DNA of 64,000 nucleotides, from positions 6,095-70,094 of the forward strand of contig CAZJNH010000006.1 of the NCBI GenBank assembly GCA_964547425.1, written 5' to 3'. Made by a program: the position numbers and the translations under genes. This document shows, one piece after another, positions 1-64,000 of the stretch (position 1 is the first letter of the stretch; every line of letters begins with the position of its first letter). A model generated the notes under the pieces. That model made no database searches. It was given only the letters and a program-made list of their open reading frames with translations, and was not told the origin of the DNA. The stretch comes from an uncultured Candidatus Saccharibacteria bacterium. Its GTDB lineage: Bacteria > Patescibacteriota > Saccharimonadia > UBA4664 > CAZJNH01.

Positions 1-100
1 TGTTAACCGTGATTACGGCCAAAACATCACGATCACAGCTCTCCCCCAACTGCTCGAGTACCTGCCTCTTTTGGCAGCGTAGCCCAATGGTTAGGAGGAA

Positions 101-445
101 ATGATGCCGAAAAAGGTGTTGATTGTCGAGGACCACCCGCTAATGATGGCGGCACTCGGCAAGGTGGCTAGGGATCTCGGTGCCAAAGTTGGCTATGCCA
201 AAACGATAGCCGAGGCCGAACAGCATCTCGCCGATGAGCAGTACGACATCATCGTGTGGGATGGGTACTTAGGACAGGAGTCGACGCTGTCGCTGATCAA
301 ACAAACCGCCAAGCGGTTTAAAGGGCCAATGATCGCGAACAGTTCCGACTTCTCGATGGCTAAGGCCCAGATGCAGTTTGGCTGCACCGACTACCCGCGT
401 GAGGGCGACGCCTTCGATCTGCTGAAGAAGCTGATCGAAAAGTGA
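101..445 (+). CDS. Stand-alone response-regulator receiver (CheY-like REC) domain protein
   Basis: 114 aa; N-terminal KVLIVEDHPLM and overall REC-like layout; AGGAGG RBS 6 nt upstream of ATG; followed by intrinsic terminator. Confidence 0.55.
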   Translation: MMPKKVLIVEDHPLMMAALGKVARDLGAKVGYAKTIAEAEQHLADEQYDIIVWDGYLGQESTLSLIKQTAKRFKGPMIANSSDFSMAKAQMQFGCTDYPREGDAFDLLKKLIEK

Positions 446-476
446 CCCGCCGGAAACGGTGGCTGAACCGAACTGA

Positions 477-515
477 AGACCCCATCCACGACGGATGGGG
501 TCTTCTTCTTTTCTA
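477..515 (+). terminator. Rho-independent terminator between convergent REC gene and rpsI
   Basis: GACCCCATCC-acgac-GGATGGGGTC hairpin followed by TTCTTCTTTTC. Confidence 0.7.
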
Positions 516-908
516 GCGTTTCTTCCACTGGGCGGCTTTGCGCGCCCGCTTTAATCCAGGCTTCTTTCGTTCCTTTTCCCTGGGATCACGAGTCAAGTAC
601 CCGGCTTTACGAAGTGATGCTTTGTTGTCTTCGCTAAGCTCAACTAAGGCACGGGCGATAGCTAACCGAGCCGCTTCGGCTTGTCCACGTTTGCCGCCTC
701 CACGAACCTTTAGGCTGGCACCAAGCTTTTTGTCCTGACCGACCAAGATTAACGGTTGGCGTACGGACTCTACTAGTACCGGACTGGCAAAGTATTCTTC
801 AACTGTTTTGTCGTTAACTACAATGTCTTTTGCGCTTGAGCTAAGCCGGACGGTAGCGACCGCTTCTTTGCGGCGGCCGAGGCCTTTGTGAAAATCTGTA
901 GCTGGCAT
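513..908 (-). CDS. rpsI: 30S ribosomal protein uS9
   Basis: 131 aa; translation ends in the basic tail ...ARKAAQWKKR typical of S9; immediately downstream of rplM. Confidence 0.93.
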   Translation of the reverse strand: MPATDFHKGLGRRKEAVATVRLSSSAKDIVVNDKTVEEYFASPVLVESVRQPLILVGQDKKLGASLKVRGGGKRGQAEAARLAIARALVELSEDNKASLRKAGYLTRDPREKERKKPGLKRARKAAQWKKR

Positions 909-1342
909 TATTTAATCTCCAATTTCTTAGGGGTTTGGCCGGCGTGCGCGTGTTCAGAGCCCGCGTAGACCTTGAGGTGCGACATACGCACCGCTTTTAG
1001 CCGGTTTTGGGGCAGCATGCGTTTGACGGCCATCTCGATAACCTCAGTTGGTTTCTCGTTTAACTTCTCGGCTAGACTAGCTTCTTTAATACCGCCAGGG
1101 TAACCGCTATGGCTAAAGTATTTCTTGTCTTCAAGTTTATTGCCCGTGACCCGTATCTTTGCGGCGTTGATAACGACAATGTTGTCGGCCAAGTCTAGGT
1201 GAGGCGAAAAGGTCGGTTTGTGCTTGCCTTGGAGTAAGGTCGCAACTTTTGTAGCCAAACGGCCCAAAGTCACACCGCTGGCGTCAATCAAGTACCAGTC
1301 GTGGGTGATTTCGGATGGTTTGGCGGTATGAGTCTTAAACAT
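908..1342 (-). CDS. rplM: 50S ribosomal protein uL13
   Basis: 144 aa; L13-like sequence, rplM-rpsI adjacency. Confidence 0.93.
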   Translation of the reverse strand: MFKTHTAKPSEITHDWYLIDASGVTLGRLATKVATLLQGKHKPTFSPHLDLADNIVVINAAKIRVTGNKLEDKKYFSHSGYPGGIKEASLAEKLNEKPTEVIEMAVKRMLPQNRLKAVRMSHLKVYAGSEHAHAGQTPKKLEIK

Positions 1343-1824
1343 TATTTTGCCCCAACCTTAGTTTTTGGCTTAGCCACGGTTTGTTTAGCAGCCGATTTCT
1401 TCGCGGCAGGTTTCTTCTCGCTAGTTTCTACCTTCTCACTGGCCTCTTTGGCTACTGGAGCAGGCTTGAGTCCAGCCGGTAAAACCAAACTGACTATGGC
1501 AACTGGGGCATTATCGCCTCCGCGATTGCCGGCTTTGACGACCCTGGTGTAGCCGCCTTGGCGATCCTTCCAGGCAGGTGCCAACTCTTCAACTAACTTT
1601 TGAACAGCAGAGTCGGTGGTTAAGCGGGAACGTAGTAAACGCCGATCGGCCACGGTCCCGGACTTAGCAAAGCTAACCAGTTTTTCAACGTAACGCCCGG
1701 CGACTTTTGCTTTCGAAACCGTAGTGGTCATAGTCTCATGCAGCACGAGTGAATTGGCCAACGACTTAAGTAATGCTCTTCGCTGGTCACGCTCGCGGCT
1801 GAATTTTGGGCTTTGGCCGTTCAT
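1342..1824 (-). CDS. rplQ: 50S ribosomal protein bL17 with Lys/Ala/Pro-rich C-terminal tail
   Basis: 160 aa; L17 core followed by a roughly 40 aa AKP-rich tail; follows rpoA. Confidence 0.92.
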   Translation of the reverse strand: MNGQSPKFSRERDQRRALLKSLANSLVLHETMTTTVSKAKVAGRYVEKLVSFAKSGTVADRRLLRSRLTTDSAVQKLVEELAPAWKDRQGGYTRVVKAGNRGGDNAPVAIVSLVLPAGLKPAPVAKEASEKVETSEKKPAAKKSAAKQTVAKPKTKVGAK

Positions 1825-2796
1825 TTAATCCTCGTCGGTCTCCCCTTTTTCAAAACCCATCTCAGTCAGCTTGTCTTTGACCTCGTTGTAGGCCTTTGAG
1901 CCAAAGCCCTTGAGGTCCCGCAGCTCTTCATCGGACAAGCGCAGAAGGTCGCGGACGGTCTTGATCTCGTTGTTTAATAGCGCGTTAGTGGTGCGCGGCG
2001 TCAGGTTAATTTCTTCAACCATAATCTTAGCGGCGTTGTCGGAACCGTCTTCGGTGGTCACAGCCTCGGATTGAGGGGCCTCGCGGCCGGCTACGACACC
2101 AAAGTGCTCAACCAATAGTTCAGCTGCTTGGGCCACGGCGTCGGCTGGGCTAACGGTACCGTCGGTCTCAATATCTAGCACCAAACGGTCGAGGTCGGTC
2201 ATTTGGCCGACACGGGTGTTTTCGACCGAGTAGCGTACGCGCTGGACCGGGCTGAACAATGCGTCAACGGCGATCATGCCAACTTCCAGCTTTTCGCTTT
2301 CGCGGGATTCAACCGGCTGGTAACCGCGACCTTTTTCGATCTTAATTTCCATACCGATTTTGGATTTAGCATCGTCGAGAGTTGCGATCACCAGTTCGGG
2401 ATTTGCGATTTCAACATCGGAGGTGACTTTAATATCGGAGGCTTTGACCGGGCCTTTGCCGGTTTTGGTCAGAACCAGATACTGAGGTTCGTCGGAGTAA
2501 ACCTTCAGGCGCAGTTTCTTGAGGTTAAGCAGGAGGGAAATAACGTCCTCTTTAACTCCAGGAATCGTCGAAAATTCGTGCGACACGTTGTCGATTTTGA
2601 CGGCTGTAACAGCGCCGCCGCCGAGGCTCGAGAGAATCACCCGGCGAAGTGCATTACCCAAAGTCATACCATAACCTGGGTGTAGCGGTTCGATGGCGAA
2701 GGTGGCGCGATTGCCGTCGTCTTTAGTTAGTTTGAGTTGTGGGAGCTGGATGGGGTGAAGCACGTTTTTCTCCTTATTATCGTGAATAGAATTCAA
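1825..2796 (-). CDS. rpoA: DNA-directed RNA polymerase alpha subunit
   Basis: 323 aa; alpha NTD plus alpha CTD (…INLTPRTTNALLNNEIKTVRDLL…); between rpsD and rplQ. Confidence 0.95.
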   Translation of the reverse strand: MNSIHDNKEKNVLHPIQLPQLKLTKDDGNRATFAIEPLHPGYGMTLGNALRRVILSSLGGGAVTAVKIDNVSHEFSTIPGVKEDVISLLLNLKKLRLKVYSDEPQYLVLTKTGKGPVKASDIKVTSDVEIANPELVIATLDDAKSKIGMEIKIEKGRGYQPVESRESEKLEVGMIAVDALFSPVQRVRYSVENTRVGQMTDLDRLVLDIETDGTVSPADAVAQAAELLVEHFGVVAGREAPQSEAVTTEDGSDNAAKIMVEEINLTPRTTNALLNNEIKTVRDLLRLSDEELRDLKGFGSKAYNEVKDKLTEMGFEKGETDED

Positions 2797-3394
2797 TAAT
2801 TAGCTGTTCGGAAATCTCTTCCATAATGTCGTCCCGAACCGGATGGCCGGTGACTTTAGCGGACAGCTTGGAAGACTCTAGACTTAGCCAGCGGCTGTCG
2901 AGTTTGGACTGTTTCAGATCGGTGACAACCTTTTGGAAATAAGGGTTTTTCTGGCTTTTTTCGCGGACCTCTAGCTCATCGCCCGGTTGTAAGCTAATCG
3001 ACGGGACGTTAACTCGGCGTCCGTTGTGCAGAATGTGGCCATGGCTGACTAGTTGGCGAGCACCTTGTCGGCTAGGTGCCCAGCCGAGACGGTAAACGGC
3101 GTTGTCCATGCGTTGCTCTAGCAGAATTAGGACGACTTCACCGCTAATGCCTTCCTGGCGTTCAGCTTCCGCGACGATCCGGCGGAACTGCTTTTCAAGA
3201 AGCCCATAAATTCGCTTCACTTTTTGCTTCTCGCGCAGCTGCAGGGCGTACTGGCTGTCTTTGGTCCGGCGGCCGCCTTTGCCATGTTCTCCAGGGCCGT
3301 AGCCGCGTTTAGTCAGGCCTTTAATCGCCTTCGGATGCATCGCGACGCCTTCGCGGCGTGAACGCTTAAGGGTTGGGGCTAAATCGCGTGCCAT
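2777..3394 (-). CDS. rpsD: 30S ribosomal protein uS4
   Basis: 205 aa; S4 N-terminal KRG motif and S4 RNA-binding domain; overlaps rpoA start by 20 nt. Confidence 0.93.
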   Translation of the reverse strand: MARDLAPTLKRSRREGVAMHPKAIKGLTKRGYGPGEHGKGGRRTKDSQYALQLREKQKVKRIYGLLEKQFRRIVAEAERQEGISGEVVLILLEQRMDNAVYRLGWAPSRQGARQLVSHGHILHNGRRVNVPSISLQPGDELEVREKSQKNPYFQKVVTDLKQSKLDSRWLSLESSKLSAKVTGHPVRDDIMEEISEQLIIEFYSR

Positions 3395-3395
3395 A

Positions 3396-3791
3396 TTACT
3401 GCTTCCTCGGTTTTCGCGGGCGGCAGCCGTTATGAGGAATGCCGGTGACGTCTTTGATGCTAGTTACGGACAAACCAACGGTCGAAAGGGCGCGCACAGC
3501 CGATTCACGGCCGCTCCCGACGCCTTGCAGATAAACATCCACCTTTTGCATGCCGAGCTCTTTAGCAGCCGTCGCGGCCTGTTCGGCGGCGATACTGGCG
3601 GCGTACGGGGTTGATTTGCGGGAACCTTTGAAACCGGCGGCACCAGAGGAACTCCAAGCTATCACTCCGCCTTTTTCGTCGGTGATCGAGATAATCGTGT
3701 TATTAAAAGTCGCCTTGACGTGCACTTGGCCAACGGCCACGCTGCGTTTTTGCTTCTTTTTCCGGGTTGTAGTGGTTTTTGGGGCTGCCAT
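3396..3791 (-). CDS. rpsK: 30S ribosomal protein uS11
   Basis: 131 aa; C-terminal [13 protein letters not shown] typical of S11. Confidence 0.95.
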
Positions 3792-3799
3792 ATTAATCC

Positions 3800-4186
3800 T
3801 TAAGTCTTAGAGGCCGCTTTAGCCCGGCCGGAACCGACGGTGACGCGTTTGCCGCGTTTGGTACGGGCATTAGTTTTGGTACGCTGTCCGCGAACCGGCA
3901 AATTATTCTTGTGCCGCAAACCGCGGAAGGAATTGATTTCTTTGAGCCGACGAATGTTACCGGAAACTATCCGCTGAAGGTCGCCTTCAACCTGGAGCGT
4001 CTTTTCGATCTGCTCGCGGATTTTCGAGACTTCGGCTTCGGTCAGATTCTTAACTCGGGTGTTAGGGTCGACGCCTGTTACGGTAATTAGCTTCTTGGCG
4101 GTTGAGTTACCAACGCCGTGGATGTAGGTCAAAGCAATTTCAACCCGTTTGTCGTTTGGTAAATTAACTCCGGCAATACGCGCCAT
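3800..4186 (-). CDS. rpsM: 30S ribosomal protein uS13
   Basis: 128 aa; [11 protein letters not shown]-terminus typical of S13. Confidence 0.95.
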
Positions 4187-4299
4187 TAGCCCTGCCTCTG
4201 CTTGTGCTTAGGGTTATCGCAGATCACAAAAACTACTCCGTCGCGGCGGACGGTCTTGCATTTGGAACACATTGGTTTGACGCTCGCTCTAACCTTCAT
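4186..4299 (-). CDS. rpmJ: 50S ribosomal protein bL36 (zinc-ribbon type)
   Basis: Not in the ORF track (37 aa); minus-strand translation [37 protein letters not shown]; stop overlaps rpsM ATG (TAATG). Confidence 0.85.
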
Positions 4300-4307
4300 T
4301 GCACTCC

Positions 4308-4532
4308 TTAGTTGTTGTGTCTATAAGTAATTCGGCCTTTGGTCAGGTCGTAAGGGGTCATCTCTAAGGTCACCTTATCTCCCGGCAAAATCTTGATGTA
4401 ATGCATCCGCATTTTGCCCGAGATATGTGCTAAAACAACATGGCCGTTCTCGAGTTCTACCCTAAACATAGCGTTTGGCAGGGTTTCGCGAACGGTCCCT
4501 TCGACCTCGATTACTTCCTTTGTATCACTCAT
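4308..4532 (-). CDS. infA: Translation initiation factor IF-1
   Basis: ORF track gives 95 aa, but the conserved IF-1 sequence starts at the internal [14 protein letters not shown]…; the S1-like fold gives 74 aa. Confidence 0.9.
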
Positions 4533-4551
4533 GGTAAGACTACAGCGCTTA

Positions 4552-4580
4552 ATTCTACCCAGATTTAGTACTCCTGTAAA
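4552..4580 (-). promoter_or_regulatory. Sigma-70-like promoter upstream of infA-rpmJ-rpsM…
   Basis: minus strand TTTACA-17 nt-TAGAAT about 20 nt upstream of infA ATG. Confidence 0.45.
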
Positions 4581-4598
4581 GACTTTTAAATACAAAAA

Positions 4599-4630
4599 CG
4601 GCCCGGGGAGTCTTGTTCCCCGGACCGCAA
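4599..4630. repeat. 31-nt GC-rich hairpin repeat, copy A (partner at 5785..5815)
   Basis: CGGCCCGGGGAGTCTTGTTCCCCGGACCGC; CCGGGGA/TCCCCGG stem; on the minus strand it is followed by TTTTTGTATTT so this copy also looks like a terminator. Confidence 0.6.
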
Positions 4631-4633
4631 GAG

Positions 4634-5149
4634 TTACCGTGTTTGATTGATCCCTTCTCCGCCTCCGTGCGGATGCCCGATACCTTGACCCGTGCTAAGC
4701 AATAAGCCATGAAACGCTCGGTTGCCCCTAGCGTCCGCCAGCGAATTATGCGTCGCCCCTTCGGGCACCGGCTTATGGGTGACGCCGAGTCGGTTGGCCC
4801 AAGGCTTCAGATCGTTTGCGTAGCTGGGCCAGGTGGCTGGCCGGTCGATCATCCGCCCAAACAAGCCGCATAGGACGACCCAGTCGTAAGCGCAGACGTA
4901 GCCCCAGAACTCAGGGTCGTGGTCGTTTCTGACGAATTCCTCAACTTCTCGGGCAATAAGGATTGCCGTCTTTGATTGGCCTAACAGGTGCGGTCTGGTG
5001 TTTTCGGCGTGCCAACCATCGAAGTCCAGCGACCAGTCAACCTTGGCGAACTCCGCGTAGTACTCGCGGTCGTCCTCACTGACGATCCCGAGACTAATCG
5101 GCACCGGCTGAATGTAGTCGATGAACTCTGTGTCGAAGAAGTACTTCAT
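4634..5149 (-). CDS. DEDDh-type 3'-5' exo(ribo)nuclease, Rv2179c-like family
   Basis: 171 aa; N-terminal MKYFFDTEF (exo motif I DxE) characteristic of the Rv2179c-like 3'-5' exoribonuclease domain; ATG overlaps the stop of the upstream HD gene (ATGA). Confidence 0.55.
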
Positions 5150-5760
5150 TGCTCACCAGTGATGCGTTTGGCGCCTGTCCAGGCGTCGTCGTTGCGCGGG
5201 AAGTCGTAGAACGCCCTCGCGCTAAGAAGATCGCAGCTGTGGCACAACGCCGCCAGCGGCAGCATGATCCGAGAATCCGGCGTGTAATCCTCGTCGCGGA
5301 TGCCTTCGACGTACTTGAGGGCGTTTTCCTGCGTCGGCGTCAGCTTAATCCCGTACTCCCAAAGCTTCGACTGCGCAAACTCTTTACGAGCCGCTTTTGT
5401 CTTCAGCTCCGGAATCACGACCAACTCACCGTCCTCAAACCGCGTGCGCCACGGCTTCTCGATGTCATGGAGGAACAAGACGAGCAGACCGTCGGACAGT
5501 GTGATTCGCTCATCGCCCGACAACTGATCGAGTCGGCCTGTACTCTCGATTGCGCCGTAGAACAACACGAACCAGTTCATGGCGTCGGTGACATGGTCCC
5601 AGTAACCACCGGGCCAAGCCTGGTGGTTGTGCGTCGATCCCGGCGCCGCCTGGAACAGCTCGCGGTGGTCGTAGAGGATCTGCCGGCAGACCGATTGGTT
5701 CGGCTCGTTGATCATCATCACCATCTCGTCAAGGTAGTAGTACTTCGGCTGTTCGCTCAT
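5146..5760 (-). CDS. HD-domain phosphohydrolase (start trimmed to MSEQPKYYYL…)
   Basis: H…H (STHNHQAW) … LFLHDIEKP … D pattern of an HD domain; AAGGGAG RBS 4 nt upstream of the internal ATG; the ORF track's longer N-terminus overlaps the hairpin repeat and purB. Confidence 0.45.
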   Translation of the reverse strand: MSEQPKYYYLDEMVMMINEPNQSVCRQILYDHRELFQAAPGSTHNHQAWPGGYWDHVTDAMNWFVLFYGAIESTGRLDQLSGDERITLSDGLLVLFLHDIEKPWRTRFEDGELVVIPELKTKAARKEFAQSKLWEYGIKLTPTQENALKYVEGIRDEDYTPDSRIMLPLAALCHSCDLLSARAFYDFPRNDDAWTGAKRITGEQ

Positions 5761-5784
5761 GCCGCTCCCTTGGTTTGGTTGAGG

Positions 5785-5815
5785 CGGCCCGGGGAGTCTT
5801 TGTTCCCCGGACCGC
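5785..5815. repeat. 31-nt GC-rich hairpin repeat, copy B
   Basis: CGGCCCGGGGAGTCTTTGTTCCCCGGACCGC, 1 indel versus copy A; sits just after the purB stop and before the HD gene RBS. Confidence 0.6.
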
Positions 5816-5821
5816 TCGAAG

Positions 5822-7270
5822 TTAGAACGAGACACTCGAACTGGAAGTGTCGGGATTGAGCGCGCTCCCGCTTGATGCTGAACCAGCATTGCCATCGAGA
5901 TAACGCTGCCATTTCGCGGCGATCTCTTGAGCCCTCTCGTACGCCAGCCCAATGTACGGGTTGGCATTTTCGATCAAGGCAACTTCATCGGCCGTGAAGC
6001 GCTCCACATACCCGGCGATCTCCAGGTCTTCCTGAATGAAGCGTTGGAGTGAACGCGGATTACCGGTCCGACGAGCTTCGCGCCAGGCCTGCGTAACCAC
6101 GCGAACGGCTTCATGCGCGTCCGGGTGGCCGTACTTGGCGAGCAGAATATACAGCGGCTCCGCCAGTATGGCGCCCTCGCTGGAGGCAAGGTTCCGGTCG
6201 AGGTTCGTCTGGTCGACACGCAGCTTGTCCATTGTGCGTGTCAGCCGCTTGGCCATCACCACTACGTAGTTGACGATCTCGGCGTTAGTCCGGCCAGACG
6301 CGGAGCCAGTGAGGTCGCGCTGATGCTCGCTGATTTGATCCAGGTACAGCGTGCCCAGTCTGCCAACGAGAACCTTCCACATACTTTCGATGTTCTCGAA
6401 GTTGATCGGGTTGCGCTTCTGCGGCATCGTCGACGAACCTACTTGTTCGGCGCCGAACTCCTCGCCAACCTCGGCGATCTCGGTCCGCTGCAGGTTGCGC
6501 ATGTCGCGTGCCAAGTTCGCCATCACCCCAGCCGCCACGACCATCTCGGTCAGTAACCGCAGCATCGGCTCCGGCGGCGCGATCTGGGTCGAATGAGTAG
6601 CAGGTCGCAGACCAACGTAACTCAACAATCGTCCCTCGAACTCCATCGGGTTGTCGACGACAAGCTGCGACGCGTTGTAAGCCCCAACCGCGCCAGAGAA
6701 CTTGCCGACCAACTCAGAAGCCCTCTCATCGATCCTCTTGATCGACTGACCCAAACGCTCGGTGATCCCGGCCATATAGAAGCCGAAGGTGATCGGAACG
6801 GCGTGCTGGCCATGCGTCCGGCCAACCTGCACCGTCGCCGACTCCTGCCGCGTGATGTCGACCAGTATTCGCAGTAGTTTCTTGAGAGCCGGGACGACAA
6901 CGTCGTAGGTCACGTCCTTATACCTCGCGGCGTTGGCTGTGTCGACGATGTCGAATGAAGTAGCGGTCATGTGCACGTAAGGCTTGGCTTCGTCGCTGAC
7001 CTTGGCTTGGATGCAGTTGACCAAGGCCCGGATGTCGTGGCGAACCCGATCCTCCTCGGCGTAGACCTCTTCGGTTGTAATCTTGGAGCAGGCCTGGGCG
7101 ATCTCGAAGGCGGCTTCAGCCGGACAGATGCCGAAGTCCGCCAGCGTTTTTGCCAATGATGATTCGACCCCCAGCTTGTAGCGGGTAAAACCGTTCTCAG
7201 ACAAACATTCCGCCACCTCTGGGTCGAGGTAACGGTAGTCGGCCGGCGAAATCGCGTCGAATTTGTCCAT
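5822..7270 (-). CDS. purB: Adenylosuccinate lyase
   Basis: 482 aa; fumarate-lyase signature GSSTMPQKRNP; has an unusual 25 aa Ser/Gly-rich C-terminal tail. Confidence 0.9.
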   Translation of the reverse strand: MDKFDAISPADYRYLDPEVAECLSENGFTRYKLGVESSLAKTLADFGICPAEAAFEIAQACSKITTEEVYAEEDRVRHDIRALVNCIQAKVSDEAKPYVHMTATSFDIVDTANAARYKDVTYDVVVPALKKLLRILVDITRQESATVQVGRTHGQHAVPITFGFYMAGITERLGQSIKRIDERASELVGKFSGAVGAYNASQLVVDNPMEFEGRLLSYVGLRPATHSTQIAPPEPMLRLLTEMVVAAGVMANLARDMRNLQRTEIAEVGEEFGAEQVGSSTMPQKRNPINFENIESMWKVLVGRLGTLYLDQISEHQRDLTGSASGRTNAEIVNYVVVMAKRLTRTMDKLRVDQTNLDRNLASSEGAILAEPLYILLAKYGHPDAHEAVRVVTQAWREARRTGNPRSLQRFIQEDLEIAGYVERFTADEVALIENANPYIGLAYERAQEIAAKWQRYLDGNAGSASSGSALNPDTSSSSVSF

Positions 7271-7271
7271 A

Positions 7272-8333
7272 TCAGCTCCTCTTGAACTTTGAGGTCATCT
7301 CGGCAACCTCGGCGTAGTTCTGCTTAATCTTGCCAAGCTCCTTGGCCTTGGCCGCTGGATCGTCGACACCAGCGAGGTCGCGATAGACCTGCTTGTCCTT
7401 CATCTGCGCCTTGTCGCCGCCCGGCCAGATCCGCCACGAGTCGTTGTCGATCACATCGGCAACGGCCAGCCGGCCGTCGTGCAAGCGGCCGAACTCGATC
7501 TTGAGATCGACCAGTTGGACTTCCTGCTGCCGCCAGGCGTCTTCGATGACCTCGAAGACCTTCACGGTTGTTCGCACCATCTCGACCGTCTCATCGATGG
7601 TTTGCTGCGCCCTGACCGGCAGGATGGGCTTCTCTTCGATGTAGCCCACGCCGAGCGGCTTACCGGCCTCGTATAGCAAGTAGCGCCAGCCGACAAAGTC
7701 CCAGATCATTAGCGGATCGTGGCGCTCGTCGTCTTTGAGGAAACACTCGACGACGAGCGGGGCGAGCACCGTGCCTTCGGCAACTTCTCGGTTGCGCTTT
7801 AGGTACGAACCGGTGGCGATGCGCCGGGCCACCCACTCCATTGGCAACATTTCTGCCTTGAGCGCGTGGAAAACGGTTGGGTCGCTGTCGTCGGGCCCAA
7901 GGTAGTGCGTCAGCACGTGCGGGTCGATCAGCTCGAAGACGTTGCAGGTCGTCCGCGTGGCATTGACCGCCTTATCTTCGAGCAAATCACGGCTCGCGCC
8001 GTCGCCGGCGGTGATGTCGTTCTTGCTCTCGATCATCACCCGCTCTCTAACACGGGAGGATGAATCTGGGTGTTCCCAGATGATCTTCGTCTTCCCTTCC
8101 GCCAACTTCCAGGGCAGCCGTTCAACTTCGATGTTGCTGTATTTCTTCAGCCAAATCGGCTCTTCCTGTTCAGAAACGTAGACAGGACAAATCCCCGGTC
8201 CGTCGTTGCCTGATGAGCCATCCGGAGACATTACCGGCCGACTGACGGTGAAGGTCTTCCCCTCGTGCTCGAACCGGTCGCCTTGGCGCATGCCGTCATC
8301 GGTAACCGTCCAAGTCTTATATGTGGCAACCAT
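7272..8333 (-). CDS. purC: Phosphoribosylaminoimidazole-succinocarboxamide (SAICAR) synthase
   Basis: 353 aa; SAICAR synthetase family similarity; start 2 nt upstream of the purB start. Confidence 0.85.
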   Translation of the reverse strand: MVATYKTWTVTDDGMRQGDRFEHEGKTFTVSRPVMSPDGSSGNDGPGICPVYVSEQEEPIWLKKYSNIEVERLPWKLAEGKTKIIWEHPDSSSRVRERVMIESKNDITAGDGASRDLLEDKAVNATRTTCNVFELIDPHVLTHYLGPDDSDPTVFHALKAEMLPMEWVARRIATGSYLKRNREVAEGTVLAPLVVECFLKDDERHDPLMIWDFVGWRYLLYEAGKPLGVGYIEEKPILPVRAQQTIDETVEMVRTTVKVFEVIEDAWRQQEVQLVDLKIEFGRLHDGRLAVADVIDNDSWRIWPGGDKAQMKDKQVYRDLAGVDDPAAKAKELGKIKQNYAEVAEMTSKFKRS

Positions 8334-8390
8334 AATTGCCTCCTTGTCAAAGGTCGAAACAAAATCAGCGGCCCGTTGCCGCTCGCGTAG

Positions 8391-8396
8391 ATTATA
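8391..8396 (-). promoter_or_regulatory. Perfect -10 (TATAAT) of the purC promoter
   Basis: minus strand …TCCGGTATAATCTACG… about 55 nt upstream of the purC ATG; AAGGAGG RBS; a weak -35 falls in the terminator T-run. Confidence 0.4.
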
Positions 8397-8416
8397 CCGG
8401 ATTTTTGATACGAAAA

Positions 8417-8447
8417 AACCCGGGCCGTGGTTGGCGCCGGGTTTTTT
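8417..8447. terminator. Bidirectional intrinsic terminator
   Basis: AAAAAACCCGGGCC-gtggtt-GGCGCCGGGTTTTTTG; an A-run and a T-run flank a GC hairpin. Confidence 0.7.
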
Positions 8448-8459
8448 GTGAACGAGCTT

Positions 8460-8922
8460 CGCTGACGAACGCAGCCAGATGCGGCTGTTTTAACTTACCC
8501 GCTTTCTCTGTCGACTCTTTCATCCGGCTTACGCCGTGCCGAGTAGCCGATACACTCGACTTTAGGCTCCCTATTTATCGCTGGGCTTTGTTCACTGGAA
8601 CCATGCGCACGTTGTGCGCGGCGGGTATATTTTACCCAGTGTCTTTGTACCATCCAGCGAGGAGCTATCGTTTGCCCATCGGAATCACCCTTTCGGCTGA
8701 AGCGATGAAGCGGAACGAAGCGATGGTCTCGGGACCCACCGTTTCGTTCCTAGAATAGAACCGAACCACGTACCCGAGAAGTACATCCTCTCTAACTGGA
8801 CGGAGCCAGTTTAACGGGAGGAGAGGAGGGCTCCCAACGACGTCGCGGTGATCTGCTACTCGTCTTGCTGCGACTGCAATATGGTGGCCCAAGTGGCCTG
8901 ACGAACCGCGCTCTTGCGCATG
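8460..8922 (-). ncRNA. Candidate non-coding RNA (orphan transcription unit, identity unknown)
   Basis: Bounded by the strong promoter at 8929..8957 and the terminator at 8417..8447; no ORF with an RBS or plausible composition; rich in internal hairpins; RNase P, tmRNA and SRP signature motifs were not found by eye. Confidence 0.3.
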
Positions 8923-8928
8923 ACGAAG

Positions 8929-8957
8929 AATATACCCGCCATAACCACTTCTGTCAA
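8929..8957 (-). promoter_or_regulatory. Strong sigma-70-like promoter
   Basis: minus strand TTGACA-17 nt-TATATT. Confidence 0.55.
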
Positions 8958-8961
8958 GAAG

Positions 8962-9040
8962 TTGTAATTCGCTAACCTGAAAAGGGTTACACCCTTAACA
9001 GATTGGAAAATTACAAGTTTTGGGAAAATTGAGTCAAATT
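8962..9040. repeat. 80-nt intergenic repeat, copy 1 (partner 51477..51557)
   Basis: about 90% identical to 51477..51557; contains the AAGGGT-tac-ACCCTT hairpin and the TTTGACTCAA core (minus strand); starts 2 nt after the stop of the 9043..9375 gene. Confidence 0.7.
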
Positions 9041-9042
9041 GG

Positions 9043-9375
9043 CTATTCGAGGTCGAAGGCGAGGAGACCTTGGGTGGCGATTTTTTCTTTGTAGCCTGGA
9101 AAACTGTAGTAGATTGCTTCAGCTTCTTTGAGGGTTTTGGTGCCGGGCATGATAGTTTCTTGCGGGATCGTATCGAGCAGGGATTTGATGTCGGAAAAGT
9201 GCTGGACGGACTTTACGGTCTTCATCGCCGAATCTTTGCCACAAACGACGGTGATTTTGTCACCGGCCTTGACTACCTGGAACTTAGAGGTTGCGGCGCG
9301 AGTTTCCACGCTTTTTGTGCCATTGACGACACTATCAAACTTATCTCGATCGACTTCGCGGAACCGGAGGATCAT
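9043..9375 (-). CDS. ASCH (PUA-like) domain protein
   Basis: 110 aa; N-terminal MILRFREVDRDKFDSVVNGTKSVETR resembles ASCH-domain N-termini; abuts secY. Confidence 0.45.
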   Translation of the reverse strand: MILRFREVDRDKFDSVVNGTKSVETRAATSKFQVVKAGDKITVVCGKDSAMKTVKSVQHFSDIKSLLDTIPQETIMPGTKTLKEAEAIYYSFPGYKEKIATQGLLAFDLE

Positions 9376-10689
9376 CTAGTACTTTTCGTAGGAGGTCATG
9401 ACGGCTTGGGACTGGATTTGGTTCATTGTTTCGATGGCGACCGAGACGACAATCAACAGACCGGTACCGCCGATGGTCAGTAGTGTGCGGTTGGTAAGTC
9501 TTTGCGCTATGAATGGTAAGAGCGCGATCACACCAAGTCCGGCAGCTCCGGCGAGGGTAATGCGGTTAACGACGCGGCGCAGATAGCTGGCGGTTTCTTT
9601 GCCAGGACGAACGCCGGGGATGAAACCACCTTGTTTTTGGAGGTTTTCGGCGATATCGTCAGGGTTAAATACGACCGAAGTATAAAAATACGTGAAGATC
9701 ACGACCAACGCGAAGTAGCTAACCGCGTAGACCATGCTGGTCGGTGAGAATAACGTACTGGCGCGCTGGGCGATCGAAGCAATGTGTGCGCTGTGGGCCT
9801 TGGCAAACAGCTGTCCCAAAAAGCCTGGAACAGATAGAAACGCAAGGGCAAAGATGATAGGAATAACACCCGCGAGGATGACTTTTAGCGGCAAATGAGT
9901 TTCGACTCCGCCATAGACGCGGCTGCCTCTGACCCTGCGCGCGTAGGAGACCGGGACATTCCGCTGGCCTTCGTTAAGTAACACCACGAAGGCGATAACT
10001 ACCACAGTCGCGACCGCGAATAAGATCAACTGCAGCGACGTGCCGCTATCGGTCTTCGCTAACTGAATGAACTGGCCAAACTGGGACGGTAAACGCGAAA
10101 CGATTCCGGCAAAAATAAGCAGCGAAATACCGTTGCCGATACCTTGCTCGGTAATAATTTCACCAATCCACATTAGCAGTAAGCTCCCGCCGGTGATCGC
10201 CGAGATCATAACCACCCATTGGAATAGATCCGGATGGCCGATGAGGTCAATTTGGAGCTGGCTTTTACTGGCCTGCTGAATCAGAAAAACCATACCGAAC
10301 GACTGCAAGATAGCCAGAGGTACGGTTAAAAGCCGGGTGTATTGGTTAATCTTCTGCCGCCCGGCTTCCCCTTCCTTACTCAAGGCTTCCATCTGAGGGA
10401 TCACCTGCTGCATCAGCTGCATAATAATTGAGGCGTTAATGTACGGCGCCACACCCATCATGACGATCGAGAAGCTGGTTAAAGCTCCCCCAGAAAATAA
10501 ATCGGCAAAGCCAAGCAGCTGGTTCGAGGAAAACAGTCGTTGCAGGAAGTTGGCTAAAGCCGCGTTGTCAGGAACCGGCACCGGCACGTGGGCCAGCAAT
10601 CGGAATAAAATCAACAAGGCGCCGACGATTAACAGGCGCTTTCGGAGCATCTTGGACCGCAGGATCTGTTTGATGCTGGCTAAATTCAT
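9376..10689 (-). CDS. secY: Preprotein translocase subunit SecY
   Basis: 437 aa polytopic membrane protein after rplO. Confidence 0.95.
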   Translation of the reverse strand: MNLASIKQILRSKMLRKRLLIVGALLILFRLLAHVPVPVPDNAALANFLQRLFSSNQLLGFADLFSGGALTSFSIVMMGVAPYINASIIMQLMQQVIPQMEALSKEGEAGRQKINQYTRLLTVPLAILQSFGMVFLIQQASKSQLQIDLIGHPDLFQWVVMISAITGGSLLLMWIGEIITEQGIGNGISLLIFAGIVSRLPSQFGQFIQLAKTDSGTSLQLILFAVATVVVIAFVVLLNEGQRNVPVSYARRVRGSRVYGGVETHLPLKVILAGVIPIIFALAFLSVPGFLGQLFAKAHSAHIASIAQRASTLFSPTSMVYAVSYFALVVIFTYFYTSVVFNPDDIAENLQKQGGFIPGVRPGKETASYLRRVVNRITLAGAAGLGVIALLPFIAQRLTNRTLLTIGGTGLLIVVSVAIETMNQIQSQAVMTSYEKY

Positions 10690-10697
10690 TGGCTCGC

Positions 10698-11135
10698 TTA
10701 CTTAATTAACTCTACTTTACCACCAGCTTTTTCGATTTTGGCTTTGGCGCTGGCGGAAATTGCGTTGAGTTTGACGGTAACGGCCTTTTTGATCTCGCCG
10801 TCGCCTAGTAGCTTGACTGGCTTGTCTTCATCGGGCACGTAGCCAGCTGCGGCTAAGACCTTGGCATCAACACTGGCTTTGCCCAGTTTCTCGAGAATAG
10901 TAAGGTTTACGACCTGGAATTTGACCTGCAGATGCGGTTTAAATCCGCGTTTTTTAGGCAGCCGGCGATACAGTGGATTCTGTCCTCCTTCAAATCCAGG
11001 GCGAACTCCTCCGCCAGTGCGGGCGTTTTGGCCTTTGGTACCACGTCCGGCGGTTTTCCCTTTACCGGAACCGATTCCGCGGCCAACGCGTTTGCCAGGT
11101 GATCTTGCTGTAACTTTTAACTCGTGGACTTTCAT
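10698..11135 (-). CDS. rplO: 50S ribosomal protein uL15
   Basis: 145 aa; Gly/Arg-rich N-terminus typical of L15; follows rpsE directly, with no rpmD. Confidence 0.92.
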
Positions 11136-11743
11136 TTCGTTGCCTTCTTCGTTGCAGTTTGCTTAGTAGCTGGTTTCTTCTTCGGAGCAGCTTTTTTAAC
11201 CGCTTTTGGCTTGGTTTCTGTCTTGTCTTCTACTATTTCAGCCGGTACTTCCTCGACTGTCTTTTCAGCCTTCGGTTTGCCACCCGGCATCGGACCCAGC
11301 TGTTTTAGGCTCGTTAGGGCCTCAAAGGTCGCATATGCAGTGTTAACTTTGTTGCTTGAACCGAGCGATTTGGTCAGCAGGTCGCGAATTCCGGCAGCCT
11401 CGACAACGTTACGGACCGCGCCGCCGGCTATTACCCCTGTTCCGGGAGAAGCTGGCTTCAAAAGCACCACAGCACCGGAGAAGGTGACTTGGATTTCGTG
11501 CGGAATCGTCCCTTCGTGAAGTTCAATCTTTACCATACTGCGCTTGGCGCGAGTGGTAGCTTTGGCGATCGAGGTCATTACCTCGCCGCCCTTACCGACT
11601 CCCACGCCGACCTTACCGGCACCGTCACCAACTACGACTGTAGTACGGAAACGGAAACGGCGGCCGCCTTTAACCACCCGAGAGACGCGGTCAATCGAGA
11701 TAACTTTTTCTTCAAATAGTGACGGTTCACGTACAGGAGGCAT
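11132..11743 (-). CDS. rpsE: 30S ribosomal protein uS5 with Lys/Ala-rich C-terminal tail
   Basis: 203 aa; S5 dsRBD plus C-terminal domain, then a roughly 40 aa KPKA-rich tail. Confidence 0.92.
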
Positions 11744-12108
11744 TAGAACTCCAATCCATTCTTACGGGCCGCTTGGGCCAGCGCGTCGAGCCGGGCGTGG
11801 TATTTTTTGCCGCCGCGGTCGAACACAACTTGCTTAATCTTACCCTTCGAGGCGACTTTGGCAATCTCAGCTCCGGCCCATTCGGCTTTAGCCTTCAAGC
11901 TACCTGGGGTTTTAGTGTTTACAGTCGACACAAACCCCAAGGTTTTGCCCTCGGCATCATCAATCAGCTGCGCAACCACGTTTTTGTTACTAACGTGTAC
12001 AGACAAACGAGGACGCTCGGCCGTTCCAGTGAACCGACTGCGGGTGCGAATGACCCGACGCTTGGTTTGATTCAGCTTTAACTTCTGTTCTTTTAGCATA
12101 TTAAGCAC
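11743..12108 (-). CDS. rplR: 50S ribosomal protein uL18
   Basis: 121 aa; L18 family. Confidence 0.92.
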   Translation of the reverse strand: MLNMLKEQKLKLNQTKRRVIRTRSRFTGTAERPRLSVHVSNKNVVAQLIDDAEGKTLGFVSTVNTKTPGSLKAKAEWAGAEIAKVASKGKIKQVVFDRGGKKYHARLDALAQAARKNGLEF

Positions 12109-12640
12109 CTTTCACCGCAGTCTTACCGGCCTTACGCCGTACCTGCTCACCGACAAAGCGGATACCTTTGCCTTTATAGGGTTCAGGTTTCCGGAATTTA
12201 CGGATGTCGGCAGCGGTTTGCCCAACCAGGTATTTGTTGGCTCCGGAGATAGTAATGATGTTTTTTTCGACCTTTGCGTCAATGCCTTCCGGAAGCGGAA
12301 ATTCGATCGGGTGGGAAAAGCCAAGCTGCAAGGTTAAGTTATTCGGCGCAGCCGCGGCCCTGTAACCAACACCATGGATCTCCAGACTTTTAGAAAAACC
12401 TTCGCTGACGCCTTTTACCATATTGGCGATCAAGGTTCTGACCAACCCATAGCGGCTGACGCCTTCCGGACCTCTGCCTTGCTCAACGATTACCGTCTCG
12501 CCCTCTTGCTTAATCTTTACTCCCGAAGGAATCTTCATCTCAAGCGAGCCTAAACTGCCGTTAACCTTAACGATCGACGGGCTAAGCTCAACGGTGACGC
12601 CGGCGGGAACGGTAATCGGTTGTCGGCCAATTCTACTCAT
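12101..12640 (-). CDS. rplF: 50S ribosomal protein uL6
   Basis: 179 aa; L6 two-domain protein. Confidence 0.92.
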   Translation of the reverse strand: MSRIGRQPITVPAGVTVELSPSIVKVNGSLGSLEMKIPSGVKIKQEGETVIVEQGRGPEGVSRYGLVRTLIANMVKGVSEGFSKSLEIHGVGYRAAAAPNNLTLQLGFSHPIEFPLPEGIDAKVEKNIITISGANKYLVGQTAADIRKFRKPEPYKGKGIRFVGEQVRRKAGKTAVKGA

Positions 12641-12641
12641 C

Positions 12642-13046
12642 TTATTGCACCTTACAGATTAATTCGCCGCCGAGGCCTTTTTGCTTGGCTTCGTGGCCGC
12701 TCATTACGCCGTTTGAAGTCGAAACAATCACCAGTCCTCGGCCGTTTAGCGGACGGGGGATCTGGCCGGCTTTGGCGTAGAGCCGGCGGCCGGGGCGCGA
12801 CAACCGTGCCAACTCTTTAACCTTCGGCTGACCGTCCTGCTCGGCAAGGGTTAGTTTCAGGCTTTTAAACTTTTCACCGGTTTGTTCAATAGAGATAACG
12901 TAGCCGTTTTGCTTCAAGATGTCGGCGACAGAGGCTTTAAAGCGCGAGTAAGGTACCTCCACCTCGGTTCGGCCCAAGGCGGCGGCGTTGCGGATTCTAG
13001 TTAACATGTCGGAAATGGGGTCTGTAAACATATTCTTCCTTACCAA
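12642..13046 (-). CDS. rpsH: 30S ribosomal protein uS8
   Basis: 134 aa; [15 protein letters not shown] motif; the true start may be the internal Met at 13031. Confidence 0.9.
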
Positions 13047-13225
13047 CTACTCTTAGTTACACCGGGCACTTCGCCGCGGCTGGCGTGTTCGCGGAAGCAA
13101 ATCCGGCAAAGCCCGAATTTTCGGATATACCCGTGAGGGCGGCCGCAAAGGCGGCAGCGGTTATGGGCACGTGTCGTAAACTTGGGTTTGCGCTGGGCTC
13201 TAACGATTTGTGATGTTTTAGCCAT
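13040..13225 (-). CDS. rpsN: 30S ribosomal protein uS14, zinc-binding (type Z)
   Basis: 61 aa; [20 protein letters not shown] Cys4 motif. Confidence 0.93.
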
Positions 13226-13763
13226 TGTTGCTCCTAAATGGGAAGCCGAGGCCTTTTAACAGTTTCAAGGCTTCCTCGTCGGTTTTAGCGGTGGTAATGA
13301 TATTGACCTGCAGCCCAGCACTACCGCCTTCAGAGCTGGAGGCTTCGGGAAAGATCCCCAAATCGGAAACTCCCAGGCTGAACCCGCCTCGGCCGTCGAA
13401 GGCCTCGGGGTTAAGACCGCGAAAGTCGCGGATGCGGGGCAAAACCACGCTGACCAGCCGGTCGATAAACTCAAACGCTCGCTCGCCCCTTAGGGTGACC
13501 ATAGTGCCGATAGCTTGGCCATCGCGAATTTTAAATCCGGCAATACTCTTTTTGGCTTTAGTTGTAACCGGAGCTTGGCCGGCAATTTTGGCTAGTGACT
13601 CCTTAGCGGCATCGAGTAGCTTAGAATCCGAAGTCGCCAGGCCGACGCCGATATTGAGTACCACTTTGACGACCATTGGCACCTCATGCGCGTTTTTATA
13701 GCTGAACTCGCTAGTCAGCTCTTTTTTCACCGTATCGTTATATTTAGTTAGAAGCCTATTCAT
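13218..13763 (-). CDS. rplE: 50S ribosomal protein uL5 (start trimmed to [10 protein letters not shown]…)
   Basis: The ORF track's 212 aa overlaps rplX by about 100 nt; the conserved L5 N-terminus begins at the internal Met; ATGA overlap with the rplX stop. Confidence 0.88.
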
Positions 13764-14068
13764 GAAATTACCTTCTGGCATTTGCGGCAAACCCGCTGTT
13801 TTTGTGTACCTTTGATAATGTAACCAATTCGGGTTGGCTTTTTGCAGTTCGGACATACTAGGGCCACCTTACCGGCGGCTAACGGTAACGCTTTTTCAAC
13901 GATGCCTCCGCGCGGGCTCGTTTGTGTCGGTTTGGTGTGGCGTTTAACTACTGAGATACCTTCGACTACCAATTGAGAGGTCCGAGGCAGGGTAGCCACA
14001 ACTTTGCCGGTTTTACCTTTGTCTTTACCGGTTAAAACGATCACGTTGTCCGCTTTTTTGAGTTTCAC
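13760..14068 (-). CDS. rplX: 50S ribosomal protein uL24 with C-terminal Cys4 (CPNC…CRKC) zinc-ribbon-like variant
   Basis: 102 aa; KOW N-terminus; C-terminal [32 protein letters not shown] where L24 normally has no cysteines. Confidence 0.9.
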   Translation of the reverse strand: MKLKKADNVIVLTGKDKGKTGKVVATLPRTSQLVVEGISVVKRHTKPTQTSPRGGIVEKALPLAAGKVALVCPNCKKPTRIGYIIKGTQKQRVCRKCQKVIS

Positions 14069-14436
14069 TAGAGAACCTCCGGAGCAAGTGAAATAATCTT
14101 GCCATAACCGCGGTCGCGCAACTCACGCGCCACCGGGCCGAACACCCGGGTACCGCGCGGCTGGCTGGCGGCGTCGATAATGACGGCGGCGTTGTCGTCA
14201 AATTTAATGGTTGATCCGTCCGGTCGCTGGTAAGGCTTTCGGGTGCGTACAATGACGGCCCGGACGACCTCTTTTTTCTTCACTCCGGCTCCGGGAGTCG
14301 CGGTCTTAACACTAGCAATCACAACATCGCCTAGCCCTGCGTAGCGGCGTTTTGAACCGCCGAGTACCTTAAAGCACTCGATTTCGCGGGCACCGGAGTT
14401 GTCGGCTACTCGAAGCCAGGTTTCAGCTTGAATCAT
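14068..14436 (-). CDS. rplN: 50S ribosomal protein uL14
   Basis: 122 aa; [19 protein letters not shown]…. Confidence 0.95.
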
Positions 14437-14684
14437 ACCTGAGCCTCCTTAGCCGAAATCTTGCGGCTGACGGTCCAGCGCTTAGTGGCGCTCATTGGCC
14501 GGGTTTCGGTAATTTCAACGACGTCCCCAGTCTTGTACTCATCTTTTTCGTCGTGAGCCTTGAATTTAGAGGTCGCCTTGTACTTCTTCTGGTAGAGTGG
14601 ATGGGTTTTTTGGCGCACCACAGCCACCACCACAGTCTTTTGCATTTTGTCGGACACGATAGTCCCTTGCAGTCTCCTAGGCAC
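14433..14684 (-). CDS. rpsQ: 30S ribosomal protein uS17
   Basis: 83 aa; S17 OB fold. Confidence 0.93.
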
Positions 14685-14895
14685 TTTGGGCCTCCTTTTG
14701 GGTCTTGGCAGCCGTTTTCTGATTTTTGAACGTCAAAGCCCTTGCTAAGTCCTTTTTCAGGCTTTTAATTTGTTTGTCGTTGCTCGACTTGCGGCTAGAC
14801 AGGTCCAGGCGTGCTTGAGTTATCTTAGCCTGCAGTTCAGCGGCAAGTGTCGCCAGCTCGTTTGGGGTTTTAGTACTAATCTCTTTAGCCTTCAT
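14677..14895 (-). CDS. rpmC: 50S ribosomal protein uL29 (start trimmed to MKAKEIS…)
   Basis: The typical L29 N-terminus begins at the internal Met; the longer ORF would overlap rplP by 41 nt. Confidence 0.85.
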
Positions 14896-15316
14896 CTTTT
14901 TCTCCAGGGGTGTGGCGAACCACAAATTTAGTCTTAACCGATAGTTTGTGCGCGGCTAGGCGCATGGCTTCGCGAGCCACGTCTTCCTCCACGCCGTCCA
15001 TCTCAAATAGGATCCGGCCGGGGTGAACACGGGCGGTGTAATGCTCCAAACTACCCTTGCCGCCGCCCATTTTGACCTCATTTGGCTTTTTGGTGATAGG
15101 CGTGTGTGGGAATATGTTGATCCAGATTTTTCCACCACGTTTGACGTAGCGAGTCATCGCCCGGCGAGCAGCCTCGATTTGGCGAGAGCTGATGCGGTCG
15201 GCCTCCTCCGCCTTCAAACCGTAACGGCCGAAGCTAATCTCGTAGCCTCTCGGCGCCAAACCTTTGACGTTGCCTTTGAACTCCTTACGGTAGCGGGTTT
15301 TCTTTGGAATAAGCAT
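14885..15316 (-). CDS. rplP: 50S ribosomal protein uL16
   Basis: 143 aa; [11 protein letters not shown]…. Confidence 0.95.
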
Positions 15317-15981
15317 TACAGAGCCTCCGCCGCCGGTTTAGTTTCGGCCTTTTCTTTGAATTTTTCACCTTTATAGATCCAAACCTTCACACCGATAATT
15401 CCGTAGGTGGTGCGGGCTAAGGCCTGGCCGAAGTCGATATCGGCTCGGATGGTGTGCAAAGGAATCGAGCCGGCAGCCGCGGTTTCGCGGCGAGCCAGTT
15501 CAGATCCGCCTAAACGGCCGCCAACCCGAACCTTGACGCCTTTAGCGCCGGCCTTCATTGAGTTCTCAACCGACATTCGGATGGCACGGCGGAAGGAAAT
15601 ACGGCGTTCTAGCTGAGAAGCGATGTTTTCGGCCACTAATAGGGCGGAAAGTTCCGGCTTGCGGACTTCTTCGACGCTAATCTTGATCGGTGACGAAGTG
15701 ACCTTGGTAACAACTTTTTTGAGTTCATCGGTTCCGGAACCGCCGCGGCCAATCACAATACCGGGTTTTGAGGTGTGGATAGTGATTTGAACCTGGTTAG
15801 GCGAGCGCTCGATGTCGATTCTGGCCGCACCGGCCCGTTTGCCTAACTTATCTTCGATCGCGCGGCGAATTTTGATGTCTTCTACCAGATAATCGGCGTA
15901 CTCTTTGCCGGCAAACCATTTACTTTTCCAGTCGTGGTCGAAGTTGAGGCGGAAACTCTTCGGATTTATCTTGTGACCCAC
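15316..15981 (-). CDS. rpsC: 30S ribosomal protein uS3
   Basis: 221 aa; [12 protein letters not shown]… KH domain. Confidence 0.95.
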
Positions 15982-16424
15982 TACTTAGCCTCCTTCTTAG
16001 GCTTCGCCTTAGGCATCGGCTTCAAACTCGAAGAGCTAAGATCTAAGTCCGAAGTCGTTGCCTTAGAGTTTAGTTCTTGATTCTTAGGACTTACGTCATC
16101 CGTCAGGATGACGGTAATGTGGCTTGAGTACTTCAGTAAAGGATAAGCGGCGCCCCGGGCTTTGGGCCGAAAGCGCTTAAAGGTTGGGCCGGGTCCGACT
16201 AAAACCTTCTCAACGGTTAAATCAGCGGCTTTCAGGCCGTGGTTATTGGTCGCATTGGCGGCGGCTGAGTTGAGGGCTTTGGCGATAATCCCGGCGGCTC
16301 GCTGAGGGGTGAACTCGAGGATGGTTTTGGCCTGCTCAACGCTTTTACCCTGAACCAAAACGGCAACCGGGCTTACCTTGCGCGGCGAAATTCGTACGGC
16401 CTGGGCTTTTGCTAGGGCTTTCAT
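15981..16424 (-). CDS. rplV: 50S ribosomal protein uL22
   Basis: 147 aa; L22 family with an extended C-terminal tail. Confidence 0.92.
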
Positions 16425-16741
16425 GATTTGTCTCCTGTTGGCGCACTGGGTACGCTAGGAGCTAAGGTAGCGGACTCCTTAGCCAACTTGCCGCCGTGGC
16501 TGCGGAACTTACGGGTAGGCGCAAACTCACCGAGCTTGTGTCCAACCATATTTTCCGTAACGTAAACCGGGATGTGGATTTTGCCGTTATGAACCGCGAT
16601 CGTAAAACCAACCATTTCAGGCGAAATAGTGGAGTGGCGGGCCCAAGTTTTAACCACAGTTTTGTCACCCACGGTTAAGGCGCCAATTTTCTTGGCCAGC
16701 TTTGGATCGACGTACGGTCCTTTTTTGAGTGAACGGCTCAT
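16421..16741 (-). CDS. rpsS: 30S ribosomal protein uS19
   Basis: 106 aa; [12 protein letters not shown]… HNGK…[12 protein letters not shown]. Confidence 0.95.
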
Positions 16742-17578
16742 CTATCCTCTCCTCTTTTTACTGCGGGCGCGGACTATGTACTTAGAAGTCAGTTTGCGGC
16801 GGCGGGTTTTTAGTCCCAGCGCCGGCTTGCCCCAAGGGGTTTTCGGGTTCGAAAGGCCAATTGAGTTACCGCCTTCACCACCACCGTGAGGGTGATCGAC
16901 TGGGTTCATAGCCTTACCGCGAACCTGTGGGCGCTTACCCAGATGGCGTTTCCGGCCAGCGCCGCCATACTTTAAGTTCTGGTGGTATTCGCGGCCAACG
17001 GTACCGATCGTGGCCATGCATTCGGCTCTAACCAGTCGGGTTTCACCACTGGGGAGCCTGATCTGCGCAAAGTCGCCCTCTTTGGCCGCTAGCTGGGCCT
17101 TGGCGCCGGCTGAGCGGACCAATTGGCCGCCTTTACCCGGGGTCAGCTCGATATTATACACACTCATACCGGCCGGGATAGCCGAAAGTGGCAAACGGTT
17201 TCCTGCGCGGACCTCTGAACCCATGCCGCTTTTGACGGTCTGGCCGGCTTTCATACCCGATCCAGCGATAATGTAAGCCTTACCGCCGCCTTCAATATCT
17301 ACAAGCGCGATGTTGGCTGAGCGATTGGGGTCGTATTCGATGGCGACAATTTTGCCAACTAAGCCATCAGCCAAGCGGAAATCAACCAGGCGGGTATAGC
17401 GTTTAACGCCGCCGCCGCGATGGCGAACGGTGATTTTACCCTGGGCGTTACGGCCGGCAGTAGACTTTTTAGAAACAATCAAAGACTTTTCCGGACGCTT
17501 TTTGGTCAGCTCGGCGTTGTCGGACAATACTTGGTGGCGCCGTCCCGGGGTAGTTGGCTTGTAGAGTTTTAGCGCCAT
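16742..17578 (-). CDS. rplB: 50S ribosomal protein uL2
   Basis: 278 aa; …HPHGGGEG… motif. Confidence 0.95.
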   Translation of the reverse strand: MALKLYKPTTPGRRHQVLSDNAELTKKRPEKSLIVSKKSTAGRNAQGKITVRHRGGGVKRYTRLVDFRLADGLVGKIVAIEYDPNRSANIALVDIEGGGKAYIIAGSGMKAGQTVKSGMGSEVRAGNRLPLSAIPAGMSVYNIELTPGKGGQLVRSAGAKAQLAAKEGDFAQIRLPSGETRLVRAECMATIGTVGREYHQNLKYGGAGRKRHLGKRPQVRGKAMNPVDHPHGGGEGGNSIGLSNPKTPWGKPALGLKTRRRKLTSKYIVRARSKKRRG

Positions 17579-17856
17579 TACTTCTTCTCCCCTTCTTCAA
17601 ACAGCGCAATACTTTGGCCTTTTTGCAGCTTCACATAGGCTTTTTTCTGGTCGGAGCGGCGGCCTTTGACCCGCTTAAAGGTCTTTTCTTTGCCGCGTTG
17701 GATCAACATATTGACCTCTTCGACCTTCACTTTAAAGGTGTCGGCAACGGCTTTGGCCACCTCGGGTTTTGTGGCGCTAGTGGGAACTTCAAAGACGTAC
17801 ACACCGCTAGAGGCTTGCTCTACGGCTTTTTCGCTGACCCTAGGCATTAACTTCAT
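17578..17856 (-). CDS. rplW: 50S ribosomal protein uL23
   Basis: 92 aa; L23 family. Confidence 0.9.
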   Translation of the reverse strand: MKLMPRVSEKAVEQASSGVYVFEVPTSATKPEVAKAVADTFKVKVEEVNMLIQRGKEKTFKRVKGRRSDQKKAYVKLQKGQSIALFEEGEKK

Positions 17857-18488
17857 TGTTTAGCCCCTAACCAGGCGACGGTTTTGTCCAGCGCTACTTT
17901 GGTAAAGATTATCAAATCAGCATTCAAAATACTGCGGGCGTTTAAGTAGGTGGCGGAAACTGTGTCAACATCGGCCAAATTGCGGGTAGCCCGGTCAAGC
18001 AGGTCACTTTTTGTCTCGAGAACTAACAATGTTTTGCCGGCGCCAATTTTCGCTAGCAACTTGGCAATCGGCTGAGTCTTTCCGTCTTTACTATCCAGAT
18101 TCTCGATCACATGGACTCGACCTTCGTTGGCCTGGCCAGACAGCGCCTGGGCGGTCGCCAACCGCTTCATTTTGGTGGTCAATCTGATTGAGTGATTTTC
18201 CATTCCAGTAGGGCCGAAGGCAATGCCTCCGCCGCGCCAAACCGGATTACGTCGCGAACCCACCCGGGCTCGCCCGGTACCTTTTTGGCGCCACGGCTTT
18301 TTGCCGCCGCCGCGGACTTCGCCCCTGCGTAACGTCTTAGGTCCGGCTGTGCGGTCCTCGGCCTCGGAGGCCCGGTACGACAAGGATAGTAAATCGGCGT
18401 TGATTTCCAGACCGAAAACTTCCTTCGGCAGGTTCAGCTTGGCCTCTTTTTTGGCGCCAGTAGCGCTATAGGCAGTAGCTTTAGACAT
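17853..18488 (-). CDS. rplD: 50S ribosomal protein uL4
   Basis: 211 aa; L4 family. Confidence 0.93.
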   Translation of the reverse strand: MSKATAYSATGAKKEAKLNLPKEVFGLEINADLLSLSYRASEAEDRTAGPKTLRRGEVRGGGKKPWRQKGTGRARVGSRRNPVWRGGGIAFGPTGMENHSIRLTTKMKRLATAQALSGQANEGRVHVIENLDSKDGKTQPIAKLLAKIGAGKTLLVLETKSDLLDRATRNLADVDTVSATYLNARSILNADLIIFTKVALDKTVAWLGAKQ

Positions 18489-19089
18489 CTTCGCCTCGGA
18501 TAATCACATAACCTCGGTTTGGACCAGGAACCGCGCCTTTGATGGCCAATAAATTCTTATCAGTAACAACTTGCTCGATCTTTAATCCGCGGACGGTCGT
18601 TTGCTCGGCGCCCATGTGACCGGCCATTTTCTGGCCTTTGACGACGCGCATCGGGAAGATCGAGCCGATTGAACCTGGTTTGCGGTAGTTTTTGGAGCCA
18701 TGGGTCTTTGGACCGCGAGCGAAGTTGTGGCGTTTAATCGTACCCGCGAAACCCTTACCTTTACTAACTCCGGTAATTTTAACCTTGTCGCCCGCCTCAA
18801 ATACGTCGCTTCCAACTTGGGATCCTACTTCAAGTTCATTGTCTTGAATTCGAATCTCACGCAAAAAGCTTGGGGTAGCATTGGCGGCTTTCAGGTGGCC
18901 CATCTGAGGCCGATTGTTTTTCTTGGCAGCACCAAAGCCCAGCTGAACAGCACTATAACCATCAGCGTCCTCGGTTTTGACCTGCGTAACTACACAAGGA
19001 CCAGCTTCGACTAAAGTCACCGGCACGGAGTTGCCGTCGGTGTCGAAGATCTTGGTCATTCCCAGTTTTCGTCCCAGTAAAGCCTTCAA
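18481..19089 (-). CDS. rplC: 50S ribosomal protein uL3 (TTG start)
   Basis: 202 aa; (M)KALLGRKLGMTKIFD…; start codon is TTG preceded by AAGGGA. Confidence 0.93.
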   Translation of the reverse strand: MKALLGRKLGMTKIFDTDGNSVPVTLVEAGPCVVTQVKTEDADGYSAVQLGFGAAKKNNRPQMGHLKAANATPSFLREIRIQDNELEVGSQVGSDVFEAGDKVKITGVSKGKGFAGTIKRHNFARGPKTHGSKNYRKPGSIGSIFPMRVVKGQKMAGHMGAEQTTVRGLKIEQVVTDKNLLAIKGAVPGPNRGYVIIRGEDV

Positions 19090-19217
19090 GTAATATCCCT
19101 TTTACCCCTCGACTACGCTCAGGGCTCTTCGAGCAAAATTAAAGCTGGTGAACCGCGGTTTCCTTCGACTTTGCTCAGGACCTGCTGGCTCGCCAGTGGG
19201 TTAATAGGTACCGAAGG

Positions 19218-19246
19218 ATCATAGCAATCAGTCGCCCACCTGTCAA
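19218..19246 (-). promoter_or_regulatory. Sigma-70-like promoter of the rplC-led ribosomal operon
   Basis: minus strand TTGACA-17 nt-TATGAT about 125 nt upstream of the rplC start; the leader contains a GAGCAAA…TTTGCTC hairpin. Confidence 0.55.
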
Positions 19247-19282
19247 CAGATTGAACCTGGAAATTCCCTCCTGGTAATACCC

Positions 19283-19311
19283 TTGACAGTTTATGCCTCT
19301 TATGCTAATAT
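19283..19311 (+). promoter_or_regulatory. Sigma-70-like promoter for the 19380 gene
   Basis: TTGACA-17 nt-TAATAT; the spacer contains TTATGC twice. Confidence 0.5.
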
Positions 19312-19379
19312 ATTGACCACTTTGAGGGTAATTAACTTATCCGAAAAGTACCTTTACTCAACACTACGAAAGGAGACAC

Positions 19380-20003
19380 ATGAACCGCCGCCTGATGGTT
19401 GCGGTCGTTGTTGTTTTCGGCTTAGCGGCGTTCGCCTGCGGCAAAGTCCAGCCTAAAGCTGAACTGACACCCAAGGCGACGGCAACGGTTGCCATCGCGA
19501 AGCCGGCCTGCGAGCCCTCCCTGACGGCGGTCTGCCTGAAGGACGGGTCGAAACTCTCGATCGGCGACAAAGTCGACGAGTCGAAGTTCAGCTGCAAGGC
19601 TCCGGACGGCGGCATCACCATGTGTGAGGCTCTCGACCAGAACGGCCCGCAGGGCAACATCTTCGCCTACACCGACGGAAAAGCGATCACAACACTTGTT
19701 GTGATCAACGCCGGCGAGGAGCCCAAGGAGCGGTCGTATTTCCCGAAGGTCCACTTCGAGGATACGCTCCAGCAGGCGACGCAAGCCCTCCCTGGTAGCA
19801 AGCCGTCTGTCGTCAATGGCATCCCCGTTCTCGAGGTTCGCCAGGAATCGATGTCGGTGTACTACCTGTTCGAACCCTGCCGCAGATTCAACGTCCGAGC
19901 TGACCAATCGGATTATCCGAACAGTCCGCTCTACGGCGCCGTGATCTCAGGCAGTGGTCAGCCTTCCGTCGACACGCTCGTTACCAAGACGGACTGTCGC
20001 TAG
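19380..20003 (+). CDS. Secreted or lipoprotein-like hypothetical protein (Cys-rich)
   Basis: 207 aa; N-terminal hydrophobic signal ending …AAFACGK; AAGGAGA RBS; followed by a terminator. Confidence 0.6.
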   Translation: MNRRLMVAVVVVFGLAAFACGKVQPKAELTPKATATVAIAKPACEPSLTAVCLKDGSKLSIGDKVDESKFSCKAPDGGITMCEALDQNGPQGNIFAYTDGKAITTLVVINAGEEPKERSYFPKVHFEDTLQQATQALPGSKPSVVNGIPVLEVRQESMSVYYLFEPCRRFNVRADQSDYPNSPLYGAVISGSGQPSVDTLVTKTDCR

Positions 20004-20020
20004 GTGAGAGTAAAGGTCAA

Positions 20021-20050
20021 GGCCCCGGATTTCCGGGGCCTTTTCCTTTG
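20021..20050 (+). terminator. Intrinsic terminator
   Basis: GGCCCCGGA-tt-TCCGGGGCC followed by TTTTCCTTTG. Confidence 0.7.
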
Positions 20051-20062
20051 CCTTGAATTTAT

Positions 20063-21340
20063 TTACCTCATGTAGCGATAGATTGTGCCGGTCGTCCCAA
20101 TCATCCAGGGAATACCGTTGGAGTCGACGGTAATATCCTGGGCGCCTCCGCTGATATTGGCCCAGTTGTTGCTTTCATTTCTGTAAAAGATGGCATGATT
20201 GTGGTTAACTCCCCAAACTTCGTTGTTTGGTCCGATACCTACATCAGCTAACCCGCCAGAGTTTTTATGCCAGGGGCTGCCGGAGTTGTCGTAAACATTG
20301 CCTGTGGTGTCGGATTCATTGCTAAGCGCCCAAGTGTTGCCGCCGGCCGTGCCCTCGATTCTGACTATGTAAGGATTCGGGTTGGAGAAGGTCGGCCAAC
20401 AATAGGAGAGAGTATGCCCTGGGCAATCGGTTTTACCGGTCCAGCGGTAGGTCTTGCCGTTGGTTCCATCGAGCCAAACCGCGCCGTTCCAGGCCGTACC
20501 GACGTCGGCAGCCACAGCGTTCATGCCTCTATATGTCCCGCTGATGTACCTGACCAGAGTATGACTGCTGCCCGATATAATCCAGGCGCTGCTAGAGTCA
20601 ACGTCAACCCGGTTAACCAGGCCGCCGCCTCCCTTGTCCGCCCAAGCGGTATTGTTGTTAACACGTTGGTAGAGGTCACCATTGGTGCCAGCGATCCAGA
20701 CTCCGGCGCGTCCAGCACCGATATCTTTGCCTGTACCGCCAACAGCGTACCAGTTGTCGAAGTGGCCGGTGCCAATCACGTCCCCTGCCGGAGTCTGATA
20801 CTCCTGAACCGCCTGGCCCCAGTTACCAGCTATAGTGTCGATGCCACCCTGGTTAGCCGAAACCACAATTCCAACGTGCCCACTTCCGTCTCCGTTGGTA
20901 TAAACCATATCTCCGGGCTGGATATGGCTAAGCTGATAGCCGCCGTACCATTGGCCATGAGCCGCAAACCAGTCTTTCATATCGCCTGTGCTCGGAATGT
21001 CCCAGTCTCCGTCGGCTGGGGAGTAGCTCCGTCCGGTGCCTTTAATGATGCGGTTACCAGAATTGGCGTAAACCCAGCTAAGAAAGTCGGCGCACCAAGC
21101 CTCACAACGGTGGGCGTACTTGGTGCAGTTTCCAGTGCCTGAAGGAGTCCCTCCGGTCTCGTGGTAGCCAATTTGGCTTTTAGCGATAGAGACGATGTTG
21201 CTGCCATCGCTGGCATGAATTGAAAGTAATCTGACCGTAAAAAAGGTCGAGGCCAGAGCTATAACACCTAGCGCCAAATTGAGGTTGAATCTTAAGCCAC
21301 GGGCTATTCTGAGTCTCTTTGTTGCGGTTCTACTTGGCAT
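20063..21340 (-). CDS. Membrane-anchored CHAP-domain peptidoglycan hydrolase fused to propeller/lectin-like repeats
   Basis: Cys…His CHAP-like core (NCTKYAHRCEAWCADF…GHVGIV) then repeated …G..W..G.NG..Y… units; start trimmed to MPSRTATKR…TM helix (the ORF track begins 99 nt earlier). Confidence 0.6.
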   Translation of the reverse strand: MPSRTATKRLRIARGLRFNLNLALGVIALASTFFTVRLLSIHASDGSNIVSIAKSQIGYHETGGTPSGTGNCTKYAHRCEAWCADFLSWVYANSGNRIIKGTGRSYSPADGDWDIPSTGDMKDWFAAHGQWYGGYQLSHIQPGDMVYTNGDGSGHVGIVVSANQGGIDTIAGNWGQAVQEYQTPAGDVIGTGHFDNWYAVGGTGKDIGAGRAGVWIAGTNGDLYQRVNNNTAWADKGGGGLVNRVDVDSSSAWIISGSSHTLVRYISGTYRGMNAVAADVGTAWNGAVWLDGTNGKTYRWTGKTDCPGHTLSYCWPTFSNPNPYIVRIEGTAGGNTWALSNESDTTGNVYDNSGSPWHKNSGGLADVGIGPNNEVWGVNHNHAIFYRNESNNWANISGGAQDITVDSNGIPWMIGTTGTIYRYMR

Positions 21341-21535
21341 TGACGCTGTGCTCCGTTTTGGCTGGGTCATAAACCGGCAGATGCTTGATCCGGTTGTCAT
21401 CCATCCAGCGTTGAGTGTAGAAAAAAAGCACAACCGCAAAGTTAATGGCGATTGCCAGAATTAAAAAATTACGGGTCGTTAGCCAGCTTGTTTTGTGTTT
21501 TGCCATTACTTAGAGCCTAGAAGCATAAGCGTAAT

Positions 21536-22609
21536 ATGTCAAATACAAAAACGTGCTGTGCTAAAATACTTCTTATGAATCCAGAATCACCACAACCAGG
21601 ATCGGAACAAGATCAAAACTCCGGGCAGCAGCTGGCCCAAGAACTAAACCAAATTCAGGCCGAGCAGGCCCAGGACAAACCTGCCGAACCCACCAAAGAC
21701 GGCCGCTTTCGGCGCTGGACCCGCAATGCATTAATTGCAGCAGGCATTGGGGGCGCTCTCGGAGGCGCCGAGCTCGCTACACACCAGCAGGAAAAGCCCG
21801 ACAAGGCTCCTACACCATCCACATCCCCGGTGACGCCAGAGCAGACAGAGGCGCCGCCGTTTCTAAATCAATTCGCGGCAGAACGGGCAAAGCCTTTCAA
21901 GATTGGAGAGATCGACAATATTATTAAAGTTGGTAACTTCGAAACCCTCAAACAGCATCAGCTTCAAGTCGTTGACCGATTAGCCTCCAGCGAAAAATCA
22001 ACTTTCACAGCGATCAGTATGGACGGCGAAAAACCGCCAGTGGATCTAAACGATTTCGCTTTTGGAAACCAGGTTGCGAACGAGGTGGCAGGTAGCGGCA
22101 TTAGCATCAACTACCAGTACACGCAGGGTAATGAGGTTAAAAACGCTACCTTTCAAGTCAAAGCCCGAACTCCGGAAAACACCTACGTTATCTTCGTCCC
22201 CGAAAGTACCGATCTATCGAAATACGAGCCGAGTACCGGACAAGGTGCCGAGGCTTTTACTCACTGCTCCGAAAACGCTTGCGTGACAATGCTCAAAAAC
22301 GCCCAGCACACACCTGAAGGAGCTGAACCGGCAACAGGTATTAGTACCAACCGGATCAACGCCTTCACCGCGGCTATGCAATCCTCATTCGAGGTCACGG
22401 GTGGACAGGATGCTGCCGAAAACGCGATCGGCTTCAATGCTTTCACTAAAGGCGTTGGAACCGCTTTAACCAATATTGAGTCCGGCCAAGACTACGAAGC
22501 CTATAGCTCATACGTTAGCGTGCCTCCCGGCGGCGAACAGGCCCAACCTCCGATATACAAGGTAGACCAACAGACCTACAAGCAAATGTCCGATCAGCTC
22601 TACAAGTAG
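21536..22609 (+). CDS. Hypothetical membrane-anchored protein (Q/P-rich linker plus C-terminal globular domain)
   Basis: 357 aa; one TM segment (ALIAAGIGGALGGAELA); the start is uncertain and may be the internal MNPESPQ… at 21575. Confidence 0.5.
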   Translation: MSNTKTCCAKILLMNPESPQPGSEQDQNSGQQLAQELNQIQAEQAQDKPAEPTKDGRFRRWTRNALIAAGIGGALGGAELATHQQEKPDKAPTPSTSPVTPEQTEAPPFLNQFAAERAKPFKIGEIDNIIKVGNFETLKQHQLQVVDRLASSEKSTFTAISMDGEKPPVDLNDFAFGNQVANEVAGSGISINYQYTQGNEVKNATFQVKARTPENTYVIFVPESTDLSKYEPSTGQGAEAFTHCSENACVTMLKNAQHTPEGAEPATGISTNRINAFTAAMQSSFEVTGGQDAAENAIGFNAFTKGVGTALTNIESGQDYEAYSSYVSVPPGGEQAQPPIYKVDQQTYKQMSDQLYK

Positions 22610-22624
22610 TAAACAGCCTACTTT

Positions 22625-23971
22625 TTACGGAGTGTTGCGCCAGTAGACGTAAACTTGACCGTTCTTGCCGATAATCCAAGGCTTACCGTGCACGTCCACG
22701 CTAATCGCCTTACCTCCACCTTGCAGGGTGGGATTCCAGTGAGGTGAAGTGGTTGACCCATTCCACTTGTAGACGGTTGCGCTGGAGTTTACTATCCACA
22801 CTCCGTTGTCGCCGCCGATGCCGATATCAATCGCACCGCCGGTAATTTTTTTGTACACATTGCTGCTCCAGTAGTAGATGTTACCTGCGGTTTCGGACTC
22901 ATTACTGATAATCCAGGATCCACCGCCGGCGCTCACATCGATGCGCTTTGCGAACGGCGCGGGCGGCGTGGTCGATTGCCTAGGCCAAGAGGGACTGGAT
23001 GTTGAGCCATTCCATTTATAAGTATTGCCGTTGGTTCCAACTAGCCAGACGACACCGCTGGATCCGATTCCAATGTCTGATGCCGTGGCATTCATGTAGG
23101 TCCAGGCCGGGCCGCGGAAGACATGGCTATGGTCGGCGGTGTTAATGCGCCATGGGTTGCTGGGATCCATGTCTATATGAGAGGTGCCAGTACCAGCCAA
23201 CTGGGTCCAGCTTGAGGAATTTAACCTGTAAACCCTGCCGTCGGTCGCGGCAACGTTAACGCTATTCATTACACCAATGTCGGTCGCCTGCAGGCCGTTT
23301 GGCAAATCGGGCATTTTAGTCCATGAAGAGGCGTATTTATTGAAAGCCGCTGTAACTTGAGACTGGACGTCGTAAAAGGTGTACGCGGCACAAGCGGAGT
23401 CTTTGCAGGATGGCGGGGGCCCGGGAGTTGCCTGGAAGTGGACGTGCGACCCATTACCGCATTCGCCGCCGGCATTGCCAACGGTGCCGAGCGTCGTACC
23501 AGCCCCTACCGACGCACCGGAGGTGATGTTGCTGGGCATCGAGTTGGGCGTTAGGTGGTAATACGCGTAGTAGATACCGTCGCTGCCGTGAATCGCCACC
23601 TGGTCCTCCGCTGCGTAATGCCTGGCGCTATAAATCGTACCGGCCTTCGCCACCTGAACGATCCGTCCGCAGGGGGCAAAAATATCCGAAGCGTTGTAGT
23701 CATGATGGACGTTGTAATTTAGAGCGTACGATCGTTTTTCAGCGGACGGCCAATGATCGGCGATATCAGCCTTGGTGGTTCTAAGCGGGAAGGCGCTTAG
23801 TGCCGGGATGGTAGCAGCGTGGCTAAAGAAGATCCAATATACCCCGACCACCGATACCAAAGCCAAAAGCACAATTAGAGTAGTCTTGTTGGGCTTAAAC
23901 CTTTTCGATAGTTTTCGCTTTGCGCGCACTTTCTTCCTTTTCCTAGGCATCATTAGTAACAGTACAAGCAT
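22625..23971 (-). CDS. Membrane-anchored M23 (LytM-type) metallopeptidase fused to propeller/lectin-like repeats
   Basis: 448 aa; HxxxD (HHDYNASD) and HxH (SHVHF) M23 motifs, then repeats similar to those in 20063..21340. Confidence 0.6.
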   Translation of the reverse strand: MLVLLLMMPRKRKKVRAKRKLSKRFKPNKTTLIVLLALVSVVGVYWIFFSHAATIPALSAFPLRTTKADIADHWPSAEKRSYALNYNVHHDYNASDIFAPCGRIVQVAKAGTIYSARHYAAEDQVAIHGSDGIYYAYYHLTPNSMPSNITSGASVGAGTTLGTVGNAGGECGNGSHVHFQATPGPPPSCKDSACAAYTFYDVQSQVTAAFNKYASSWTKMPDLPNGLQATDIGVMNSVNVAATDGRVYRLNSSSWTQLAGTGTSHIDMDPSNPWRINTADHSHVFRGPAWTYMNATASDIGIGSSGVVWLVGTNGNTYKWNGSTSSPSWPRQSTTPPAPFAKRIDVSAGGGSWIISNESETAGNIYYWSSNVYKKITGGAIDIGIGGDNGVWIVNSSATVYKWNGSTTSPHWNPTLQGGGKAISVDVHGKPWIIGKNGQVYVYWRNTP

Positions 23972-24001
23972 AAGCGTTATTCGTCAATCAGGTTACTACC
24001 A

Positions 24002-24030
24002 TTGACAGCATAAGCTTTTTATGCTAATGT
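24002..24030 (+). promoter_or_regulatory. Sigma-70-like promoter for the 24074 gene
   Basis: TTGACA-17 nt-TAATGT; the spacer is GCATAAgctttTTATGC (6-bp inverted repeat). Confidence 0.5.
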
Positions 24031-24073
24031 AGTTTCGCACCTTTTTACCGGAATACTACTGAGAGGAGCACAT

Positions 24074-24427
24074 GTGAGCCGTTTTCGGCTGATGTTGCTG
24101 TCATGTGGCGTGGTACTGGTCGTCGCCATTGGCGTGCGAGTGACGACTCACGATGTGCCGGCTGGCAAGGTCACGGCTAGTGAAGGCAGGTCCTTGCTGC
24201 CGCCGATGCCTAGCTGCCAGTACGGAATGGACGCAGACGGCTGTGTGGCGGCTCCAACCCCTGAAACACCGCTCTACTGCGTCCGGGAAGGTCACCTTCC
24301 CGAAACGCCTCCTGGCTGTATCGTCGTCGACAAGATCGAAGACGTGCCTCCAGGCGTAGTGTGGATACCGTCGCATGGCGGGCTGACCGATCCGGACGCG
24401 ATTCGTCGCTTCTGGGCGAACGATTAG
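24074..24427 (+). CDS. Small secreted hypothetical protein (GTG start)
   Basis: 117 aa; signal-like N-terminus; GAGGAG RBS; terminator follows. Confidence 0.55.
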   Translation: MSRFRLMLLSCGVVLVVAIGVRVTTHDVPAGKVTASEGRSLLPPMPSCQYGMDADGCVAAPTPETPLYCVREGHLPETPPGCIVVDKIEDVPPGVVWIPSHGGLTDPDAIRRFWAND

Positions 24428-24443
24428 CCAACCCCCCCTGCCC

Positions 24444-24485
24444 AAAAAGAGGACCCACGGCCTACCGTGCGGTCCTCTTTGTTTT
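24444..24485 (+). terminator. Intrinsic terminator
   Basis: GAGGACC-cacggcctaccgtgc-GGTCCTC followed by TTTGTTTT. Confidence 0.7.
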
Positions 24486-24505
24486 GGCGTGATAATATTA
24501 ATGCT

Positions 24506-24709
24506 ATGAAAAAACGCGTTATTTGGTGGAAGATCACCAACTATCACTTCTTCGCTCTAATCGTCATCTACTTCGGCATGAGTATGCTCCAAATCGGGCT
24601 GCCGGAGCGCTATGAAAGCACCCGCAGCGCGCTTTCACAAATCCAACTGGTAATGCTCGGTTTTTTGGGGTTATTAACGGTTATCAACCTGTTTCGTAAC
24701 TGGAAATAA
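24506..24709 (+). CDS. Small two-TM membrane protein
   Basis: 67 aa from the internal Met (MKKRVIWWKITNYHFFALIV…); the ORF track's upstream start lies inside the terminator. Confidence 0.4.
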   Translation: MKKRVIWWKITNYHFFALIVIYFGMSMLQIGLPERYESTRSALSQIQLVMLGFLGLLTVINLFRNWK

Positions 24710-24714
24710 TTTAG

Positions 24715-25344
24715 CTAAATCTGGCAACTGGCGCTGGCAAGGATTGTGCCGGCTTTCCCGTCCCGAAGGATTGCGGAATATTTACCGGACCTGAGTCCGA
24801 GTTCGGTGTCGGTCGCTGATCCGGTAGCGGCTTGGCTGACAAAGTCTATAACCGTGCCTGAGCGCATCAACACAATGTTGCGGTTTTTGGCGTTCTGCCA
24901 GCTCATACTCCATTTAATCGAACTATGGCTAAGACGAGCACAGCTCAAGGCACCCGCGGGCGATAGGTTGGTATCACAGCTGCCGCCGTGGACCAGCATA
25001 GTTCCGGAGTTAACGGTAAAGGTATAGTTTCCAGCGGCCAGGTCGGAGCCTCCCTTCCAGCAGCCGGAGGTCGGTGAAGGATCGTTCGACGTCGAAACCG
25101 CGCGGCCGTTGTAGGTGATGGCATGAGAGCTCGGCCCGGTAGAGCGGTAACCAAATTCGTATTGGCCGGCGGCCTGAACCGAACAACTGTCGCCCGCGGA
25201 CATCTGAACGATGCCGCTTGCACAACTGGCGGTCGCGGCGTGGCTGAAGTAAAGGTATATCCCGAAAGCGATGGCGGTTAAACCCGCGGCCATAAGCAGG
25301 GTCATTGGGCTAAGCTTTACGCCTTTTTTGATGCGGGTAGCCAC
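24715..25344 (-). CDS. Membrane-anchored or secreted Cys-rich hypothetical protein
   Basis: 209 aa; N-terminal TM or signal; 8 Cys. Confidence 0.5.
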   Translation of the reverse strand: MATRIKKGVKLSPMTLLMAAGLTAIAFGIYLYFSHAATASCASGIVQMSAGDSCSVQAAGQYEFGYRSTGPSSHAITYNGRAVSTSNDPSPTSGCWKGGSDLAAGNYTFTVNSGTMLVHGGSCDTNLSPAGALSCARLSHSSIKWSMSWQNAKNRNIVLMRSGTVIDFVSQAATGSATDTELGLRSGKYSAILRDGKAGTILASASCQI

Positions 25345-25610
25345 TAGAAGGTAACCGCTGAAAGGTTAAGGAAGAAGCCGCGGGCGGTGACGGCGGCGAT
25401 AATAGCGGCGACCAATAGAATCGCGTATTCGATCTTGCGGTCAATTTGGAATTTATCGTGCTGAGCCAGGCCAAAGCCGATTAGCATTCCAAGCGGGAAG
25501 ACGGTTTTGCCGTTGTACTGCAGCCAAATCAAACCAAGTATCGTGTAAAGCAGGATTTTCAGAAAATAAGAACTGTCGGTTTCGCGCGCCGATTTTTTTG
25601 GCATGACCAA
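25344..25610 (-). CDS. Small membrane protein
   Basis: 88 aa; 2-3 hydrophobic helices. Confidence 0.45.
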   Translation of the reverse strand: MVMPKKSARETDSSYFLKILLYTILGLIWLQYNGKTVFPLGMLIGFGLAQHDKFQIDRKIEYAILLVAAIIAAVTARGFFLNLSAVTF

Positions 25611-25646
25611 ATCCTAACAAAGTGCTTACGCTTTGTCCACCTCAGG

Positions 25647-26405
25647 CTACCCGGCGCGGACGCCGAGGATTTCTTTGAGTTTGGCTCGCGCAGAGTCTAC
25701 CGCGGAGCGAAAGGTGTCTTTGGCTTGATTGACCGCGCTGCGGCGGGTGGCCGCGAGCTCCTTGACGACAGGTCCGACCCGGTCAACGCTCAACCGGTCG
25801 GCTTTGAGAGAGTCGCGGGCGGCGGTGATGGCGGTTCTCAGATCAGACCGAATAGTTGAAGGATCTACCCCGGCCGCGCAATCGGCCGATGCCTTGTTAA
25901 TCGCGGTGCTAACGGCGGCCTGGAAGTCCGACAGGGCTTTGTCGATCTCGGCGCGGCGAGTTGTAATCGCTGATTTAACCCCGGTACGAAAGATTTGACG
26001 TGATTCGTCGACACCGGCACGCCGGGCGGCCAAAGCATCCTGGGTGGTGTTAGCAAAGTCGATAACCGCGTTGGTTTGTTCGGTTGTGGTTGCGCGTTTT
26101 TTGAGTTTGGCGATGTGCTGCTCCAGGTTTGCATCGAATTTGGCGCGCTCCTCGGCGATTTGTTGGTCGCGCTTTTCGACCCGATTTGTCAAAGCTTCGT
26201 CGCGCTTGGCACGATTGGCTACAAGACCTTGTTCGCGGCGACCCATTTCGGCAGCAGAACGTGTTTTGAAGTTATCGATGCGGGCGCAAACCCGGCTGTT
26301 ATCGGCGGCGTGAGTCAGGAGCGGTGCCAGCAGTAACCCGATGAGAAATAGCAGCACAAGTATGATAAATACTATCTGTTTAGTGCGCTTAGAACGAGTT
26401 GTCAT
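25647..26405 (-). CDS. Membrane-anchored coiled-coil protein (Ala/Arg-rich)
   Basis: About 252 aa from MTTRSKR…; one TM helix then a long helical region. Confidence 0.5.
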   Translation of the reverse strand: MTTRSKRTKQIVFIILVLLFLIGLLLAPLLTHAADNSRVCARIDNFKTRSAAEMGRREQGLVANRAKRDEALTNRVEKRDQQIAEERAKFDANLEQHIAKLKKRATTTEQTNAVIDFANTTQDALAARRAGVDESRQIFRTGVKSAITTRRAEIDKALSDFQAAVSTAINKASADCAAGVDPSTIRSDLRTAITAARDSLKADRLSVDRVGPVVKELAATRRSAVNQAKDTFRSAVDSARAKLKEILGVRAG

Positions 26406-26667
26406 TGTATGCCCCCAAAACGTCAACGGCGTCTTTCGTATCGGCCTGGATAATATCTAAATCACTGTCGCTTTCGGACATAATCGAATCTTCGGCGGCA
26501 ACTCCCTGCTTGAGTGCGTTACTGGCATCGTCAACGTTGCCGGTAGCGCTAATCGGCTCAATATCACTCGGCTTCGGCTCAGCCGTGTTGTTTTTGATCG
26601 CCACGGCGGCGGCCAGCACCACTAAAATAATCGCGATTGGGGCAACAAGTTTTAACCGAGCGTTCAT
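26389..26667 (-). CDS. Small secreted or anchored acidic protein
   Basis: 92 aa; N-terminal TM or signal. Confidence 0.45.
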   Translation of the reverse strand: MNARLKLVAPIAIILVVLAAAVAIKNNTAEPKPSDIEPISATGNVDDASNALKQGVAAEDSIMSESDSDLDIIQADTKDAVDVLGAYNDNSF

Positions 26668-26693
26668 GCCTCTATTATAAGGTATTTGTTTAA

Positions 26694-26750
26694 GGTCTAA
26701 CCCTTTTTCGTCTCGACCTTTATTTTCATAGATTGTATAGGGTTAGACCT
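26694..26750. repeat. 57-nt palindromic intergenic element, copy a
   Basis: AGGTCTAACCCT-ttttCGTCTC…gatTGTAT-AGGGTTAGACCT; 12-bp perfect stem. Confidence 0.7.
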
Positions 26751-26753
26751 TGG

Positions 26754-27329
26754 TTAAGGGGACCAGTTGGGGTTGCGGCCGGTTAACGCCAGCAGCTTGT
26801 CCTGGACTGATGCGTCTTCGGAGACGGTCTTGGCTGCCTTGAACGCGCCTCCCGAACGCCAATCCTCGGCGTATTTCTGAAAATAGGCATAGGCGGACTC
26901 GACTAGCTCCTCGGGCAATTTGGCGTCTTTACCGATCGCTTTGGCCAAATCCCAGGCGTGAACCAGGTGATCACCGAACATTTGCTCGGCATAGTCAACG
27001 GATGCAGTCTCACCGTGCGACAGCTGGACCGTTTTGTCGTCGGCTCCGGGTGCGCTAAATGCGTCGGTGGCGATCGCTCCGGCATTTGTCCGGGCAGCTT
27101 TTGGGTCATCGCCCAAAACATCACCGTCAAACTTTGTGCCAACTTCGGCAATTGTTTTACCGTCCAGCAACGCTTTTACCCATAAATCTTCACTTGTGAC
27201 GTGATTAACCAAGTCTCGGACGGACCAACCTTCGTCTGGAGTCGGGGAGTCCCATTGCTCGTCGGTTATTTGAGAAACATAGCCATCAAACACCTTCGCA
27301 GCCGAAATGTAATTCGCGATTTGCTTCAT
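26754..27329 (-). CDS. DinB/MDMPI_N-like protein (TIGR03086-like)
   Basis: 191 aa; C-terminal …LLALTGRNPNW; metal-binding His pattern. Confidence 0.5.
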   Translation of the reverse strand: MKQIANYISAAKVFDGYVSQITDEQWDSPTPDEGWSVRDLVNHVTSEDLWVKALLDGKTIAEVGTKFDGDVLGDDPKAARTNAGAIATDAFSAPGADDKTVQLSHGETASVDYAEQMFGDHLVHAWDLAKAIGKDAKLPEELVESAYAYFQKYAEDWRSGGAFKAAKTVSEDASVQDKLLALTGRNPNWSP

Positions 27330-27336
27330 ACCTACT

Positions 27337-27504
27337 CCTATCCGTGTAAAAATTTATAAACTAGCCAGATTCCCAATATTGCGCCGATCGCTCCGGTTAA
27401 TAGCGTCCAAGGCGAGAAGCCGCTGACGCCAAATAGAACCGGAGCGTACCCGCCAGCAACCGATCCGATTGTGCCTGCCAAATAATAACTTCGCTTGTCC
27501 GACA
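27337..27504 (-). CDS. Possible small membrane protein (55 aa)
   Basis: Not in the ORF track; minus-strand translation MSDKRSYYLAGTIGSVAGGYAPVLFGVSGFSPWTLLTGAIGAILGIWLVYKFLHG; weak RBS. Confidence 0.25.
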
Positions 27505-27654
27505 TAGCTTTAGTTTAGCAGTTTGGTTTGTATAAGGTCTCTCCCTCTTTCGTCTAAATGTGACACGAGCCAACCTAGACCAAACGGAACGAGGACTTTC
27601 CGATAAATAGAATACTGCTCCGCAGTGACGACTTGGGATAGGTTGGTGAGATGG

Positions 27655-28854
27655 CTAGTCCTTTTGGCGGAGTTTTTTACCTTTTATCTCGTCCGGCAAA
27701 AAGCCTTTTGCGTGCTGGAAATTGGCCTCCCATTTATAATCCTTGCCGTAATCCAGCTCCTTCATCAACTTGGTTGGCGCGTTTCGCAGATGCAGAGGAA
27801 CCTGGGCGGTCGGATTATCCCGCACCGCGGAGTTGGCGGTGCCAAGCGAATTAGCAACTGCTCGGCTTTTGGGCGCTTCGGCCATATAAATAGTGGCTTG
27901 AGCTAGTATCAACTGGCATTCCGGGAGTCCAACCCGTTCCACCGCCAAGAAACAAGCCGTGGCCTGCTCAAGCGCCCGCGGATCGGCCAGCCCAATGTCT
28001 TCCGAAGCAAAGATCACAATCCGGCGGGCAATAAACTTGGGGTCTTCGCCCGACTCCAGCATTCTTGCCATATAAAACAGCGCCGCGTCGGCATCCGATC
28101 CGCGCATACTTTTGATAAACGCTGAGATCCAGTCGTAGTGCCAATCCCCTTTTTTGTCGTACTTTAAGCCTGTTTTTTGCATCGCTTGTTTGACCGTCTC
28201 AATAGTGATAGCTCCGTCAGTAATCCCGGCAGCGGCCTCCAACCCATTTAGAGCAACGCGGGCGTCGCCGGCTGAGAGTTTGGCTAGCAGTGATTTGGCG
28301 TCAGGTTTAATGACTGCCTTTAGCTCCTTGGACGCATCGGTAATGATCCTTTCAATTTGATCGTCTTTGAGGTTGTGCAATACGACCACTCGACTGCGGG
28401 ACAACAATGGACCTATGACTTCAAAGCTGGGGTTTTCGGTAGTGGCGCCGATTAAGATGATTGTTCCCGCCTCGACGTGCGGCAAAAAGGCGTCTTGTTG
28501 GGCTTTGTTGAAGCGATGGATTTCATCGACAAACAATATCGTCTTTTTGCCAATCTGCTGGCGTTCGCGGGCGGCTTCGATCAGTTTTTTGACTTCCGCG
28601 ATGCCGGTGGTGACCGCCGAAACTTCTTCAAATGCGTATCCGCTGGACGAGGCGATGATGCGGGCCAAAGTCGTTTTCCCTGTTCCCGGCGGACCCCACA
28701 ATATCATCGACACCGGCTGTTTTTTCTCAATTACCGTACGCAAAAATTGATTGGCACCGGTGATGTGATCCTGACCAATAAATTCATCGAGCGATTTAGG
28801 CCGAACCCGGTCAGCTAATGGCCGATAAGCATCCGTCGCAAATAGACTATCCAT
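27655..28854 (-). CDS. rarA: Replication-associated recombination protein A (AAA+ ATPase)
   Basis: 399 aa; Walker A GPPGTGKTT; MgsA/RarA family layout. Confidence 0.85.
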   Translation of the reverse strand: MDSLFATDAYRPLADRVRPKSLDEFIGQDHITGANQFLRTVIEKKQPVSMILWGPPGTGKTTLARIIASSSGYAFEEVSAVTTGIAEVKKLIEAARERQQIGKKTILFVDEIHRFNKAQQDAFLPHVEAGTIILIGATTENPSFEVIGPLLSRSRVVVLHNLKDDQIERIITDASKELKAVIKPDAKSLLAKLSAGDARVALNGLEAAAGITDGAITIETVKQAMQKTGLKYDKKGDWHYDWISAFIKSMRGSDADAALFYMARMLESGEDPKFIARRIVIFASEDIGLADPRALEQATACFLAVERVGLPECQLILAQATIYMAEAPKSRAVANSLGTANSAVRDNPTAQVPLHLRNAPTKLMKELDYGKDYKWEANFQHAKGFLPDEIKGKKLRQKD

Positions 28855-28892
28855 GCCTCACATTATACCTTATAGGCGAACAACGATCGAAC

Positions 28893-30056
28893 TTAAGCTT
28901 TTGGCCACCAGCTGTGGGTGAAAACGTTGTGTAAGATTTCGGCGGCTTCGTCGGGCTTAACCGGACCGGGTTGGGAATAATCATCAATTCGATATGGAAC
29001 GAGTTCGGCCGATAGAAGTTTTCCGCCTTCGAATTTAGCTTTTAAAAATGTTCCTTGCTTTGTCTGGCGCGACCATTCCTGGTCGAAGACAAAGTTGCCT
29101 AGACTGTATAGGGCCAATTTTCCGTGATACCACTCAACTCCCTGTACGGTATGCGGATGAGAACCGATCACTATTGTTGCGCCGGCATCGAGAGCGCGAT
29201 GCGCCACCGTTCGCTGTTCCTCGTTGGCAACATGCGTGTACTCCGTTCCCCAATGATAGTAGACCAGCACCGCATCGGCCTTGGCCTTAGCGGCTTTGAT
29301 ATCGGCTTCCATTTGGCGAACCTGGCTTTCGTTGAACGGAAACCACGGCGCGATCCCGACCATCGCCATGCCAGGTGAAGTCGCCGTGGCGTCGGATCCG
29401 CCAACGATAGTGTCATATCCGAGCATCGCCACTTTAACTCCCTTAACGGACATAATTAATGGCGTGTGTGCCTCGGTAAAATTGTGCCCGCCGCCGAAGT
29501 ATTTAATTCCTCGCTTTTTCAGTGCATTCATGGTGTCGACAAATGCATCAGCTCCAGCGTTAAAGCTGTGGTTGTTGGCCAGGTTCATCGCGTCGATCCC
29601 GGCGTAGGTTAGCCCGTCGGCCACCCTGTCCGGCGAAGCGAACTGCATACAGGTGTTACACAAAATCGTGTGGGCATCCGAAATAGCTGCTTCTTGGTCC
29701 GCGGTGGTTAGATCGGCGTCCTTTACTTGCTTTGCCATCTTCAAAAACGGGTACAACACGCCATGCTGCTGCACTTTTTGATATACGACCCGGCCAATAA
29801 TAATATCTCCCAAGGCATTTAGCGTCCACGAAGACTTCGCCTCGCCGGATTGCTTAACTATCAGACCGGTCTTGAGCGGTACCACCGGAACACCAGCTGC
29901 CGGTTCAGCTGATTGGACGACGGGCGGGGTTGGGACGTCTTGAGCAGTTTGTGCCGGAATCGGTTTGGGCTTGTGAAAATAGCGATAGCCCAGCCAGCCG
30001 GCGGCCAGCGCGATGACGGCAAATACGGCAAGGGAAATCACTAGCCATTTCTTCAT
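28893..30056 (-). CDS. CapA-family metallophosphatase (poly-gamma-glutamate synthesis-like), membrane-anchored
   Basis: 387 aa; N-terminal TM; …VYYHWGTEY…GSHPHTVQG… CapA motifs. Confidence 0.7.
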   Translation of the reverse strand: MKKWLVISLAVFAVIALAAGWLGYRYFHKPKPIPAQTAQDVPTPPVVQSAEPAAGVPVVPLKTGLIVKQSGEAKSSWTLNALGDIIIGRVVYQKVQQHGVLYPFLKMAKQVKDADLTTADQEAAISDAHTILCNTCMQFASPDRVADGLTYAGIDAMNLANNHSFNAGADAFVDTMNALKKRGIKYFGGGHNFTEAHTPLIMSVKGVKVAMLGYDTIVGGSDATATSPGMAMVGIAPWFPFNESQVRQMEADIKAAKAKADAVLVYYHWGTEYTHVANEEQRTVAHRALDAGATIVIGSHPHTVQGVEWYHGKLALYSLGNFVFDQEWSRQTKQGTFLKAKFEGGKLLSAELVPYRIDDYSQPGPVKPDEAAEILHNVFTHSWWPKA

Positions 30057-30093
30057 AACTTAATTGTAACGCTAGCGCTTAACTAAATGAAAA

Positions 30094-30150
30094 GGGAACA
30101 ACCCTCCCTCGTCTAGTCTTTAGTTAAACGGGTTGTATAGGGTTGCACCC
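30094..30150. repeat. 57-nt palindromic intergenic element, copy d (diverged)
   Basis: GGGAACAACCCT-ccCTCGTCT…gggtTGTAT-AGGGTTGCACCC. Confidence 0.55.
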
Positions 30151-30175
30151 TTTTCGGATGGTTGGCTGCGTCAGA

Positions 30176-30577
30176 TTACGGCAGGAATGGAGGTGGGCCA
30201 CCGCACTGGTAGTAGTACTGGAGCCCTAGGCAGAAGACTTGCCACTGCAATGAATTCTGTTGCGAGTACAGGCCGTTTAGCAGGTTCTGGTAGTAATTAA
30301 TCTGAGTCGTCAGGCTAGCGGCCGATGCAGATTCGCCTAGTCCTTTATTGATAAGAGTTTGGCGTGAGGTTTGTAGGGTATTGATCGTATTTTGGTAGCC
30401 GATGATAAGCCGGTTAACGCTTGTTAGCTGGGATTGTGCCGTGGCTAGTTGGGCCTTGAGGTTGGCACAGTAAACCGCAGGCGGTACTTCCGGCGCAGCG
30501 TTAGCCATTGCTGGAATAGCCATTACCCCTAGTGGAATCGCAAACGCTACCATCGAAAGAGCTAGTTTCTTAAACAT
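30176..30577 (-). CDS. Secreted Q/N-rich coiled-coil protein
   Basis: 133 aa from MFKKLALSMVAF… signal peptide; AATGGAG RBS. Confidence 0.5.
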   Translation of the reverse strand: MFKKLALSMVAFAIPLGVMAIPAMANAAPEVPPAVYCANLKAQLATAQSQLTSVNRLIIGYQNTINTLQTSRQTLINKGLGESASAASLTTQINYYQNLLNGLYSQQNSLQWQVFCLGLQYYYQCGGPPPFLP

Positions 30578-30685
30578 AACAGAACTCCATTCATTTATGA
30601 GTTTAGTTAAGCCCTCCCCCTGTAGGATTGCATTGTGCAAAATTCCAAACGAAAAGCCCCCGACGATAAAGTCAAAGACTTTTCG

Positions 30686-31561
30686 TCAGGGGCGATGTAT
30701 GTCGGGACCAAGCTCGTAGATCTCCTGTAGGTACGGACGGAGTTTGCCGAAGGCTTGTTTCTCGATTTGGCGAATCCGTTCGCGCGTCAGGTTGAGCATT
30801 TGCCCAATCGCTTCAAGCGTTTGAGGGTCGTCGTCGAGCAGACCGAAACGCAAGCAGATGATGTCAGCCTCCTGCTCGGTTAGCACTTCTGGCAAACAAG
30901 ACAGCATCTGCGAGTAGGCCACTCGATCCGGGTTCGGAGAACTGCTCCAATCGGGGATAGTGTTGACGTACGCCAAATCGCCGTCTTCGTCGATGGCTCG
31001 GTCAAGCGAACCGATGTATCTGTCGGCCAGCTCCCGCAAGCGATCAACTTTTTCCCGCGTTGTTTCAAGTTTCGCCGCCAGCTCGTCGTCGGTTGGCTCG
31101 CGATTCAGCTTGGTCTCCAGCTGGCTGCGCGCTACCCGAAAACGATTTACCTCGGCGAAAAGGTGCGACGGCAACCGAATCGATTCGCCCTTATCCGATA
31201 TCGCCCGGCCGATGGTTTGGCGGACCCACCATGTCGCATAAGTCGAGAAACGGAAGCCTTTGCGCCAGTCGAACTTCTCGACCGCCTTCATCAAGCCGAG
31301 GTTACCTTCCTGGACCAGGTCGAGGTAGGACATCCCGCGGTTGAAGTATCGGCGGGCGATCTTGGTCACCAGCCGGACATTGGCTTCGATGAACTCGGTC
31401 CGTGCCCGCACGCCATCTGCTCCACCAGCTTCGATCCGCTGCGCTAGCTTGATCTCTTGATCAGGCGTCAACAGCGGCGGACCGTTTTTGACATCGCGCA
31501 GATACAGTCCAACCATGTCGAACGTAAACCCAGGTTCAACGTCGTGCTCGCGCAGCGCCAA
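30686..31561 (-). CDS. RNA polymerase sigma factor, sigma-70 family (RpoD/SigA-like, no region 1.1), TTG start
   Basis: 291 aa; regions 1.2-2-3-4 (…YATWWVRQ…, …LNLTRERIRQIE…); GAGAGGGGG RBS; a perfect TATAAT lies upstream at 31610..31615. Confidence 0.85.
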   Translation of the reverse strand: MALREHDVEPGFTFDMVGLYLRDVKNGPPLLTPDQEIKLAQRIEAGGADGVRARTEFIEANVRLVTKIARRYFNRGMSYLDLVQEGNLGLMKAVEKFDWRKGFRFSTYATWWVRQTIGRAISDKGESIRLPSHLFAEVNRFRVARSQLETKLNREPTDDELAAKLETTREKVDRLRELADRYIGSLDRAIDEDGDLAYVNTIPDWSSSPNPDRVAYSQMLSCLPEVLTEQEADIICLRFGLLDDDPQTLEAIGQMLNLTRERIRQIEKQAFGKLRPYLQEIYELGPDIHRP

Positions 31562-31627
31562 TCTCTACACCCCCTCTCATATTTCAACGTACGCAAACTT
31601 AGCTGCCTGATTATACCGCTTTTGAAG

Positions 31628-32395
31628 CTAGTCGAGGAGGTAGGATTTGTCTTCGTTGAGGTTGTCGAGAATTCGCATATCTTCGGTCGAGAGTTTGAAG
31701 TCGAAGATATCGAAGTTTTCTTTGATTCTGGCTTCATGCCTCGATTTCGGTAGCGTCACCAGATTGTGTTGAATATTCCACCGCAGCAAAACCTGAGCCG
31801 GTGACTTTTTATGCCTGGTAGCGATATCAATCAGGATTTTGTCATTGAGACGATGGCAGCGAGTCAGCGGACTGTAAGCTTCAACTATAATTCCTTGATC
31901 CTGGCAAAATTTAATCAGTTCTTGGTTATAGCGATACGGCGTAACTTCAATTTGGTTAGCAAACGGCTTAACCTTGGCTTTTCCCAGCAGCGCCGGCAGC
32001 CGTTTGAGGCCATAGTTGCTGACGCCAATGTTCTTGGCCAGGCCCCTTGATTGCAACTGCTCCATCACCCGCCAAATGTGGTGCCCCGGCCCAACCGGCG
32101 GCGGCCAATGAACCAGGTACAAATCGACATACTCCAGTTTCAGCCGCTTAAGGCTGTCTTTAAGGGCATGCGCCGGATTCAAGAACTGGGTCGGGAATAG
32201 TTTCGTTGTCACCCAAAGCTTATCGCGATCAAGGCCGGACCGGCGGATCCCCTCCCCTACTCCGGTCTCGTTTTTGTAAATGTAGGCCGTGTCGATGTGC
32301 CGGTAGCCGGCCTCAAGCGCCCATTCCACGGCTTGCTGCGCCTCGGCGTCCGCCATCTGCCAAGTCCCAAATCCAATCTGTGGTATATCTTTCAC
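31628..32395 (-). CDS. Aldo/keto reductase
   Basis: 255 aa; AKR family motifs (…GYRHIDTA…, …IGVSNY…). Confidence 0.8.
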   Translation of the reverse strand: MKDIPQIGFGTWQMADAEAQQAVEWALEAGYRHIDTAYIYKNETGVGEGIRRSGLDRDKLWVTTKLFPTQFLNPAHALKDSLKRLKLEYVDLYLVHWPPPVGPGHHIWRVMEQLQSRGLAKNIGVSNYGLKRLPALLGKAKVKPFANQIEVTPYRYNQELIKFCQDQGIIVEAYSPLTRCHRLNDKILIDIATRHKKSPAQVLLRWNIQHNLVTLPKSRHEARIKENFDIFDFKLSTEDMRILDNLNEDKSYLLD

Positions 32396-32507
32396 TTATC
32401 CATTATAATCTCTCTCTAATTCCGGCTTTCTTGAGTCGGTCGCTCGAATGAGTAAGGGGTTGCCTGCCGCCCTCTGGCGGGTGCGTACCTTGGGAGGTGA
32501 GCCTTCT

Positions 32508-33017
32508 ATGGCTCAGGAAGTGAAGTTTTTGCAGATAGTGCAGGGCCCGCCGCGTTGGGATCTGGTTTTGCACCACCACAACGGCGGCGACATGCACTGG
32601 AGATCGAGCTGGTTGCAGTTCACGATTCAAGACGAATCGGGCAACAAGCGCCAACTTGACGCCATGATCTCCGGCCTGGTCCAGGATGGCTATCGCGGCA
32701 ACAGCGCGTACTTCCTAACCGGGCATACTGACCTCGAGGGCTTTGACCATTTGGTCGGTTACTTCGACCTTACTTCGAGGAAAGGCTGGTTTTGGCTGAT
32801 AAAGAGCAAAGCCGAGCGCCTATCTGACGAAGAGGAAGACATGATCCGGGACTCAGCGGCCGGCGAGCTTCGCCACTTGCTGACGAAGCCACTACCGTTC
32901 GAGGCGATCAACTACATCGGTCTGGCGTTGGCCGAGATCGAGCACCACAAAGCTGTGCAAAGAAGACCAAGCTTCGATCACCGCTACGGCAAGTATCTTA
33001 ACCGAGCGGAAATGTAG
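32508..33017 (+). CDS. Hypothetical protein
   Basis: 169 aa from the internal Met with a GGGAGGTGA RBS. Confidence 0.45.
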   Translation: MAQEVKFLQIVQGPPRWDLVLHHHNGGDMHWRSSWLQFTIQDESGNKRQLDAMISGLVQDGYRGNSAYFLTGHTDLEGFDHLVGYFDLTSRKGWFWLIKSKAERLSDEEEDMIRDSAAGELRHLLTKPLPFEAINYIGLALAEIEHHKAVQRRPSFDHRYGKYLNRAEM

Positions 33018-33096
33018 ATAGAGCCTCAATGCAAGAGCGTTGGGGCTCTTGCATTTAAACCGAACAACAAACGAACGGTTGTGCTAAGATATCTCA

Positions 33097-34653
33097 ATGA
33101 CTCAAGCGCAGGCGCTAGATGTAATGAAGTTGGGGCACAACGTTTTTCTAACCGGCGAGCCGGGTTCGGGCAAAACTTATACTCTCAATAAATTCATCGC
33201 TTTCTGCAAACGCGAAGGTATTGGTGTTGGCGTGACGGCCTCGACCGGCATTGCGGCGACCCACATCGGCGGCATGACCATCCATAGCTGGAGCGGGATA
33301 GCCGTTCATGACGAAATTAGCGACGCGCACTTGGAACGGCTGCAAAACCGCAAACAACTTCAGGCCCGGTTCAAAAAAACCCGGGTACTAATAATCGATG
33401 AGATCTCGATGCTCGACGGAGCCAGGCTGGGGATGATTAACCGCGTTTGCCAGGCAATGAAGCACAGCGACAAACCGTTTGGCGGGTTGCAGGTCATTTT
33501 GTGCGGCGATCTCTTCCAGCTGCCACCGGTTACGCGCGGCCAGCAAGACATCGACTTCGCGCACTTCTCCCCAGCCTGGAAGGACTTAAACCTCAAGGTC
33601 TGCTACCTCTCCGAGCAGCACCGGCAAGAGGAGGACGAATCGATGCTATCTCTGTTGCGCCAAATCCGCTCCGGCGAATTGAGCGACGATGCTATGAAGC
33701 TGCTGGAAGAACGGCTGGAACAAACCAATGAAGATGAGGATATTACTCGCCTTTACTCCCACAACGTCGACGTTGACTCATTAAACGCCAAGCGCTTAGC
33801 TCTAATCGAAGACGAATCAAAAATATTTCAAATGCAAACTCACGGCTCTGCTCATTTGGTGGAGCAGCTGCAAAAGAGCTGCTTGGCGCCGGAAAAATTA
33901 GAACTCAAAGTCGGTGCCCAGGTTTTATGTGTAGCCAACAACCCAGCCGAGGGTTATATGAACGGCACCCGCGCCGAAGTAATCGGCTTTGACGATGGCC
34001 AGCCGGTTATACGACTCGCGGGCGGTAAAAAAATCAAAATGACTCAAAAAACCTGGGCTATCGAAGACGGCGACCGCATATTGGCGGAGGTCGCACAATA
34101 TCCGCTGCGCCTCGCGTGGGCGATTACCGTGCACAAAAGCCAGGGTATGAGCCTCGACGCCGCCGAAGTCGACCTCTCCCGCGCCTTTACGCCCGGTATG
34201 GGTTATGTCGCGCTGTCTCGCTTGCGCCAACTCTCCGGCCTCTACCTTCGCGGCATCAATCAAATGGCTCTGCGGGTTAGCCCAGAAATTACCGAGTTCG
34301 ACGCCAGCCTACGCGCTCAGTCCACCAAAGTAGTCGACAGCTTGTCGGGCATAAATGAAAAAGAGCTGACACAAATGCATCAGCAAGTTAAAACTAATCT
34401 GGCCCAAGACTACGCCGAGTACGACAAAGCCCTCTTCGAAGACTTGCGCACCTGGCGCACGGACCAGGCCAAAAAACAGAAGTTACCAGCCTACATGATC
34501 CTGGACGATAAAACCTTAATCGCTTTAAGCGCCGAACGCCCCCAATCCGAAGCCGACATGCTGCTAGTTTCGGGAATCGGTCCCAAGAAACTAAAAGACT
34601 ACGGCAGCGACCTAATGCGACTCATCAACCAAAAATCCGGTAGACTGTTTTAG
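33097..34653 (+). CDS. SF1B DNA helicase (PIF1/RecD-like) with C-terminal helix-hairpin-helix/HRDC-like module
   Basis: 518 aa; Walker A GEPGSGKTY; PIF1/RecD-like motif order; C-terminal …LLVSGIGPKKLKDYG…. Confidence 0.7.
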   Translation: MTQAQALDVMKLGHNVFLTGEPGSGKTYTLNKFIAFCKREGIGVGVTASTGIAATHIGGMTIHSWSGIAVHDEISDAHLERLQNRKQLQARFKKTRVLIIDEISMLDGARLGMINRVCQAMKHSDKPFGGLQVILCGDLFQLPPVTRGQQDIDFAHFSPAWKDLNLKVCYLSEQHRQEEDESMLSLLRQIRSGELSDDAMKLLEERLEQTNEDEDITRLYSHNVDVDSLNAKRLALIEDESKIFQMQTHGSAHLVEQLQKSCLAPEKLELKVGAQVLCVANNPAEGYMNGTRAEVIGFDDGQPVIRLAGGKKIKMTQKTWAIEDGDRILAEVAQYPLRLAWAITVHKSQGMSLDAAEVDLSRAFTPGMGYVALSRLRQLSGLYLRGINQMALRVSPEITEFDASLRAQSTKVVDSLSGINEKELTQMHQQVKTNLAQDYAEYDKALFEDLRTWRTDQAKKQKLPAYMILDDKTLIALSAERPQSEADMLLVSGIGPKKLKDYGSDLMRLINQKSGRLF

Positions 34654-35322
34654 CTAACTGAGCGTGGCTGTTTTAAACTTGGCTCGGTAGATGCAATACC
34701 CGCAAGTGCTCGACTCAAGAGGTAACTCACCGCCCAGAACCTCAGATATTTCGTCAATGAAACCGTAGAATGCTGGCATATCAGCTATTACCTCGCGGAA
34801 AATCGGCTTTGACCTAAAGAATGCATATCCTTTGTGGTATCGAACATCTTGCGGTTGGATTACCAAAAGCCCCATCCTCGAAATCTGTTTAGGCTCGCCT
34901 ACCGCAGGATTCTCATGTGCAAATTTATAGGCGTGTAGCTGCCTGTCGTATTTAGCTAGACTTTCCGCGCTAGGATCGGTGATCTTCAAATCCAGTACGC
35001 CATACGTTCCGTCATCGAACTTAGTCAAAAGGTCGAATCTGCCATTTAGGTAGCAGTCTAGCTTGTTGGGTATTGGCTTTGATTTTAAAAAACCTTCTTG
35101 AGAGTCGAACTTCCCAGACGGCAATTCAGAAATTATGTCACTTAAATTGTGCTGCAAAGCCATCGTCTGGAGCTGACTGTTCATCTTCGTAAAGATTGAC
35201 GGGAAAGGCGTGCTTGGAGTGGTTAGGGCATTTACAACTTTCTGGTAGTAACAGTGTTTACAGTCTTCCCAGAGAAACTTAAAGTCCGACGGACTAAGCT
35301 TATATTTGGCTGGGCTATTCAT
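34654..35322 (-). CDS. PD-(D/E)XK-like nuclease with a split Cys4 (CxxC…CxxC) metal site
   Basis: 222 aa; …FDLLTKFDDGTYGVLDLKITD… (D…DLK); Cys pairs CKHC and CGYC; the stop abuts the helicase stop (TAGCTA). Confidence 0.4.
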   Translation of the reverse strand: MNSPAKYKLSPSDFKFLWEDCKHCYYQKVVNALTTPSTPFPSIFTKMNSQLQTMALQHNLSDIISELPSGKFDSQEGFLKSKPIPNKLDCYLNGRFDLLTKFDDGTYGVLDLKITDPSAESLAKYDRQLHAYKFAHENPAVGEPKQISRMGLLVIQPQDVRYHKGYAFFRSKPIFREVIADMPAFYGFIDEISEVLGGELPLESSTCGYCIYRAKFKTATLS

Positions 35323-35591
35323 AGTTTGAATTCATCCTTAAATTTCCTTGATCGAAACTTAGTCTTAACTTCTGTGATGCGTTTTTCTATCGTTGCGAAA
35401 ATCTTTTCAACGTCAGCCTCGTCGTAGCTGTATAGTGTTTTATTGCCGGTATTACCTAACAGTCTCAGGTCATTTAGAATCCTATTCGTACGTTTCTCGG
35501 CAACTCGAACAAAGCGCTCCCGTCTTGCTTGGGGTGTATAAAGCTCTTTTCGATCAATCTCTTCTTCACTCATAGAAGATATATACCACAC
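35319..35591 (-). CDS. Small charged helical protein
   Basis: 90 aa; ATGA overlap with the downstream nuclease-like gene. Confidence 0.4.
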   Translation of the reverse strand: MWYISSMSEEEIDRKELYTPQARRERFVRVAEKRTNRILNDLRLLGNTGNKTLYSYDEADVEKIFATIEKRITEVKTKFRSRKFKDEFKL

Positions 35592-35788
35592 TATCTATGT
35601 ATATACAACGGGCTGGATAGAGTTAGCTAAAATTGTAGTTCTTGACGTATAACTATTGACCAGTTTACAAACGGCGACTAGGATAAAAGTAAATCGCCGC
35701 ACGAGAATTTGAGCCTCAGATACGACGATTTACGCTGACGATTTTTTTCGTCTTCTCCATACTAACTAATTGCTCAAGGAGGGTAAAG

Positions 35789-35980
35789 ATGAGTGTTTTT
35801 TGGCTATACCGACGCGCCGATAGGGACATCGGCTGGAGACTCCGAGATGGCAACCAGAAAATAATTGCTATTTCCGGTGAAGGCTTCAAGACAGAGACCT
35901 CGGCGCGTAACTCAATCGCTAATGTGAAGCTTGAAGCACCTCGTGCCGAGATAAAAACTTCGGACAAGTCGCCTATTTAA
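35789..35980 (+). CDS. YegP-like (DUF1508/UPF0339) small protein
   Basis: 63 aa; FWLYRRADRDIGWRLRDGNQKIIAISGEGFKTETSARNSIANVK matches the YegP repeat pattern; AGGAGG RBS. Confidence 0.55.
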   Translation: MSVFWLYRRADRDIGWRLRDGNQKIIAISGEGFKTETSARNSIANVKLEAPRAEIKTSDKSPI

Positions 35981-36082
35981 CCGCAAGCAAGGATTACCAC
36001 TGACGGATTATGTCCTGAGACGGTTTTCTTAAATCTTGACGTTCGTATTTTGTTCTATTATGATAAGATAAGCATAAGATCC

Positions 36083-37030
36083 ATGAGGAGTAATATAGAT
36101 AATCAAATACTGTGCGAGGATTGTGTGGAAGGGCTGGCTACAATCCCTGCGAACTCAATTGACGGCTGTATTGCTGACCCTCCTTATAACTACGAGTTTA
36201 TTGGTCATAAATGGGATGCAGAAGAAATAAAAAGAAGGGCAGCTAAGGCCAAGGACTCTACTACCTTAGTTAAGAACATTCCGTACGGTAGCGGTCTGGC
36301 AGGTGGTGTACGGAATGAGAGGTGGTACCAAAAGAATGCCGAGAACATCAATGACTATAGGAAGTGGACTCGACAGTGGGGTGAACAGGTGTTAAGGGTG
36401 TTAAAACCTGGGGCATATATCCTGGTTTTTAATAGCTCCCGCACGATTGCACACGTTCAGGTTGCGCTCGAGGAAGCTGGCTTCTATGCCCGAGATACCC
36501 TCGTGTGGAGAAGGCATTCTGGAATACCTAAAGGCCTAAACTACGCTAAAAAAATAGCTAAGGAAGACGCCTCAAGAGCTAGAGGGTGGAATGGTTGGCA
36601 CAGCTGTTTACGCAATGAGTGGGAGGCTATAGCAATGCTTCAAAAGCCTCTGGAGAATAACTACATGGAAACCGTCAAGAAGTACGGGGTCGGTCTTCTT
36701 CACGCCGAGGACGCTTTTGGATTCAAGTCGAATATTTTCGAAGGAATTAAGCGAGACAAGAAGGATAGCTTTAATGTCCACTGCACGGTTAAGCCGGCTG
36801 ATTTAATTAAGCAGCTTATCGATCTTATTATTCCAGCCCATAAAGGCGCCATCGTACTGGATCCCTTTATGGGTTCGGGTACAACAGCAGTCGCGGCTAT
36901 AGAGAGCGGTATCTCCTACTTAGGGTATGAAATTAATCCTGAATATTGCGAAATCGCAAAAGAGCGTGTAAATAAGATGGCAGCAACGAGCTCACCTCTG
37001 AACCGTAAAGCTCCCCTTAAGCTTTTTTAG
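36083..37030 (+). CDS. DNA methyltransferase, amino-MTase beta class (N6-adenine or N4-cytosine)
   Basis: DPPY (motif IV) near the N-terminus and FMGSGTT (motif I) near the C-terminus; ORF track start 36050 is TTG, the first in-frame ATG is 36083; TTGACG-17-TATGAT promoter at 36036..36064. Confidence 0.8.
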   Translation: MRSNIDNQILCEDCVEGLATIPANSIDGCIADPPYNYEFIGHKWDAEEIKRRAAKAKDSTTLVKNIPYGSGLAGGVRNERWYQKNAENINDYRKWTRQWGEQVLRVLKPGAYILVFNSSRTIAHVQVALEEAGFYARDTLVWRRHSGIPKGLNYAKKIAKEDASRARGWNGWHSCLRNEWEAIAMLQKPLENNYMETVKKYGVGLLHAEDAFGFKSNIFEGIKRDKKDSFNVHCTVKPADLIKQLIDLIIPAHKGAIVLDPFMGSGTTAVAAIESGISYLGYEINPEYCEIAKERVNKMAATSSPLNRKAPLKLF

Positions 37031-37552
37031 ATATTGCTCTAAATCGAAGCTAGTTTTCTCTTTTATATAAGCAAAGGCGTCGGGTCCAACGTAAAGTGTC
37101 CAGCCACCAACACGACAAGCACCAAGTGCTGCGGGCAGATTATCTTCTCTTAAGATAAGTAATACGGGACGAAACCCCTGCCCCTTGAGCATTGCTCCGT
37201 ATTGTTTGAATTTCTTAAGCGTACCAGAATCCCCAGATCCTATACGGTACTTAGTGTCAATGGCATCTTTGCCTACGAACATATCGGTTGGTTCGTCTGC
37301 TTCTACTTTAATTGCCGGCAAATAATCTGCACACTTCAATTCGCACAACCTATCGATGAGTAATTGCCAGCACATACCTAGCTCTCTGCCCCAGTACTGC
37401 CTGTTCTCTCGTTTTATCTCAGGAGTTATATTGAAAATATCCATTAGCAAATCGTGGTCATTGTTTTCTTCGCCGTACGCTTTATCGGAAAATGATCCTG
37501 CATACTGGCTGATGATCTTCTTTAGCTCGATATCTAAATCTTGTTGTGTCAT
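36992..37552 (-). CDS. Putative Type II restriction endonuclease (PD-(D/E)XK-like)
   Basis: 186 aa from MTQQDL…; …EADEPTDMFVGKDAIDTKY… fits PD…D-x-K; convergent with the MTase and overlaps it by 39 nt. Confidence 0.45.
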   Translation of the reverse strand: MTQQDLDIELKKIISQYAGSFSDKAYGEENNDHDLLMDIFNITPEIKRENRQYWGRELGMCWQLLIDRLCELKCADYLPAIKVEADEPTDMFVGKDAIDTKYRIGSGDSGTLKKFKQYGAMLKGQGFRPVLLILREDNLPAALGACRVGGWTLYVGPDAFAYIKEKTSFDLEQYLKKLKGSFTVQR

Positions 37553-37569
37553 TTTTTGCACTTTTAGCA

Positions 37570-37596
37570 AAAAGCCCAGTTAAGGGCTTTTTGTGG
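37570..37596. terminator. Bidirectional intrinsic terminator after rpsJ
   Basis: AAAAAGCCC-agttaa-GGGCTTTTTG. Confidence 0.7.
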
Positions 37597-37947
37597 CTAC
37601 ATTATTGTCTTTATCTCAATATCCACACCCGCCGGGAGGTTTAGGGCCATTAGGGAGTCGATGGTTTTTTGGTTGAACTCGGTGACGTCGATCAAACGTT
37701 TGTGGGTGCGTTGCTCGAACTGCTCCCGGCTGTCTTTGTAGATGTGCGGGCTGCGCAATACCGTGAACTTCTGTTTCTCGGTGGGCAACGGAATCGGCCC
37801 GGCCACCTTGGAGCCATTGCGAATAGCGGTATCTAGAATCTGCTTGGCCGACTGGTCGATAATTTTGTTATCGTAGGCCTTCAGGCGGATCCTGATGCGC
37901 TGCTTGGGCTCTTCTTTGGTGGTTTCGGGCTTCTTATCTTCTGCCAT
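37597..37947 (-). CDS. rpsJ: 30S ribosomal protein uS10
   Basis: 116 aa; …[10 protein letters not shown]… S10 signature; follows tuf. Confidence 0.95.
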
Positions 37948-37982
37948 ATTGAGTAAGGTGCGAGGAGGTATCTAGCTCCTAA

Positions 37983-39158
37983 TTATTTGATGATCTTAGA
38001 GACTACGCCAGCTCCTACGGTTTTGCCGCCTTCGCGGATGGCGAAGCGTAGGCCGTCTTCCATAGCGATCGGGGAGATCAGTTTAACTTTAACCGATACG
38101 TTGTCTCCCGGCATAATCATTTCAGTTCCTTCTGGCAGTTCAACTTCGCCGGTGACGTCGGTGGTGCGAATGTAAAACTGGGGCTTGTAGCCTTTGAAGA
38201 ACGGGGTGTGGCGTCCGCCTTCATCCTTTTTCAGAACGTAGATTTCGCCTTCAAATTCGGTGTGAGGAGTAATCGAACCGGGCTTTGCAAGCACCTGGCC
38301 GCGCTCGATGTCGTCGCGCTCAACTCCGCGGAGCAGTACGCCAACGTTGTCGCCGGCTTGCGCGTCGGGGAGTAATTTGCGGAACATTTCTACACCGGTA
38401 ACGACGGTTTTCTTGGTGGCGCGAATACCAACGATTTCAACTTCGTCGTTAACGGCCACTTTGCCGCGCTCAATCCGGCCGGTGGCAACAGTACCACGAC
38501 CTTTGATCGAGAAAACGTCTTCGATCGGCATTAGAAAAGGCTTGTCGACGTCGCGGGTTGGCTCGGGCAGTTCATCTAGAGCCGCAACCAGTTCGTGGAT
38601 ACTCTTCTCATACTCGGCGTCGCCTTCAAGAGCCTTTAGGGCGGAACCCTTGATGATGGCGGCTTTGTCGCCGTCGTACTCGTATTTGGAGAGCAGTTCG
38701 CGAATTTCAACCTCAACCAGTTCGGCTAGTTCAGGGTCGGCCATGTCCATTTTGTTCATGAAAACTACGATGTGAGGCACACCAACCTGGCGGGCGAGGA
38801 GAATGTGCTCGCGAGTTTGGGGCATCGGGCCGTCGGCAGCCGAAACAACTAGGATAGCGGCGTCCATCTGGGCGGCGCCGGTAATCATGTTCTTAACGTA
38901 GTCGGCGTGGCCAGGGCAGTCGACGTGGGCGTAGTGGCGTTTGTCGGACTCGTACTCCTGGTGGGAGGTGGCAATAGTAATACCGCGGGCTTTTTCCTCC
39001 GGAGCCTTGTCGATTTCGGCGTAGCTGGTGGCTGTTGCCTGACCCGACTTGGCGAGTACCGTAGTAATAGCGGCGGTTAAGGTAGTTTTGCCGTGGTCGA
39101 CGTGACCAATGGTGCCTACGTTGATATGGGGTTTTGTGCGAGTGTATGTCTCGGCCAT
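37983..39158 (-). CDS. tuf: Elongation factor Tu
   Basis: 391 aa; [18 protein letters not shown] motifs. Confidence 0.97.
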
Positions 39159-39294
39159 GATGCTGGTTCTCTCCTAATAATTCGTTAGTATTTCGGGCAA
39201 ATTAAAAAACGGTCGCCCGTAATTAGACTTTAAGAATTATAAGCAAGGAGAGCCTATCTGTAAACCCTTTTAGCGCCAACTCGCCCCTCAATCA

Positions 39295-39351
39295 AGGTTC
39301 GACCCTATACAACCCAAGTAATTCACCTTGAGACGAAAAAGGGTCGAACCT
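39295..39351. repeat. 57-nt palindromic intergenic element, copy c (inverted orientation, compensatory stem variant)
   Basis: AGGTTCGACCCT…AGGGTCGAACCT; the stem differs from copies a and b by paired substitutions. Confidence 0.65.
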
Positions 39352-39361
39352 TATTCAAGCC

Positions 39362-39390
39362 TTGACAAAAGGCTTATGTTTGTGTATAGT
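39362..39390 (+). promoter_or_regulatory. Near-consensus promoter with extended -10
   Basis: TTGACA-17 nt-TATAGT preceded by TGTG; structured 97-nt leader with a CCAGTTC-gtat-GAACTGG hairpin; paralogous to 41156..41184. Confidence 0.6.
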
Positions 39391-39488
39391 TATTGCTCAA
39401 TTCCAGTTCGTATGAACTGGTGTCCGCCTAGGCGGAAACGGCGAAGATTCCGACGCCCATTCGGGATTGTTCAGAAAGGAGCAGTCGT

Positions 39489-39806
39489 ATGACTGCCGCA
39501 ACGCTTCGCAGCACGATGCCTCTTCGCAGAGGCCCGTGGAGCTACGCCATCGTCTCCGGCCCCTCTCGCGAGGAGCTGTTCGATGCCCTCCGTTTGAGCG
39601 AGGAGAACCGCAAGGTCAAACTCGTGATTACGTACTGCAAGCCGGGAGAGGTTGGCGCCGAAGTCGAGATCCTGGTCTACATCGACCAGATCGGGCGCGC
39701 CAACAACTTCGGATCGGCCTGGGTGTTCCATGCCACGCTCGGCGATCAACCGCTCATCGGGTCATACAACACCCAAAAGCGCCTCGGTACGATCGCACCG
39801 AGCTAG
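39489..39806 (+). CDS. Hypothetical protein (105 aa)
   Basis: AAGGAG RBS 7 nt upstream of ATG; followed by a terminator. Confidence 0.55.
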   Translation: MTAATLRSTMPLRRGPWSYAIVSGPSREELFDALRLSEENRKVKLVITYCKPGEVGAEVEILVYIDQIGRANNFGSAWVFHATLGDQPLIGSYNTQKRLGTIAPS

Positions 39807-39859
39807 AGCCCGCAACAAGCTTCAAAAGTTGGAGCCGCAGTTGCGGGCTCCTTCTTTTT
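39805..39859 (+). terminator. Intrinsic terminator (duplicated at 40277..40331)
   Basis: GAGCCCGCAAC…GTTGCGGGCTC followed by CTTCTTTTT. Confidence 0.65.
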
Positions 39860-39893
39860 GTACCTAGACAGCATCTGACAAGAGTTTTATAAT

Positions 39894-40250
39894 ATGCGGC
39901 AGCTTTTCGTTATTGTCTTGGCGAAAGGAGCACGAGTGAAACTCAAGCAGCACTTTGGGCAAACGGCGGTCGGTCTGATGTTGATCAGCATGACTGCCTG
40001 GATGGGTACCATCCTCCTGGCACTGGGTGTCGAAAAGGGTCACTTCGAACGTCAGGCAACGCTGCCGTACCTCCTCCTTTTCTTCGGTTTCGCGGTCATC
40101 ACCGAGATGGGGATGATCGCGGTCGAGTGCCAGGCAGGCGTTCACAACGTGATCGCCCGAAAGCACAACAAGAAGCTTCCGCCTTGGGAGCGGCCGGGCT
40201 GGCGTTGGTCAGCCAAGGACATCGACGAGTGGTACGCACAGTACCACTAG
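39894..40250 (+). CDS. Small membrane protein (2-3 TM)
   Basis: 118 aa; hydrophobic helices. Confidence 0.5.
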   Translation: MRQLFVIVLAKGARVKLKQHFGQTAVGLMLISMTAWMGTILLALGVEKGHFERQATLPYLLLFFGFAVITEMGMIAVECQAGVHNVIARKHNKKLPPWERPGWRWSAKDIDEWYAQYH

Positions 40251-40276
40251 AGCCTCTGTACGATCGCACCGAGCTA

Positions 40277-40331
40277 GAGCCCGCATCAAGCTTCAAAAGC
40301 TGGAGCCGCAGTTGCGGGCTCCTTCTTTTTA
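40277..40331 (+). terminator. Intrinsic terminator, second copy
   Basis: GAGCCCGCATC…GTTGCGGGCTC followed by CTTCTTTTT; about 78 nt including upstream flank duplicates 39783..39860. Confidence 0.65.
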
Positions 40332-40525
40332 CTTACGGCCGTCGAGGTATTTGGCGGCGAAGCTCAGGGCGAATGAAGGCAGAATAATGAAAACCGAGGC
40401 CATTACCAGTCGCGTGAAGATCGAATTATCGTCGTGATGGGGTCAGGTTATAACCATTATTAGCCCAAAAACCCCAAACGCGACCGAAGACCCTATAAAG
40501 ATTCTGGTCGCCAGCTTTTGCATGG

Positions 40526-40702
40526 TTATGGCTCCAATTCGGATAATTCTTTCAAATTCAGCAGTTTGTTCTTACTCATGAATTCAATCAAGGGTTTACC
40601 ACAATCCAGGCAAATATCATAGGCCCCAAAACCCACACCTAGGCTGATCGAGGCATCCCGTTTGATGGTCTTCTTGCAGATGTCACACTTGGTAACTGTC
40701 AT
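40526..40702 (-). CDS. Small zinc-ribbon protein (58 aa)
   Basis: Not in the ORF track; MTVTKCDICKKTIKRDASISLGVGFGAYDICLDCGKPLIEFMSKNKLLNLKELSELEP; AAGGAG RBS right after the stop of the upstream gene. Confidence 0.4.
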   Translation of the reverse strand: MTVTKCDICKKTIKRDASISLGVGFGAYDICLDCGKPLIEFMSKNKLLNLKELSELEP

Positions 40703-40712
40703 GAGTCTCCTT

Positions 40713-41051
40713 TCAATTTCTAATTTCTAGCTTTTTCTCGATGAACTTAATTCGCTTCTCATGGTCCCCGTAATCGTCGCTTGAGATCTTCAGCTTACTT
40801 TTTATGACGTTCAGGTTGCCGTCGATATTGTCGAATCGCTCGTCGACTTCAGTGAATCGCGAGTCAATCCTATCGAAACGCTGGTCTATCTCAGTAAATC
40901 TGGCGTCGATTTTGTCGAAACGCTCCTCGTGTTTCGCGTCATACTCCTCAAACGAATTATTTACCGCTGCAGCCAGACCTTCAATCTGCTTTTCAAGCGG
41001 ATCATGAACGACTTCCTTAATGGCTTGTAGGTCTTGGTTGGTCAGAGACAC
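40713..41051 (-). CDS. Tandem-repeat coiled-coil protein
   Basis: 112 aa; at least five 11-residue repeats (ERFDKIDARFTEIDQRFDRIDSRFTEVDERFDNID). Confidence 0.55.
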   Translation of the reverse strand: MSLTNQDLQAIKEVVHDPLEKQIEGLAAAVNNSFEEYDAKHEERFDKIDARFTEIDQRFDRIDSRFTEVDERFDNIDGNLNVIKSKLKISSDDYGDHEKRIKFIEKKLEIRN

Positions 41052-41155
41052 GTTTCCCTCGCTTTCGTATTAGTTTAGCCCGCCCGATGTCATAATTATA
41101 TCGAACAAGAAGCGAACAGGCAAGCCAGTCTAGTCACGGATCGACACGATTTGTC

Positions 41156-41184
41156 TTGACAAAACCCTTATGCTTTGGTATACT
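41156..41184 (+). promoter_or_regulatory. Near-consensus promoter, paralog of 39362..39390
   Basis: TTGACA-17 nt-TATACT; the leader has a CCAATC-aaca-GATTGG hairpin and the same GAAAGGAGCAG RBS block. Confidence 0.6.
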
Positions 41185-41258
41185 AGTGCGATCCAATCAA
41201 CAGATTGGCGTCCCAAGAAATTCAAATACCCTTGTTTCACGATCGAAAGGAGCAGCAA

Positions 41259-41558
41259 TTGCGCCAGCACAAGCTGATGCAAAACGGCGTTCAGATCGGC
41301 GGCGGCATGTCGGACGTTGCGATTGTGGCCTTCAATGGCCCTCTCAACTGGATCGACGTCCAGCCCGCCGACCGAGAGACCATCGGCAACGAGCACTTCG
41401 AAGGTGCCGGGGTCTTCATGCAGGTCGCCGACCGGCGCGTCTGGCTGGAGCCCGAGGACGTCAGAGTCCTCGTCGAAAACCTCCAGCGGGCGAACCACGA
41501 GTTCTTCCGCCGTTGGCGAGAAGCCGATCCTGACCTGTTTGAGGACGAGAGCGCCTAG
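41259..41558 (+). CDS. Hypothetical protein (start uncertain: TTG at 41259 or ATG at 41277)
   Basis: ORF track gives 41205..41558; AAGGAG lies 6 nt upstream of the in-frame TTG at 41259. Confidence 0.45.
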   Translation: MRQHKLMQNGVQIGGGMSDVAIVAFNGPLNWIDVQPADRETIGNEHFEGAGVFMQVADRRVWLEPEDVRVLVENLQRANHEFFRRWREADPDLFEDESA

Positions 41559-41623
41559 AGCGCGAAACAAGGGTGACGGCCTTGAGGCGCCTGCCTCGGC
41601 CTGAGGGGAGATGAACGCTCCCC

Positions 41624-41665
41624 TCCACCCTTAGGTTCTTGAGAAATCGAGAGCCTAAGGGTGGA
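41624..41665 (+). repeat. Conserved 3'-UTR stem-loop, copy 1
   Basis: TCCACCCTTAGG-TTCTTGAGAAATCGAGAG-CCTAAGGGTGGA; preceded by a GGGGAG…CTCCCC hairpin. Confidence 0.65.
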
Positions 41666-41716
41666 AAATCTCCACCGAAGTACCTTGATGAATCACTCTG
41701 AAGGGAGTGACGTTAG

Positions 41717-41932
41717 ATGCAAGAGCGCTTTGGCGCTCGCTGGACGCCTTTGATGATTCTCGTCAACCTGATCGTGGTTGCGGGTATCGTCGGCCTCCTC
41801 TGGTCCATCTTCGGCGCTGACGCGCTGGTCTGGTGGCAGAGATGGCTAATCGGCTACGTTTCTTTGGCGGTAGCCGGCGGCCTTAGCTGGCAAGTCACGG
41901 TCGAAGAACCGGAGAACCGGCAGAACGCCTAA
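41717..41932 (+). CDS. Small two-TM membrane protein
   Basis: 71 aa; GAAGGGAG RBS. Confidence 0.5.
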   Translation: MQERFGARWTPLMILVNLIVVAGIVGLLWSIFGADALVWWQRWLIGYVSLAVAGGLSWQVTVEEPENRQNA

Positions 41933-42069
41933 CGGCATCAAGGGAGCAAGCCCCGACAACGACGTCGGGGCCACCCTCAAGTTTTCACGAAGTTGAAAGT
42001 TTATGGGTGGATAATAATTCCATCGTTCTTTTAGTTTCAAATACCTTGTTGCACGAACAGGGAGGGCAT

Positions 42070-42654
42070 ATGTACCGAGGCAAAGTGGTGCACTACGACC
42101 GCCGGGAGCGAAGCAATTACGGCTTTCTCCAGGCGCAGATCGACGGTCGCCGCCAGAAGGTGTTCTTTCACTTCGGCCGCGGCTGCCAGGTTGGGCTGAG
42201 GATCGTAGACAAGAGCGCCTGCGAGGCGCCTCAGCTGGATTCGTACAGTCGGCCCTCTCGAGAGCCTCAGATCGGCGACGAGCTGGTTTTCTGGCCCGTC
42301 ACGCTCCGCAAAGGACCGGCGGCGGACAGCTGGTGTTACGCCGAGGAATGGGACGAGGCCGAGCAGATCGCCCGAGTCAACAGTCTCACCTTCCGCTACA
42401 TCGAGACTACACAACTCGAACGCCGGCCGGCCGACGAGCCAGTAGTTAAGTGGGAGGGCTACAACACCCTGTCACTACTCGACGAGGTGCTACCTGAGAT
42501 CCAGGTAGTCTTCGACTCGAACGGCGAGTTCGTGGTCGAAAAGACCAAGCTCTGCCTGACTACCGGTCACTTCGAGCGCAAAACCAGCAGTGGCTGGCAC
42601 ACCTGCCAGATCGACCCCAGGATGGTCACCGAAGATGCCGGCGCGACGGCCTAG
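42070..42654 (+). CDS. Protein with N-terminal cold-shock-domain-like OB fold plus C-terminal unknown domain
   Basis: 194 aa from the internal Met (GGGAGGG RBS); GKVVHYDRRERSNYGFLQAQIDGRRQKVFFHF resembles the CSD consensus G.V.WF…KGFGFI…DVFVHF. Confidence 0.5.
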   Translation: MYRGKVVHYDRRERSNYGFLQAQIDGRRQKVFFHFGRGCQVGLRIVDKSACEAPQLDSYSRPSREPQIGDELVFWPVTLRKGPAADSWCYAEEWDEAEQIARVNSLTFRYIETTQLERRPADEPVVKWEGYNTLSLLDEVLPEIQVVFDSNGEFVVEKTKLCLTTGHFERKTSSGWHTCQIDPRMVTEDAGATA

Positions 42655-42687
42655 CAACAAGGTGCCCCGAGCCAGTACGGTTCGGGG

Positions 42688-42728
42688 ACACCCTCAGGTT
42701 CTTGAGAAATCGAGAGCCTAAGGGTGGA
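42688..42728 (+). repeat. Conserved 3'-UTR stem-loop, copy 2
   Basis: Identical 18-nt loop TTCTTGAGAAATCGAGAG; stem has 1 mismatch; preceded by a GCCCCGA…TCGGGG hairpin and followed by a canonical terminator. Confidence 0.65.
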
Positions 42729-42740
42729 ACAATACCAAAA

Positions 42741-42765
42741 AGACCCCGAATTCGGGGTCTTTTTG
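42741..42765. terminator. Bidirectional intrinsic terminator
   Basis: AAAAAGACCCCGAA-TTCGGGGTCTTTTT. Confidence 0.8.
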
Positions 42766-42783
42766 GGTGAAGTGGTAAATGAA

Positions 42784-43179
42784 CTATACTCGGCGCCTCA
42801 TGATCGCATCGATTAGGGCAACTACGAGGAACGCGAGTATGCCATAAACAACCATCGCCACTGCCGTGGTGGTCTCGAACGAGCCGGGGCCGGTGTTAAG
42901 CTGAACTCCTACGGCTCCGAAAAACGGGCTAATAAGTGGACGCGTAACTTGGTAGATAAAAGACACAAAGCCATTTTGCGGATTGGCCGCGAAAAGCCGT
43001 AAAAGCAACCGGACCAATAGGACGGTTTCGACTACTCCGGCTACCCAGAGTAACAGCGAAGCCAGAAACGACATTTCATCAACCACCGCCGTCTCGACAA
43101 AGCTGGTTTGAGAAGCTGGAATTGCCTCGTGGAACTCCTCGTCCCGGCGTTCAATTATCCTTCTGTGACGTTTGTTCAT
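42784..43179 (-). CDS. YggT-family membrane protein
   Basis: …NPQNGFVSFIYQVTRPLISPF… matches the YggT motif; start trimmed to MNKRH (GGAGG RBS). Confidence 0.6.
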   Translation of the reverse strand: MNKRHRRIIERRDEEFHEAIPASQTSFVETAVVDEMSFLASLLLWVAGVVETVLLVRLLLRLFAANPQNGFVSFIYQVTRPLISPFFGAVGVQLNTGPGSFETTTAVAMVVYGILAFLVVALIDAIMRRRV

Positions 43180-43311
43180 ATCGCCTCCGCCTTTATTGCT
43201 CTGCGAGATTACCAGCACCACAATTTAAGATCTTTAGTTATAGTTCCAAACATCCGGCTAAGACTTGGTGTTTTGCCCAAATGAATAGGCGACCGCTGGC
43301 TTGCGGCCGCC

Positions 43312-43494
43312 CTATTGGGCAGCAAGGCCCTCTTCCATTAGTGTCCTGAACTCTTCGTGGCCTGCTTCGTACCGGAGCCTAACGAGCCTGCCAAGCAGTT
43401 CCTGGTCGGTTTCGACCGGTTCCAGCCAGCAACGCAATCGTTGCTGCAGACGTAGCTCCCGCTCGATCCTATCCCGATCCCTTTCGTGGTACAT
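43312..43494 (-). CDS. Hypothetical 60-aa charged protein
   Basis: Stop/start adjacency with the upstream gene; GGAAGAG RBS; hairpin downstream. Confidence 0.4.
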   Translation of the reverse strand: MYHERDRDRIERELRLQQRLRCWLEPVETDQELLGRLVRLRYEAGHEEFRTLMEEGLAAQ

Positions 43495-43682
43495 CAGAAC
43501 TCTTCCGAATAACTAGCGGCGATGATTCCGTCGAAGCTGGCCCTCTCTTCGAGGGTGAAATCTTCAACGTCATCGTCGTCCCAGTCCAAGCCGGAATCAG
43601 AAACGCTCCTGAACGACTGAACAACGGCCAAGACGATGAAGGCAACTACAGAGGCAACTCCGAGTAACAAGAGTAGAACCAT
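43494..43682 (-). CDS. Small membrane-anchored acidic protein
   Basis: 62 aa from MVLLLLLGVASVV…; AGGAGGAGG RBS; the ORF track's longer N-terminus overlaps the upstream gene. Confidence 0.5.
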   Translation of the reverse strand: MVLLLLLGVASVVAFIVLAVVQSFRSVSDSGLDWDDDDVEDFTLEERASFDGIIAASYSEEF

Positions 43683-43743
43683 TGCCTGCCTCCTCCTGTC
43701 CTCGACTGCTTCGGTCAATTTGATTGTAACAGTTATGTTTGGC

Positions 43744-44916
43744 TTACGGGAAGGCGCAGAGGCCGGCTGGCGAGCTGGTCGTGCAGTAGTTGCGTGTCCA
43801 TGAGTTGCCGGTCGAATCGTCTTGGGCATCAAGTATTGTGTTGCCGTGCATCCGGTTTAAGTCTAACTTGACGCCGGTTACGCCTGATTCCAGGTGAATG
43901 CCGTCGGCCTGGTTGTTGTCCGACTGGTTGCGGTTAACCTGGTTGGCGCTACCACCCACCGAGCCAGCGGCCAGCAAAATCCCTTCGTAGGCGTTTCGGA
44001 GGATAGTGTTGCTGTCGATAAATAGCGCGGTGTTGGGTCCTCCTCCAAGATTGCGCACGCCCAGTCCGCCCCATTGCGTGTTGTCGTGGAGCTGGTTGCG
44101 GGTGATTTGGACGTTATCGTTAGCGCCTCCCAGAAAGATCATGAAGCCAAAGCTGCCGTTGGTAGCGTTGTTACTGTCGATCACGCTGTTGTCGGTGTTG
44201 TACCAGTTGGCCATACTGCCGGAGTTGTTTGAGGTGTTTCGGCTAAACCGAACGTTGCTGGTCACTCCCGAGAAGCCTGTTGAGGTAAAATCGGCGCTAT
44301 CGTTGCCGCTAAATGCGTTGGTGTCGACGAAGGCGTTTTGAACCTGGTCGGTGTAGATACCGCTGCCGCTAGCCGGTCCTGTGGCATTGTTGTTGCGGAT
44401 ATTGTTAAGCTGGACGATTTGCTGTTTGACCCCGTCGCCGCCCAGGTAAATACCTTCGGCGTTACCCTGGATGATATTGCGGCTGATTAAGGCACCGGAA
44501 GCACCGCTGATCAGGTTAACTCCGACGCTGGCTCCCTGAATCGTAAAGCCCAAGATACTGACGTTCGCAGCGTTAATTATGAAGTCGTTGGTGGTGCCAT
44601 CAACCACCGCCTCCTGGCTAGCCGGAACATTGCGGCCGCGGGCATCGTTTTGCTGCGGGCCCATTAAAAGTACCTGTTTGTTAACACTCACGTCCTCGTT
44701 GTAGGTAGCTGCCAGAACCTTGACCGTGCCGCCGGTGGCGACGGCGTTAACTCCGTCCTGGATAGTGCAGTACGGGTGAGCCGGCGTGCCGTCTTGGGCT
44801 AAGCCACAGTGCGCTTTATCGACGTAAACCAGACTTGGCGCGGCCAAGGCTAGCGCCGGCGAAATGATTGCACTTACCAAAACGGCTGCGATTAGTCTGG
44901 AAATCAATTTTTTCAT
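43744..44916 (-). CDS. Secreted right-handed parallel beta-helix repeat protein
   Basis: 390 aa; signal peptide; N/G/S/T-rich PbH1-like repeats; its own TATAAT promoter at 44946..44951. Confidence 0.65.
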   Translation of the reverse strand: MKKLISRLIAAVLVSAIISPALALAAPSLVYVDKAHCGLAQDGTPAHPYCTIQDGVNAVATGGTVKVLAATYNEDVSVNKQVLLMGPQQNDARGRNVPASQEAVVDGTTNDFIINAANVSILGFTIQGASVGVNLISGASGALISRNIIQGNAEGIYLGGDGVKQQIVQLNNIRNNNATGPASGSGIYTDQVQNAFVDTNAFSGNDSADFTSTGFSGVTSNVRFSRNTSNNSGSMANWYNTDNSVIDSNNATNGSFGFMIFLGGANDNVQITRNQLHDNTQWGGLGVRNLGGGPNTALFIDSNTILRNAYEGILLAAGSVGGSANQVNRNQSDNNQADGIHLESGVTGVKLDLNRMHGNTILDAQDDSTGNSWTRNYCTTSSPAGLCAFP

Positions 44917-44977
44917 CAGGAAACCCTCGGTTAATAACTATCTGGATTATACCTGTTGGCTACTGATCGTCTTTGTG

Positions 44978-45024
44978 CAGACACACAAAGAAAAAGGCGG
45001 CCGGGATTAAGCGTCCCGACCGCC
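44978..45024 (-). terminator. Intrinsic terminator after the 45030 gene
   Basis: minus strand GGCGGTCGGGACGCTTAATCCCGGCCGCC followed by TTTTTCTTTG. Confidence 0.6.
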
Positions 45025-45029
45025 TCGAA

Positions 45030-45215
45030 TTAACGCCTTTGTAGTACGTGGTACTCGGTCGTAGTACCAGGCTCGTCGTTGGTCTTGGCGCGTAGCTTTT
45101 CGACTCTACGATCAGCCCGTTTCTCAGACCAGTGCCGGCTTTTGGCCTGCAAACTGTCGGGCCGGTGTCCCTTTTTGCCCCAAACGATCACGACTATCTG
45201 CCACTTGCGCCTCAT
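45030..45215 (-). CDS. Hypothetical basic 61-aa protein
   Basis: 4-nt overlap with the upstream gene. Confidence 0.4.
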   Translation of the reverse strand: MRRKWQIVVIVWGKKGHRPDSLQAKSRHWSEKRADRRVEKLRAKTNDEPGTTTEYHVLQRR

Positions 45216-45547
45216 ACCGCCGCCTTTTTGCTGAACGCGCCCGGTTCGATGAGTTCGAAGAACGCCATCAACCGGTACATCAGCTCGTCGAACGCCGGTC
45301 CTGGATTACGGACCAGCATCGTCTCGTGCACGATCACCCAGCGCAGCCGCGACTCCCGCAGCTCGTCCATTGTGATCGGGTGCGGCCAGATGTCTTGCCG
45401 CTGCAGCGTCCGAATGGCGCCGCCCAGCGTCCAGCAGCTGATTAGCAGCCGGATCTGCCCCTCCGGACCGGTTATGGCAATGTGCCATCGGCGAAAAACC
45501 GGGCCGGTAAACGCACTCATCAACTGCTCGTAGCGGTTGGCCTTCAA
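45212..45547 (-). CDS. Hypothetical protein (111 aa)
   Basis: ORF with downstream coupling. Confidence 0.4.
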   Translation of the reverse strand: MKANRYEQLMSAFTGPVFRRWHIAITGPEGQIRLLISCWTLGGAIRTLQRQDIWPHPITMDELRESRLRWVIVHETMLVRNPGPAFDELMYRLMAFFELIEPGAFSKKAAV

Positions 45548-45600
45548 AGTACCTCCTGACCTGTCAAAGAGTGGCTAGATTATAACGATTAACCTGAATA

Positions 45601-45657
45601 GGGTCTAACCCTTTTTCGTCTCAAAATGGATTGCTTAGATTGTATAGGGTTAGACCC
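45601..45657. repeat. 57-nt palindromic intergenic element, copy b
   Basis: GGGTCTAACCCT-ttttCGTCTC…gatTGTAT-AGGGTTAGACCC immediately after the fusA stop. Confidence 0.7.
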
Positions 45658-45664
45658 TGGATAG

Positions 45665-47758
45665 TTATCGGCCTTCGGCGCGGGCGGCGGTGTATTTGCC
45701 GGAGATTTCGTCGGCGACGTTCTGCGGGACGGCGTCGTAGTGGTCAAATTCCATGGTGTTGCTTGCACGACCCTGGGTCATGGAACGAAGAGTTGTGGTA
45801 TAGCCAAACATTTCACCCAGCGGCACGAACGCGTCCACGACTTTGGCGCCGGCACGGTCCTCCATTTTGTCAATCCGGCCACGCTTGGCGTTGAGGTCGC
45901 CAATAACGTCACCCATAAACTCTTCGGGGGTCACAACTTCGACTTTCATAATTGGCTCAAGAATCACCGGACTGGCTTTGCGCACGCCTTCTTGAAGTGC
46001 CATCGAGCCGGCAATCTTGAAGGCCATTTCACTCGAGTCAACTTCGTGGAAGGAGCCGTCGTATAACTTCACCTTCATGTCGACCACCGGATAGCCGGCG
46101 ATAACACCGTTGTTCATCGCTTCTTTGACGCCCTCTTCGACCGGCTTAATGTACTCGCGAGGAATAGCGCCGCCGACGATGGCATTTTCGAACTCAAAGC
46201 CTTCGCCCGGCTCCTGCGGGGAGATCTCAATAAAGACATGGCCGTACTGGCCTCGGCCGCCGGATTGGCGAATGTATTTGCCTTCTTGCTGGACGGTTTT
46301 GCGAATGGTTTCGCGGTAGGCCACTTGAGGCTTACCGACGTTGGCTTCGACTTTAAACTCGCGCTTCATCCGGTCGACGATAATGTCGAGGTGTAGCTCG
46401 CCCATACCGGAGATGATGGTTTGGCCCGTTTCCTGGTTGGAGCTAATGCGGAAGGTTGGGTCTTCTTCACCCAAACGCTGCAAGGCGACACCCATTTTCT
46501 CCTGGTCGGCCTTGGTTTTCGGCTCGATGGCGACGGAGATAACCGGCTCGGGGAAGGTGATGGATTCCAAAATAATCGGGTGGTCTGGGTCACACAGCGT
46601 ATGGCCGGTGAAGGTGGATTTTAGGCCTACGGCGGCGGCGATATCTCCAGCGTAAACTTCACTAACTTCCTCGCGGGAGTTGGCGTGGAGCCGGACGATC
46701 CGGCCAATACGCTCTTTTTCGCCGGTGGATGAGTTCAAAACATAGGACCCAGACTTCATGGTACCGGAGTAGACGCGGAAGAAGGCTAGCTTGCCGACGA
46801 ACGGGTCGGCGGCGATTTTGAAGGCCAGCGCGCTAAACGGCTCCTCGTCCGAAGGTTTGCGGGTAATTTCGTCACCCGTCTTGGGATCAGTCCCAATCAT
46901 CGGCGGCACGTCGAGCGGGCTCGGCAAATAAGCGTTCACAGCGTCTAGTAATTGCTGGACACCTTTGTTTTTGAGCGCGGAGCCGTTTAAGACCGGATAA
47001 AGTTGGTTGGAGATCACGGCTTTGCGTAGCGCGGTGGTCAGCTCGTCTTCAGAGATCTCGCCGCCTTCGAGGAACTTCTCGGTCAAAGCCTCGTCGGTTT
47101 CAGCGATTCTCTCAATCATCGTGGCGCGGTATTCGTCGGCTTTGGCTTTCATATCGTCAGGAATCGGTTCGGAGGCGAACTCCTTGCCCATTTCATCTTT
47201 ATAAACGACAGCTTCCATTTTGATCAGGTCGATGATGCCTTTGTAGCTGGCTTCGGCGCCGATCGGCAACTGAATCGCCACGGCGTTTTTGTTGAGCCGG
47301 TCGTGGATACTTTTGAGGTCGGCGTAAAAGTCGGCTCCGGTACGGTCCATTTTGTTTACAAAACAGATGCGGGGAACATGGTATTTGTCGGCCTGGCGCC
47401 AAACGGTCTCGGATTGGGGCTCAACTCCGGCGACGCCGTCAAATACGGTTACGCCGCCATCTAGCACGCGCAATGAGCGCTCTACCTCAACTGTAAAGTC
47501 GACGTGGCCAGGCGTGTCGATAATGTTGATCCGGTGGTCTTTCCAGAAGCAAGTCGTGGCGGCGGAGGTAATGGTGATGCCGCGTTCTTGCTCCTGTTCC
47601 ATCCAGTCCATCGTGGCTTCTCCCTCGTGGACTTCGCCGATTTTGTGGGTTTTGCCGGTGTAATACAAAACCCGCTCGGTAACTGTAGTTTTACCGGCGT
47701 CGATATGGGCGATGATCCCGATGTTTCGGGTTTTTTCGAGCGAATATTCCCTTGCCAC
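45665..47758 (-). CDS. fusA: Elongation factor G (GTG start)
   Basis: 697 aa; [18 protein letters not shown] motifs. Confidence 0.97.
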
Positions 47759-47813
47759 TTGGTGTAACTAACTCCCGGTCAAATAAAAATATCTCGGTCG
47801 AGACAACTCAAGT

Positions 47814-47842
47814 AGTTTATCGGATTACGCTTGATGTATCAA
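47814..47842 (-). promoter_or_regulatory. Promoter for fusA
   Basis: minus strand TTGATA-17 nt-TAAACT. Confidence 0.4.
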
Positions 47843-47856
47843 TACTAAATGAAACA

Positions 47857-47878
47857 GCGGGGTCCTTGCGGACCCCGC
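47857..47878 (-). terminator. Hairpin terminator after the HAD gene
   Basis: GCGGGGTCC-ttgc-GGACCCCGC; on the minus strand followed by TGTTTCATTT. Confidence 0.45.
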
Positions 47879-47883
47879 CAATT

Positions 47884-48450
47884 CTAGCCGATCATCGCAA
47901 TCTGCTCGTACAGCTCCTTCCAAGAATTAACGCGAAGCGCAACATGGCTGGCGTCGATGTGTTCGTTGTATCCCCAGCCAAAGTGGAAGAGATAAGGCAC
48001 AGCGCCGGCGAGAGGCTCCAGCTTGTCCAGATCGTCGTCGACAAAGACATTACAGCCGGCTCTGCTTGCGGCAGCGGCTTTCGACAAATCTTTGCCGGTT
48101 CCTACGAACTCCAGATGCAGATCTTGCATCCTTGCCCATTTGCGTGCGACCTCGAGCGACTCCTCAGTTCGAGAAGTGATCACGATGACGGTATGACCGT
48201 CCTCGAGGAGCTTGTCGAGATGGAGCTTGAATTCCTCGACGAGCTCCATCAGAAAGCCAACTTCCTCCGTGCCGTAGATGATCCGCTGTAACTCGGAGTA
48301 CTGCTCCTCGGTTAGGTGGCCTTCGCCGACCACCAACTCGCGTTTGAACTTTTCGGGCGGTATATCGAGACCGTAAAGCCTCAGCGCCCCATCCGACTTC
48401 AGTTTGCCAGCGTCCGAAATAACTCCGTCAAAGTCTAGGCCAATGCGCAT
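47884..48450 (-). CDS. HAD-superfamily hydrolase
   Basis: Start trimmed to MRIGLDFDGVISD (DxDGV motif I) with an AGGGGGG RBS. Confidence 0.7.
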   Translation of the reverse strand: MRIGLDFDGVISDAGKLKSDGALRLYGLDIPPEKFKRELVVGEGHLTEEQYSELQRIIYGTEEVGFLMELVEEFKLHLDKLLEDGHTVIVITSRTEESLEVARKWARMQDLHLEFVGTGKDLSKAAAASRAGCNVFVDDDLDKLEPLAGAVPYLFHFGWGYNEHIDASHVALRVNSWKELYEQIAMIG

Positions 48451-48559
48451 ATTCGCCCCCCTGTGAAAGAGCCAAAAAACGCGGCTGCTTGCCGCAGAGA
48501 AATTATAACAAATAAGTGACGGGGCCTGCTGTGTTAGCAAACCCCGTCGGTGGTGCGCT

Positions 48560-48958
48560 CTAGAGTAGGTCGTCGTCGTAAAGCTGTTCGACCAGCTCGA
48601 GCGTCTTACACGAAATGTTGCCAAGAGTCTCCGGGCGAGAACTCCAGACGAGATCGACGATCTCACTACTGGGCACAGGTGTGCCGATCAGCTCGACCAG
48701 AAAGTAGTCGGTGAGCTTCCGCTCGTCGCGGATCTGGCCGTACCGCTCGTAGAAAGCCGGCCGGCAGGCCACTTCCTCTAGCAGCTCCCGCATGAGCCCA
48801 GCTTCCGAAGATTCGCCGTGTTCACGACGACCTCCCGGCGGTTTGAACTTACCCCCTTGTTCGGCGACCAAAAGCAGTTGCCGATCGACGATGACGATGC
48901 CCCGCACCGAACGCTGCAGTTTCAATTGCTTGCGCAACTTCACTGCCTGCAGAGTCAT
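48560..48958 (-). CDS. Nudix hydrolase
   Basis: Nudix box GGRREHGESSEAGLMRELLEE; start trimmed to MTLQAV. Confidence 0.75.
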   Translation of the reverse strand: MTLQAVKLRKQLKLQRSVRGIVIVDRQLLLVAEQGGKFKPPGGRREHGESSEAGLMRELLEEVACRPAFYERYGQIRDERKLTDYFLVELIGTPVPSSEIVDLVWSSRPETLGNISCKTLELVEQLYDDDLL

Positions 48959-49010
48959 GTCTTCCCCTTGCTTGAACCCCAACCCACACGGTTGGCATAA
49001 GAATTATGGG

Positions 49011-49433
49011 CTAGAAATCCCAGATGTTCAAGCCGGATTCTTCAGACAGTTTTTTGTTGAGAGCCGTGCCGGAGTCGTAGATTACCAGTTCCGCGGTGGC
49101 GGAGCATTTACCCTGGACCAAGTGGCCGCCGTAGGCCTTCATTTCTTCGTCGGACATCGTGGCGTGAAGATGAATCGAAAGATTGCCGTCCAGTTGGCCA
49201 GCGGTTCCATTAAGCGAGGTCAATTCAAAAATCCCGGCCATTGGCTTTTCGGAGTATTTCTTGTCGGAGATCTTGTAGTGCGCTAGCACCGGGTTTTCAA
49301 GCGACCCCAACCCCCAAATAAAGCCAGCTTTCCACTCCTGTTCGCCAAAGACCTGCTCGATCGAATGATGGTAGTCGTCACCAGGGTCCAGGCGGAGCAA
49401 CACTTTATTATTATCAAGCTGTTTATATTTCAT
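49011..49433 (-). CDS. PPC/DUF296-domain protein
   Basis: 140 aa; …GIFELTSLNGT…LSIHLHATMSD…GGHLVQG… pattern. Confidence 0.5.
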   Translation of the reverse strand: MKYKQLDNNKVLLRLDPGDDYHHSIEQVFGEQEWKAGFIWGLGSLENPVLAHYKISDKKYSEKPMAGIFELTSLNGTAGQLDGNLSIHLHATMSDEEMKAYGGHLVQGKCSATAELVIYDSGTALNKKLSEESGLNIWDF

Positions 49434-49456
49434 AGTTTAATCATAACCGGCAAAAC

Positions 49457-50152
49457 TTAGACCTCCAAGATATCCGGGGTCGAGAGGTCTAGGTCGTAGT
49501 TAAATTCGGCGAAAAAGCGCGACATTGGGTTGTTCTCGAGCGTTTTGGCGATGTCGGTGACCCCGGGCATTAAATCGGCTGCGTCTAGATAATGTAGTCT
49601 AGCCCAAAAGTTCTCCCCTGCCCCGGATTTGGTCACCAGCTGGCCTTGCGGCTCGGTTCCAACGAACAAATGAAACAGGATTTGGCTGATCGGCTCGCCT
49701 TTTTCGTTAACGGTAATGTAGCCGTCGCCGCGGTGGCTTAGGGTCGCCTCGAGGCCGGTTTTTTCCTTCAGCTCGCGTTCGGCGGCGGCGGCTAGCGTTT
49801 CTCCCAAGTGCAGTTTGCCGTACGGAAAACCGACCCGGTTGATCATCGGCTGCTTTTTGCGTTTATAGAGTAGGTACTCGCCGTAAGCGTTACGGAGTAC
49901 CAGTAGCGTTACGATTTTGGGCTGCGACCGTACATTTAGCGTTTCCATACTCAAGCGGTCGGCGTAGAGTTTGCCGGCGGATGTCAGCTCGTAGAGCCCG
50001 TCCGGGCGCTTGGCGACCATATCAGAGCTCATCAGAGCGCTTAGGTGATACGTAAACAGGTTACCCTCTACATCCTTGGGTTTTAAGTCGGCGTAGCGCT
50101 GAGTGGGGTTTAAAATCAGTTTTTTGAGGATGGTCTTGCGCAGGTCGTGCAT
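49457..50152 (-). CDS. Nudix hydrolase with N-terminal winged-helix-like domain
   Basis: 231 aa; Nudix box GFPYGKLHLGETLAAAAERELKEKTG in the C-terminal half. Confidence 0.65.
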   Translation of the reverse strand: MHDLRKTILKKLILNPTQRYADLKPKDVEGNLFTYHLSALMSSDMVAKRPDGLYELTSAGKLYADRLSMETLNVRSQPKIVTLLVLRNAYGEYLLYKRKKQPMINRVGFPYGKLHLGETLAAAAERELKEKTGLEATLSHRGDGYITVNEKGEPISQILFHLFVGTEPQGQLVTKSGAGENFWARLHYLDAADLMPGVTDIAKTLENNPMSRFFAEFNYDLDLSTPDILEV

Positions 50153-50281
50153 AGCATTAGCATAACAGATTAGAAAATATTATTTGACTCAATTTTTCTC
50201 GACTAGAAATTATTTTGACTCAAATTATAGTTAAGTTATCCACAGGTTTTTCTCCGAGAAAACCGAAAGGAGCAAATTGAC

Positions 50282-50560
50282 ATGATATATCAGATCTTCC
50301 GCAATTTCGTGGCAGCGGTCAGCGATAACCCGAAACTGACGGAGCGAGAGCTGATAGCCGCCGGGCTGAAAGATGTCGAAAACGCAATCGATTATTACCG
50401 GATCGGTTCGGCTTCGGGAGCCATATCTGGACCGTACCACCATCTCATCGATCAAGCGATCGAATGGGGCGCTATTGCCTGGGACCAGGAAAAAAATTGC
50501 TGGGTAAAAGGTGGGTTTGCGGGTACTTGGCTATCTAAACCAGCCAAGGAGGCGAATTGA
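50282..50560 (+). CDS. Hypothetical small protein (92 aa)
   Basis: AAGGAG RBS; first of three tightly packed plus-strand genes. Confidence 0.5.
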   Translation: MIYQIFRNFVAAVSDNPKLTERELIAAGLKDVENAIDYYRIGSASGAISGPYHHLIDQAIEWGAIAWDQEKNCWVKGGFAGTWLSKPAKEAN

Positions 50561-50561
50561 C

Positions 50562-50828
50562 GTGGAGGCACATGTACTTTTGTTTGGGCCTGTCTACGAT
50601 GAGCACGGGAGACTATACAACTGCCCTGGATTCTTCCGGGCATGGTGTAGCTGCGGTTGGCGGCCAAAGCTAACCCACCGAATTGCTGGACAGGCTTATG
50701 GACTCCGGGGTCACGCAGAAGCAGAGTTCCGAGAAAACCATCTGCCGGGTCTTGCGTGGAAGCAGCCGCAGGACCTAAGTAAAGACTTTCGGTGTGAAGT
50801 ACCAGCCGGAATAGGTTGCTGGAACTAG
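50562..50828 (+). CDS. Hypothetical Cys-rich small protein (GTG start)
   Basis: AAGGAGG 9 nt upstream of GTG; CPGFFRAWCSCGW…CEVPAGIGC. Confidence 0.4.
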   Translation: MEAHVLLFGPVYDEHGRLYNCPGFFRAWCSCGWRPKLTHRIAGQAYGLRGHAEAEFRENHLPGLAWKQPQDLSKDFRCEVPAGIGCWN

Positions 50829-50836
50829 GGGGCGCG

Positions 50837-51418
50837 ATGAGCTACGACGGAGAGTACGGAGCGAACGAGACCTGCCGACACGATCGGTATTACCGGAGCT
50901 GCGAGTATTGTAGCCGGATCGGTCCAAACGCGACGCAAGAGCAGTATAAAGAGCTCGCCCGGCAAGATGAGGAACAACGAGCCGCCCGCATTGCCGCACA
51001 AAAAACCGCGGCAGCGGCGAGGATTGCCGAGGCCAGATCTCGCAGCTTTCCCGCCACACTGAACGAGCAGCGAGTTGAGCGGACGATAACTTACCGGGTT
51101 GAGATCGGGGACTTCGTCCACTACGACTGCTACAACTACCAGCGGCTTATGGACAAGCATCCAGTCTGGAAGCGCAAGGAGGTCGTCGAGGCTAAGAATG
51201 ACCGTGAAGCTCGAGCGGCCGCCACACGACTCCAGCCGAAACTAAGAGAAATCGGCAGCCTCCGGAAGCATAAGCAATGCCCGCAGCACGGTCTGGGAAT
51301 CGAGGTAATCGGTCTAACGAAGGTCGTCAAAGAAAAAACGGCCGACGGGTGGGAACGAACCACCGAACTCCCTGTCAGTCTGCCGAAAGAAGTTAAGGCT
51401 AGAATTCCCACGATCTAG
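50837..51418 (+). CDS. Hypothetical protein with N-terminal Cys cluster and Ala/Arg-rich helix
   Basis: 193 aa from MSYDGE… (AGGGGG RBS); CRHDRYYRSCEYC. Confidence 0.5.
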   Translation: MSYDGEYGANETCRHDRYYRSCEYCSRIGPNATQEQYKELARQDEEQRAARIAAQKTAAAARIAEARSRSFPATLNEQRVERTITYRVEIGDFVHYDCYNYQRLMDKHPVWKRKEVVEAKNDREARAAATRLQPKLREIGSLRKHKQCPQHGLGIEVIGLTKVVKEKTADGWERTTELPVSLPKEVKARIPTI

Positions 51419-51434
51419 CCTGGTACCAAAAAAA

Positions 51435-51472
51435 AGCCCGGGGAATACACCCCCGGGCTTTTCCCTTTTTTT
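51435..51472. terminator. Bidirectional intrinsic terminator
   Basis: AAAAAAAAGCCCGGGG-aatacac-CCCCGGGCTTTTCCCTTTTTTT. Confidence 0.8.
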
Positions 51473-51476
51473 GAAC

Positions 51477-51557
51477 CTTGTAGTTCGCTAACCTGAAAAG
51501 GGTTACACCCTTAACAGATTGGCAAATTACAAGGTTTTGGATTTTTGAGTCAAATTT
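51477..51557. repeat. 80-nt intergenic repeat, copy 2
   Basis: about 90% identical to 8962..9040; abuts the ABC-F stop codon. Confidence 0.7.
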
Positions 51558-53211
51558 AGGGAATTTCGAGGGTTTGGCCGCCGAGGTAGCGGGCGAAGTA
51601 GCTGTCGTGGGAGATGAATATGATGGCGCCGTGGTAGTCGACCAGGGCGTTTTCTAGTTCTTCAATTGACGGTAAGTCTAAGTGGTTCGTCGGCTCGTCT
51701 AAGATTAGCAAGTTTGGTCGGCTGGCTAACATGCCGATGAGTTGCAGCCGTGCTTTTTCGCCACCGGAAAGCATTGAGACTGGCTTGGGGTAGTCTGCCA
51801 CCGGATCGAACAGGTATTGGGCTAGCAATTGGCGCACCCGCGTATCCGTAACCGGCTGGTTGTGCCGGTCTAAAATTTCAGCGACCGCTTCGCCTAGCTT
51901 TTTCTTGAGTAATCCAGTCTCGACTTCCTGGTGATAAACACCCAGGTTGATGCGTTTTTCAGGGTGAATCCAGCCGCCATAGGCTTTACTGTCCAGTTCG
52001 CGCTCTTCGATCGATGCGATGATCGCCCGGACCAAAGTGGTTTTGCCTACACCATTACGGCCCTTGATCTGGATCCGATCGCCACCGGACATGCTGAAGT
52101 TTACGCCATCAAATAGCGCGTGATCGAAGCCTAGCGACAAGTCTTTGACCTCGAGTAGCTTAGCAACGGTCGATACGCCATCCTTAGCGCCGATTTTGAT
52201 GTTTTTGGCTTTGTACTTATCGTATTTTTCGACCACGTCGTCGCGGAGCTCCTCCACCGATTCGCGATCGATCCAAAACGATGGCTTAGCCACCTCCTCT
52301 TTGAGCTTATTGACCTGTTTAGTAAGCCGCTCTTCGATCGCGACGAACGGGTTTTTCTTGTCGGCGGTGCCGTGCCATGAAGGTTTTTTGGCGCGGGCAG
52401 CTTTAATTTGAATTTCCAGACGGCGAATCGTCCGCTGGGCCACTTCGTAATCGTTGATTTGCCCGACGGTGATACTGCTGTTTTGCTCGAGGTACGCGTC
52501 GTAGTTACCAGGGAACGAGTAAATCGTCTGGTCGCGAATTTCGAGTATGCGGTCGACTTCGCCCAGGACGTCCCGATCGTGGGTTATCACCGCAACGGCG
52601 CGTTTTGTTGATTTGAGCCAATCGATGAAAGTAGCCTTGGCGGCGTAGTCCATATGGTTGGTCGGCTCGTCGGTTAAGGCTAAGTCAGCTTCCGACAGCT
52701 CAACCCTAACTAAATCCACGAACCGTTTCTGTCCGCCCGACAGCGTCGCAAAGTCACCGGCGGCTAGTTTGGCATCAATCTGATACGCCTCGAGCGCCCG
52801 CAAAGCCTTGGCCTGGATGTCGTAGTAACCCAACCGCGTAAACTCCTCGACCGCCTCCGTGTACTCGGCGATCTTTTTAACATCAGAACTCATCTTCGCG
52901 GGGTGATGCTCAATGACCGTCTGAAGCTGTCGATAGTCGGGCAGATTATCGAGAATGTAATCAATGGCCGTTTGGTTTTCGACCGGAAAGTGTTCCTGCT
53001 TGGTAGCAGCCATCTGTAAACCACGGCGGTGACGAATCTCACCTTCAAATTCCTTATCCATTCCAGTCAGCATGTTGAATAGAGTCGTTTTACCCACACC
53101 ATTACGGCCAACAATTGCCAGTTTTTCGCCAGGATTAATGACGAACTTAAGATCGCGAAACAGAATGCGGTGTCCCAATTTCTTTAATTTGATGTCTGCG
53201 GTCAAAAGCAT
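51556..53211 (-). CDS. ABC-F family ATPase (EttA/Uup-like translation factor)
   Basis: 551 aa; two ABC cassettes (GRNGVGKTT, GRNGVGKTTL; LSGGEK signature) and no TM domain. Confidence 0.85.
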   Translation of the reverse strand: MLLTADIKLKKLGHRILFRDLKFVINPGEKLAIVGRNGVGKTTLFNMLTGMDKEFEGEIRHRRGLQMAATKQEHFPVENQTAIDYILDNLPDYRQLQTVIEHHPAKMSSDVKKIAEYTEAVEEFTRLGYYDIQAKALRALEAYQIDAKLAAGDFATLSGGQKRFVDLVRVELSEADLALTDEPTNHMDYAAKATFIDWLKSTKRAVAVITHDRDVLGEVDRILEIRDQTIYSFPGNYDAYLEQNSSITVGQINDYEVAQRTIRRLEIQIKAARAKKPSWHGTADKKNPFVAIEERLTKQVNKLKEEVAKPSFWIDRESVEELRDDVVEKYDKYKAKNIKIGAKDGVSTVAKLLEVKDLSLGFDHALFDGVNFSMSGGDRIQIKGRNGVGKTTLVRAIIASIEERELDSKAYGGWIHPEKRINLGVYHQEVETGLLKKKLGEAVAEILDRHNQPVTDTRVRQLLAQYLFDPVADYPKPVSMLSGGEKARLQLIGMLASRPNLLILDEPTNHLDLPSIEELENALVDYHGAIIFISHDSYFARYLGGQTLEIP

Positions 53212-53225
53212 AACCTTCCTAGAAT

Positions 53226-53252
53226 ACCAAAAAACCGCCTGGTTGGCGGTTC
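53226..53252 (-). terminator. Intrinsic terminator after rpsG
   Basis: minus strand AACCGCCAACCAGGCGGTT followed by TTTTTT. Confidence 0.65.
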
Positions 53253-53272
53253 GAGGGGCTTAAGTCGCTTTG

Positions 53273-53749
53273 CTAGTAACGAGCAAAATGCGCAAATGCC
53301 TTATTCGCTTCGGCCATGCGATGGGTGTCGTCTTTTTTCTTAATCGAGTCGCCCTGGTTGTTGTAGGCGTTCATAATTTCATCGGCCAAACGCAGATCGA
53401 ACGAGCGGCCCTTCATTCCCCGGGCGGAGTCCAAAATCCACACCATAGCGTAATGGGTCCGGCGATCGCCACGGACTTCAACCGGAATCTGGTAGTTAGC
53501 TCCACCGATTCGGCGGGTCCGTACCTGGAGTAATGGCGAAACGTTTTTAATTGCGGTCTCAAAAACTTCGAGCGGATCTTTTTTGGTCTTTTCTTTGACG
53601 TTTTCGAGCGCGCCATACATCAAATTCTCCGCGACACGTTTTTTACCATCTTCCATTAGCTTGTTGATCATCTTAGACACCAAAACGTTTTGGTAGACGA
53701 TGTCCGGGGCGATGGTACGCTTAAATGATTTTGTCTTCTTGCGTGGCAT
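53273..53749 (-). CDS. rpsG: 30S ribosomal protein uS7
   Basis: 158 aa; S7 family. Confidence 0.95.
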   Translation of the reverse strand: MPRKKTKSFKRTIAPDIVYQNVLVSKMINKLMEDGKKRVAENLMYGALENVKEKTKKDPLEVFETAIKNVSPLLQVRTRRIGGANYQIPVEVRGDRRTHYAMVWILDSARGMKGRSFDLRLADEIMNAYNNQGDSIKKKDDTHRMAEANKAFAHFARY

Positions 53750-54156
53750 TACGGTTTCTTAGTCCCATATAAACTGCGGCCTTGCTTACGGTTGGCTACT
53801 CCGCCGGCGTCTAAGTGACCGCGGACGATATGATAACGAACACCAGGAAGGTCGGGCACCCGGCCGCCGCGAATCATCACTACGGAGTGTTCCTGCAGGT
53901 TGTGGCCAACACCGGGAATATAGGCGGTGACTTCCATGCCGTTAGTCAACCGGACACGGGCAACTTTGCGCAGAGCCGAGTTCGGCTTCTTGGGCGTTTG
54001 GGTAAACACCTTCACGCACACTCCCCGCTTCAATGGCGCCGGTTGGGCGTAGGAGCGGTTTTTGAGCGCGTTGTAGGTCCGCCCCAAGGCCGGAACCTTG
54101 TTCTTTTTCTTGAGCGGCTTGCGCCCTTTTTTGACTAACTGGTTAATAGTTGGCAT
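53749..54156 (-). CDS. rpsL: 30S ribosomal protein uS12
   Basis: 135 aa; [12 protein letters not shown]…. Confidence 0.97.
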
Positions 54157-54165
54157 AACGGCTGT

Positions 54166-57100
54166 CTATTTTACAGATTTAGCGGCTTTTTTCAACGGTT
54201 TAGCCGCTTCCTCGGCCACCGGCTCTTTAAACCCGGTCCCTACAGGGATCAATCGGCCGATGATCACGTTCTCTTTTAGGCCGCGCAGTTTGTCGGTTTT
54301 GCCGCGGATGGCAGCGCTGATTAACACTCTTGTAGTGTCCTGGAAACTGGCGGCGGAAAGGAACGAGTCACTTGAGGTCGCAATCTTGGTAATCGATAGC
54401 AGCAGCTGGTGGTAGGTAGCTGGCGCTTTGCCGGCCTCCTCTAGCTCACGGTTGTCTTCGATGACACCGATTTTTGAAACGATGTCGCCGGTCACAAACA
54501 GGCTGTCACCGGGCTCTTCGATTTGGACTCGCGAGAACATCTGGCGAATGATGATCTCGATGTGTTTGTCGGCGATGGCTTGGCCCTGCGAAGAGTAGAT
54601 CGACTGGACCTCGGCTACGATGTAGCGCTGGACCGCGGCTTCGCCTAGGAGCGTCAGCATTTCCTGCAGGTTAATCGAACCTTCGGTTAGGCGCTGGCCC
54701 TTTTTGACCAAATCGCCGTCTTTGACTTCGAGGTCGAAGAATCCTGGGACACTGTATTCCTTAACGTTTTCACCTTCGTGGAACAGCAAGATCTTGTCTT
54801 TTTTAACTTCAACCCGGCCTTCGGCTTTAGCCTTAATCGGCTTGCCCTCGCCCTCGGCGATAATGTCTTTGGGCATCACGGTATCACCTGTTTTAACGGT
54901 CGCTTTGTGGCCATCGAGTTCGTATTCGGTAACCTTTAGATCCGGCGGGACGATGCGAATCAGGTGTTTGCCGGTTAACTGGGTAACCTGAATCACGCCG
55001 TCGATTTCGGCTAGGACCGCTTGTCCCTTCGGCGCGCGGGCTTCAAAGATTTCCTCAACCCGAGGCAGACCGGAGGTGATATCCTCACCGGCGACGCCGC
55101 CTTTGTGGAAGGTTTTCATAGTTAGCTGGGTTCCCGGCTCACCGATTGATTGGGCGGCGATAACACCAACCGGCTCGCCCAAGCGGACGCCTTGCCCGCG
55201 GGCGAGGTCAACTCCGTAGCAGAGTTGGCAAACGCCCCAAACGGCCTGGCAAGACAAAACGTTACGGACTTTGACTTGGTCGACGCCGGAGCCTTCAATG
55301 TTAGCGGCAATATCATCGGTAATTAACTGGTTGCGTTTGACGATTACCTTGCCTTTAGCATCTTTGACCTCGGAACCAGCTACTCGGCCGGCCAAGCGGT
55401 AGGCAAAGGATTCGCCGATGCTTTCGGATTCGGCCCGGGAAAGCGTGGCGCCTTTTTTGTCGCCGCAGTCAGCAACGGTGACGATAACGTCTTGGGCGAC
55501 GTCAACCAACCGGCGGGTCAAATACCCTGACTCGGCGGTTTTTAGGGCGGTGTCGGTTAGACCCTTACGGGCACCGTGGGTCGAGTTGAAGTACTCCAGC
55601 ACCGAGAAACCTTCTTTGTAGTTGGATTTAATCGGCAGCTCAATTACTTTTCCGGACGGGTCGGACACGAGGCCCAACATTCCGGCGATCTGGTTCACCT
55701 GCTCGATGTCACCGTGGGCGGCGGAGTCAATAATGACCGAGGTCGAATTGGTTTGGTGCTTCAAGGTATCTTCGAGGGATTCACGGACCTTGCGGTTAGC
55801 TTCCTGCCACAGATCAACGGTGCGCTGGTAGCGTTCCTCGTCGGTAATTAAACCTTGCTGGTATTGCAGGGAAACTTCGATCGCCTTGTCCTCGCTGTCG
55901 GCCAGGATCTTGGCTTTGTCGGCCGGAGTAGTAAAGTCGTCGAGGCTAATTGAAAGCCCTGACTTGGTAGCGTAGCGGAAACCGAGGCCCTTGATGTCGT
56001 CAACCACCTGGGCGGTCGCCGGCGCACCAAAGCGCACGAAAACTTCGGCCACCAACTGTTGCAAGGCCTTTTTGTTCATCGCCTGGTTGCGGTAACCGAA
56101 GCCTTCGGGCAGAATTTCATTAAAGAGGATCCGGCCGGCGGTGGTAACGACTCGTTCACCCTCGATTTCAACTTCGATCCGGTTTTGCAGTTTAATGACA
56201 CGGGAGTCGTAGGCGTAAATCGCTTCCGACGGCGCGTTAAAGTATTTAACCGGCTTTTCTTCCTGATATTTTTCGTAGGTCAGATAGTAGGCACCCAAGA
56301 CCATGTCTTTGGATGGGTTGATGACTGGTTCACCACTAGCGGGCTTCAGCAGGTTATGGGTGGCTAGCATTATCTCGCGGGCCTCTTTTTGGGCGGCTTC
56401 CGAAAGCGGTACGTGGACCGCCATTTGGTCACCGTCAAAGTCGGCGTTAAAGGCGTAACAAACCAGCGGGTGCAGCTGAATAGCTTTACCTTCGATTAGC
56501 ACCGGCTGGAAGGCCTGGATACCGAGACGGTGAAGGGTTGGGGCACGGTTAAGTAAGACATATTTGTCCTTGATGATCTCTTCCAAGGTGTCCCACACTT
56601 CGTTGCGGCCGCGTTCGATCATTCTTGAGGCGCTTCTGACGTTGTGGGCGAAGCCGCCGTCGATTAATCGGCCAATGATGAACGGCTTGAATAGTTCAAG
56701 CGCCATCATCTTGGGCAGTCCACATTGGTAAAGTTTGAGCTCCGGACCGGATACAATTACCGAGCGGCCGGAGTAGTCGACGCGTTTACCCAGCAGGTTT
56801 TGGCGGAAACGGCCCTGCTTGCCTTTTAGCATGTCAGAAAGACTGCGCAGCTTGCGGCGGCCGCCGGTTGAAGCAGATACGGCGCGTTCGCGGCGTGCGT
56901 TGTTGTCGATTAAGGCATCAACCGCTTCTTGGAGCATCCGCTTCTCGTTACGTTTAATCACCTCAGGTGCATCCAGTTCGATTAGGCGCTTGAGACGGTT
57001 ATTACGGTTGATGACTCGGCGGTAAAGGTCGTTTAAGTCGGACGCGGCAAAACGGCCGCCGGCCAGCTGCACCATCGGGCGCAGGTCGGGCGGAATTACC

Positions 57101-57969
57101 GGCAGCTGCGAAACGATCATCCACTCGGGACGGATTTCGGCCGATTTCATGCCTTCGAGCATTTTCAGGCGCTTTAAGATTTTGCGCTGGCGCTGGCCTT
57201 GGGCGTCTTTTTCCTCTTCCTGCAGTTCGGCGATCAGTTTGTCCAGGTCAATTTCGGTCAATAGCTGCAAGACGGCTTCGGCGCCGATTGAGGCGCGGAA
57301 CAGGTCGCCGTACTTTAAGTTCAAGTCGCGGTATTTGGATTCAGAAAGTAGCTGCAAACGGGCCAAGGTGTCGATCTCGCCCCGGGCGGCGCTGTAGTTT
57401 GCCTCAAGATCGGCCAACTCCTGGTCGCGGGCGGCCGGATCGGCGGCCTCTTTGCCGTGCTTCTTTTTGATGTCGTCCTGGCGGGTAACGTAATCTTTTT
57501 CCAGCTCGGCCAGGACCTCTTTGCGTTTGTCGTCGTTAACTTCGGTGACAATGTAGTTGGCGAAGTAAACCACGCGCTCAAGGTCGCGAATGGTCATGTT
57601 GAGGATAGTACCGATAGAAGAAGGCGTACCGCGCAGGAACCAGATGTGGGTTACCGGAACGGCCAGGCCGATGTGGCCCATGCGCTCTCGGCGAACGATA
57701 CTGCGGGTGACTTTGACGCCACACTTGTCACAAACTACGTCCTTATAACGGATCCGCTTGTACTTACCGCAGTAGCACTCCCAGTCCTTGGTCGGGCCGA
57801 AAATCCTTTCACAGAATAAGCCATCTTTTTCCGGCTTTTGGGTGCGGTAGTTGATGGTTTCAGGTTTAGTGACTTCGCCGTGGCTCCAGTCGAGGATATG
57901 GTCCGGCGAGGCGAGTGCCAGGCGGACACCGTCAAACTCTGAAGTTGGTTGGTCGTGTAGGTTTAACAT
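54166..57969 (-). CDS. rpoC: DNA-directed RNA polymerase beta' subunit
   Basis: 1267 aa; NADFDGD catalytic motif. Confidence 0.97.
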
Positions 57970-60900
57970 TACTCTTTCACCTCCGCTTCGGCGGCCGCGG
58001 GTTGGACTTCATCCTCACTGGCTAGATCAACCAGCGGCATATCGGCTACCACCGCTTCGCCTTGAACTAATTTTTCTTCTCCGAGATCGGTGACGTCCTC
58101 CTCAAGCTGGGAGGCGATTACGTGTTCCGCGTCGACTTCACCTTCGGGAGCATCGGGTTTGACCAGTTCAACCCCCAGGGTCAAACTTTGCAGTTCCTTC
58201 ACTAACACATTGAAGGATTCGGGAATGCGCGGGCCGCGGATAGGCTCGTTTTTGATAATCGATTCGTAGGCTTTGGACCGTCCCACGACGTCGTCGGATT
58301 TGATCGTTAAGATTTCCTGCAAGGTGTAAGACGCGCCGTATGCCTCAAGCGCCCAGACCTCCATTTCGCCGAAGCGCTGGCCGCCCATTTGGGCCTTACC
58401 ACCCAGCGGCTGCTGGGTGACCATAGCGTACGGGCCGGTTGAGCGGGCATGAATCTTGTCGTCAACCATATGCTGGAGTTTGAGCATGTATTTAATACCG
58501 ACGGTGGTTTTTTCCTGGAAAGGTTCGCCGGACAGGCCATCGTAAAGCTGGACCTTGCCGTCTTCGGGCAAGCCGGCTTTTTTCATTTCGCCTTTAATTT
58601 GCTCGATGGTGACACCGTCAAACACCGGCGAAGCCACCTTGTAGCCCAAGGCTTGAGCGGCCCAACCGAGGTGGGTTTCAAAGATTTGGCCGATGTTCAT
58701 CCGGGCGCCAACGCCGAGCGGGTTCAAAATAATATCAATCGGTGTGCCGTCTTCCAGATATGGCATGTCTTCCATCGGCAGAATCCGGGCAATTACGCCC
58801 TTGTTGCCGTGGCGGCCGGCCATTTTGTCACCAACGGCGACTTTGCGCATTTGGGCGACCGAAACCGACAGCTGTTCGATTACGCCGGCCGGCAGCTCGT
58901 CGCCTTTTTCGCGGGAAAGTACCTTAACGCCAACCACTTTGCCGCGCTCGCCGTTGGGCATGCGCAGCGAGGTGTCTTTAACATCGCGGGCTTTTTCGCC
59001 GAAGATAGCGCGGAGCAGTTTTTCTTCACTGGATAGTTCCTGCTCGCCTTTAGGTGTAATTTTGCCAACCAAAATGTCACCGGCCGAGACTTCGGCGCCA
59101 ATGCGCACGACGCCGGTTTCATCGAGGTCTTTGAGTGAGTCTTCGGATACGTTCGGAATATCGCGGGTAATCACCTCTGGCCCCAGTTTGGTGTCGCGAA
59201 CATCAACCGGGTAGGTTTCGATGTGGATCGAGGTGAAGGTATCGTTCGAAACCAAACGGCGGGAGATAACGATAGCGTCTTCAAAGTTGTAGCCGCCCCA
59301 GTTCATAAAGGCCGCCAAAACGTTTTGGCCTAGAGCCAATTCACCGTTCTGGGTCGACATGCCGTCGATTAAGACATCGCCTTTTTTGACGTTTTGGCCG
59401 CTGTCGGCCACTACCTTTTGGTGGACGGCGGTTTGCTGGTTGGTCCGGACGAAGGTTTCGGTTTTGTAGGATTTAGTGCCGGTTTTGTAGGTCACAACCA
59501 CTTCATCGGCGGTGGCTTTGTCGACTTTACCGTCGGCCTCAGCGCGAATAACCTGGCCGGAGTTGTCGGCCAGCATTTTTTCGATACCGGTCCCAACTAC
59601 AGGTGAATCCGGCACAATCAGTGGCACGGCCTGCTTCTGCATGTTGGCGCCCATTAAGGCTCGCTTGGGGTTGTCGTGCTCAAGGAAAGGAATTAATGAA
59701 GTCGAAACCGAAACGATCTGGCGGGAAGAGACGTCCATATACTGAACGTTGTTAGGGTCCTCTTCTTCGGCTTCACCGCTGCGCCGGGCGGAAACCCGGA
59801 GCTGGGTGAAGTAGCCGCTTTCGTCATAAGGCGTACCGGCCTGGGCGATGACGATGTTTTCCTCGTCGGAAGCGTCAAGATAGACAATTTCGTTTGAAAC
59901 CTTGGCTTTCACCGGCACTGGTTTGGCGAGTTTGTCGAGTCGGGTGACGTGAGCTTGGGTGATTTTGTCACCGGGCGAGACGATTTCTTTGCCTTTGTCG
60001 TCGCGGATAGTCGAGCGAGCGATGTGGCCAACTGCCTTTTTGGCTTCGACTTGGTTGATTACTTTCCGGTAGGGGGTTTCGATAAAGCCATATTCGTTGA
60101 TCTTGGCGTAGCAGGCCAGGTTGGAGACCAAGCCGATGTTCGGTCCTTCAGGAGTTTCAATCGGGCACATCCGGCCGTAGTGGGTTTTGTGGACGTCACG
60201 AACCTCAAAGCCGGCCCGCTCGCGCGACAGACCACCTGGTCCCATAGCGTTTAGGCGGCGTTTGTGGGCGATTTCCGATAGAGGATTAACCTGGTCCATA
60301 AACTGACTCAATTGGGAGCTGGCGAAGAATTCGCGGACGCTGGCAACGATCGGCCGGACGTTGATTAACTGGCCGGGGGTAACGGTTTCGAGCTCATACA
60401 CACTCATCCGATCTTTGACGATCCGCTCCATGCGGACGAGTCCGATGCGAAAGCGGCTTTGGATCAGCTCGCCGACGGTCTTTAGGCGGCGGTTAGCCAG
60501 GTTGTCGATGTCATCTGCCTGGCCGATACCGTTGGAGAGTTTGATAATCTCGGAGACGATAGCGACCAAGTCCTCGCGGCGCAGGACGCGGTGGTCGGCG
60601 TCGTTAGGAACGTTTAGGCTAAGGCGTTTGTTGATCTTGTAGCGGCCAACCTTAGAAAAGTCGTAGCGCTTAAAGTCAAAAAACATGCTTTCAATTAAAG
60701 CTTTGGAGTTTTCGACGGTCGCCAGATCTCCCGGGCGAATCCGGCGGTAAACCTCCATTAGAGCCTCGGCCATGGTCGAGGCCGGGTCTTTTTCGAGAGT
60801 GTTTTTGATTAACGAAGTCTCTTCGGTATCGACTTCTTTGAATAGTTCGAGAATCTCTTGGTCGGTACTGTAACCAAAGGCGCGCAGTAATGTAGTGACC

Positions 60901-61454
60901 GGAAGTTTGCGTTTGCGATCGATTTTTACCGACATAACACCGGCCGAGCTGGTCTCAAGCTCCAGCCAGGCGCCACGGCTCGGTATAACTTTGGCGCCAA
61001 ACAAGTCAACACCACTAGTGCCGTCGACGGTAAAGAATACCCCCGGTGAGCGGACTAATTGAGAAACAACTACGCGCTCAACACCGTTAATAATGAAGGT
61101 TCCGCGCTCGGTCATCCAGGGGTAGTCGCCGAGGAAAACCTCCTGCTTTTTGACTTCGCCGGTTTCTTTGATGATTAATTCAACCTTGGCCTTGAGCGGC
61201 GCCTCATAAGAGGCGTTACGGTCTTTGGCGGTTTGCTGATCGTACTTTGGTTCCTCAAAATGAAAATCTTTGAACGCCAAAGCCAGGTTCTTGCCGGTGA
61301 AATCTTCGATCGGTGAGATTTCGGCAAAAAGCTCGGTTAGGCCCTCGGTGATGAACCACTCGTAGGATTTAGTTTGGATCTCGGTCAGATTGGGCAGCGG
61401 CAACGCTTCGGATGCCGTCCCAAAAAACTTACGCTCGGCCGCGAATTTGGGCAA
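57969..61454 (-). CDS. rpoB: DNA-directed RNA polymerase beta subunit (TTG start)
   Basis: 1161 aa; conserved beta regions. Confidence 0.97.
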
Positions 61455-61572
61455 TGTGAACCCCCGCTTAAATCTTATATTTTGTTGTTAGATAATCGCC
61501 GAGGTGTTTCTAAAACACGTAAGACCAGGGCATAAACGCCCTAGCGTATGATTTAAGCATCCTCTGAAGTCA

Positions 61573-61600
61573 ATTTTACGGATTCGCGGCGGACTGTCAA
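61573..61600 (-). promoter_or_regulatory. Promoter for rpoBC
   Basis: minus strand TTGACA-16 nt-TAAAAT; about 110-nt leader with AGGGCgtttatGCCCT and GTGTTTtagaAACAC hairpins. Confidence 0.5.
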
Positions 61601-61660
61601 GTGCTTTTGACGAAATAATTTAGCGCACCTGTCACAAAAATTGTCGCTTCAGCTAAGTTT

Positions 61661-62260
61661 TTACTGTTTGGAGATGATCGAATCGACGATACCGTAGGCT
61701 TTGGATTCGTCGGCGCTCATATAGTAGTCGCGGTCGGTATCTTTGGTAACCTGCTCGAGCGGTTTAGAGGTGTGTTGGGCTAGGATTTCGTCGAGTTTTT
61801 TGCGCATGGCTAGAACTTCGCGGGCGGTGATTTCGATGTCAGCCGGAGCACCTTCGAAACCGGCGGAGCCCTGGTGAATCATCACCTTAGAGTTAGGTAG
61901 TGCCAGCCGTTTACCTTTGGCGCCAGAAGCGAGCAGGACTGCTGCCATACTCATTGCCATACCGACGACAATAGTTGAAACGTCGGGCTTAATCAGATTC
62001 ATCGTGTCGTATATCGCCAGTCCCGCGTAAACTTCACCGCCCGGGGAGTTGATATAGAGTTTGATGTCTTTTTTAGGATCCTCGCTTTCGAGGAATAGCA
62101 TCTGGGCAATTACCAGATTGGCCACGGTTTGGTCTATCGGCGTGCCGAGGAAGATAATCCGGTCTTTGAGTAAGCGTGAATAAATGTCATAGGCGCGCTC
62201 ACCCATACTGGATTTTTCGATAACGGTCGGAATTAGGATTTGGCTCTTTTGATTGCTCAT
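61661..62260 (-). CDS. clpP: ATP-dependent Clp protease proteolytic subunit
   Basis: 199 aa; ClpP family. Confidence 0.95.
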
Positions 62261-63540
62261 TTCTTACCTTCTACATACTCAATTATACGATTTATTACTT
62301 TTTGGCTCATTAAATGGTTGTAAACGCTTTCGCGGCCGTCGGGGGTGTCGAGCTCCTGCTGGATCTTGATGTCGGTGTACTGCGCCTTGAGTTTGGCGAT
62401 CTCGGCGTCCAAATCCTTGGCGCTAAGCGTTAAACCCTCGCTTCGGGCGATTTCACTGAGTAGAATTGCCAGCCTAACCCGTCGTTCGGCCTCCGGCCGT
62501 AATTCCTGCTCGATCACCTCTTCGGATTTACTCGAAAGTTTCAAATACTCTTCCCAGCCCAAGCCGCGGCCTTCGATTTGCTGGCGAAACTCGTCCAGCA
62601 GTTTGTGCTGCTGTTGATGCGTTAATCCAGGAGGCACCTTGAAGTTGCTTTGCTTTAATAGTTCATCCAAAACTTCGCGTTCGTACTGATAGCCAGCTTC
62701 GTCGTCCTTTTGGGCCTTCAGCTTAGAATGCACATCGGCGCGCAGCTCTTTTTCGTCTTTAAACGGGCTAATGGCGGCAATAAATTCGGCGTCGACCTCC
62801 GGCAGGTTAATCTGCCAAACGGCGTTAACTTTGACCGCGAAATGCAGAGTTTTGCCAGCAACTTGTTGGTCGTGATAGTTCTCCGGCATTTTAATGTCAA
62901 ACTCGGTTTCGGAGTCGGCGGTCTTGCCAAGCAAATGCTCCTCAAATCCAGGTACTAGCCGACCCGCGCCCAAGCGGGCGCTGAAGTTCTGGGCGGAGGC
63001 TTGCGTAAGTTCCTGGCCGTTTTGGCTGCCTTTGAAGTCCATAGTAACCTCGTCGCCCTGCTCGGCGCCGCCTTTTTTGACCATTCGCGAGGCTTGTCGG
63101 TAACGCAAGTCCTCAATTACCTGATCGACCTCCTTATTATCAACGCTAACTTGCGGGCGTTTGAGGTTGATTTTTTTGTAGTTCGGCAGCTTTACTTCCG
63201 GCAGGACCTCGACTTTAGCGGTGTATTCCAGCTCGGAATAAGGCACGAATTTCTGAAGTGTGACCTCAGGATGCGCGACAACCTGAAGACCAAGATCCTG
63301 GATCGCCTTGGAGTAGCTGGCAACCGTCGCTGCTTCGATTACCTCCTGCTGAACGTAGTTGTTGCCTAGCTCGCGCTCAACAATAGAGTCCGGCGCTTTT
63401 CCCGGGCGAAACCCGGCGGCCTTGACCTTAGGGCGAAGTTTTTCAAAAACCTGCTTAACTACCGGCCTTAGCTCGGATTCAGGACAACTAACCTGGATAA
63501 TAACTTCGGTTTCATCTTTAGTTTTGATCGATGATGGCAT
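62257..63540 (-). CDS. tig: Trigger factor
   Basis: 427 aa; N-terminal GFRPGKAP ribosome-binding signature. Confidence 0.9.
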
Positions 63541-63614
63541 TGAAAACTCTAATTACGAACGGCAATTTTAGCAAAAAATCACTTATGCTGCCAGCATAAG
63601 CGCGGTAATAGTAA

Positions 63615-63649
63615 AGAGCCGGCCATCATCGATGTGGCCGGCTCTTTTT
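63615..63649. terminator. Intrinsic terminator-like hairpin
   Basis: AGAGCCGGCC-atcatcgatgt-GGCCGGCTCT followed by TTTTT on the plus strand; lies between the 63682 gene and tig. Confidence 0.5.
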
Positions 63650-63681
63650 CGAACCTCGACCCGCTCCCCGCAAGTCGAGAT

Positions 63682-63978
63682 CTAGTAATACCGCATCTGC
63701 TGGCTGACCGTCTCATGGACGCGGCCGAAGCCGTTCAGCTGGCTGGCGATCTGGGCATCCGTGAAGTCGATCACGTAATCCTGGTCTTTGACCGGGAGTG
63801 CGAGGCCCAACGCTGTGGCAGCGATGATCTGCTGCTCCGGCGTAAGAGGGAAAGGTGTGCAGTCTCCGCAACTGGCCATAACGGGGATGCGCTCCACGTT
63901 ATTCCGGTCAAATTTGCGGATGACATCGGCCGGTCGGTCGCAGCCACACATCACACCAAACAAGACTTGTGTTGTCAC
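63682..63978 (-). CDS. Cys-rich hypothetical protein
   Basis: 98 aa; CGC…SCGDC motifs; GGAGG RBS. Confidence 0.45.
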   Translation of the reverse strand: MTTQVLFGVMCGCDRPADVIRKFDRNNVERIPVMASCGDCTPFPLTPEQQIIAATALGLALPVKDQDYVIDFTDAQIASQLNGFGRVHETVSQQMRYY

Positions 63979-64000
63979 GGTTACCTCCAGAGGGAGATGC

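Follow-up and report, generated by a model that had tools for sequence, protein, structure and literature searches.

A duplicated terminator-type hairpin inside a probable four-gene accessory operon between the secY and infA operons

The 64-kb stretch of DNA analysed here (the window) carries two near-identical hairpins that flank a pair of overlapping genes, one for an HD-superfamily protein and one for a DEDDh exonuclease, and the description that suits the whole feature best is that of a terminator stem duplicated within a four-gene operon of probably foreign origin. At face value this amounts to ordinary operon architecture, a terminator together with an internal copy of its stem. The proposed order of transcription would be promoter, purC-like gene, purB-like gene, hairpin A, HD nuclease, DEDDh exonuclease and hairpin B with its U-run, and the hairpins would be copies of one terminator-type RNA stem-loop inside one accessory operon; taken as a whole, with the consequences for expression and the history that are set out below, we consider this explanation evenly balanced between right and wrong.

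The hairpin pair

On the plus strand, copy B (4599-4628, 30 nt) reads CGGCCCGGGGAGTCTTGTTCCCCGGACCGC, and copy A (5785-5815, 31 nt) is the same sequence with one extra T in the loop; the two stand in direct orientation, 1186 nt apart from start to start. Read on the minus strand, which is the coding strand of every gene around the region from the purC-like gene to infA, copy A is GCGGTCCGGGGA-ACAAAGAC-TCCCCGGGCCGC, 6 nt past the TAA of the purB-like gene, and copy B is GCGGTCCGGGGA-ACAAGAC-TCCCCGGGCCG, 5 nt past the TAA of the exonuclease gene. Self-BLAST aligns the copies at 96.8% identity over 31 nt (E = 1.3e-5), and folding gives stems of 12-14 bp, uninterrupted save for one G-U wobble, with dG -25.6 kcal/mol (z -3.9) for copy B and dG -28.7 kcal/mol (z -3.0) for copy A. 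The likeness stops at the hairpin ends: the flanks share just TAACT at the stop codons, and a comparison of the 3' ends of purB and the exonuclease gene revealed no homology outside the hairpin. Exactly two genes lie between the copies, HD (5760-5146) and exonuclease (5149-4634), and their ATGA overlap shows that they are now, to judge by this arrangement, presumably expressed together. The sequence-only reading had described just such a pair, near-identical apart from one indel and flanking two translationally coupled genes, and this description is borne out by the self-BLAST, by the shuffles given below and by the overlap. Its placement of the two genes between purB and the infA promoter agrees likewise with the gene order and with a promoter-like site at 4580-4552.

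GC-rich stems of the CCCGGGG type are common in this genome's terminators and in high-GC metagenomes, which would be the ground for attributing the likeness to chance, or the arrangement to an assembly artefact. Against this, the copies are identical at 30 of 31 positions, loop included, and 100 shuffles give an expectation of 0 matches both for the full motif and for the stem pattern CCGGGGA-N(3-12)-TCCCCGG. Furthermore, an independent Logan assembly (SRR9179562) holds a 4081-nt contig that is 100% identical to window positions 4503-8583, both copies and both junctions included, and the arrangement is thus not peculiar to one assembly. Together, the shuffles and the Logan contig effectively refute chance or artefact, which we regard as extremely improbable.

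No third copy of the hairpin was found within the 64-kb window, and none of the 99 related HD loci described below carries one. Neither was it found to be a widespread element in the collections searched: IMG/VR contains no match to the exact hairpin, and the 35 stem-pattern matches in JGI metagenome contigs all lie in contigs of 0.53-0.75 GC, with loops and flanks of their own and nothing that resembles the window, as is expected of chance stem matches. The CCCGGGG/CCCCGGG stem style does recur in other terminators of the window, with different sequences, and the hairpin is therefore taken to be ordinary terminator material of this genome that happened to be duplicated. The proviso in the sequence-only reading, that the hairpin might turn out to be a common terminator motif, accordingly receives a divided answer, as the sequence itself is confined to two copies in the 64-kb window while its style of stem is common among terminators.

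The four-gene unit and its proteins

Upstream of the unit, and also on the minus strand, lie secY (10689-9376) and, directly after it, an ASCH-domain gene (9375-9043). About 700 nt without credible ORFs follow on the same strand, and in them an ORF-free stretch of about 500 nt (8415-8930) runs from a near-consensus promoter, TTGACA-17-TATATT (8957-8929), to a terminator at 8452-8418; with an MFE z-score of -3.25, this stretch is a candidate for a structured RNA of a new type or for a long leader of the purC operon. A decayed adk or map gene was also considered for 8335-9042 and rejected, the six-frame translations containing no recognizable motifs. At gathering thresholds, Rfam searches of the whole window returned no matches, and within 4500-5900 and 8250-9150 they gave none even at E ≤ 1; searches of the window for tRNA and tmRNA were likewise negative. 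The terminator (AAAAAACCCGGCGCC...GGCCCGGGTTTTTT, 8418..8452) is strong and of bidirectional type (dG -27.1, z -5.0 by folding); it closes the upstream ORF-free transcript and is the upstream boundary of the accessory operon.

Within that boundary, reading of the sequence gives a TATAAT -10 hexamer (8391..8396) as the candidate promoter of the four genes, a hexamer with no good -35 that was inferred rather than called by the promoter scan. In the purC-like leader of about 50 nt, a small terminator-like hairpin with a U-rich tail (8367..8383) may be an attenuator. The coding sequences follow on the minus strand: a purC-like SAICAR synthetase of 353 aa (7272..8333), a purB-like adenylosuccinate lyase of 482 aa (5822..7270), the HD-superfamily protein of 204 aa (5146..5760; start confirmed by homologue alignment), with a Shine-Dalgarno sequence AAGGGAG (5766..5772) read 5 nt 5' of its start codon, and an Rv2179c/RNase AS-like DEDDh 3'-5' exonuclease of 171 aa (4634..5149). 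The downstream boundary is the promoter-like site of infA, TTTACA-17-TAGAAT (10/12; 4552..4580), past which the gene order is infA, rpmJ, rpsM, rpsK, rpsD, rpoA, rplQ. Look-ups of SecY, IF-1 and L36 as exact proteins gave no matches.

The four genes have a GC content of 0.57-0.59 and a GC3 of 0.70-0.78, compared with a window mean GC3 of 0.60 ± 0.08, and there is no compositional difference between the HD-exonuclease and purC-purB pairs. By sequence, the purC-like, purB-like, HD and exonuclease genes thus appear to be a single transcription unit, set apart by its composition and placed between the operons of secY and infA, that was probably imported and whose translation-gene neighbourhood is incidental. 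As a separate observation, genes for an NT5C-type 5'-nucleotidase and a NUDIX hydrolase lie downstream of fusA (47884-50152), a second case of nucleotide-metabolism genes among translation genes. Elsewhere in the window, a low-GC island (34654-37570; GC 0.40-0.45), which encodes both a nuclease of the PD-(D/E)XK type and an N6/N4 DNA methylase, probably represents a restriction-modification system that was acquired, and the region 20063-23971 encodes two large proteins with a Tectonin domain and a cell-wall hydrolase domain (CHAP; peptidase M23).

Both purine enzymes were assigned by profile searches, and the purB-like protein also through its homologues. The purC-like protein matches Pfam SAICAR_synt at 148 bits and falls below the TIGR00081 equivalog cutoff (86 bits vs 190); its SAICAR synthetase domain is normal, it is at most 55% identical to anything else, and an N-terminal extension of 75 aa (8109-8333) is covered by none of 1744 homologues. 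Similarly, the purB-like protein matches Pfam Lyase_1 and ASL_C and scores 288 bits against a TIGR00928 equivalog cutoff of 326. It is about 60% identical to many proteins of Patescibacteria (including Parcubacteria) that are annotated as adenylosuccinate lyase and whose genes adjoin carB, pyrF or a purC-purE fusion, and its low-complexity C-terminal tail of 22 aa (5822-5890) is absent from 11 homologues. Viral single-sequence scans with the two proteins found nothing.

The HD protein has the fold of the YhaM HD domain, and all of 39 aligned sequences share its metal-binding residues (H46, H56, H98-D99 and D177). The identity to YhaM is 16%, over an alignment that covers just YhaM residues from about 116 onward, and the 204-aa protein has no N-terminal OB-fold. 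In YhaM, a 3' exonuclease of Bacillus and Staphylococcus (PDB 9h3f), the N-terminal OB-fold binds the substrate (PMC12107432, PMC11347170); the HD protein differs in lacking it and belongs to a separate, unnamed family. We therefore describe it as a putative YhaM-like HD nuclease without an OB fold. The family has more than 300 members, mostly from Patescibacteria with some from huge phages, and no Pfam model; the closest relative (63%) is encoded directly upstream of recJ, and homologues occur in 15 IMG/VR contigs, several of them of 300-600 kb, and in the 635-kb huge-phage record LR745206.1. The species representatives in which genomic HD homologues were sought do not include the window's own genome; to judge by the nearest HD and purB relatives, the host would be a member of the Patescibacteria, probably Saccharibacteria-like. 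Such a reading as an OB-less YhaM-type enzyme gives a testable function to a widespread 'hypothetical protein' of nucleic-acid-scavenging organisms, and the novelty here is moderate for the unnamed HD family and low for the hairpins.

The exonuclease exceeds the gathering threshold of Pfam PF16473 (30.2 bits vs 27), matches the Rv2179c structures (PDB 4oke and 6s0m) with E values of about 1e-18 at the same length, and aligns its catalytic residues D6, E8, D89, H134 and D139 to those of Rv2179c. Although it shares both length and DEDDh residues with RNase AS/Rv2179c, it differs in scoring below the RNase AS NCBIfam equivalog cutoff (NF033638; 86.2 bits vs 200) and in having phage genes as its nearest relatives. 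These are about 50% identical, lie in phage contigs by terminase and portal genes and are annotated as DnaQ-like or RNase H; a homologue is present in 295 phage records. Both protein assignments of the sequence-only reading are thus upheld by these searches: the HD domain by the invariant H...HD...D residues and the YhaM HD fold, and the Rv2179c-like 3'-5' exonuclease by PF16473 and the DEDDh residues in place.

The same reading had gone further and likened the pair to a module for nanoRNA or cyclic-oligonucleotide degradation. As an explanation of the whole feature, HD and DEDDh exonuclease would then be a dedicated module for degrading nanoRNA, pGpG/pApA or cyclic oligonucleotides, delimited by the hairpins. 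The neighbourhoods of the HD homologues lend it no support: in none of 99 loci (84 genomic and 15 viral) does an exonuclease, purB or purC gene of this kind lie 6 kb or less from the HD homologue. Clustering of all HD neighbours places the commonest neighbour family in just 6 of the 99 loci, and no conserved HD partner gene emerged among them. We consider a dedicated module very unlikely. The alternative that both genes travel with purB in relatives, which the sequence-only reading had named as counting against its own proposal, also fails, with purB within 6 kb of the HD homologue in none of the 99 loci. A role in anti-phage defence was rejected as well, PADLOC giving no matches. The pairing of HD and exonuclease is a local, idiosyncratic juxtaposition, and as the gene pair is a one-off, little follows directly from it.

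Predicted roles of the two copies

Copy B is the top-ranked terminator-like site of positions 1-12000, with nine G-C pairs among its 12, a loop of 7 nt and, directly after the stem, the U-run TTTTGTATTT (4588..4597, minus strand); the promoter-like site of infA starts within 20 nt of it. Copy B and its U-run have the anatomy of an intrinsic terminator that would close the upstream unit.

Of all 40-nt hairpins in the window, just one is more stable than copy A, whose stem can be extended by 2-3 pairs (5782-5818). No U-run follows copy A, the tail AACCAAACCA containing no T in the ten bases past the stem, and the scan found no promoter-like site in the 23 nt between copy A and the HD start codon. 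HD and exonuclease would therefore be transcribed through copy A, and as their expression would depend on this readthrough by RNA polymerase, copy A would not be an efficient terminator. It is most likely an intercistronic stabilizer or a partial terminator, an internal RNA barrier. Acting on the RNA, as a barrier to 3'-5' decay or as a weak, leaky terminator, copy A may set the ratio between the two halves of the transcript, such that the purC-purB segment would accumulate above the nuclease segment, as with the REP stem-loops in malEFG. A U-less hairpin might nevertheless terminate in this little-studied lineage, and HD and exonuclease would then be poorly expressed. The two stems are identical, and there is consequently no covariation to show selection on this hairpin.

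Under the explanation by a duplicated stem-loop, the duplication would have arisen when recombination, within the terminator hairpin or beside it, linked purC-purB with the nuclease pair. Annotation by itself faintly hints that the four genes may share a theme of nucleic-acid salvage, in which two exonucleases would release mononucleotides beside purine interconversion enzymes, a theme to which the NT5C and NUDIX genes elsewhere among the window's translation genes may also belong; against this theme, the HD homologues have no conserved partner.

Hairpin repeats elsewhere, origin of the duplication and known systems

The window contains short intergenic repeats that form hairpins, in at least five families, and three of these families bracket high-GC3 accessory genes, giving three hairpin-bracketed units at 4.6-5.8, 39.8-40.3 and 41.6-42.7 kb. 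The second unit is defined by an 82-nt direct repeat on the plus strand (39778-39859 and 40249-40330, 95% identical) that consists of the last 26 nt of a 105-aa gene and that gene's intrinsic terminator and brackets a 118-aa membrane-protein gene (39894-40250, GC3 0.75); the locus looks like an insertion beside a terminator with target duplication. In the third, a 41-nt hairpin on the plus strand stands after each of three successive small genes (117, 71 and 194 aa; no Pfam), at 41626-41666, 41972-42012 (68% identical) and 42689-42729 (98%). Its stem of 17-18 bp is closed by a GAAA loop and lacks a U-run, and in the diverged copy base pairing is preserved by three compensatory pair changes. 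A variable CCCCGA...TCGGGG hairpin stands before every copy, and the last copy is followed by a canonical bidirectional terminator (42735-42766). The genes at the 82-nt and 41-nt loci have a GC3 of 0.75-0.79.

The other two families are dispersed. A 79-nt repeat, 91% identical between copies 42 kb apart (8962-9040 and 51478-51556), begins right where two unrelated genes of the minus strand, an ASCH-domain gene and an ABC-F ATPase, have their stop codons, and forms a long hairpin (-22 and -33 kcal/mol). A three-copy family of 56-80 nt (75-83% identical by blastn) occupies 26691-26770, 45595-45663 and, inverted, 39276-39357, in which GGTCTAACCC...GGGTTAGACC form the stem of a large loop; stop codons (of a DinB-like gene and of fusA) closely precede two of the copies, and the third is in the intergenic region upstream of tuf.

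The 82-nt and 41-nt loci resemble the present one, and hairpin bracketing is therefore a recurrent architecture in this genome. In view of the GNRA-type loops of the 41-nt family and its compensatory changes, this recurrence more likely reflects a shared regulatory design of accessory operons, with stable U-less stem-loops after cistrons, than a gene-adding process tied to hairpins or to homology. In this candidate-phyla-radiation genome, terminator-type hairpins could conceivably be the joints of an undescribed gene-accretion process, integron-like in outcome without attC or IntI, in which imported high-GC3 genes would be strung into small operons with a hairpin copy left after each captured unit; we consider both the process and this account of its working quite unlikely. 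If the hairpin repeats reflect acquisition or regulation of accessory genes in such reduced genomes, a genome-wide survey would be worthwhile.

At the present locus, a repeat that coincides exactly with the hairpin would be easier to reconcile with hairpin-specific recombination, or with a small palindrome that is mobile, than with segmental duplication at random. Hairpin-specific recombination would make HD, exonuclease and one hairpin a mobile cassette, captured by an integron-like or IS200/IS605-like recombinase of the site-specific or single-strand-hairpin kind at a terminator hairpin that purB already possessed, with a hairpin left on both sides as a direct repeat. Several features agree with such a capture: the repeat unit is exactly the hairpin between unrelated flanks, the copies, which face the same way, enclose a compact block of two translationally coupled genes, HD and exonuclease each occur elsewhere without the other, the closest exonuclease relatives are in phage contigs, and at two more loci of the window high-GC3 accessory genes are likewise framed by terminator-type hairpins in direct repeat. 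However, no integrase, transposase or RAYT was seen among the window ORFs scanned, the 31-nt hairpin is a perfect 12-bp stem without attC features, and the collections yielded no exact hairpin (IMG/VR) or just chance stem matches (JGI). Moreover, HD and exonuclease have the same composition as purC-purB, and the 82-nt repeat extends over 26 coding nucleotides, which suggests that events there were driven by homology and were not specific to hairpins. We judge cassette capture unlikely.

A REP/MITE-like mobile palindrome, inserted independently at two post-stop sites so that the bracketing of HD and exonuclease is incidental, is rather unlikely. It would account for a repeat that is itself a palindrome and for the position of both copies 5-6 nt after TAACT, and it accords with the five or more repeat families in the window, two of which are dispersed over 19-42 kb and start right at stop codons. 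On the other hand, the palindrome has just two copies in 64 kb, both within 1.2 kb of a single operon, the window ORFs that were scanned include no RAYT or transposase, and neither the 99 related HD loci nor the public collections searched contain a copy. Of the two origins offered in the sequence-only reading, a duplicated terminator gains from the anatomy of copy B; insertion by site-specific recombination is unproven, the hairpin being unlike attC and the scanned ORFs containing no recombinase.

The preferred reading, a duplicated terminator stem, can be set against three known systems. Copy B matches an intrinsic terminator in its GC-rich 12-bp stem, 7-nt loop, immediate U-run and position at an operon end before the next promoter, whereas copy A, with the same stem but no U-run and a place inside the operon, is not canonical. 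Integron cassettes offer a likeness in the sequence of an ORF and then a palindromic element, in direct repeats that bracket gene-sized units and, at 41.6-42.7 kb, in an array of similar hairpins after successive ORFs. The box cores of attC are RYYYAAC and GTTRRRY, and neither is present in the hairpin read directly. An attC site is defined by R''/L''-L'/R' boxes, an unpaired central spacer and extrahelical bases (PMC2727003). The hairpin here differs: it is 31 nt long and without such boxes, it folds with neither unpaired central spacer nor extrahelical bases, and no recombinase domain or integron integrase was found in the window ORFs scanned, nor was an attI.

Among the three, REP/BIME elements are relevant to copy A. 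REP elements occur in hundreds of dispersed copies, share GTAG as a conserved head and are associated with RAYT transposases; here, two copies lie in one operon of the 64-kb window, and no RAYT is found among the ORFs scanned. Like REP/BIME, the hairpin is a repeated, short, imperfect extragenic palindrome (30/31 nt, intergenic), and copy A is a stable U-less stem-loop after an upstream stop codon inside a polycistronic unit. Intercistronic REP/BIME stem-loops at E. coli malE-malF reportedly stabilize the upstream mRNA (Newbury and Higgins, 1987), and the effect to be expected of copy A would be the same, differential expression of the proximal and distal genes.

Follow-up and report, generated by a model that had tools for sequence, protein, structure and literature searches.

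C-rich small RNAs such as RsaE/RoxS carry an exposed C/U-rich loop able to pair with Shine-Dalgarno sequences. The RNAs OLE, GOLLD, ROOL, raiA and HEARO are large, structured, non-coding bacterial RNAs of the 0.3–0.8 kb class from isolated lineages. For the ultra-small, host-dependent Saccharibacteria and their relatives almost nothing is known, to our knowledge, about regulatory or structural RNAs, and a literature search for non-coding RNAs of this group yielded nothing. The unit described here, an ORF-free stretch of ~505 nt upstream of purC–purB, resembles OLE, GOLLD, ROOL, raiA and HEARO in size class, in being non-coding and in its isolated lineage, but it gives no covariance-model match and shows no ornate conserved structure, its folding z being modest. 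It shares a predicted exposed C/U-rich loop with RsaE/RoxS, although no Rfam RsaE match was detected in the window, and its length is several times that of typical trans-acting sRNAs. Leader riboswitches of the purine, ZTP and PRPP/ykkC types are comparable in that the unit also lies upstream of purC–purB and ends in a terminator; however, it matches no aptamer, such a leader would measure 590 nt, and the unit is not conserved upstream of purC in relatives. The orphan bacterial non-coding RNA genes are matched in their own near-consensus sigma-70 promoter, their own Rho-independent terminator, the absence of an ORF and the intergenic site in a variable region, with the difference that the unit has no homologue in the loci searched. 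We would class it as a so far unverified addition to the wide range of orphan bacterial non-coding transcription units.

Genomic Context of the Unit

The window, which is the whole 64-kb stretch of DNA analysed, stems from a Patescibacteria genome of Saccharimonadia type; it has its nearest SecY matches (86–88% identical) in uncultured genomes, and the source names of more distant SecY matches (67–70% identity) are Saccharimonadia or Saccharibacteria. The surroundings of the unit are a ribosomal-protein cluster in which every gene lies on the minus strand, as shown in Table 1, where the ribosomal proteins and RpoA were assigned by size and by synteny with the related locus L008. The gene-free interval that holds the unit is the biggest non-coding gap within the window, which is tightly packed elsewhere. 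The purC–purB block (5100-8333) has a GC content of 0.58–0.60, the window maximum, versus ~0.53, the best relative of PurC reaches only 60% identity, and the block has no close relatives; because of this composition and the absence of close relatives, the block was probably acquired horizontally. The PurC of the window also carries a unique N-terminal extension of ~75 aa, where several relatives instead have an N-terminal PurE domain fused to PurC. A decayed PurE domain in the interval was considered and rejected, as tblastn of five PurE–PurC fusions aligned the PurC part only. The break of Logan contig L001 at 8583 was likewise considered as a variant junction, and low coverage is the likelier cause since the other end of the contig also lies inside a gene. 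Logan sample SRR9179562 contains the organism.

Table 1. Features of the secY–infA region and of the repeats discussed in the text, with their positions in the window.
Feature	Position	Strand	Remarks
rpsE, rplO (upstream side of the locus)		minus	before secY in gene order
secY	10689..9376	minus	Pfam PF00344, precomputed
ASCH-like gene	9375..9043	minus	110 aa; weak ASCH/DUF3850 Pfam match and 15 real homologues
79-nt repeat, copy A	8962..9040	minus	starts at the ASCH stop codon
Gene-free interval	between ASCH-like gene and purC		709 nt
Promoter P1	8929..8957	minus	-35 TTGACA (8957-8952), 17-nt spacer, -10 TATATT (8934-8929)
Predicted primary transcript	8413..8921	minus	~505–510 nt; inferred from P1 and T1
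12-nt perfect inverted repeat	left arm 8620-8631, right arm 8929-8940		GGCGGGTATATT / AATATACCCGCC
C/U-rich tract	8816..8830	minus	CCCUCCUCUCCUCCC
Strongest internal hairpin	8712..8750	minus	15-nt arms, 87% complementary
Terminator T1	8413..8447	minus	bidirectional; A6, GC-rich stem, T6
purC control region	8339..8396	minus	TATAAT, T2, Shine-Dalgarno
purC	8333..7272	minus	Pfam SAICAR_synt, 4e-43
purB	7270..5822	minus	Pfam
ORF without assigned family	after purB	minus	~204 aa
Rv2179c-like exonuclease	after the ~204-aa ORF	minus	171 aa; Pfam
infA (IF-1)	4595..4308	minus	Pfam
rpsM, rpsK, rpsD, rpoA, rplQ	after infA	minus
79-nt repeat, copy B	51478-51556	minus	directly after the ABC-F stop

Promoter, Terminator and the purC Control Region

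The sequence-only reading had proposed an orphan minus-strand transcription unit without an ORF, running from a TTGACA-17-TATATT promoter to a clean bidirectional terminator about 500 nt away, and both signals are present. P1 agrees with the sigma-70 consensus at 11 of 12 positions and adjoins the hairpin of copy A of a 79-nt repeat. Sites with at least 11 of 12 matching positions number seven in the window, versus 0.53 in composition-preserving block shuffles (~13-fold enrichment), and most of the other six lie directly 5' of genes, such as rpoB (61600) and the ribosomal-protein cluster (19246). On account of this enrichment and of these positions P1 is more than a chance match: the organism uses consensus sigma-70 promoters, and a chance origin of P1 is unlikely. 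The predicted start, A8921, lies 8 nt past the -10 hexamer and is also the A of an ATG that opens a 21-codon frame, while the predicted 3' end falls in the U-tract of T1. T1 is a strong terminator ~505 nt from P1. Its two 11-nt arms pair perfectly; an A6 tract precedes the first (8413-8423) and a T6 tract follows the second (8437-8447). The hairpin scan of the minus strand detected nothing else resembling a terminator between P1 and T1.

Downstream of T1, purC has a perfect TATAAT at 8396-8391, 55 nt 5' of its start, and a Shine-Dalgarno sequence AAGGAGG (8345-8339) 5 nt ahead of the ATG at 8333. The earlier proposal that purC restarts from its own TATAAT stands as far as the hexamer goes; its -35 matches poorly, and T2 (8383-8367), another hairpin resembling a terminator, intervenes before the Shine-Dalgarno sequence. 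As the perfect TATAAT follows T1, purC need not depend on P1. The same layout could be read as a long 5' leader of purC–purB, in which P1 would be the operon promoter and T1, with T2, a regulated attenuator overridden by a metabolite, a protein or a translation event. P1 is the only near-consensus promoter upstream of purC, two tandem terminator-like hairpins stand just before the purC Shine-Dalgarno sequence, and purine operons of other bacteria are under leader riboswitch control, all of which would suit such a leader. However, no riboswitch or leader family, purine-related aptamers included, was matched by Rfam at E ≤ 10, no convincing antiterminator was seen upstream of T1 in a non-exhaustive inspection by eye, and the six purC loci taken from reference genomes have upstream gaps of at most 264 nt, with no long leader and no similar DNA. 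The cis-regulatory option of the sequence-only reading consequently finds no backing; the TATAAT after T1 and the lack of an aptamer match, of an antiterminator seen by eye and of a long leader in relatives favour an independent unit, and we consider the purC leader improbable.

Coding Capacity of the Interval

No protein-coding capacity is present between P1 and T1. Each of the six frames of the unit contains 6–9 stops and all three stop codons, for which reason no alternative genetic code rescues an ORF, and recoding of UGA or UAG as sense was ruled out. No AGGAGG-type Shine-Dalgarno sequence precedes any candidate start in the unit, unlike at purC. Codon usage was scored as log-odds after training on 34 long genes from the window, and the six frames over 8380-8960 all fell between -0.1 and -1.0, versus +0.35 ± 0.18 for real genes in frame (ASCH 0.44, purC ~0.29). 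The Arg-rich 75-aa frame starting with TTG (8892..8665) and the junk-like 140-aa plus-strand frame (8336..8758), the only ORFs noticed at first, exist as they were described, and both score as non-coding; the initial impression that nothing between promoter and terminator has a ribosome-binding site or a protein-like composition is in agreement with these results.

The ATG at the predicted start would also allow a leaderless mRNA that encodes a 21-aa peptide (MRKSAVRQATWATILQSQQDE, 8921-8856) at its 5' end and otherwise consists of a long 3' UTR. An ATG 8 nt after the -10 has leaderless geometry, an ASCH gene in a related locus is similarly arranged (TAAAAT-6 nt-ATG, described below), and the 21 codons score +0.27; nevertheless, the frame is too short for this score to carry meaning, no homologue of the peptide was found and the other 440 nt would have no explanation, so that such an mRNA is highly improbable.

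Searches Against RNA and Protein Families

No match was obtained with Rfam 15 at the gathering threshold over the whole window, and runs with permissive filters at E ≤ 10 on 8250-9150 (901 nt) and 8440-8930 (491 nt) returned chance-level matches only, such as miRNAs, lncRNA fragments and terminator look-alikes. The covariance-model scan of the unit that had been suggested as a check thereby gave no known family even at E ≤ 10. ARAGORN found neither tRNA nor tmRNA in the whole window. These negative results agree with the earlier observation that signatures of RNase P, tmRNA and SRP RNA are missing. The RNaseP_bact_a/b models were unmatched at the gathering threshold and at E ≤ 10, and of the RNase P P4 strands (GGAAAGUCC ... 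ACAGAAnnnGGCUUA) inspection revealed AAAGUC and GACAGAG in the wrong order and without a P4 partner. The tmRNA-family, SRP RNA and 6S RNA models of Rfam were likewise unmatched on the unit at both thresholds; the 6S model misses divergent members, and the ~505 nt of the unit do not fit the roughly 185 nt of 6S RNA. A reduced or divergent housekeeping RNA (RNase P RNA, tmRNA, SRP RNA or 6S RNA), one of the identities offered at first, would account for the size and for the stand-alone promoter and terminator and for nothing else. Against it stand the Rfam result with permissive filters, the ARAGORN result and the absence of the unit, or of anything alignable to it, in relatives whose functional non-coding DNA still aligns, and such an RNA is effectively excluded.

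The six-frame translations of the interval gave nothing in Pfam at E ≤ 10 and one chance-level holin match (E = 0.17) in PHROGs. The three longest open stretches had no credible match among 1.84 billion representative proteins, where the sole match, a 4035-aa Ig-repeat protein, was rejected as an artefact of weak per-repeat matches adding up. The ORFs of the interval were also absent from a collection of 15 billion proteins, searched for homologous DNA via miscalled genes, which means that no gene has been called here in the public records that the collection covers. A pseudogene of a known family was rejected on the negative six-frame Pfam and PHROGs searches and on a negative tblastx comparison with the cassettes of relatives, tests that a decayed gene never having known relatives would escape.

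Folding of the Predicted Transcript

The 516-nt transcript with T1 has a minimum free energy (MFE) of -195.6 kcal/mol and a z of -2.95, compared with a z of -2.08 for its complement. Without T1, the transcribed strand reaches -174 kcal/mol (z -2.35) and the complement -165 kcal/mol (z -1.30). Among 24 background segments of the same length (mean z -0.49, sd 1.3), two reach the z of the unit, which places it in the top tenth. In 150-nt windows the region shows no advantage in folding over parts of the purC coding sequence, and with the modest z of the whole unit the initial description of an interval full of local hairpins was overstated. The strongest internal hairpin (Table 1) is present in the MFE and centroid structures alike, and a stem closing the 5' and 3' ends is also common to both, as is the C/U-rich tract. 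The predicted structures are only suggestive as evidence for the unit. The 3' part of the C/U-rich tract, CUCCCGUUA (8820-8812), is predicted by the partition function to be single-stranded (unpaired probability ~0.9) and resembles an anti-Shine-Dalgarno sequence; any function of the tract is speculative.

Repeats at the Locus

The two copies of the 79-nt repeat are 91% identical, and its 26-nt core occurs exactly twice versus zero expected. Each copy follows the stop codon of a minus-strand gene, the two genes being unrelated, and includes the palindrome TTGACTCAA and an imperfect hairpin of ~26 bp, whose z ranges from -3.8 to -7.5. On the minus strand copy A reads AATTTGACTCAA, followed by an imperfect hairpin of ~26 bp (arms 8959-8987 and 8991-9019), while copy B is directly followed by a bidirectional terminator (51432-51462). 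T1 resembles the terminator of copy B, with 4 of 300 shuffles scoring equally well. A partial second copy beside T1 was considered (TTCGCTGAC versus TTCGCTAAC) and dropped, the similarity being weak and not recovered by local alignment. The element shares with REP/BIME-like repeats a long imperfect hairpin that is repeated in the genome and placed after stop codons and before terminators; it differs in having two visible copies in 64 kb, and the REP units of E. coli are shorter. Its appearance is that of a 3'-end element of the REP kind or of a hairpin for RNase III-type processing or stabilisation, and the simplest account of both loci is a module of gene, hairpin repeat and terminator at ASCH and at ABC-F. 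At the ASCH locus, ~510 nt made up of P1 and the ORF-free body separate the repeat from the terminator.

The arms of the 12-nt perfect inverted repeat are 297 nt apart, the right arm includes the P1 -10 hexamer, and by our estimate chance alone would give ~0.02 pairs of this kind in 800 nt. The repeat could close a 321-nt domain in read-through transcripts of the secY operon, or it could be due to chance. A MITE or another small mobile element was rejected, the inverted repeat having no flanking target duplication and the 480 nt being single-copy in the window. Flipping the DNA between the arms, as in an invertible segment, creates no ORF, and no recombinase gene was seen among the scanned neighbours.

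Comparison with Related Loci

No homologue of the unit was detected in 94 related loci totalling 0.67 Mb, in phage and plasmid records or in viral contigs. The secY relatives fetched (loci L008-L011, L018 and L094) have different neighbours downstream of secY: a CYTH gene and a 261-aa ORF, then infA, in GCA_964478595.1, the relative with 88% identity; a minus-strand ORF at 87%; a 137-aa ORF, a promoter and a 71-aa membrane ORF at 86%; a DUF3850 (ASCH-like) gene and then infA directly at 80%; and DUF5674 at 75%. Neither nhmmer nor blastn detected DNA similar to 8331-9050 in these loci or in 76 metagenome secY loci, which are mostly relatives of ~50% identity. The comparison with the homologous interval of relatives, another of the checks suggested at first, therefore met other cassettes and no alignable DNA. 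The secY–infA interval is occupied by adk and map in most bacteria; in this clade it serves as a cassette slot and, to judge from the different small genes in each relative, a hypervariable one. The infA promoter and leader are alignable among the window, L012 and L094, at roughly 85–90% identity by eye, and for this reason a functional clade-wide RNA in the slot would have been seen. The absence of the unit in SecY relatives of 80–88% identity whose infA promoter aligns likewise means that the unit bears no sign of purifying selection. A gene of the ASCH/DUF3850 type recurs in the slot, in the window, L012 and L094.

Among the ASCH relatives L012-L017, an ORF-free unit was observed in L012 alone, a 1160-nt contig from Logan SRR21686408 that carries the closest ASCH homologue (69% identity) and ends in infA, which places it in the same slot. 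Positions 1-416 of this contig, upstream of its ASCH gene, comprise TTGACA-17-TATTTT, ~355 nt of GC-rich DNA without an ORF and a strong terminator, with a folding z of -4.25. This unit matches no Rfam family (a weak RsaE match has E = 3.4), and it has no sequence in common with the unit of the window, the local alignment score falling under the shuffle mean. The ASCH gene of L012 looks leaderless (TAAAAT-6 nt-ATG), and the promoter of its ORF-free unit is homologous to the promoter of L009/L018, which there precedes the 71-aa ORF and in L012 precedes ORF-free DNA. The parallel may indicate either that ORF-free units are recurrent and fast-evolving in the slot or that cassettes of the slot often decay.

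The second possibility extends to the window, where the 480 nt might be a non-functional relic, left over from an accessory cassette of promoter, small gene and terminator or from junction DNA of the purC–purB block, and perhaps still transcribed without function. Several observations are consistent with such a relic: every relative has another cassette in the slot; cassettes with their own duplicated promoters and terminators exist elsewhere in the window (39.3-41.6 kb); the promoter common to L009/L018 and L012 drives a 71-aa ORF in the former and ORF-free DNA in the latter; an ATG lies exactly at the predicted start and its frame ends after 21 codons; the purC–purB block holds the GC maximum of the window (0.58–0.60); and no collection searched contains a homologue of the unit. 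On the other hand, no frame retains coding bias, no similarity remains to protein families, to the cassettes that relatives carry in the slot or to PurE, the intactness of P1 and T1 argues against old decay, and useless DNA would be expected to disappear from genomes as small and streamlined as those of this group. A relic is, in our view, somewhat unlikely, and it remains the weightiest of the alternatives to an RNA gene.

Candidate Non-Coding RNA Gene

We tentatively prefer, at rather less than even confidence, to read the interval as a stand-alone, lineage-specific non-coding RNA gene. The core of the sequence-only reading, an orphan minus-strand unit free of ORFs, holds in that promoter and terminator are present and coding signal is absent; of the three identities it offered, the lineage-specific sRNA remains, and the housekeeping and cis-regulatory RNAs are unsupported. 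What tilts the balance from a relic to an RNA gene is that P1 and T1 are intact, that no frame keeps a trace of coding signal, that the transcribed strand folds better than its complement and that gene-free DNA is rare in this genome; the ORF-free unit of comparable layout in the same slot of L012 was also counted in favour. Counted against were the lack of a homologue in any collection searched, the lack of sequence in common with the L012 unit and the modest folding signal.

Under the RNA-gene reading, RNA polymerase with the housekeeping sigma factor would start at P1, probably at A8921, transcribe ~505 nt of ORF-free sequence and stop at the intrinsic terminator T1, and purC–purB would be expressed separately from the TATAAT at 8396-8391. 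The unit would have been inserted in the hypervariable slot between secY and infA, where it would have parted the 3'-end hairpin repeat from its terminator, beside an ASCH-family gene and the probably acquired GC-rich purC–purB block. The RNA is presumed to be made, to be stable and to act in trans; speculatively, its exposed CUCCC loop could pair with the GGAGG ribosome-binding sites that target mRNAs carry. The RNA might conceivably interact with the product of the adjacent ASCH gene as well, ASCH domains being PUA-like and predicted to bind RNA, reportedly, in the analysis of the ASCH superfamily by Iyer and Aravind. A wider conjecture, which we regard as a long shot, is that the slot houses, in this Saccharimonadia clade, a fast-evolving class of ASCH-linked non-coding RNAs of 0.35–0.5 kb, of which the units of the window and of L012 would be two examples, diverged beyond alignment and perhaps active via exposed C-rich loops or as partners of ASCH proteins.

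In genomes so compact, a gap of 0.7 kb that lacks a gene and yet has intact transcription signals is conspicuous. If real, the RNA would be among the very few candidate non-housekeeping RNAs of Saccharibacteria and relatives, and, taken with the unit of L012, it would mark a cassette slot beside secY as a place where such RNAs arise. If the interval is a relic, it would record the recent gain of purC–purB and the turnover of cassettes inside an otherwise rigid ribosomal-protein cluster. The practical consequence for annotation is small, since under either reading the unit is not a missing housekeeping RNA.

Additional Observations

Elsewhere in the window, an 87-nt 3'-end element containing a terminator is duplicated with 93% identity (39773-39859 and 40244-40330), and a promoter (CTTGACAAAAnnCTTATG...GTATA) is duplicated with 82% identity (39361-39388 and 41155-41182); these duplicates flank small genes without known relatives at 39.3-41.6 kb, and it appears that this genome copies regulatory cassettes to sites around accessory genes. 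In L015/L016, the gap upstream of a distant ASCH homologue (1904-2550) contains a tRNA gene followed by several repeats of its 3' end (AGCCCCATCGTTCG...), which are att-like and are the mark of one integration after another at the attachment site of a tRNA. A low-GC island at 35000-38000 of the window (0.43–0.46 versus ~0.53) holds an N6/N4 DNA methylase (36050-37030) and is probably a restriction-modification or mobile segment.

Follow-up and report, generated by a model that had tools for sequence, protein, structure and literature searches.

Does the 18.5 kb of non-ribosomal DNA between rpsJ and rplC in a Saccharimonadia genome represent a recent insertion into a ribosomal protein operon, or does it fill an old break? 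The canonical cluster reads rpsL-rpsG-fusA-tuf-rpsJ-rplC...rpsE-rpmD-rplO-secY-adk-map-infA-rpmJ-rpsM.... The window analysed here is a stretch of 64,000 nucleotides from a 73,259-bp contig of a Saccharimonadia (Patescibacteria/CPR; Saccharibacteria/TM7) metagenome-assembled genome (MAG); the best relatives of its rpsJ, L3, RarA and SecY were Saccharimonadia/Saccharimonadales MAGs. Gene identities were checked by Pfam/NCBIfam, and all the ribosomal, translation and RNA polymerase genes listed lie on the minus strand:

62257-63540, minus: tig
61661-62260, minus: clpP
57969-61454, minus: rpoB
54166-57969, minus: rpoC
53749-54156, minus: rpsL
53273-53749, minus: rpsG
45665-47758, minus: fusA
37983-39158, minus: tuf (EF-Tu; Pfam)
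37597-37947, minus: rpsJ (S10; PF00338, E=4e-36), last of the two-gene tuf-rpsJ unit
18481-19089, minus: rplC (L3; PF00297), TTG start
13040-13225, minus: rpsN
11132-11743, minus: rpsE
10698-11135, minus: rplO
9376-10689, minus: secY
4308-4532, minus: infA
4186-4299, minus: rpmJ

Gene order was canonical within the fragments rpsL-rpsG, tuf-rpsJ, rplC through secY, and infA-rpmJ-rpsM-rpsK-rpsD-rpoA-rplQ, whereas at four junctions other genes intervene over 4.8-18.5 kb: 18,507 bp between rpsJ and rplC (19090-37596), 6,506 bp between fusA and tuf (39159..45664), 5,514 bp between rpsG and fusA (47759..53272) and about 4.8 kb between secY and infA (4533..9375), where adk and map are missing from their usual places. 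The unit headed by rplC comprises rplC-rplD-rplW-rplB-rpsS-rplV-rpsC-rplP-rpmC-rpsQ-rplN-rplX-rplE-rpsN-rpsH-rplF-rplR-rpsE-rplO-secY, an order derived from translations and Pfam and checked against Pfam-annotated relatives. These interruptions had been described in a sequence-only reading of the window and were all recovered, with the rpsG-fusA and fusA-tuf gaps, given there as 5.4 and 6.3 kb, measuring 5.5 and 6.5 kb. That reading was also right that tig-clpP lies directly upstream of rpoB (57969..63540, minus), the 206-bp clpP-rpoB spacer containing neither clpX nor rplKAJL, and that rpmD (L30) is missing between rpsE and rplO, which overlap by 4 bp (11132..11135, minus) and leave no room for it. 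Absence of rpmD is a trait already known across the CPR, with which the window simply agrees, and is not peculiar to this genome: L30 absence was reported for all CPR genomes, according to the passage of 10.1101/2022.01.07.475337 that cites Brown et al. 2015.

The rpsJ-rplC junction was compared across eight Saccharimonadia contigs, relatedness being judged by protein identity. The two genes were split in six further contigs (L001, L003, L164, L165, L166 and that of a separate MAG, GCA_964478595.1), that is, in every other one examined that spans the junction except the more distant Saccharibacterium L013. In L013, as in L005 (Berkelbacteria) and L029 (another Patescibacterium), rpsJ and rplC adjoin. 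The gap amounted to 4.7 kb in L001, 4.2 kb in L003, 9.7 kb in L166, more than 16 kb in L165, at least 4.3 kb in L164, and about 22.6 kb in GCA_964478595.1 (L163 and L161), the closest relative (L3 87% identical). Since it is shared by related genomes, the break would predate their divergence and would not be a recent insertion; the word ancient rests here on protein divergence, L3 being 55-60% identical among split genomes and 44% identical between split genomes and the unsplit L013. The unusual ribosomal protein operon architecture does mark the lineage, as had been proposed, and its junctions do carry accessory genes.

Both edges of the gap carry signals expected of separate transcription units:

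39264-39236, minus: tuf promoter-like site TTTACA-17-TATAAT (promoter scan)
37592-37569, minus: terminator-like hairpin AAAAAGCCC-UUAACU-GGGCUUUUU directly 3' of the rpsJ stop (-15.8 kcal/mol)
20019..20042: terminator-like hairpin, bidirectional, separating the CHAP gene from the divergent gene (-27.6 kcal/mol)
19246-19218, minus: rplC promoter TTGACA-17-TATGAT with a TG extension (11/12, the best match within 18-38 kb)
19130..19198, minus: conserved structured leader module (P1, P2, internal loop, GG/CC with an AA bulge, variable P4) followed by the U-rich tract CUUUAAUUUUG, a candidate attenuator

The rpsJ hairpin was recognized from its sequence and fold energy, the consensus terminator scan having failed to flag it; the scan placed terminator-like hairpins at four block boundaries (4628-4598, 53252-53232, 47880-47855 and 20019-20042), and the last of these is predicted to isolate rplC from upstream transcription. 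The rplC promoter was conserved in position and sequence (TTGACA-17-TAnnnT) at seven Saccharimonadia loci, namely all seven split genomes, and the TTG start is backed by an MKALLG N-terminus that relatives conserve, TTG being the start codon in three of them as well; the predicted promoter and the TTG start described for rplC were both confirmed at the sequence level. Unlike the canonical cluster, the fragments in the window each have their own predicted promoter and most are flanked by a terminator-like hairpin. The broader claim that most intervening blocks end in terminators and start with promoters held with a small correction: hairpins were found at the four boundaries and after rpsJ, but no promoter separates secY from the ASCH gene, the two having no spacer between them. 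Terminators were modestly enriched within 38-58 kb (45 versus 26.7+/-5.3 in shuffled sequences), and promoter-like sites were not enriched within 18-38 kb (10 versus 14.8+/-4.4). The predicted promoters and terminators are probably functional.

Downstream of the rplC promoter, the split genomes have a leader of some 130 nt containing a covarying hairpin and then a U-rich tract. An inner motif, GG-U...A-AA-CC with the AA bulge, is kept in sequence while the helices covary. In the model-based alignment, which comprises six to seven sequences (two pairs of them fairly close) fitted to the structure, 96.4% of cells pair and both partners change in 8 of 14 pairs; none of 500 shuffles reached the observed values, and slid controls paired at 26-47%. 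Model R2, trained on three loci and without the window, retrieved the window leader as its top match in 64 kb (36.2 bits, E=1.2e-7). It also recovered the leaders of L166 (E=0.011) and L003 (E=0.029), again where they were expected, with nothing above 13.9 bits in negative-control loci. The L001 leader was marginal (16.1 bits, E=0.2), a chance match in L005 scoring higher in that search. The leader matched no Rfam family.

The leader looks like an attenuator in our analysis. The E. coli S10 operon leader mediates L4-dependent, NusA-dependent transcription attenuation as well as translational repression. On this textbook comparison, both are 5' leaders of about 125-150 nt preceding an operon that encodes L4, and in each a stable hairpin, with a U-rich tract after it, lies some tens of nucleotides ahead of the first start codon, in a structure conserved through covariation; the window leader differs in preceding rplC instead of rpsJ. 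The hairpin would be a conditional terminator (attenuator) or a repressor site, for which L4 is the most plausible candidate because its gene is the second of the unit. Interruptions in the U-tracts (6-8 U in 11 nt) leave terminator function uncertain. It is also conceivable, though we hold it the less probable reading, that the hairpin is non-regulatory, being either a 5' stem-loop that stabilizes the mRNA or the leftover terminator of an upstream gene: a hairpin with a U-rich tail resembles an ordinary intrinsic terminator, single-sequence z-scores are weak (-0.04 to -2.8) and no ligand is assigned. However, the conserved promoter precedes the hairpin, and in L161, L164 and L165 the genes upstream already end in terminator hairpins of their own before the -35 box. 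Moreover, a sequence-conserved inner motif within covarying helices is typical of protein-binding leaders, and a constitutive terminator before an essential 20-gene unit would be deleterious.

What the gap holds bears on its age:

36992-37552, minus: putative restriction enzyme (186 aa), convergent with the methyltransferase
36083-37030, plus: type II N6/N4 DNA methyltransferase (PF01555; PADLOC MTase_II, 2.6e-47)
about 35.8-36.0 kb, plus: DUF1508 ORF
35319-35591, minus: 90-aa ORF
34654-35322, minus: PD-(D/E)XK nuclease
34654..37552: low-GC island formed by the five preceding ORFs (GC 0.40-0.45, GC3 0.37-0.51, versus 0.53/0.61 in core genes)
33097..34653, plus: PIF1-family helicase with a C-terminal HRDC domain (PF05970, PF00570)
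30686..31561, minus: group 1/2-like sigma-70 factor with regions 1.2, 2, 3 and 4 (Pfam), its NCBIfam RpoS/RpoD-like matches all being under their cut-offs
27655..28854, minus: rarA/mgsA, replication-associated recombination protein A (PF12002, PF16193, PF00004)
25344..25610, minus: small membrane protein (88 aa), with no Pfam or NCBIfam family above cut-off
19380..25344: putative secreted-protein cluster (Pfam), made up of the following
24715-25344, minus: hypothetical
22625-23971, minus: M23+Tectonin
21536-22609, plus: hypothetical paralogue family
20063-21439, minus: CHAP+Tectonin
19380-20003, plus: hypothetical

That the block consists of one or several recent genomic islands in an otherwise canonical S10 operon is improbable, even though low-GC restriction-modification (R-M) genes adjoin rpsJ and the block carries genes of accessory type (R-M, PIF1 helicase, secreted hydrolases). 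The closest relative's 22.6-kb block is collinear with this one for about 12 of the 20 ORFs counted, its shared backbone consisting of AKR, the 30176 homologue, PGA_cap, rarA, DinB-like, 26389, 25647, the gene for the small membrane protein, 24715 and the secreted-protein cluster. In five of the six split relatives rarA lies upstream of rplC (L001, L163, L164, L165 and L166; the L003 gap lacks it), as does the small membrane-protein gene in all six (tblastn, 44-74% identity), including relatives with an L3 identity of only 55-60%; a DinB-like gene is a further conserved resident in some. GC and codon usage are core-like over most of the block, the window contains no tRNA, and the Pfam matches of the block include no integrase or recombinase. 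The collinear block and the conserved residents contradict recent insertion of the block as a whole, so the proposal that accessory functions have landed here, taken to mean recent insertion, is not supported for the break itself: the synteny comparison indicates that the interrupted layout is old within the clade.

Some of the cargo does look recent. Homologues of the sigma-70 factor, PIF1, PD-(D/E)XK, methyltransferase and restriction enzyme were not found in the rpsJ-rplC block of the closest relative, and the secreted-protein cluster is common to the window and that relative only (homologues in L161/L163). Blocks and core had seemed alike in GC and codon usage by eye, which is true of most block genes (within about 0.05 of the core GC of 0.53) but not of the R-M island (34.6-37.6 kb) or of purC/purB and their neighbours (4634-8333; GC 0.57-0.59); a GC of 0.57-0.62 is also reached by several hypothetical ORFs on the plus strand, most of them belonging to the fusA-tuf block. 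Being absent from the closest relative, the low-GC R-M island beside rpsJ and the GC-rich purC-purB block are probably both recent gains, and they are the only sub-blocks that look so.

A MAG contig chimeric at the rpsJ or rplC junction is very improbable and mis-assembly is unlikely at both ends of the block, for although the source is a metagenome-assembled contig whose GC falls just beside rpsJ, independently assembled Logan contigs, probably from the same reads as the MAG, are 100% identical to 28496-37672, from the R-M island into rpsJ (L170, 9,177 bp, run SRR9179562), and to 18238-19414, covering rplC and its upstream region (L162, 1,177 bp), and the separate MAG GCA_964478595.1 has the same gene order.

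The other three junctions contain:

51556-53211: ABC-F (rpsG-fusA block)
plus strand: three hypothetical ORFs (rpsG-fusA block)
49457-50152: NUDIX (rpsG-fusA block)
49011-49433: PCC (rpsG-fusA block)
48560-48982: second NUDIX (rpsG-fusA block)
47884-48666: NT5C (rpsG-fusA block)
47842-47814: fusA promoter-like site
39159..45664: fusA-tuf block, with hypothetical ORFs and several strong terminator-like hairpins
43744-44916: secreted beta-helix protein (fusA-tuf block)
42784-43221: YGGT (fusA-tuf block)
9043-9375, minus: ASCH gene, adjoining secY (secY-infA block)
8957-8929, minus: promoter-like site in a stretch of about 700 bp free of ORFs after ASCH
7272-8333, minus: purC
5822-7270, minus: purB
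5146-5967, minus: hypothetical (secY-infA block)
4634-5149, minus: Rv2179c-like exoribonuclease (secY-infA block)
4628-4598, minus: terminator before infA
4580-4552, minus: infA promoter-like site

The rpsG-fusA and fusA-tuf junctions are also interrupted in L001-L003. L002 has a homologue of the 49457 NUDIX gene between rpsG and fusA, and L003 has one upstream of fusA; ABC-F occurs close to fusA in L001 and follows rpsJ in L002. Between secY and infA, L167 carries CYTH together with a hypothetical gene, L168 a cyclase and L169 DUF5674, adk and map being absent from the junction in all three relatives. For these junctions too, gene order in the relatives argues against recent insertion.

Chromosomal integration hot spots and defence islands between conserved core genes are a general concept. 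Here too, relatives differ in the cargo they carry between one and the same pair of core genes, and among this cargo are a type II R-M system and a helicase-nuclease pair of atypical GC. By contrast, the flanking genes are ones co-transcribed in most bacteria, the window has no tRNA and the Pfam matches of the block include no integrase or other mobile-element hallmark, and some of the cargo, namely rarA and the gene for the small membrane protein, is conserved. In the cultivated Saccharibacterium Nanosynbacter lyticus TM7x, expression signals of tuf (promoter and terminator) and rpsJ (promoter) have served as genetic parts, these separate predicted elements having driven the expression of resistance and reporter genes when placed in other Saccharibacteria (Wang et al. 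2023, PMC10633639), which fits fragmentation of the cluster in the phylum. The rpsJ/rplC break and the rplC leader are not described there, and the window has just 35 bp between tuf and rpsJ. What is new here is the conserved rplC promoter and leader with a covarying hairpin in all seven split genomes.

Taken together, it is probable that the Saccharimonadia cluster is broken into independently transcribed units, with an old rpsJ-rplC break, an rplC unit under its own promoter and leader, and only some recent cargo. The str-S10-spc-alpha cluster would have broken into several such units, tuf-rpsJ ending at its terminator-like hairpin and the rplC unit starting from a conserved sigma-70-type promoter; rpsG/fusA, fusA/tuf and secY/infA would behave likewise, the purC-purB block having been gained recently. 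Around a conserved spacer core of rarA and the small membrane-protein gene, cargo would vary by genome: secreted CHAP/M23-tectonin hydrolases, PGA_cap and an aldo-keto reductase in the window genome and its closest relative, and the R-M island, among others, in the window genome alone of the two. Saccharibacteria are naturally competent (PMC10633639), and competence may have been the route by which cargo arrived. Once both halves were transcriptionally independent, the spacer would have been able to take up genes harmlessly.

The ribosomal genes of the window lie on the minus strand throughout, as established with Pfam and NCBIfam and from their translations, and several junctions between them or their usual neighbors are opened by blocks of other genes.

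Ribosomal and associated genes of the window (Pfam/NCBIfam)
4308-4532 (-): infA
9376-10689 (-): secY
10698-11135 (-): rplO
11132-11743 (-): rpsE
18481-19089 (-): rplC
37597-37947 (-): rpsJ
37983-39158 (-): tuf
45665-47758 (-): fusA
53273-53749 (-): rpsG
53749-54156 (-): rpsL
54166-57969 (-): rpoC
57969-61454 (-): rpoB
61661-62260 (-): clpP
62257-63540 (-): tig

The gap between rpsJ and rplC, put at about 18.5 kb in the sequence-only reading, measures 18,507 bp and holds some 20 ORFs on both strands. The splits between rpsG and fusA and between fusA and tuf are also real, with sizes of 5,514 and 6,506 bp rather than the 5.4 and 6.3 kb first given. The secY-infA junction carries about 4.8 kb and lacks adk and map, and tig-clpP lies directly upstream of rpoB (206 bp between clpP and rpoB), both as originally read. 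The arrangement is not that of a canonical S10 unit led by rpsJ: rplC is far from rpsJ, a terminator-like hairpin follows rpsJ and rplC has a separate predicted promoter. From rplC onward the canonical order is retained (rplC-rplD-rplW-rplB-rpsS-rplV-rpsC-rplP-rpmC-rpsQ), as judged from translations and from homology to Pfam-annotated relatives, and both rpmJ and a Zn-type rpsN are at their usual places. Since rpsE and rplO overlap by 4 bp, there is no rpmD (the L30 gene) between them, in line with the initial reading. According to 10.1101/2022.01.07.475337, adjacency of the S5 and L15 genes without L30 is a property of all CPR bacteria; the missing L30 is an ordinary, already known CPR trait. 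Downstream of rpsI, a stand-alone response-regulator receiver domain protein of 114 aa is encoded at 101-445 (+), and a weak homologue occupies the same place in the closest relative (contig L167).

The proposed TTG start of rplC, at position 19089, is supported by sequence conservation: the conserved L3 N-terminus (MKALLG...) is specified by the 10 codons that precede the first ATG, the resulting length of 202 aa equals that of L3 in the closest relative, and a TTG start is also found in three of seven related loci. A public L3 entry (P0001) starts at the internal ATG and is 192 aa long; its start was probably mis-called.

The universal markers have their closest homologues in Saccharimonadia genomes, which supports assignment of the window to this CPR/Patescibacteria class. 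The best S10 relatives are Saccharimonadales/Saccharibacteria MAGs (73-78% identity), the named top matches for L3, RarA and SecY are Candidatus Saccharimonadia/Saccharimonadales, and the closest genome on record, GCA_964478595.1, shares 87% (L3), 81% (RarA) and 88% (SecY) identity.

Comparison of gene order showed that rpsJ and rplC are separated in six Saccharimonadia relatives, five of which carry rarA in the gap.

Distance between rpsJ and rplC in the split relatives
L001: 4.7 kb, rarA in the gap
L003: 4.2 kb, no rarA in the gap
L164: at least 4.3 kb (contig end), rarA in the gap
L165: more than 16 kb (rpsJ absent from the 10 kb upstream of rarA), rarA in the gap
L166: 9.7 kb, rarA in the gap
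GCA_964478595.1 (contigs L163 and L161): about 22.6 kb, rarA in the gap

The two genes are adjacent (75 to about 200 bp) in three comparison loci, namely L013 (a Saccharibacterium), L005 (a Berkelbacterium) and L029 (a Patescibacterium). L3 of the unsplit, more distant L013 is 44% identical to that of the window, as compared to 55-60% for the split genomes. A homologue of a small membrane protein of the window (83-88 aa among homologues), which matches no Pfam or NCBIfam family, is encoded upstream of rplC in all six split relatives, mostly right after rarA. A metagenome scan with RarA gave 80 loci, not one of which had ribosomal surroundings; it is uninformative for synteny because RarA, at 50-62% identity, also matches other phyla.

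The other junctions vary as well. Following secY are a CYTH protein and a hypothetical protein in the closest relative (L167), a cyclase in L168 and DUF5674 in L169; adk, map and the purC/purB set of the window are absent after secY in all three. The fusA-tuf gap is 0.6-2 kb in L001-L003 and L005. A homologue of the NUDIX protein encoded at 49457 lies in the rpsG-fusA interval of L002 and upstream of fusA in L003. Finally, tuf and rpsJ are apart in L001 (8675-10000, with a 356-aa hypothetical ORF between them) and a 261-aa protein, not tuf, is encoded upstream of rpsJ in L166 (1527-2312); tuf/rpsJ is a fifth breakpoint of the cluster, intact in the window.

Gene content of the blocks was called with Pfam, NCBIfam and PADLOC.

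Contents of the rpsJ-rplC block, from rplC to rpsJ
nearest rplC: divergent hypothetical gene
20063-21439 (-): putative secreted hydrolase, CHAP and Tectonin domains (Pfam)
21536-22609 (+): hypothetical protein, member of a paralogous family
22625-23971 (-): putative secreted hydrolase, M23 and Tectonin domains (Pfam)
25344-25610 (-): small membrane protein, 88 aa
between the small membrane protein and rarA: coiled-coil and hypothetical proteins, then a DinB/MDMPI-like protein
27655-28854: rarA/mgsA
between rarA and the sigma-70 gene: PGA_cap protein
30686-31561 (-): sigma-70 factor, 291 aa, regions 1.2-4, RpoD/RpoS-like but under every NCBIfam cut-off
between the sigma-70 and helicase genes: aldo-keto reductase (AKR)
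33097-34653 (+): PIF1-HRDC helicase
between the helicase and methyltransferase genes: PD-(D/E)XK nuclease, then small ORFs
36083-37030 (+): type II N6/N4 methyltransferase (PF01555, 6.7e-37; PADLOC MTase_II, 2.6e-47)
36992-37552: putative endonuclease, 186 aa, convergent with the methyltransferase gene and overlapping its 3' end, beginning just after rpsJ

The 186-aa protein matched no Pfam or PADLOC family, and its position is the sole basis on which we infer a putative endonuclease. The CHAP- and M23-Tectonin proteins, putative cell-wall hydrolases encoded directly upstream of rplC, are candidates for host-interaction enzymes of an episymbiont; the hypothetical family beside them has three copies in the closest relative.

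The rpsG-fusA block encodes an ABC-F ATPase, three hypothetical ORFs, two NUDIX proteins, a PCC protein and an NT5C nucleotidase. The ABC-F ATPase (51556-53211, minus strand) is ribosomal-protection-like, scoring 343.8 bits against an NCBIfam cut-off of 380. ABC-F genes recur in the str/S10 neighborhood of several Saccharimonadia at differing junctions, upstream of fusA in L001 (1-1113) and downstream of rpsJ in L002 (11331-12515): this gene is a resident linked to translation, not random cargo. The fusA-tuf block consists chiefly of hypothetical ORFs, with a YGGT protein and a secreted beta-helix protein. In the secY-infA block, an ASCH gene is followed by an ORF-free stretch of 700 bp, purC, purB, a hypothetical gene and a gene for an Rv2179c-like 3'-5' exoribonuclease; this purC has a 75-aa N-terminal extension. 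The stretch between ASCH and purC (8334-9042), in which no convincing ORF was recognized, contains a near-consensus promoter-like TTGACA-17-TATATT at 8957-8929 (-), gave no Rfam match at gathering scores or at E<=1, and may represent a decayed gene, a long leader or an uncharacterized RNA.

The interrupted layout had been taken to hint at accessory insertions, and this reading survives at one scale. Core genes have a GC content of 0.53 and a GC3 of 0.61; block means are 0.52-0.56 in GC and most block genes are near core composition. Two sub-blocks deviate. One spans 34654-37570 (PD-(D/E)XK nuclease, a 90-aa ORF, methyltransferase, putative endonuclease; GC 0.40-0.45, GC3 0.37-0.51) and fits core codon usage most poorly; the other spans 4634-8333 (-) (exoribonuclease, hypothetical gene, purB, purC; GC 0.57-0.59, GC3 0.70-0.78). 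A few short hypothetical ORFs, mainly on the plus strand of the fusA-tuf block, have a GC content of 0.57-0.62 and are doubtful as real genes. The closest relative is collinear with the window over the backbone of the rpsJ-rplC block, from AKR through the 30176 homologue, PGA_cap, rarA, the DinB-like gene, 26389, 25647, the small membrane protein and 24715 to the secreted-protein cluster. The sigma factor, the 32448 ORF, PIF1, the PD-(D/E)XK nuclease, the restriction-modification (R-M) genes and the purBC block are absent at the same sites in the closest relative, which instead encodes a 222-aa protein, a G5 protein, a NUDIX protein and a DUF6884 protein beside rpsJ. Absence of the two sub-blocks from the closest relative indicates that they are recent gains; with the purC/purB block, this CPR genome seems to have acquired purine-pathway genes recently. 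As judged from these sequence comparisons, both descriptions apply at differing scales: the rpsJ/rplC break, shared with six relatives, is a trait common to the lineage, and recent insertion is confined to sub-blocks such as the R-M island and the purBC genes.

Assembly chimerism at the junctions is an unlikely explanation of the layout. An independent assembly of run SRR9179562 (Logan), which probably drew on the reads behind the MAG, yields two contigs with 100% identity to the window: L162 over 18238-19414 (rplD/rplC and the rplC upstream region) and L170 over 28496-37672 (from the rarA 3' end across the R-M island to within rpsJ). These contigs and the collinear block, which comes from another MAG, argue against chimerism. 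A single recent 18.5-kb insertion is rejected on the basis of the same block synteny with the closest relative. A prophage or ICE origin is rejected as well, as Pfam recognized no integrase, transposase, recombinase or phage-type domain among the block proteins and the 64-kb window contains no tRNA.

Most of the blocks had also been described as ending in intrinsic terminators and starting with their own promoters, which predictions bear out at individual sites.

Predicted transcription signals
4628-4598: terminator-like hairpin after the exoribonuclease gene, before infA (-25.6 kcal/mol)
20019-20042: bidirectional terminator-like hairpin between the CHAP gene and the divergent gene by rplC (-27.6 kcal/mol)
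37592-37569: terminator-like hairpin right after rpsJ (-15.8 kcal/mol; found by eye and folding, unflagged by the scan)
47880-47855: terminator-like hairpin before fusA (-25.7 kcal/mol)
53252-53232: terminator-like hairpin after rpsG
4580-4552: infA promoter-like site
19246-19218: rplC promoter-like site, TTGACA-17-TATGAT with a TG extension
39264-39236: tuf promoter-like site
47842-47814: fusA promoter-like site

Hairpins are thus predicted at five sites and promoter-like sites before four genes, but terminators exceed the shuffled sequences modestly (45 vs 26.7+/-5.3 in 38-58 kb) and promoter-like sites in 18-38 kb not at all. The rplC promoter, already singled out by the sequence-only reading, is the best promoter-like site of that interval.

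This site is conserved. All seven split loci, the window included, have cTGTTGAC(A/G)-17-TAnnnT some 125-150 nt upstream of the rplC start codon, and in L161, L164 and L165 the terminator hairpin of the upstream gene immediately precedes the -35 box. The end of the leader forms a module composed of a helix P1, a bulge, a helix P2, an internal loop, a GG...CC pairing over an AA bulge, a variable helix P4 and a U-rich tract (e.g. CAUUAUUUGUG). P1 occurs as CUGG/CCAG, CUAG/CUAG, CUGGUGA/UUACCAG and CUGAACAU/GUGUUCAG; P2 differs in sequence between loci and is complementary in every one; P4 occurs as UCCU/AGGA, UCC/GGA, CCC/GGG, UCUCC/GGAGA, UCAC/GUGA and UCGG/CCGA. Minimum-energy folds of the single sequences gave the P1-P2-inner-hairpin layout in all seven cases, at energies from -15 to -31 kcal/mol; in four of them the AA-bulge GG/CC pairing forms as such. 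The 11 nt following the hairpins hold 6-8 U. A pairing between the conserved 5' GGUA box and P1 was considered, by eye, as a possible antiterminator alternative that we do not claim. In the leader of the window, the inner hairpin recurs as a partial copy (CCCUGAGCGUAGUCGAGGGG vs UCCUGAGCAAAGUCGAAGGA) that is missing in the closest relative and sits between the U-tract and the Shine-Dalgarno sequence (about 19105-19125, minus strand).

A hand-made structural alignment, in which every one of the 112 cells is paired and double changes occur in 15 of 22 pairs (a result reached by none of 2000 column shuffles), is biased towards structure because it was fitted to it by hand. A less biased test was provided by a covariance model (R2) seeded with L161, L164 and L165 only and run with filters off. 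The module of the held-out window (19130-19198) was its best match in the 64 kb (36.2 bits, E=1.2e-7), and the top matches in two further held-out loci were at the expected place (L166, 18.7 bits, E=0.011; L003, 17.2 bits, E=0.029); nothing in the rest of the window or in six control loci exceeded 13.9 bits. In the model-based alignment of six loci, few sequences that were fitted to the model, 96.4% of the cells pair, as compared to 26-47% in slid controls, and both sides have changed in 8 of 14 pairs; in 500 shuffles, none of these measures was reached. Membership of the L001 leader, which has a 37-nt insertion in P4, is marginal and has manual alignment and a single-sequence fold as its sole basis: it scored 9.8 bits with model R1 and 16.1 bits (E=0.2) with model R3, and a chance match in L005 outscored it in the R3 search. 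Note that MAFFT alignment of whole leaders was poor, and that R1, a five-seed model, retrieved no sequence other than its seeds when default filters were applied; a register conflict of one column affected its P3/P4, and the three-seed model took its place. The leader matched no Rfam family at gathering scores or at E<=1; the window as a whole gave no match at gathering scores and a single one at E<=1, a weak and unrelated Thr_leader (51427-51481). Taken over the seven loci, a conserved, structured 5' UTR supported by covariation precedes this ribosomal-protein operon.

Across Saccharimonadia, the cluster is broken at the same junctions, rplC leads a unit with a conserved promoter and a covarying leader, and the spacers combine a conserved core with variable cargo; we consider it very probable that a lineage trait, the rpsJ/rplC break, has been overlaid by such cargo. 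Transcription of tuf-rpsJ would end at the hairpin after rpsJ and the rplC...secY genes would be transcribed from their own promoter, and spacers decoupled in this way would tolerate insertions. Natural competence, which has been demonstrated in cultivated Saccharibacteria (PMC10633639), is a plausible route by which the R-M island and the purBC block would have been gained.

The leader hairpin and its U-tract would act as a conditional terminator or as a repressor-binding site. In E. coli, the S10 leader mediates attenuation in response to L4; by analogy, L4, whose gene is second in the rplC unit, would be the candidate ligand. That the hairpin and U-tract form an attenuator responsive to a ribosomal protein is a tentative proposal, which we hold to be somewhat improbable; the same guarded standing applies to the fuller idea of a previously undescribed, L4/S10-like autoregulatory attenuator of CPR bacteria that arose or moved when the S10 cluster split in Saccharimonadia. 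To our knowledge, no ribosomal-protein cis-regulatory RNA has been described in CPR bacteria, and none emerged from literature searches directed at the operon structure of Saccharibacteria.

Both insertion hot spots and fragmented ribosomal-protein clusters are familiar phenomena. The literature, incompletely covered, yielded neither an rpsJ/rplC split with rarA and small membrane-protein residents nor an rplC leader in Saccharibacteria, which is no proof of novelty. The finding overturns nothing and is useful for CPR marker-gene work. Placement of CPR genomes and checks of contig integrity commonly rely on a set of 16 syntenic ribosomal proteins that includes S10 and L3; a distance between these two that in Saccharimonadia is routinely 4 kb to more than 20 kb affects marker extraction, binning checks and chimera filters. 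The junctions are natural sites at which to search for genes particular to the lineage of these episymbionts; in the window they carry purine genes, an R-M system and putative secreted CHAP/M23-Tectonin hydrolases. The spacers might serve engineering as permissive insertion sites. The conserved rplC promoter and leader provide a concrete, testable candidate for ribosomal-protein autoregulation in CPR bacteria. If the leader is indeed an attenuator, the rpsJ/rplC break would be a regulated operon boundary and not the product of neutral erosion, and feedback on ribosomal-protein synthesis would be testable in cultivable, genetically tractable Saccharibacteria.

What the first reader, a model, noticed from the sequence alone, without database searches (positions are those of the whole stretch)
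19283..26667. Cluster of secreted or anchored cell-wall hydrolases fused to propeller/lectin-like repeats, with companion secreted proteins
A CHAP-domain protein (20063..21340) and an M23/LytM metallopeptidase (22625..23971) are each membrane-anchored and followed by similar W/G-rich repeats of about 45 residues (…VDV.SSG…W.IG.NG..Y.W…), tectonin/PLL-like by eye. Around them are a Cys-rich lipoprotein, a Pro/Gln-rich anchored protein, small secreted Cys-rich proteins and a membrane-anchored coiled-coil protein. Several are driven by related TTGACA…TTATGC…TAAT promoters. In a small-genome, possibly host-attached bacterium this looks like a surface and host-cell-wall remodelling toolkit, lectin domains targeting the hydrolases to a glycan.
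Basis: partly seen in the sequence, partly recalled or inferred. Interest (0 to 1): 0.5.

Follow-up and report, generated by a model that had tools for sequence, protein, structure and literature searches.

The report
Lectin-guided cell-wall hydrolase pair
A deep-branching relative of the tiny, host-attached Saccharibacteria carries two exported cell-wall-cutting enzymes, each fused to a sugar-binding six-bladed propeller; this fusion is extremely rare and gives a testable candidate for how such bacteria recognise and open a cell wall.

Summary

The two propellers are paralogues (40% identity). The organism is a Saccharimonadia-like Patescibacterium.

The fusion is very rare. An exhaustive search of 1.84 billion representatives found two further full-length relatives. 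Their contigs carry the same gene set: small membrane protein B0, B, D and small secreted E. One also has the start of C. In one relative the CHAP enzyme carries a PLL propeller instead of Tectonin.

A promoter pattern, TTGAC-N8-12-TTATGC, occurs four times in 64 kb, exactly before A, B0-B, D and E (0.13 expected). It recurs before the orthologues.

Best reading: a co-regulated pair of exported, glycan-targeted wall hydrolases. Whether they cut a host's wall (my preference, about 0.45) or the cell's own wall (about 0.35) cannot be decided from sequence.

This is a new variant of the known design "catalytic domain plus wall-targeting domain". No phage or cell-division gene context was found.

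The parts
19283..19311 (+). Promoter of A: TTGACA-17-TAATAT, with TTATGC directly before the -10 box
19380..20003 (+). A: 207-aa lipoprotein-like secreted protein with 7 Cys. Membership of the module is uncertain.
   Evidence: No Pfam or NCBIfam family. A lipoprotein sits in a similar position in L001, but homology is not established.
20019..20042 (.). Ten-pair GC-rich hairpin between the convergent genes A and B; a likely two-way terminator
20063..21340 (-). B: exported CHAP peptidoglycan hydrolase fused to a six-bladed Tectonin propeller. Signal or anchor residues 18-42; CHAP about residues 47-190 (20771-21202), Cys83/His155/Asn173; Tectonin residues 197-425 (20066-20752).
21330..21506 (-). 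B0: 58-aa single-pass membrane protein. It overlaps the start of B by 11 nt, and is conserved upstream of the CHAP gene in L001 and L084.
21514..21542 (-). Promoter of B0-B: TTGACA-tattacgCTTATGCTTc-TAGGCT
21575..22609 (+). C: 344-aa protein (357 aa from ATG 21536) with a Gln/Glu/Pro-rich N-terminus, a weak membrane segment, a Pro/Thr linker and a domain of unknown fold. Its N-terminus is conserved in L001.
   Evidence: No family found.
22625..23971 (-). D: exported M23 metallopeptidase fused to a six-bladed Tectonin propeller. The start is probably 23929 or 23953. In 448-aa numbering: M23 subfamily domain residues 57-217 (23321-23803), with HHDYNASD 89-96, His139 and His176-x-His178; Tectonin residues 217-448 (22628-23323).
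23959..23987 (-). Promoter of D: TTGACG-aataacgCTTATGCTTg-TACTGT
24002..24030 (+). Promoter of E: TTGACA-GCATAAgctttTTATGC-TAATGT, with an inverted repeat in the spacer
24074..24427 (+). E: 117-aa secreted Cys-rich protein with the conserved core YCV.EG...C..V.RIEDVP.G...P.HGGL.DP..IR..W. It lies next to D in all three genomes.
24715..26667 (-). The I-H-G-F gene string: I 26389-26667, H 25647-26426 (coiled coil), G 25344-25610 (a small membrane protein conserved before rplC in Saccharibacteria) and F 24715-25344 (secreted, 6 Cys). These are neighbours; nothing shows they belong to the hydrolase module.

Best explanation
This is a co-regulated module that exports two complementary peptidoglycan hydrolases: an M23 zinc endopeptidase (D) and a CHAP cysteine amidase/endopeptidase (B).

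Each enzyme is guided by a C-terminal six-bladed Tectonin lectin propeller. The propeller would dock the enzyme, through several weak sugar contacts, onto a repeated glycan in a cell wall.

Shown here: the domain identities, the propeller fold, the kinship of the two propellers, N-terminal export signals, the rarity of the fusion, its conservation as a gene set with B0 and E in related genomes, and a shared promoter element conserved across genomes.

Inferred: after Sec export, probably with cleavage after the [S/T/I]-H-A motif, both enzymes bind the same glycan and cut two different bonds, opening the wall locally.

My preferred target is the wall of another cell, a host or neighbour of this Saccharimonadia-like epibiont. 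In that reading the lectin sets which cells are attacked, and swapping Tectonin for PLL re-targets the CHAP enzyme. B0 and E would be membrane and secreted partners that control or restrain the enzymes.
For: - Domains.
- Catalytic residues are kept. For CHAP, the Cys in WCADF and the His in GHVGIV are invariant in 7 relatives. For M23, HHD..A[AS]D, YYH and HxHF are kept in 3 orthologues and across the subfamily.
- Rarity: of the 150 best hits among 1.84e9 representatives, only D itself, P0017 and P0133 combine M23 with Tectonin, and no other CHAP-Tectonin protein appears. P0002, the third full-length relative, came from the word-index search.
- Conserved gene set and lectin swap.
- Co-regulation.
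- The closest relatives of both catalytic domains lack lectins. Those whose context was read look like type IV secretion wall hydrolases.
- Hints towards a foreign target. Tectonin and PLL lectins recognise unusual sugars: O-methylated for both, and fucose for PLL (PMC12203525). Host binding by the saccharibacterium TM7x involves a PLL-like lectin pilin and is blocked by rhamnose (PMC11623550). "Signal peptide + M23 + C-terminal targeting domain" is the lysostaphin/zoocin A design (PMC9662197). The module is absent from the Saccharibacteria loci examined.
Against: - No experiment or sequence feature identifies the ligand or the target cell.
- D's lectin domain is more conserved than its catalytic domain between two relatives (65% against 46%). 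That fits a stable, possibly self, ligand better than an arms race.
- The residues of the Tectonin 2 sugar site are only partly kept. The Asn equivalent survives in B blade 5 and D blades 2 and 5.
- M23 lacks the canonical HxxxD spacing.
- The structure prediction for B failed (pLDDT 37).
- Only 64 kb of the genome is seen, so I cannot tell whether other autolysins exist.
- No immunity-type gene (FemABX-like) is present.
Confidence: 0.45

Rival explanations
1. They are the organism's own autolysins. The Tectonin propeller acts as a wall-binding module, as choline-binding, LysM, SH3b or SLH domains do in Gram-positive autolysins. It would hold both enzymes on the cell's own wall polysaccharide or on GlcNAc of its own peptidoglycan, for growth and daughter-cell separation.
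For: - Modular autolysins with wall-binding domains are the common case (PMC9662197).
- The two enzymes share paralogous propellers, so they should co-localise.
- The lectin domain is more conserved than the M23 domain.
- The second-best structural match is a fish-egg lectin, solved in apo and ligand-bound forms. From my own knowledge it binds GlcNAc, a peptidoglycan sugar.
- The module sits in a stable chromosomal position next to rplC in two genomes.
- Base composition equals the genome average.
Against: - The module is missing from about 80 related Patescibacteria loci and from all but three genomes in 15 billion proteins. Related bacteria therefore divide without it.
- No division or wall-synthesis genes lie nearby.
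- The CHAP enzyme exchanged its lectin family between relatives, which is odd for a fixed self ligand.
Confidence: 0.35
2. They are wall-piercing hydrolases that serve the cell's own envelope machines, a type IV secretion system or pili. They would have split off from PrgK-like multidomain hydrolases.
For: - A member of the same M23 subfamily (P0003) lies in a PrgI / TraC-like / VirB4-like / VanY cluster.
- The nearest CHAP relative, P0011, is a larger protein with the CHAP domain at its C-terminus, and many metagenome relatives have the same layout.
Against: - No secretion-system genes are in or near the cluster.
- Machine-associated hydrolases are not known to need lectin domains.
- Both enzymes have their own export signals and promoters.
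Confidence: 0.07
3. It is the remnant of a phage lysis cassette: a holin-like B0, a CHAP endolysin with a signal-anchor-release type N-terminus, and an M23 lysin.
For: - There are weak PHROG endolysin matches (E 9e-7 and 5e-8).
- A small membrane-protein gene overlaps the CHAP gene.
- B's membrane segment is rich in Gly, Ala, Ser and Thr.
Against: - No phage structural or replication genes lie nearby.
- IMG/VR holds no relatives of D.
- No viral structure matches both domains.
- The chromosomal position is conserved and the composition is normal.
Confidence: 0.03
4. They are mainly adhesins. The propellers would mediate attachment, and the catalytic domains would be weak or inactive.
For: - M23 lacks the canonical HxxxD spacing.
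- CHAP is only just above the Pfam cut-off in the full-length protein.
- Lectin-like pilins mediate host binding in TM7x.
Against: - All catalytic residues are conserved across orthologues and across the wider subfamilies.
- The variant HHDYNAAD motif is itself strongly conserved in more than 50 proteins.
Confidence: 0.05

Closest known systems
Lysostaphin and zoocin A (secreted M23 bacteriolysins with a C-terminal targeting domain)
   Same: Export signal, then an M23 catalytic domain, then a C-terminal domain that directs the enzyme to a particular cell wall (PMC9662197).
   Different: The targeting domain here is a six-bladed Tectonin lectin propeller, not SH3b or TRD. No FemABX-type immunity gene is present, and the module is not on a plasmid. 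The M23 domain belongs to another subfamily with an HHDYNA[AS]D motif. It is paired with a CHAP enzyme that carries the same kind of propeller.
Laccaria bicolor Tectonin 2 (PDB 5FSB/5FSC) and carp fish-egg lectin (4RUQ)
   Different: Those are stand-alone eukaryotic defence lectins. Here the propeller is the C-terminal module of bacterial wall hydrolases. Only some blades keep the Tectonin 2 sugar-site residues, so the ligand cannot be inferred.
Photorhabdus PLL-family lectins, and the PLL-like minor pilin PilX2 of the saccharibacterium TM7x
   Same: In relative L001 the CHAP orthologue carries a PLL propeller (PF26607). PLL lectins bind fucose and O-methylated sugars. A PLL-like domain is implicated in host binding by a saccharibacterium.
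   Different: The window's own proteins carry Tectonin, not PLL. PLL lectins have seven blades and are stand-alone or fused to a pilin, not to hydrolases.
Modular Gram-positive autolysins and endolysins (catalytic domain plus a choline-binding, LysM, SH3b or SLH wall-binding domain; CHAP enzymes such as LytN and SsaA)
   Same: The same design logic: a wall-binding module concentrates a CHAP or M23 domain on its substrate.
   Different: A propeller lectin is not among the partner domains described in the M23 review (no mention of 'propeller' or 'lectin'). It was found in only 4 of the 68 nearest Tectonin proteins.
PrgK-like wall hydrolases of monoderm and patescibacterial type IV secretion systems
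   Same: A member of the same M23 subfamily lies in such a cluster, and the nearest CHAP relative is a larger protein with a C-terminal CHAP domain.
   Different: Here the domains are separate, each has its own signal and a lectin, and no secretion genes are adjacent.

Membership tests
Peptidase M23 (LytM/lysostaphin family) | Score above the Pfam gathering threshold for PF01551 | tested here: met
   41.6 bits against a cut-off of 28.7. PDB M23 chains match at E 1e-3.
Peptidase M23 (LytM/lysostaphin family) | Zinc-binding HxxxD motif | tested here: inconclusive
   Tyr, not His, stands at Asp-4. The conserved motif is HHDYNA[AS]D, with His 6 and 7 residues before the Asp. It is invariant in 3 orthologues and typical of a subfamily of more than 50 proteins. 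Whether His89 or His90 binds zinc was not tested.
Peptidase M23 (LytM/lysostaphin family) | HxH motif and the catalytic His after the YY strand | tested here: met
   His176-Val-His178 and His139 are invariant.
Peptidase M23 (LytM/lysostaphin family) | M23 fold | tested here: inconclusive
   In the model, residues 80-170 have pLDDT 82-96 apart from one loop. Stand-alone viral M23 models match at TM 0.63. The PDB searches were dominated by the propeller.
CHAP (NlpC/P60-like cysteine peptidase/amidase) | Score above the Pfam gathering threshold for PF05257 | tested here: met
   26.7 bits for the whole protein and 30.9 bits for the domain alone, against a cut-off of 26. All 7 family relatives also match CHAP.
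CHAP (NlpC/P60-like cysteine peptidase/amidase) | Catalytic Cys and His | tested here: met
   Cys83 in WCADF and His155 in GHVGIV are invariant in alignment A8, as is Asn173. The same motifs align to those of CwlO.
CHAP (NlpC/P60-like cysteine peptidase/amidase) | Papain-like fold | tested here: inconclusive
   The structure prediction for B failed (pLDDT 36.9 from a two-sequence alignment).
Tectonin lectin domain (PF19193) | Score above the Pfam gathering threshold | tested here: met
   B 49.4 bits and D 53.2 bits, against a cut-off of 30.
Tectonin lectin domain (PF19193) | Six-bladed beta-propeller matching solved tectonins | tested here: met
Tectonin lectin domain (PF19193) | Sugar-site residues of Tectonin 2 (Ser200, Asn216, Tyr222, Trp3) | tested here: inconclusive
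   The aromatic residue and the blade-initial Trp are kept in most blades. The Asn equivalent survives only in B blade 5 and D blades 2 and 5.
Tectonin lectin domain (PF19193) | Binding of O-methylated or other glycans | not testable with these tools
   This needs glycan arrays or binding assays.
Class III bacteriocins (bacteriolysins of the lysostaphin type) | An adjacent immunity gene (FemABX-like), often on a mobile element | tested here: not met
   No such family is found among the neighbouring genes. Base composition is that of the genome.
Phage lysis cassette | Phage genes nearby, or relatives in viral genomes | tested here: not met
   There are no PHROG matches other than to the two enzymes themselves. 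IMG/VR has no relatives. BFVD has no two-domain match.
   The neighbours are ribosomal-protein genes, orphan secreted proteins, and MDMPI, MgsA and PGA_cap genes. No fts, env or mur genes are present.

The most novel reading that the evidence does not exclude
The propellers read unusual sugar decorations (O-methylated sugars, rhamnose or fucose) on the wall or glycolipids of a particular host, plausibly an actinobacterium. The module would then be a lectin-guided lytic device used by a patescibacterial epibiont to open the host wall. Exchanging the lectin, Tectonin for PLL, would change host range. The conserved promoter element would tie its expression to host contact.
Probability: 0.2. Interest if true: 0.75.

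Novelty: new variant of a known kind. Interest (0 to 1): 0.55.

Why it matters
How ultrasmall Patescibacteria recognise a host and breach its wall is largely unknown. Recent work points to glycan recognition by lectin-like pilins (PMC11623550). This module physically joins a lectin to the cutting enzymes, which gives concrete proteins to test:
- the propellers on glycan arrays and on candidate host cells;
- the enzymes on sacculi.

It also adds the Tectonin/PLL propeller to the known wall-targeting modules of peptidoglycan hydrolases, which is of interest for engineered lysins. Finally, it offers a conserved promoter element as a handle on regulation in an uncultured lineage.

If the enzymes turn out to be ordinary autolysins, the finding reduces to an unusual wall-binding domain.

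Tried and rejected
1. GTDB genome scan with the D profile: no relatives. The source genome is therefore not a species representative, and the taxon had to be inferred from L3, S10, EF-Tu and gene G.
2. JGI metagenome and IMG/VR scans with the D profile: nothing.
3. Metagenome scan with the CHAP profile: 80 distant CHAP loci, none with Tectonin or the companion genes.
The two-sequence alignment gave an unusable model (pLDDT 37).
5. AFDB fold search: library unavailable.
6. Profile search of PDB sequences with the CHAP family: only marginal NlpC/P60 hits (E 0.018).
7. Rfam scan of the window: no RNA families.
8. Homology of lipoprotein A to the lipoprotein beside the L001 module. A weak pairwise hit (E 1e-3, mostly the signal peptide) was not reproduced, so it is treated as unproven.
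9. A possible M23-like protein beside an E homologue in L085: no detectable similarity to D, so it was dropped.
10. The idea that the S10-L3 gap is a dedicated surface-protein island. Rejected: in other Patescibacteria the gap holds unrelated genes (TsaD, CTP synthase, ABC-F), and here it also holds housekeeping genes.
11. Literature search for the SRA runs, to learn the habitat: nothing.
12. The Tectonin 2 structure paper (Sommer 2018) is not held. The site residues were taken from a review figure legend.

Full report
**What is there**

The region lies directly upstream of the ribosomal-protein genes rplC-rplD-rplW-rplB (16742-19089, - strand). Its genes are listed here in order.

| Gene | Coordinates, strand | Description |
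|---|---|---|
| A | 19380-20003, + | lipoprotein-like, 7 Cys |
| B | 20063-21340, - | CHAP hydrolase with Tectonin propeller |
| C | 21536 or 21575-22609, + | Pro/Gln-rich protein |
| D | 22625-23971, - | M23 peptidase with Tectonin propeller |
| E | 24074-24427, + | small, secreted, Cys-rich |
| I-H-G-F | 24715-26667, - | string of four genes |

Base composition is that of the rest of the window (0.53-0.55 GC). Rfam finds no RNA genes.

**Domains**

Pfam places B in CHAP (26.7 bits for the whole protein, 30.9 for the domain alone, cut-off 26) and in Tectonin PF19193 (49.4 bits, cut-off 30). It places D in Peptidase_M23 (41.6 bits, cut-off 28.7) and in Tectonin (53.2 bits). NCBIfam and PHROGs give only weak, generic hydrolase or endolysin matches.

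Against PDB sequences the best hit of both proteins is Laccaria bicolor Tectonin 2 (5FSB): E 3e-17 for B and 5.6e-8 for D.

Each C-terminal half divides into six blades of 33-45 residues that share the pattern W...G...D[IV]G....G..W......G..Y. The two propellers are collinear and 40% identical over 232 residues (E 1e-35). They share even the SNES[DE]T.GN insertion in blade 4.

An AlphaFold model of D has mean pLDDT 82.9, and above 90 over most of the propeller. Its best structural matches are:

**Active sites**

In the CHAP domain, the Cys of WCADF(L/V)SWVY, the His of GHVGIV and a downstream GN are invariant in seven relatives.

D's M23 domain belongs to a distinct and populous subfamily (52 of the 150 best database hits). 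Its motifs are FPL.TTK, NCHHDYNAADIF, YYY.HM and HLHFD. His139 and His176-x-His178 are present. The canonical HxxxD is replaced by HHDYNA[AS]D, with Tyr at the usual His position. I regard the enzyme as probably active, but the zinc ligand is untested.

The model of B was unusable (pLDDT 37).

**Export**

B, D, F and H have a basic N-terminus and then a hydrophobic stretch of 17-20 residues. This is followed by [S/T/I]-H-A and a small residue. It looks like a signal-peptidase site, so the enzymes may be released rather than anchored. This is an inference; no predictor was available.

**Organism**

L3 is at most 61% identical to anything among 185,579 species representatives. The best matches are unnamed MAGs and Saccharimonadia. 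EF-Tu and S10 agree (up to 83% identity). Gene G, an 88-aa membrane protein, is found upstream of rplC in 36 of the fetched relatives' loci, mostly Saccharibacteria (38 loci counting the two that are the window's own sequence).

The usual rpsJ-rplC junction is open here. It measures 8 bp to 5.5 kb in 60 compared loci, but 18.5 kb in the window. Its content there is mixed: the module plus MgsA, a PGA_cap protein, a sigma-70 factor, an aldo-keto reductase, a Pif1 helicase and a methylase.

**Rarity and conservation**

Word-index searches of 5.8 billion protein clusters found one full-length relative of D (P0002, 51% identity) and none of B.

An exhaustive HMMER search of 1.84 billion representatives, using a profile of D and P0002, gave 9,794 hits in total. 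Among the 150 best, only D itself, P0017 (E 1e-70) and P0133 combine M23 with Tectonin. P0133 has a different domain order.

Of the 68 nearest Tectonin proteins, 4 carry M23 and only B carries CHAP. Others are fused to matrixin, astacin or papain-like peptidases.

Genome, metagenome and viral contig scans with the D profile found nothing. Distant CHAP relatives never carry Tectonin.

The contigs of the two relatives repeat the gene set.
- L001 has the start of C, then E, D, B0 and the CHAP gene. Its CHAP gene ends in a PLL-type propeller (PF26607) instead of Tectonin.
- L084 has the CHAP gene (truncated by the contig end), B0, D and E, and then the first 14 codons of rplC.

B0, B, D and E, plus the start of C in L001, therefore form a conserved module. 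In at least two genomes it lies next to rplC.

E belongs to a six-member family. It also occurs on other, unassigned contigs that carry none of the hydrolase genes. F, H and I were not found in any fetched locus. A's counterpart in L001 is not demonstrably homologous.

**Regulation**

TTGAC-N8-12-TTATGC occurs four times in 64 kb. All four lie in sigma-70-like promoters in front of A, B0-B, D and E, against 0.13 expected and none of 100 shuffles reaching four.

The hydrolase promoters of three genomes align as TTGAC..A..AC.CTTATGCTT..A...T with a 17-nt spacing. The proteins they drive are only 32-51% identical. The promoters of A and E form a second type, TTGACAG...TTATGC-TAAT.T.

A conserved spacer element argues for a shared regulator. 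The 8-mer CTTATGCT is over-represented in the window, 9 copies against 2 expected.

**Mechanism**

The data support an exported pair of wall hydrolases that cut different bonds. Both are steered by paralogous multivalent lectin propellers to the same glycan, and they are switched on together.

The closest relatives of both catalytic domains lack lectins. Those whose context was read resemble type IV secretion wall hydrolases. The lineage therefore seems to have re-used such domains by adding signals and lectins.

The target is not determined. Points in favour of a foreign wall:
- The module is restricted to one small lineage.
- It follows the lysostaphin/zoocin-like design.
- The known role of Tectonin and PLL lectins is to read unusual sugars: O-methylated for both, and fucose for PLL.
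- A PLL-like lectin pilin and rhamnose-sensitive host binding are reported for TM7x.
- The lectin was swapped in L001.

Points in favour of the cell's own wall:
- Wall-binding autolysins are the general rule.
- D's lectin domain is more conserved than its catalytic domain.
- Fish-egg lectin, the second-best structural match, binds GlcNAc. This point is from my own knowledge.

I put the foreign-wall reading at about 0.45 and the autolysin reading at about 0.35. Phage origin, a role serving secretion machines, and a pure adhesin role are minor alternatives.

**Novelty**

"Catalytic domain plus wall-targeting domain" is a classic design. A Tectonin or PLL propeller as the targeting domain of M23 and CHAP enzymes is not mentioned in the M23 review I read, and it is nearly absent from the databases searched. 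I therefore class this as a new variant of a known kind. Its interest is moderate to fairly high, because it yields directly testable candidates for wall recognition by an uncultured epibiont lineage.

Noticed in passing
window 19089-37597: The normally tight rpsJ-rplC junction is split by 18.5 kb. In 60 compared loci the gap is 8 bp to 5.5 kb, and it is variable in Patescibacteria, with unrelated contents.
   Followed up: partly
window 25344-25610 (-): Gene G, an 88-aa membrane protein without a Pfam family, is conserved just upstream of rplC in 36 relatives' loci, mostly Saccharibacteria (28-55% identity). Its function is unknown.
   Followed up: partly
window 63582-63601: The palindrome GCTTATGC-tggca-GCATAAGT lies in front of the trigger factor (62257-63540) and clpP (61661-62260) genes. 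It uses the same half-site as the module's promoters, so a shared regulator is possible.
   Followed up: partly
window 34000-38000: This stretch has low GC (0.45-0.47 against about 0.53). It holds an N6/N4 DNA methylase (36050-37030), an overlapping 192-aa ORF without a family (36992-37570, possibly the restriction enzyme) and a PD-(D/E)XK nuclease (34654-35322), right next to rpsJ. It looks like an inserted restriction-modification element.
   Followed up: partly
window 26754-27329 (-): This gene encodes a TIGR03086 / MDMPI_N (mycothiol-type, DinB-fold) protein at 138 bits. From my own knowledge that family is typical of Actinomycetota, which would be unexpected in a patescibacterium and might reflect transfer from a host lineage.
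   Followed up: no
window 21506 and 23953; L001 2213: The -10 boxes of the B0 and D promoters end 5-7 nt before an ATG. This suggests leaderless or very short-leader mRNAs, and an alternative start of D at 23953.
   Followed up: no
L085 4580-5602; L087 1-894; P0167: Homologues of E occur on contigs that carry none of the hydrolase genes, directly after a Cys-rich lipoprotein (a weak DUF6636 match in L085). P0167 carries two copies of the E domain in tandem.
   Followed up: partly
P0133 (547 aa): This protein has its Tectonin blades in the N-terminal and middle part and an M23 domain at the C-terminus, the reverse order of D. It looks like an independent invention of the same pairing.
   Followed up: no
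L168 979-9827: P0003 is a 608-aa protein combining GDSL lipase, lysozyme and an M23 domain of the same subfamily as D. It lies in a PrgI / TraC-like / VirB4-like / VanY cluster close to dnaA and dnaN.
   Followed up: no
window 43744-44916 (-) and 28893-30056 (-): Two further envelope proteins are present: a 390-aa right-handed beta-helix protein with a signal peptide, and a membrane-anchored PGA_cap (CapA-like) protein.
   Followed up: no
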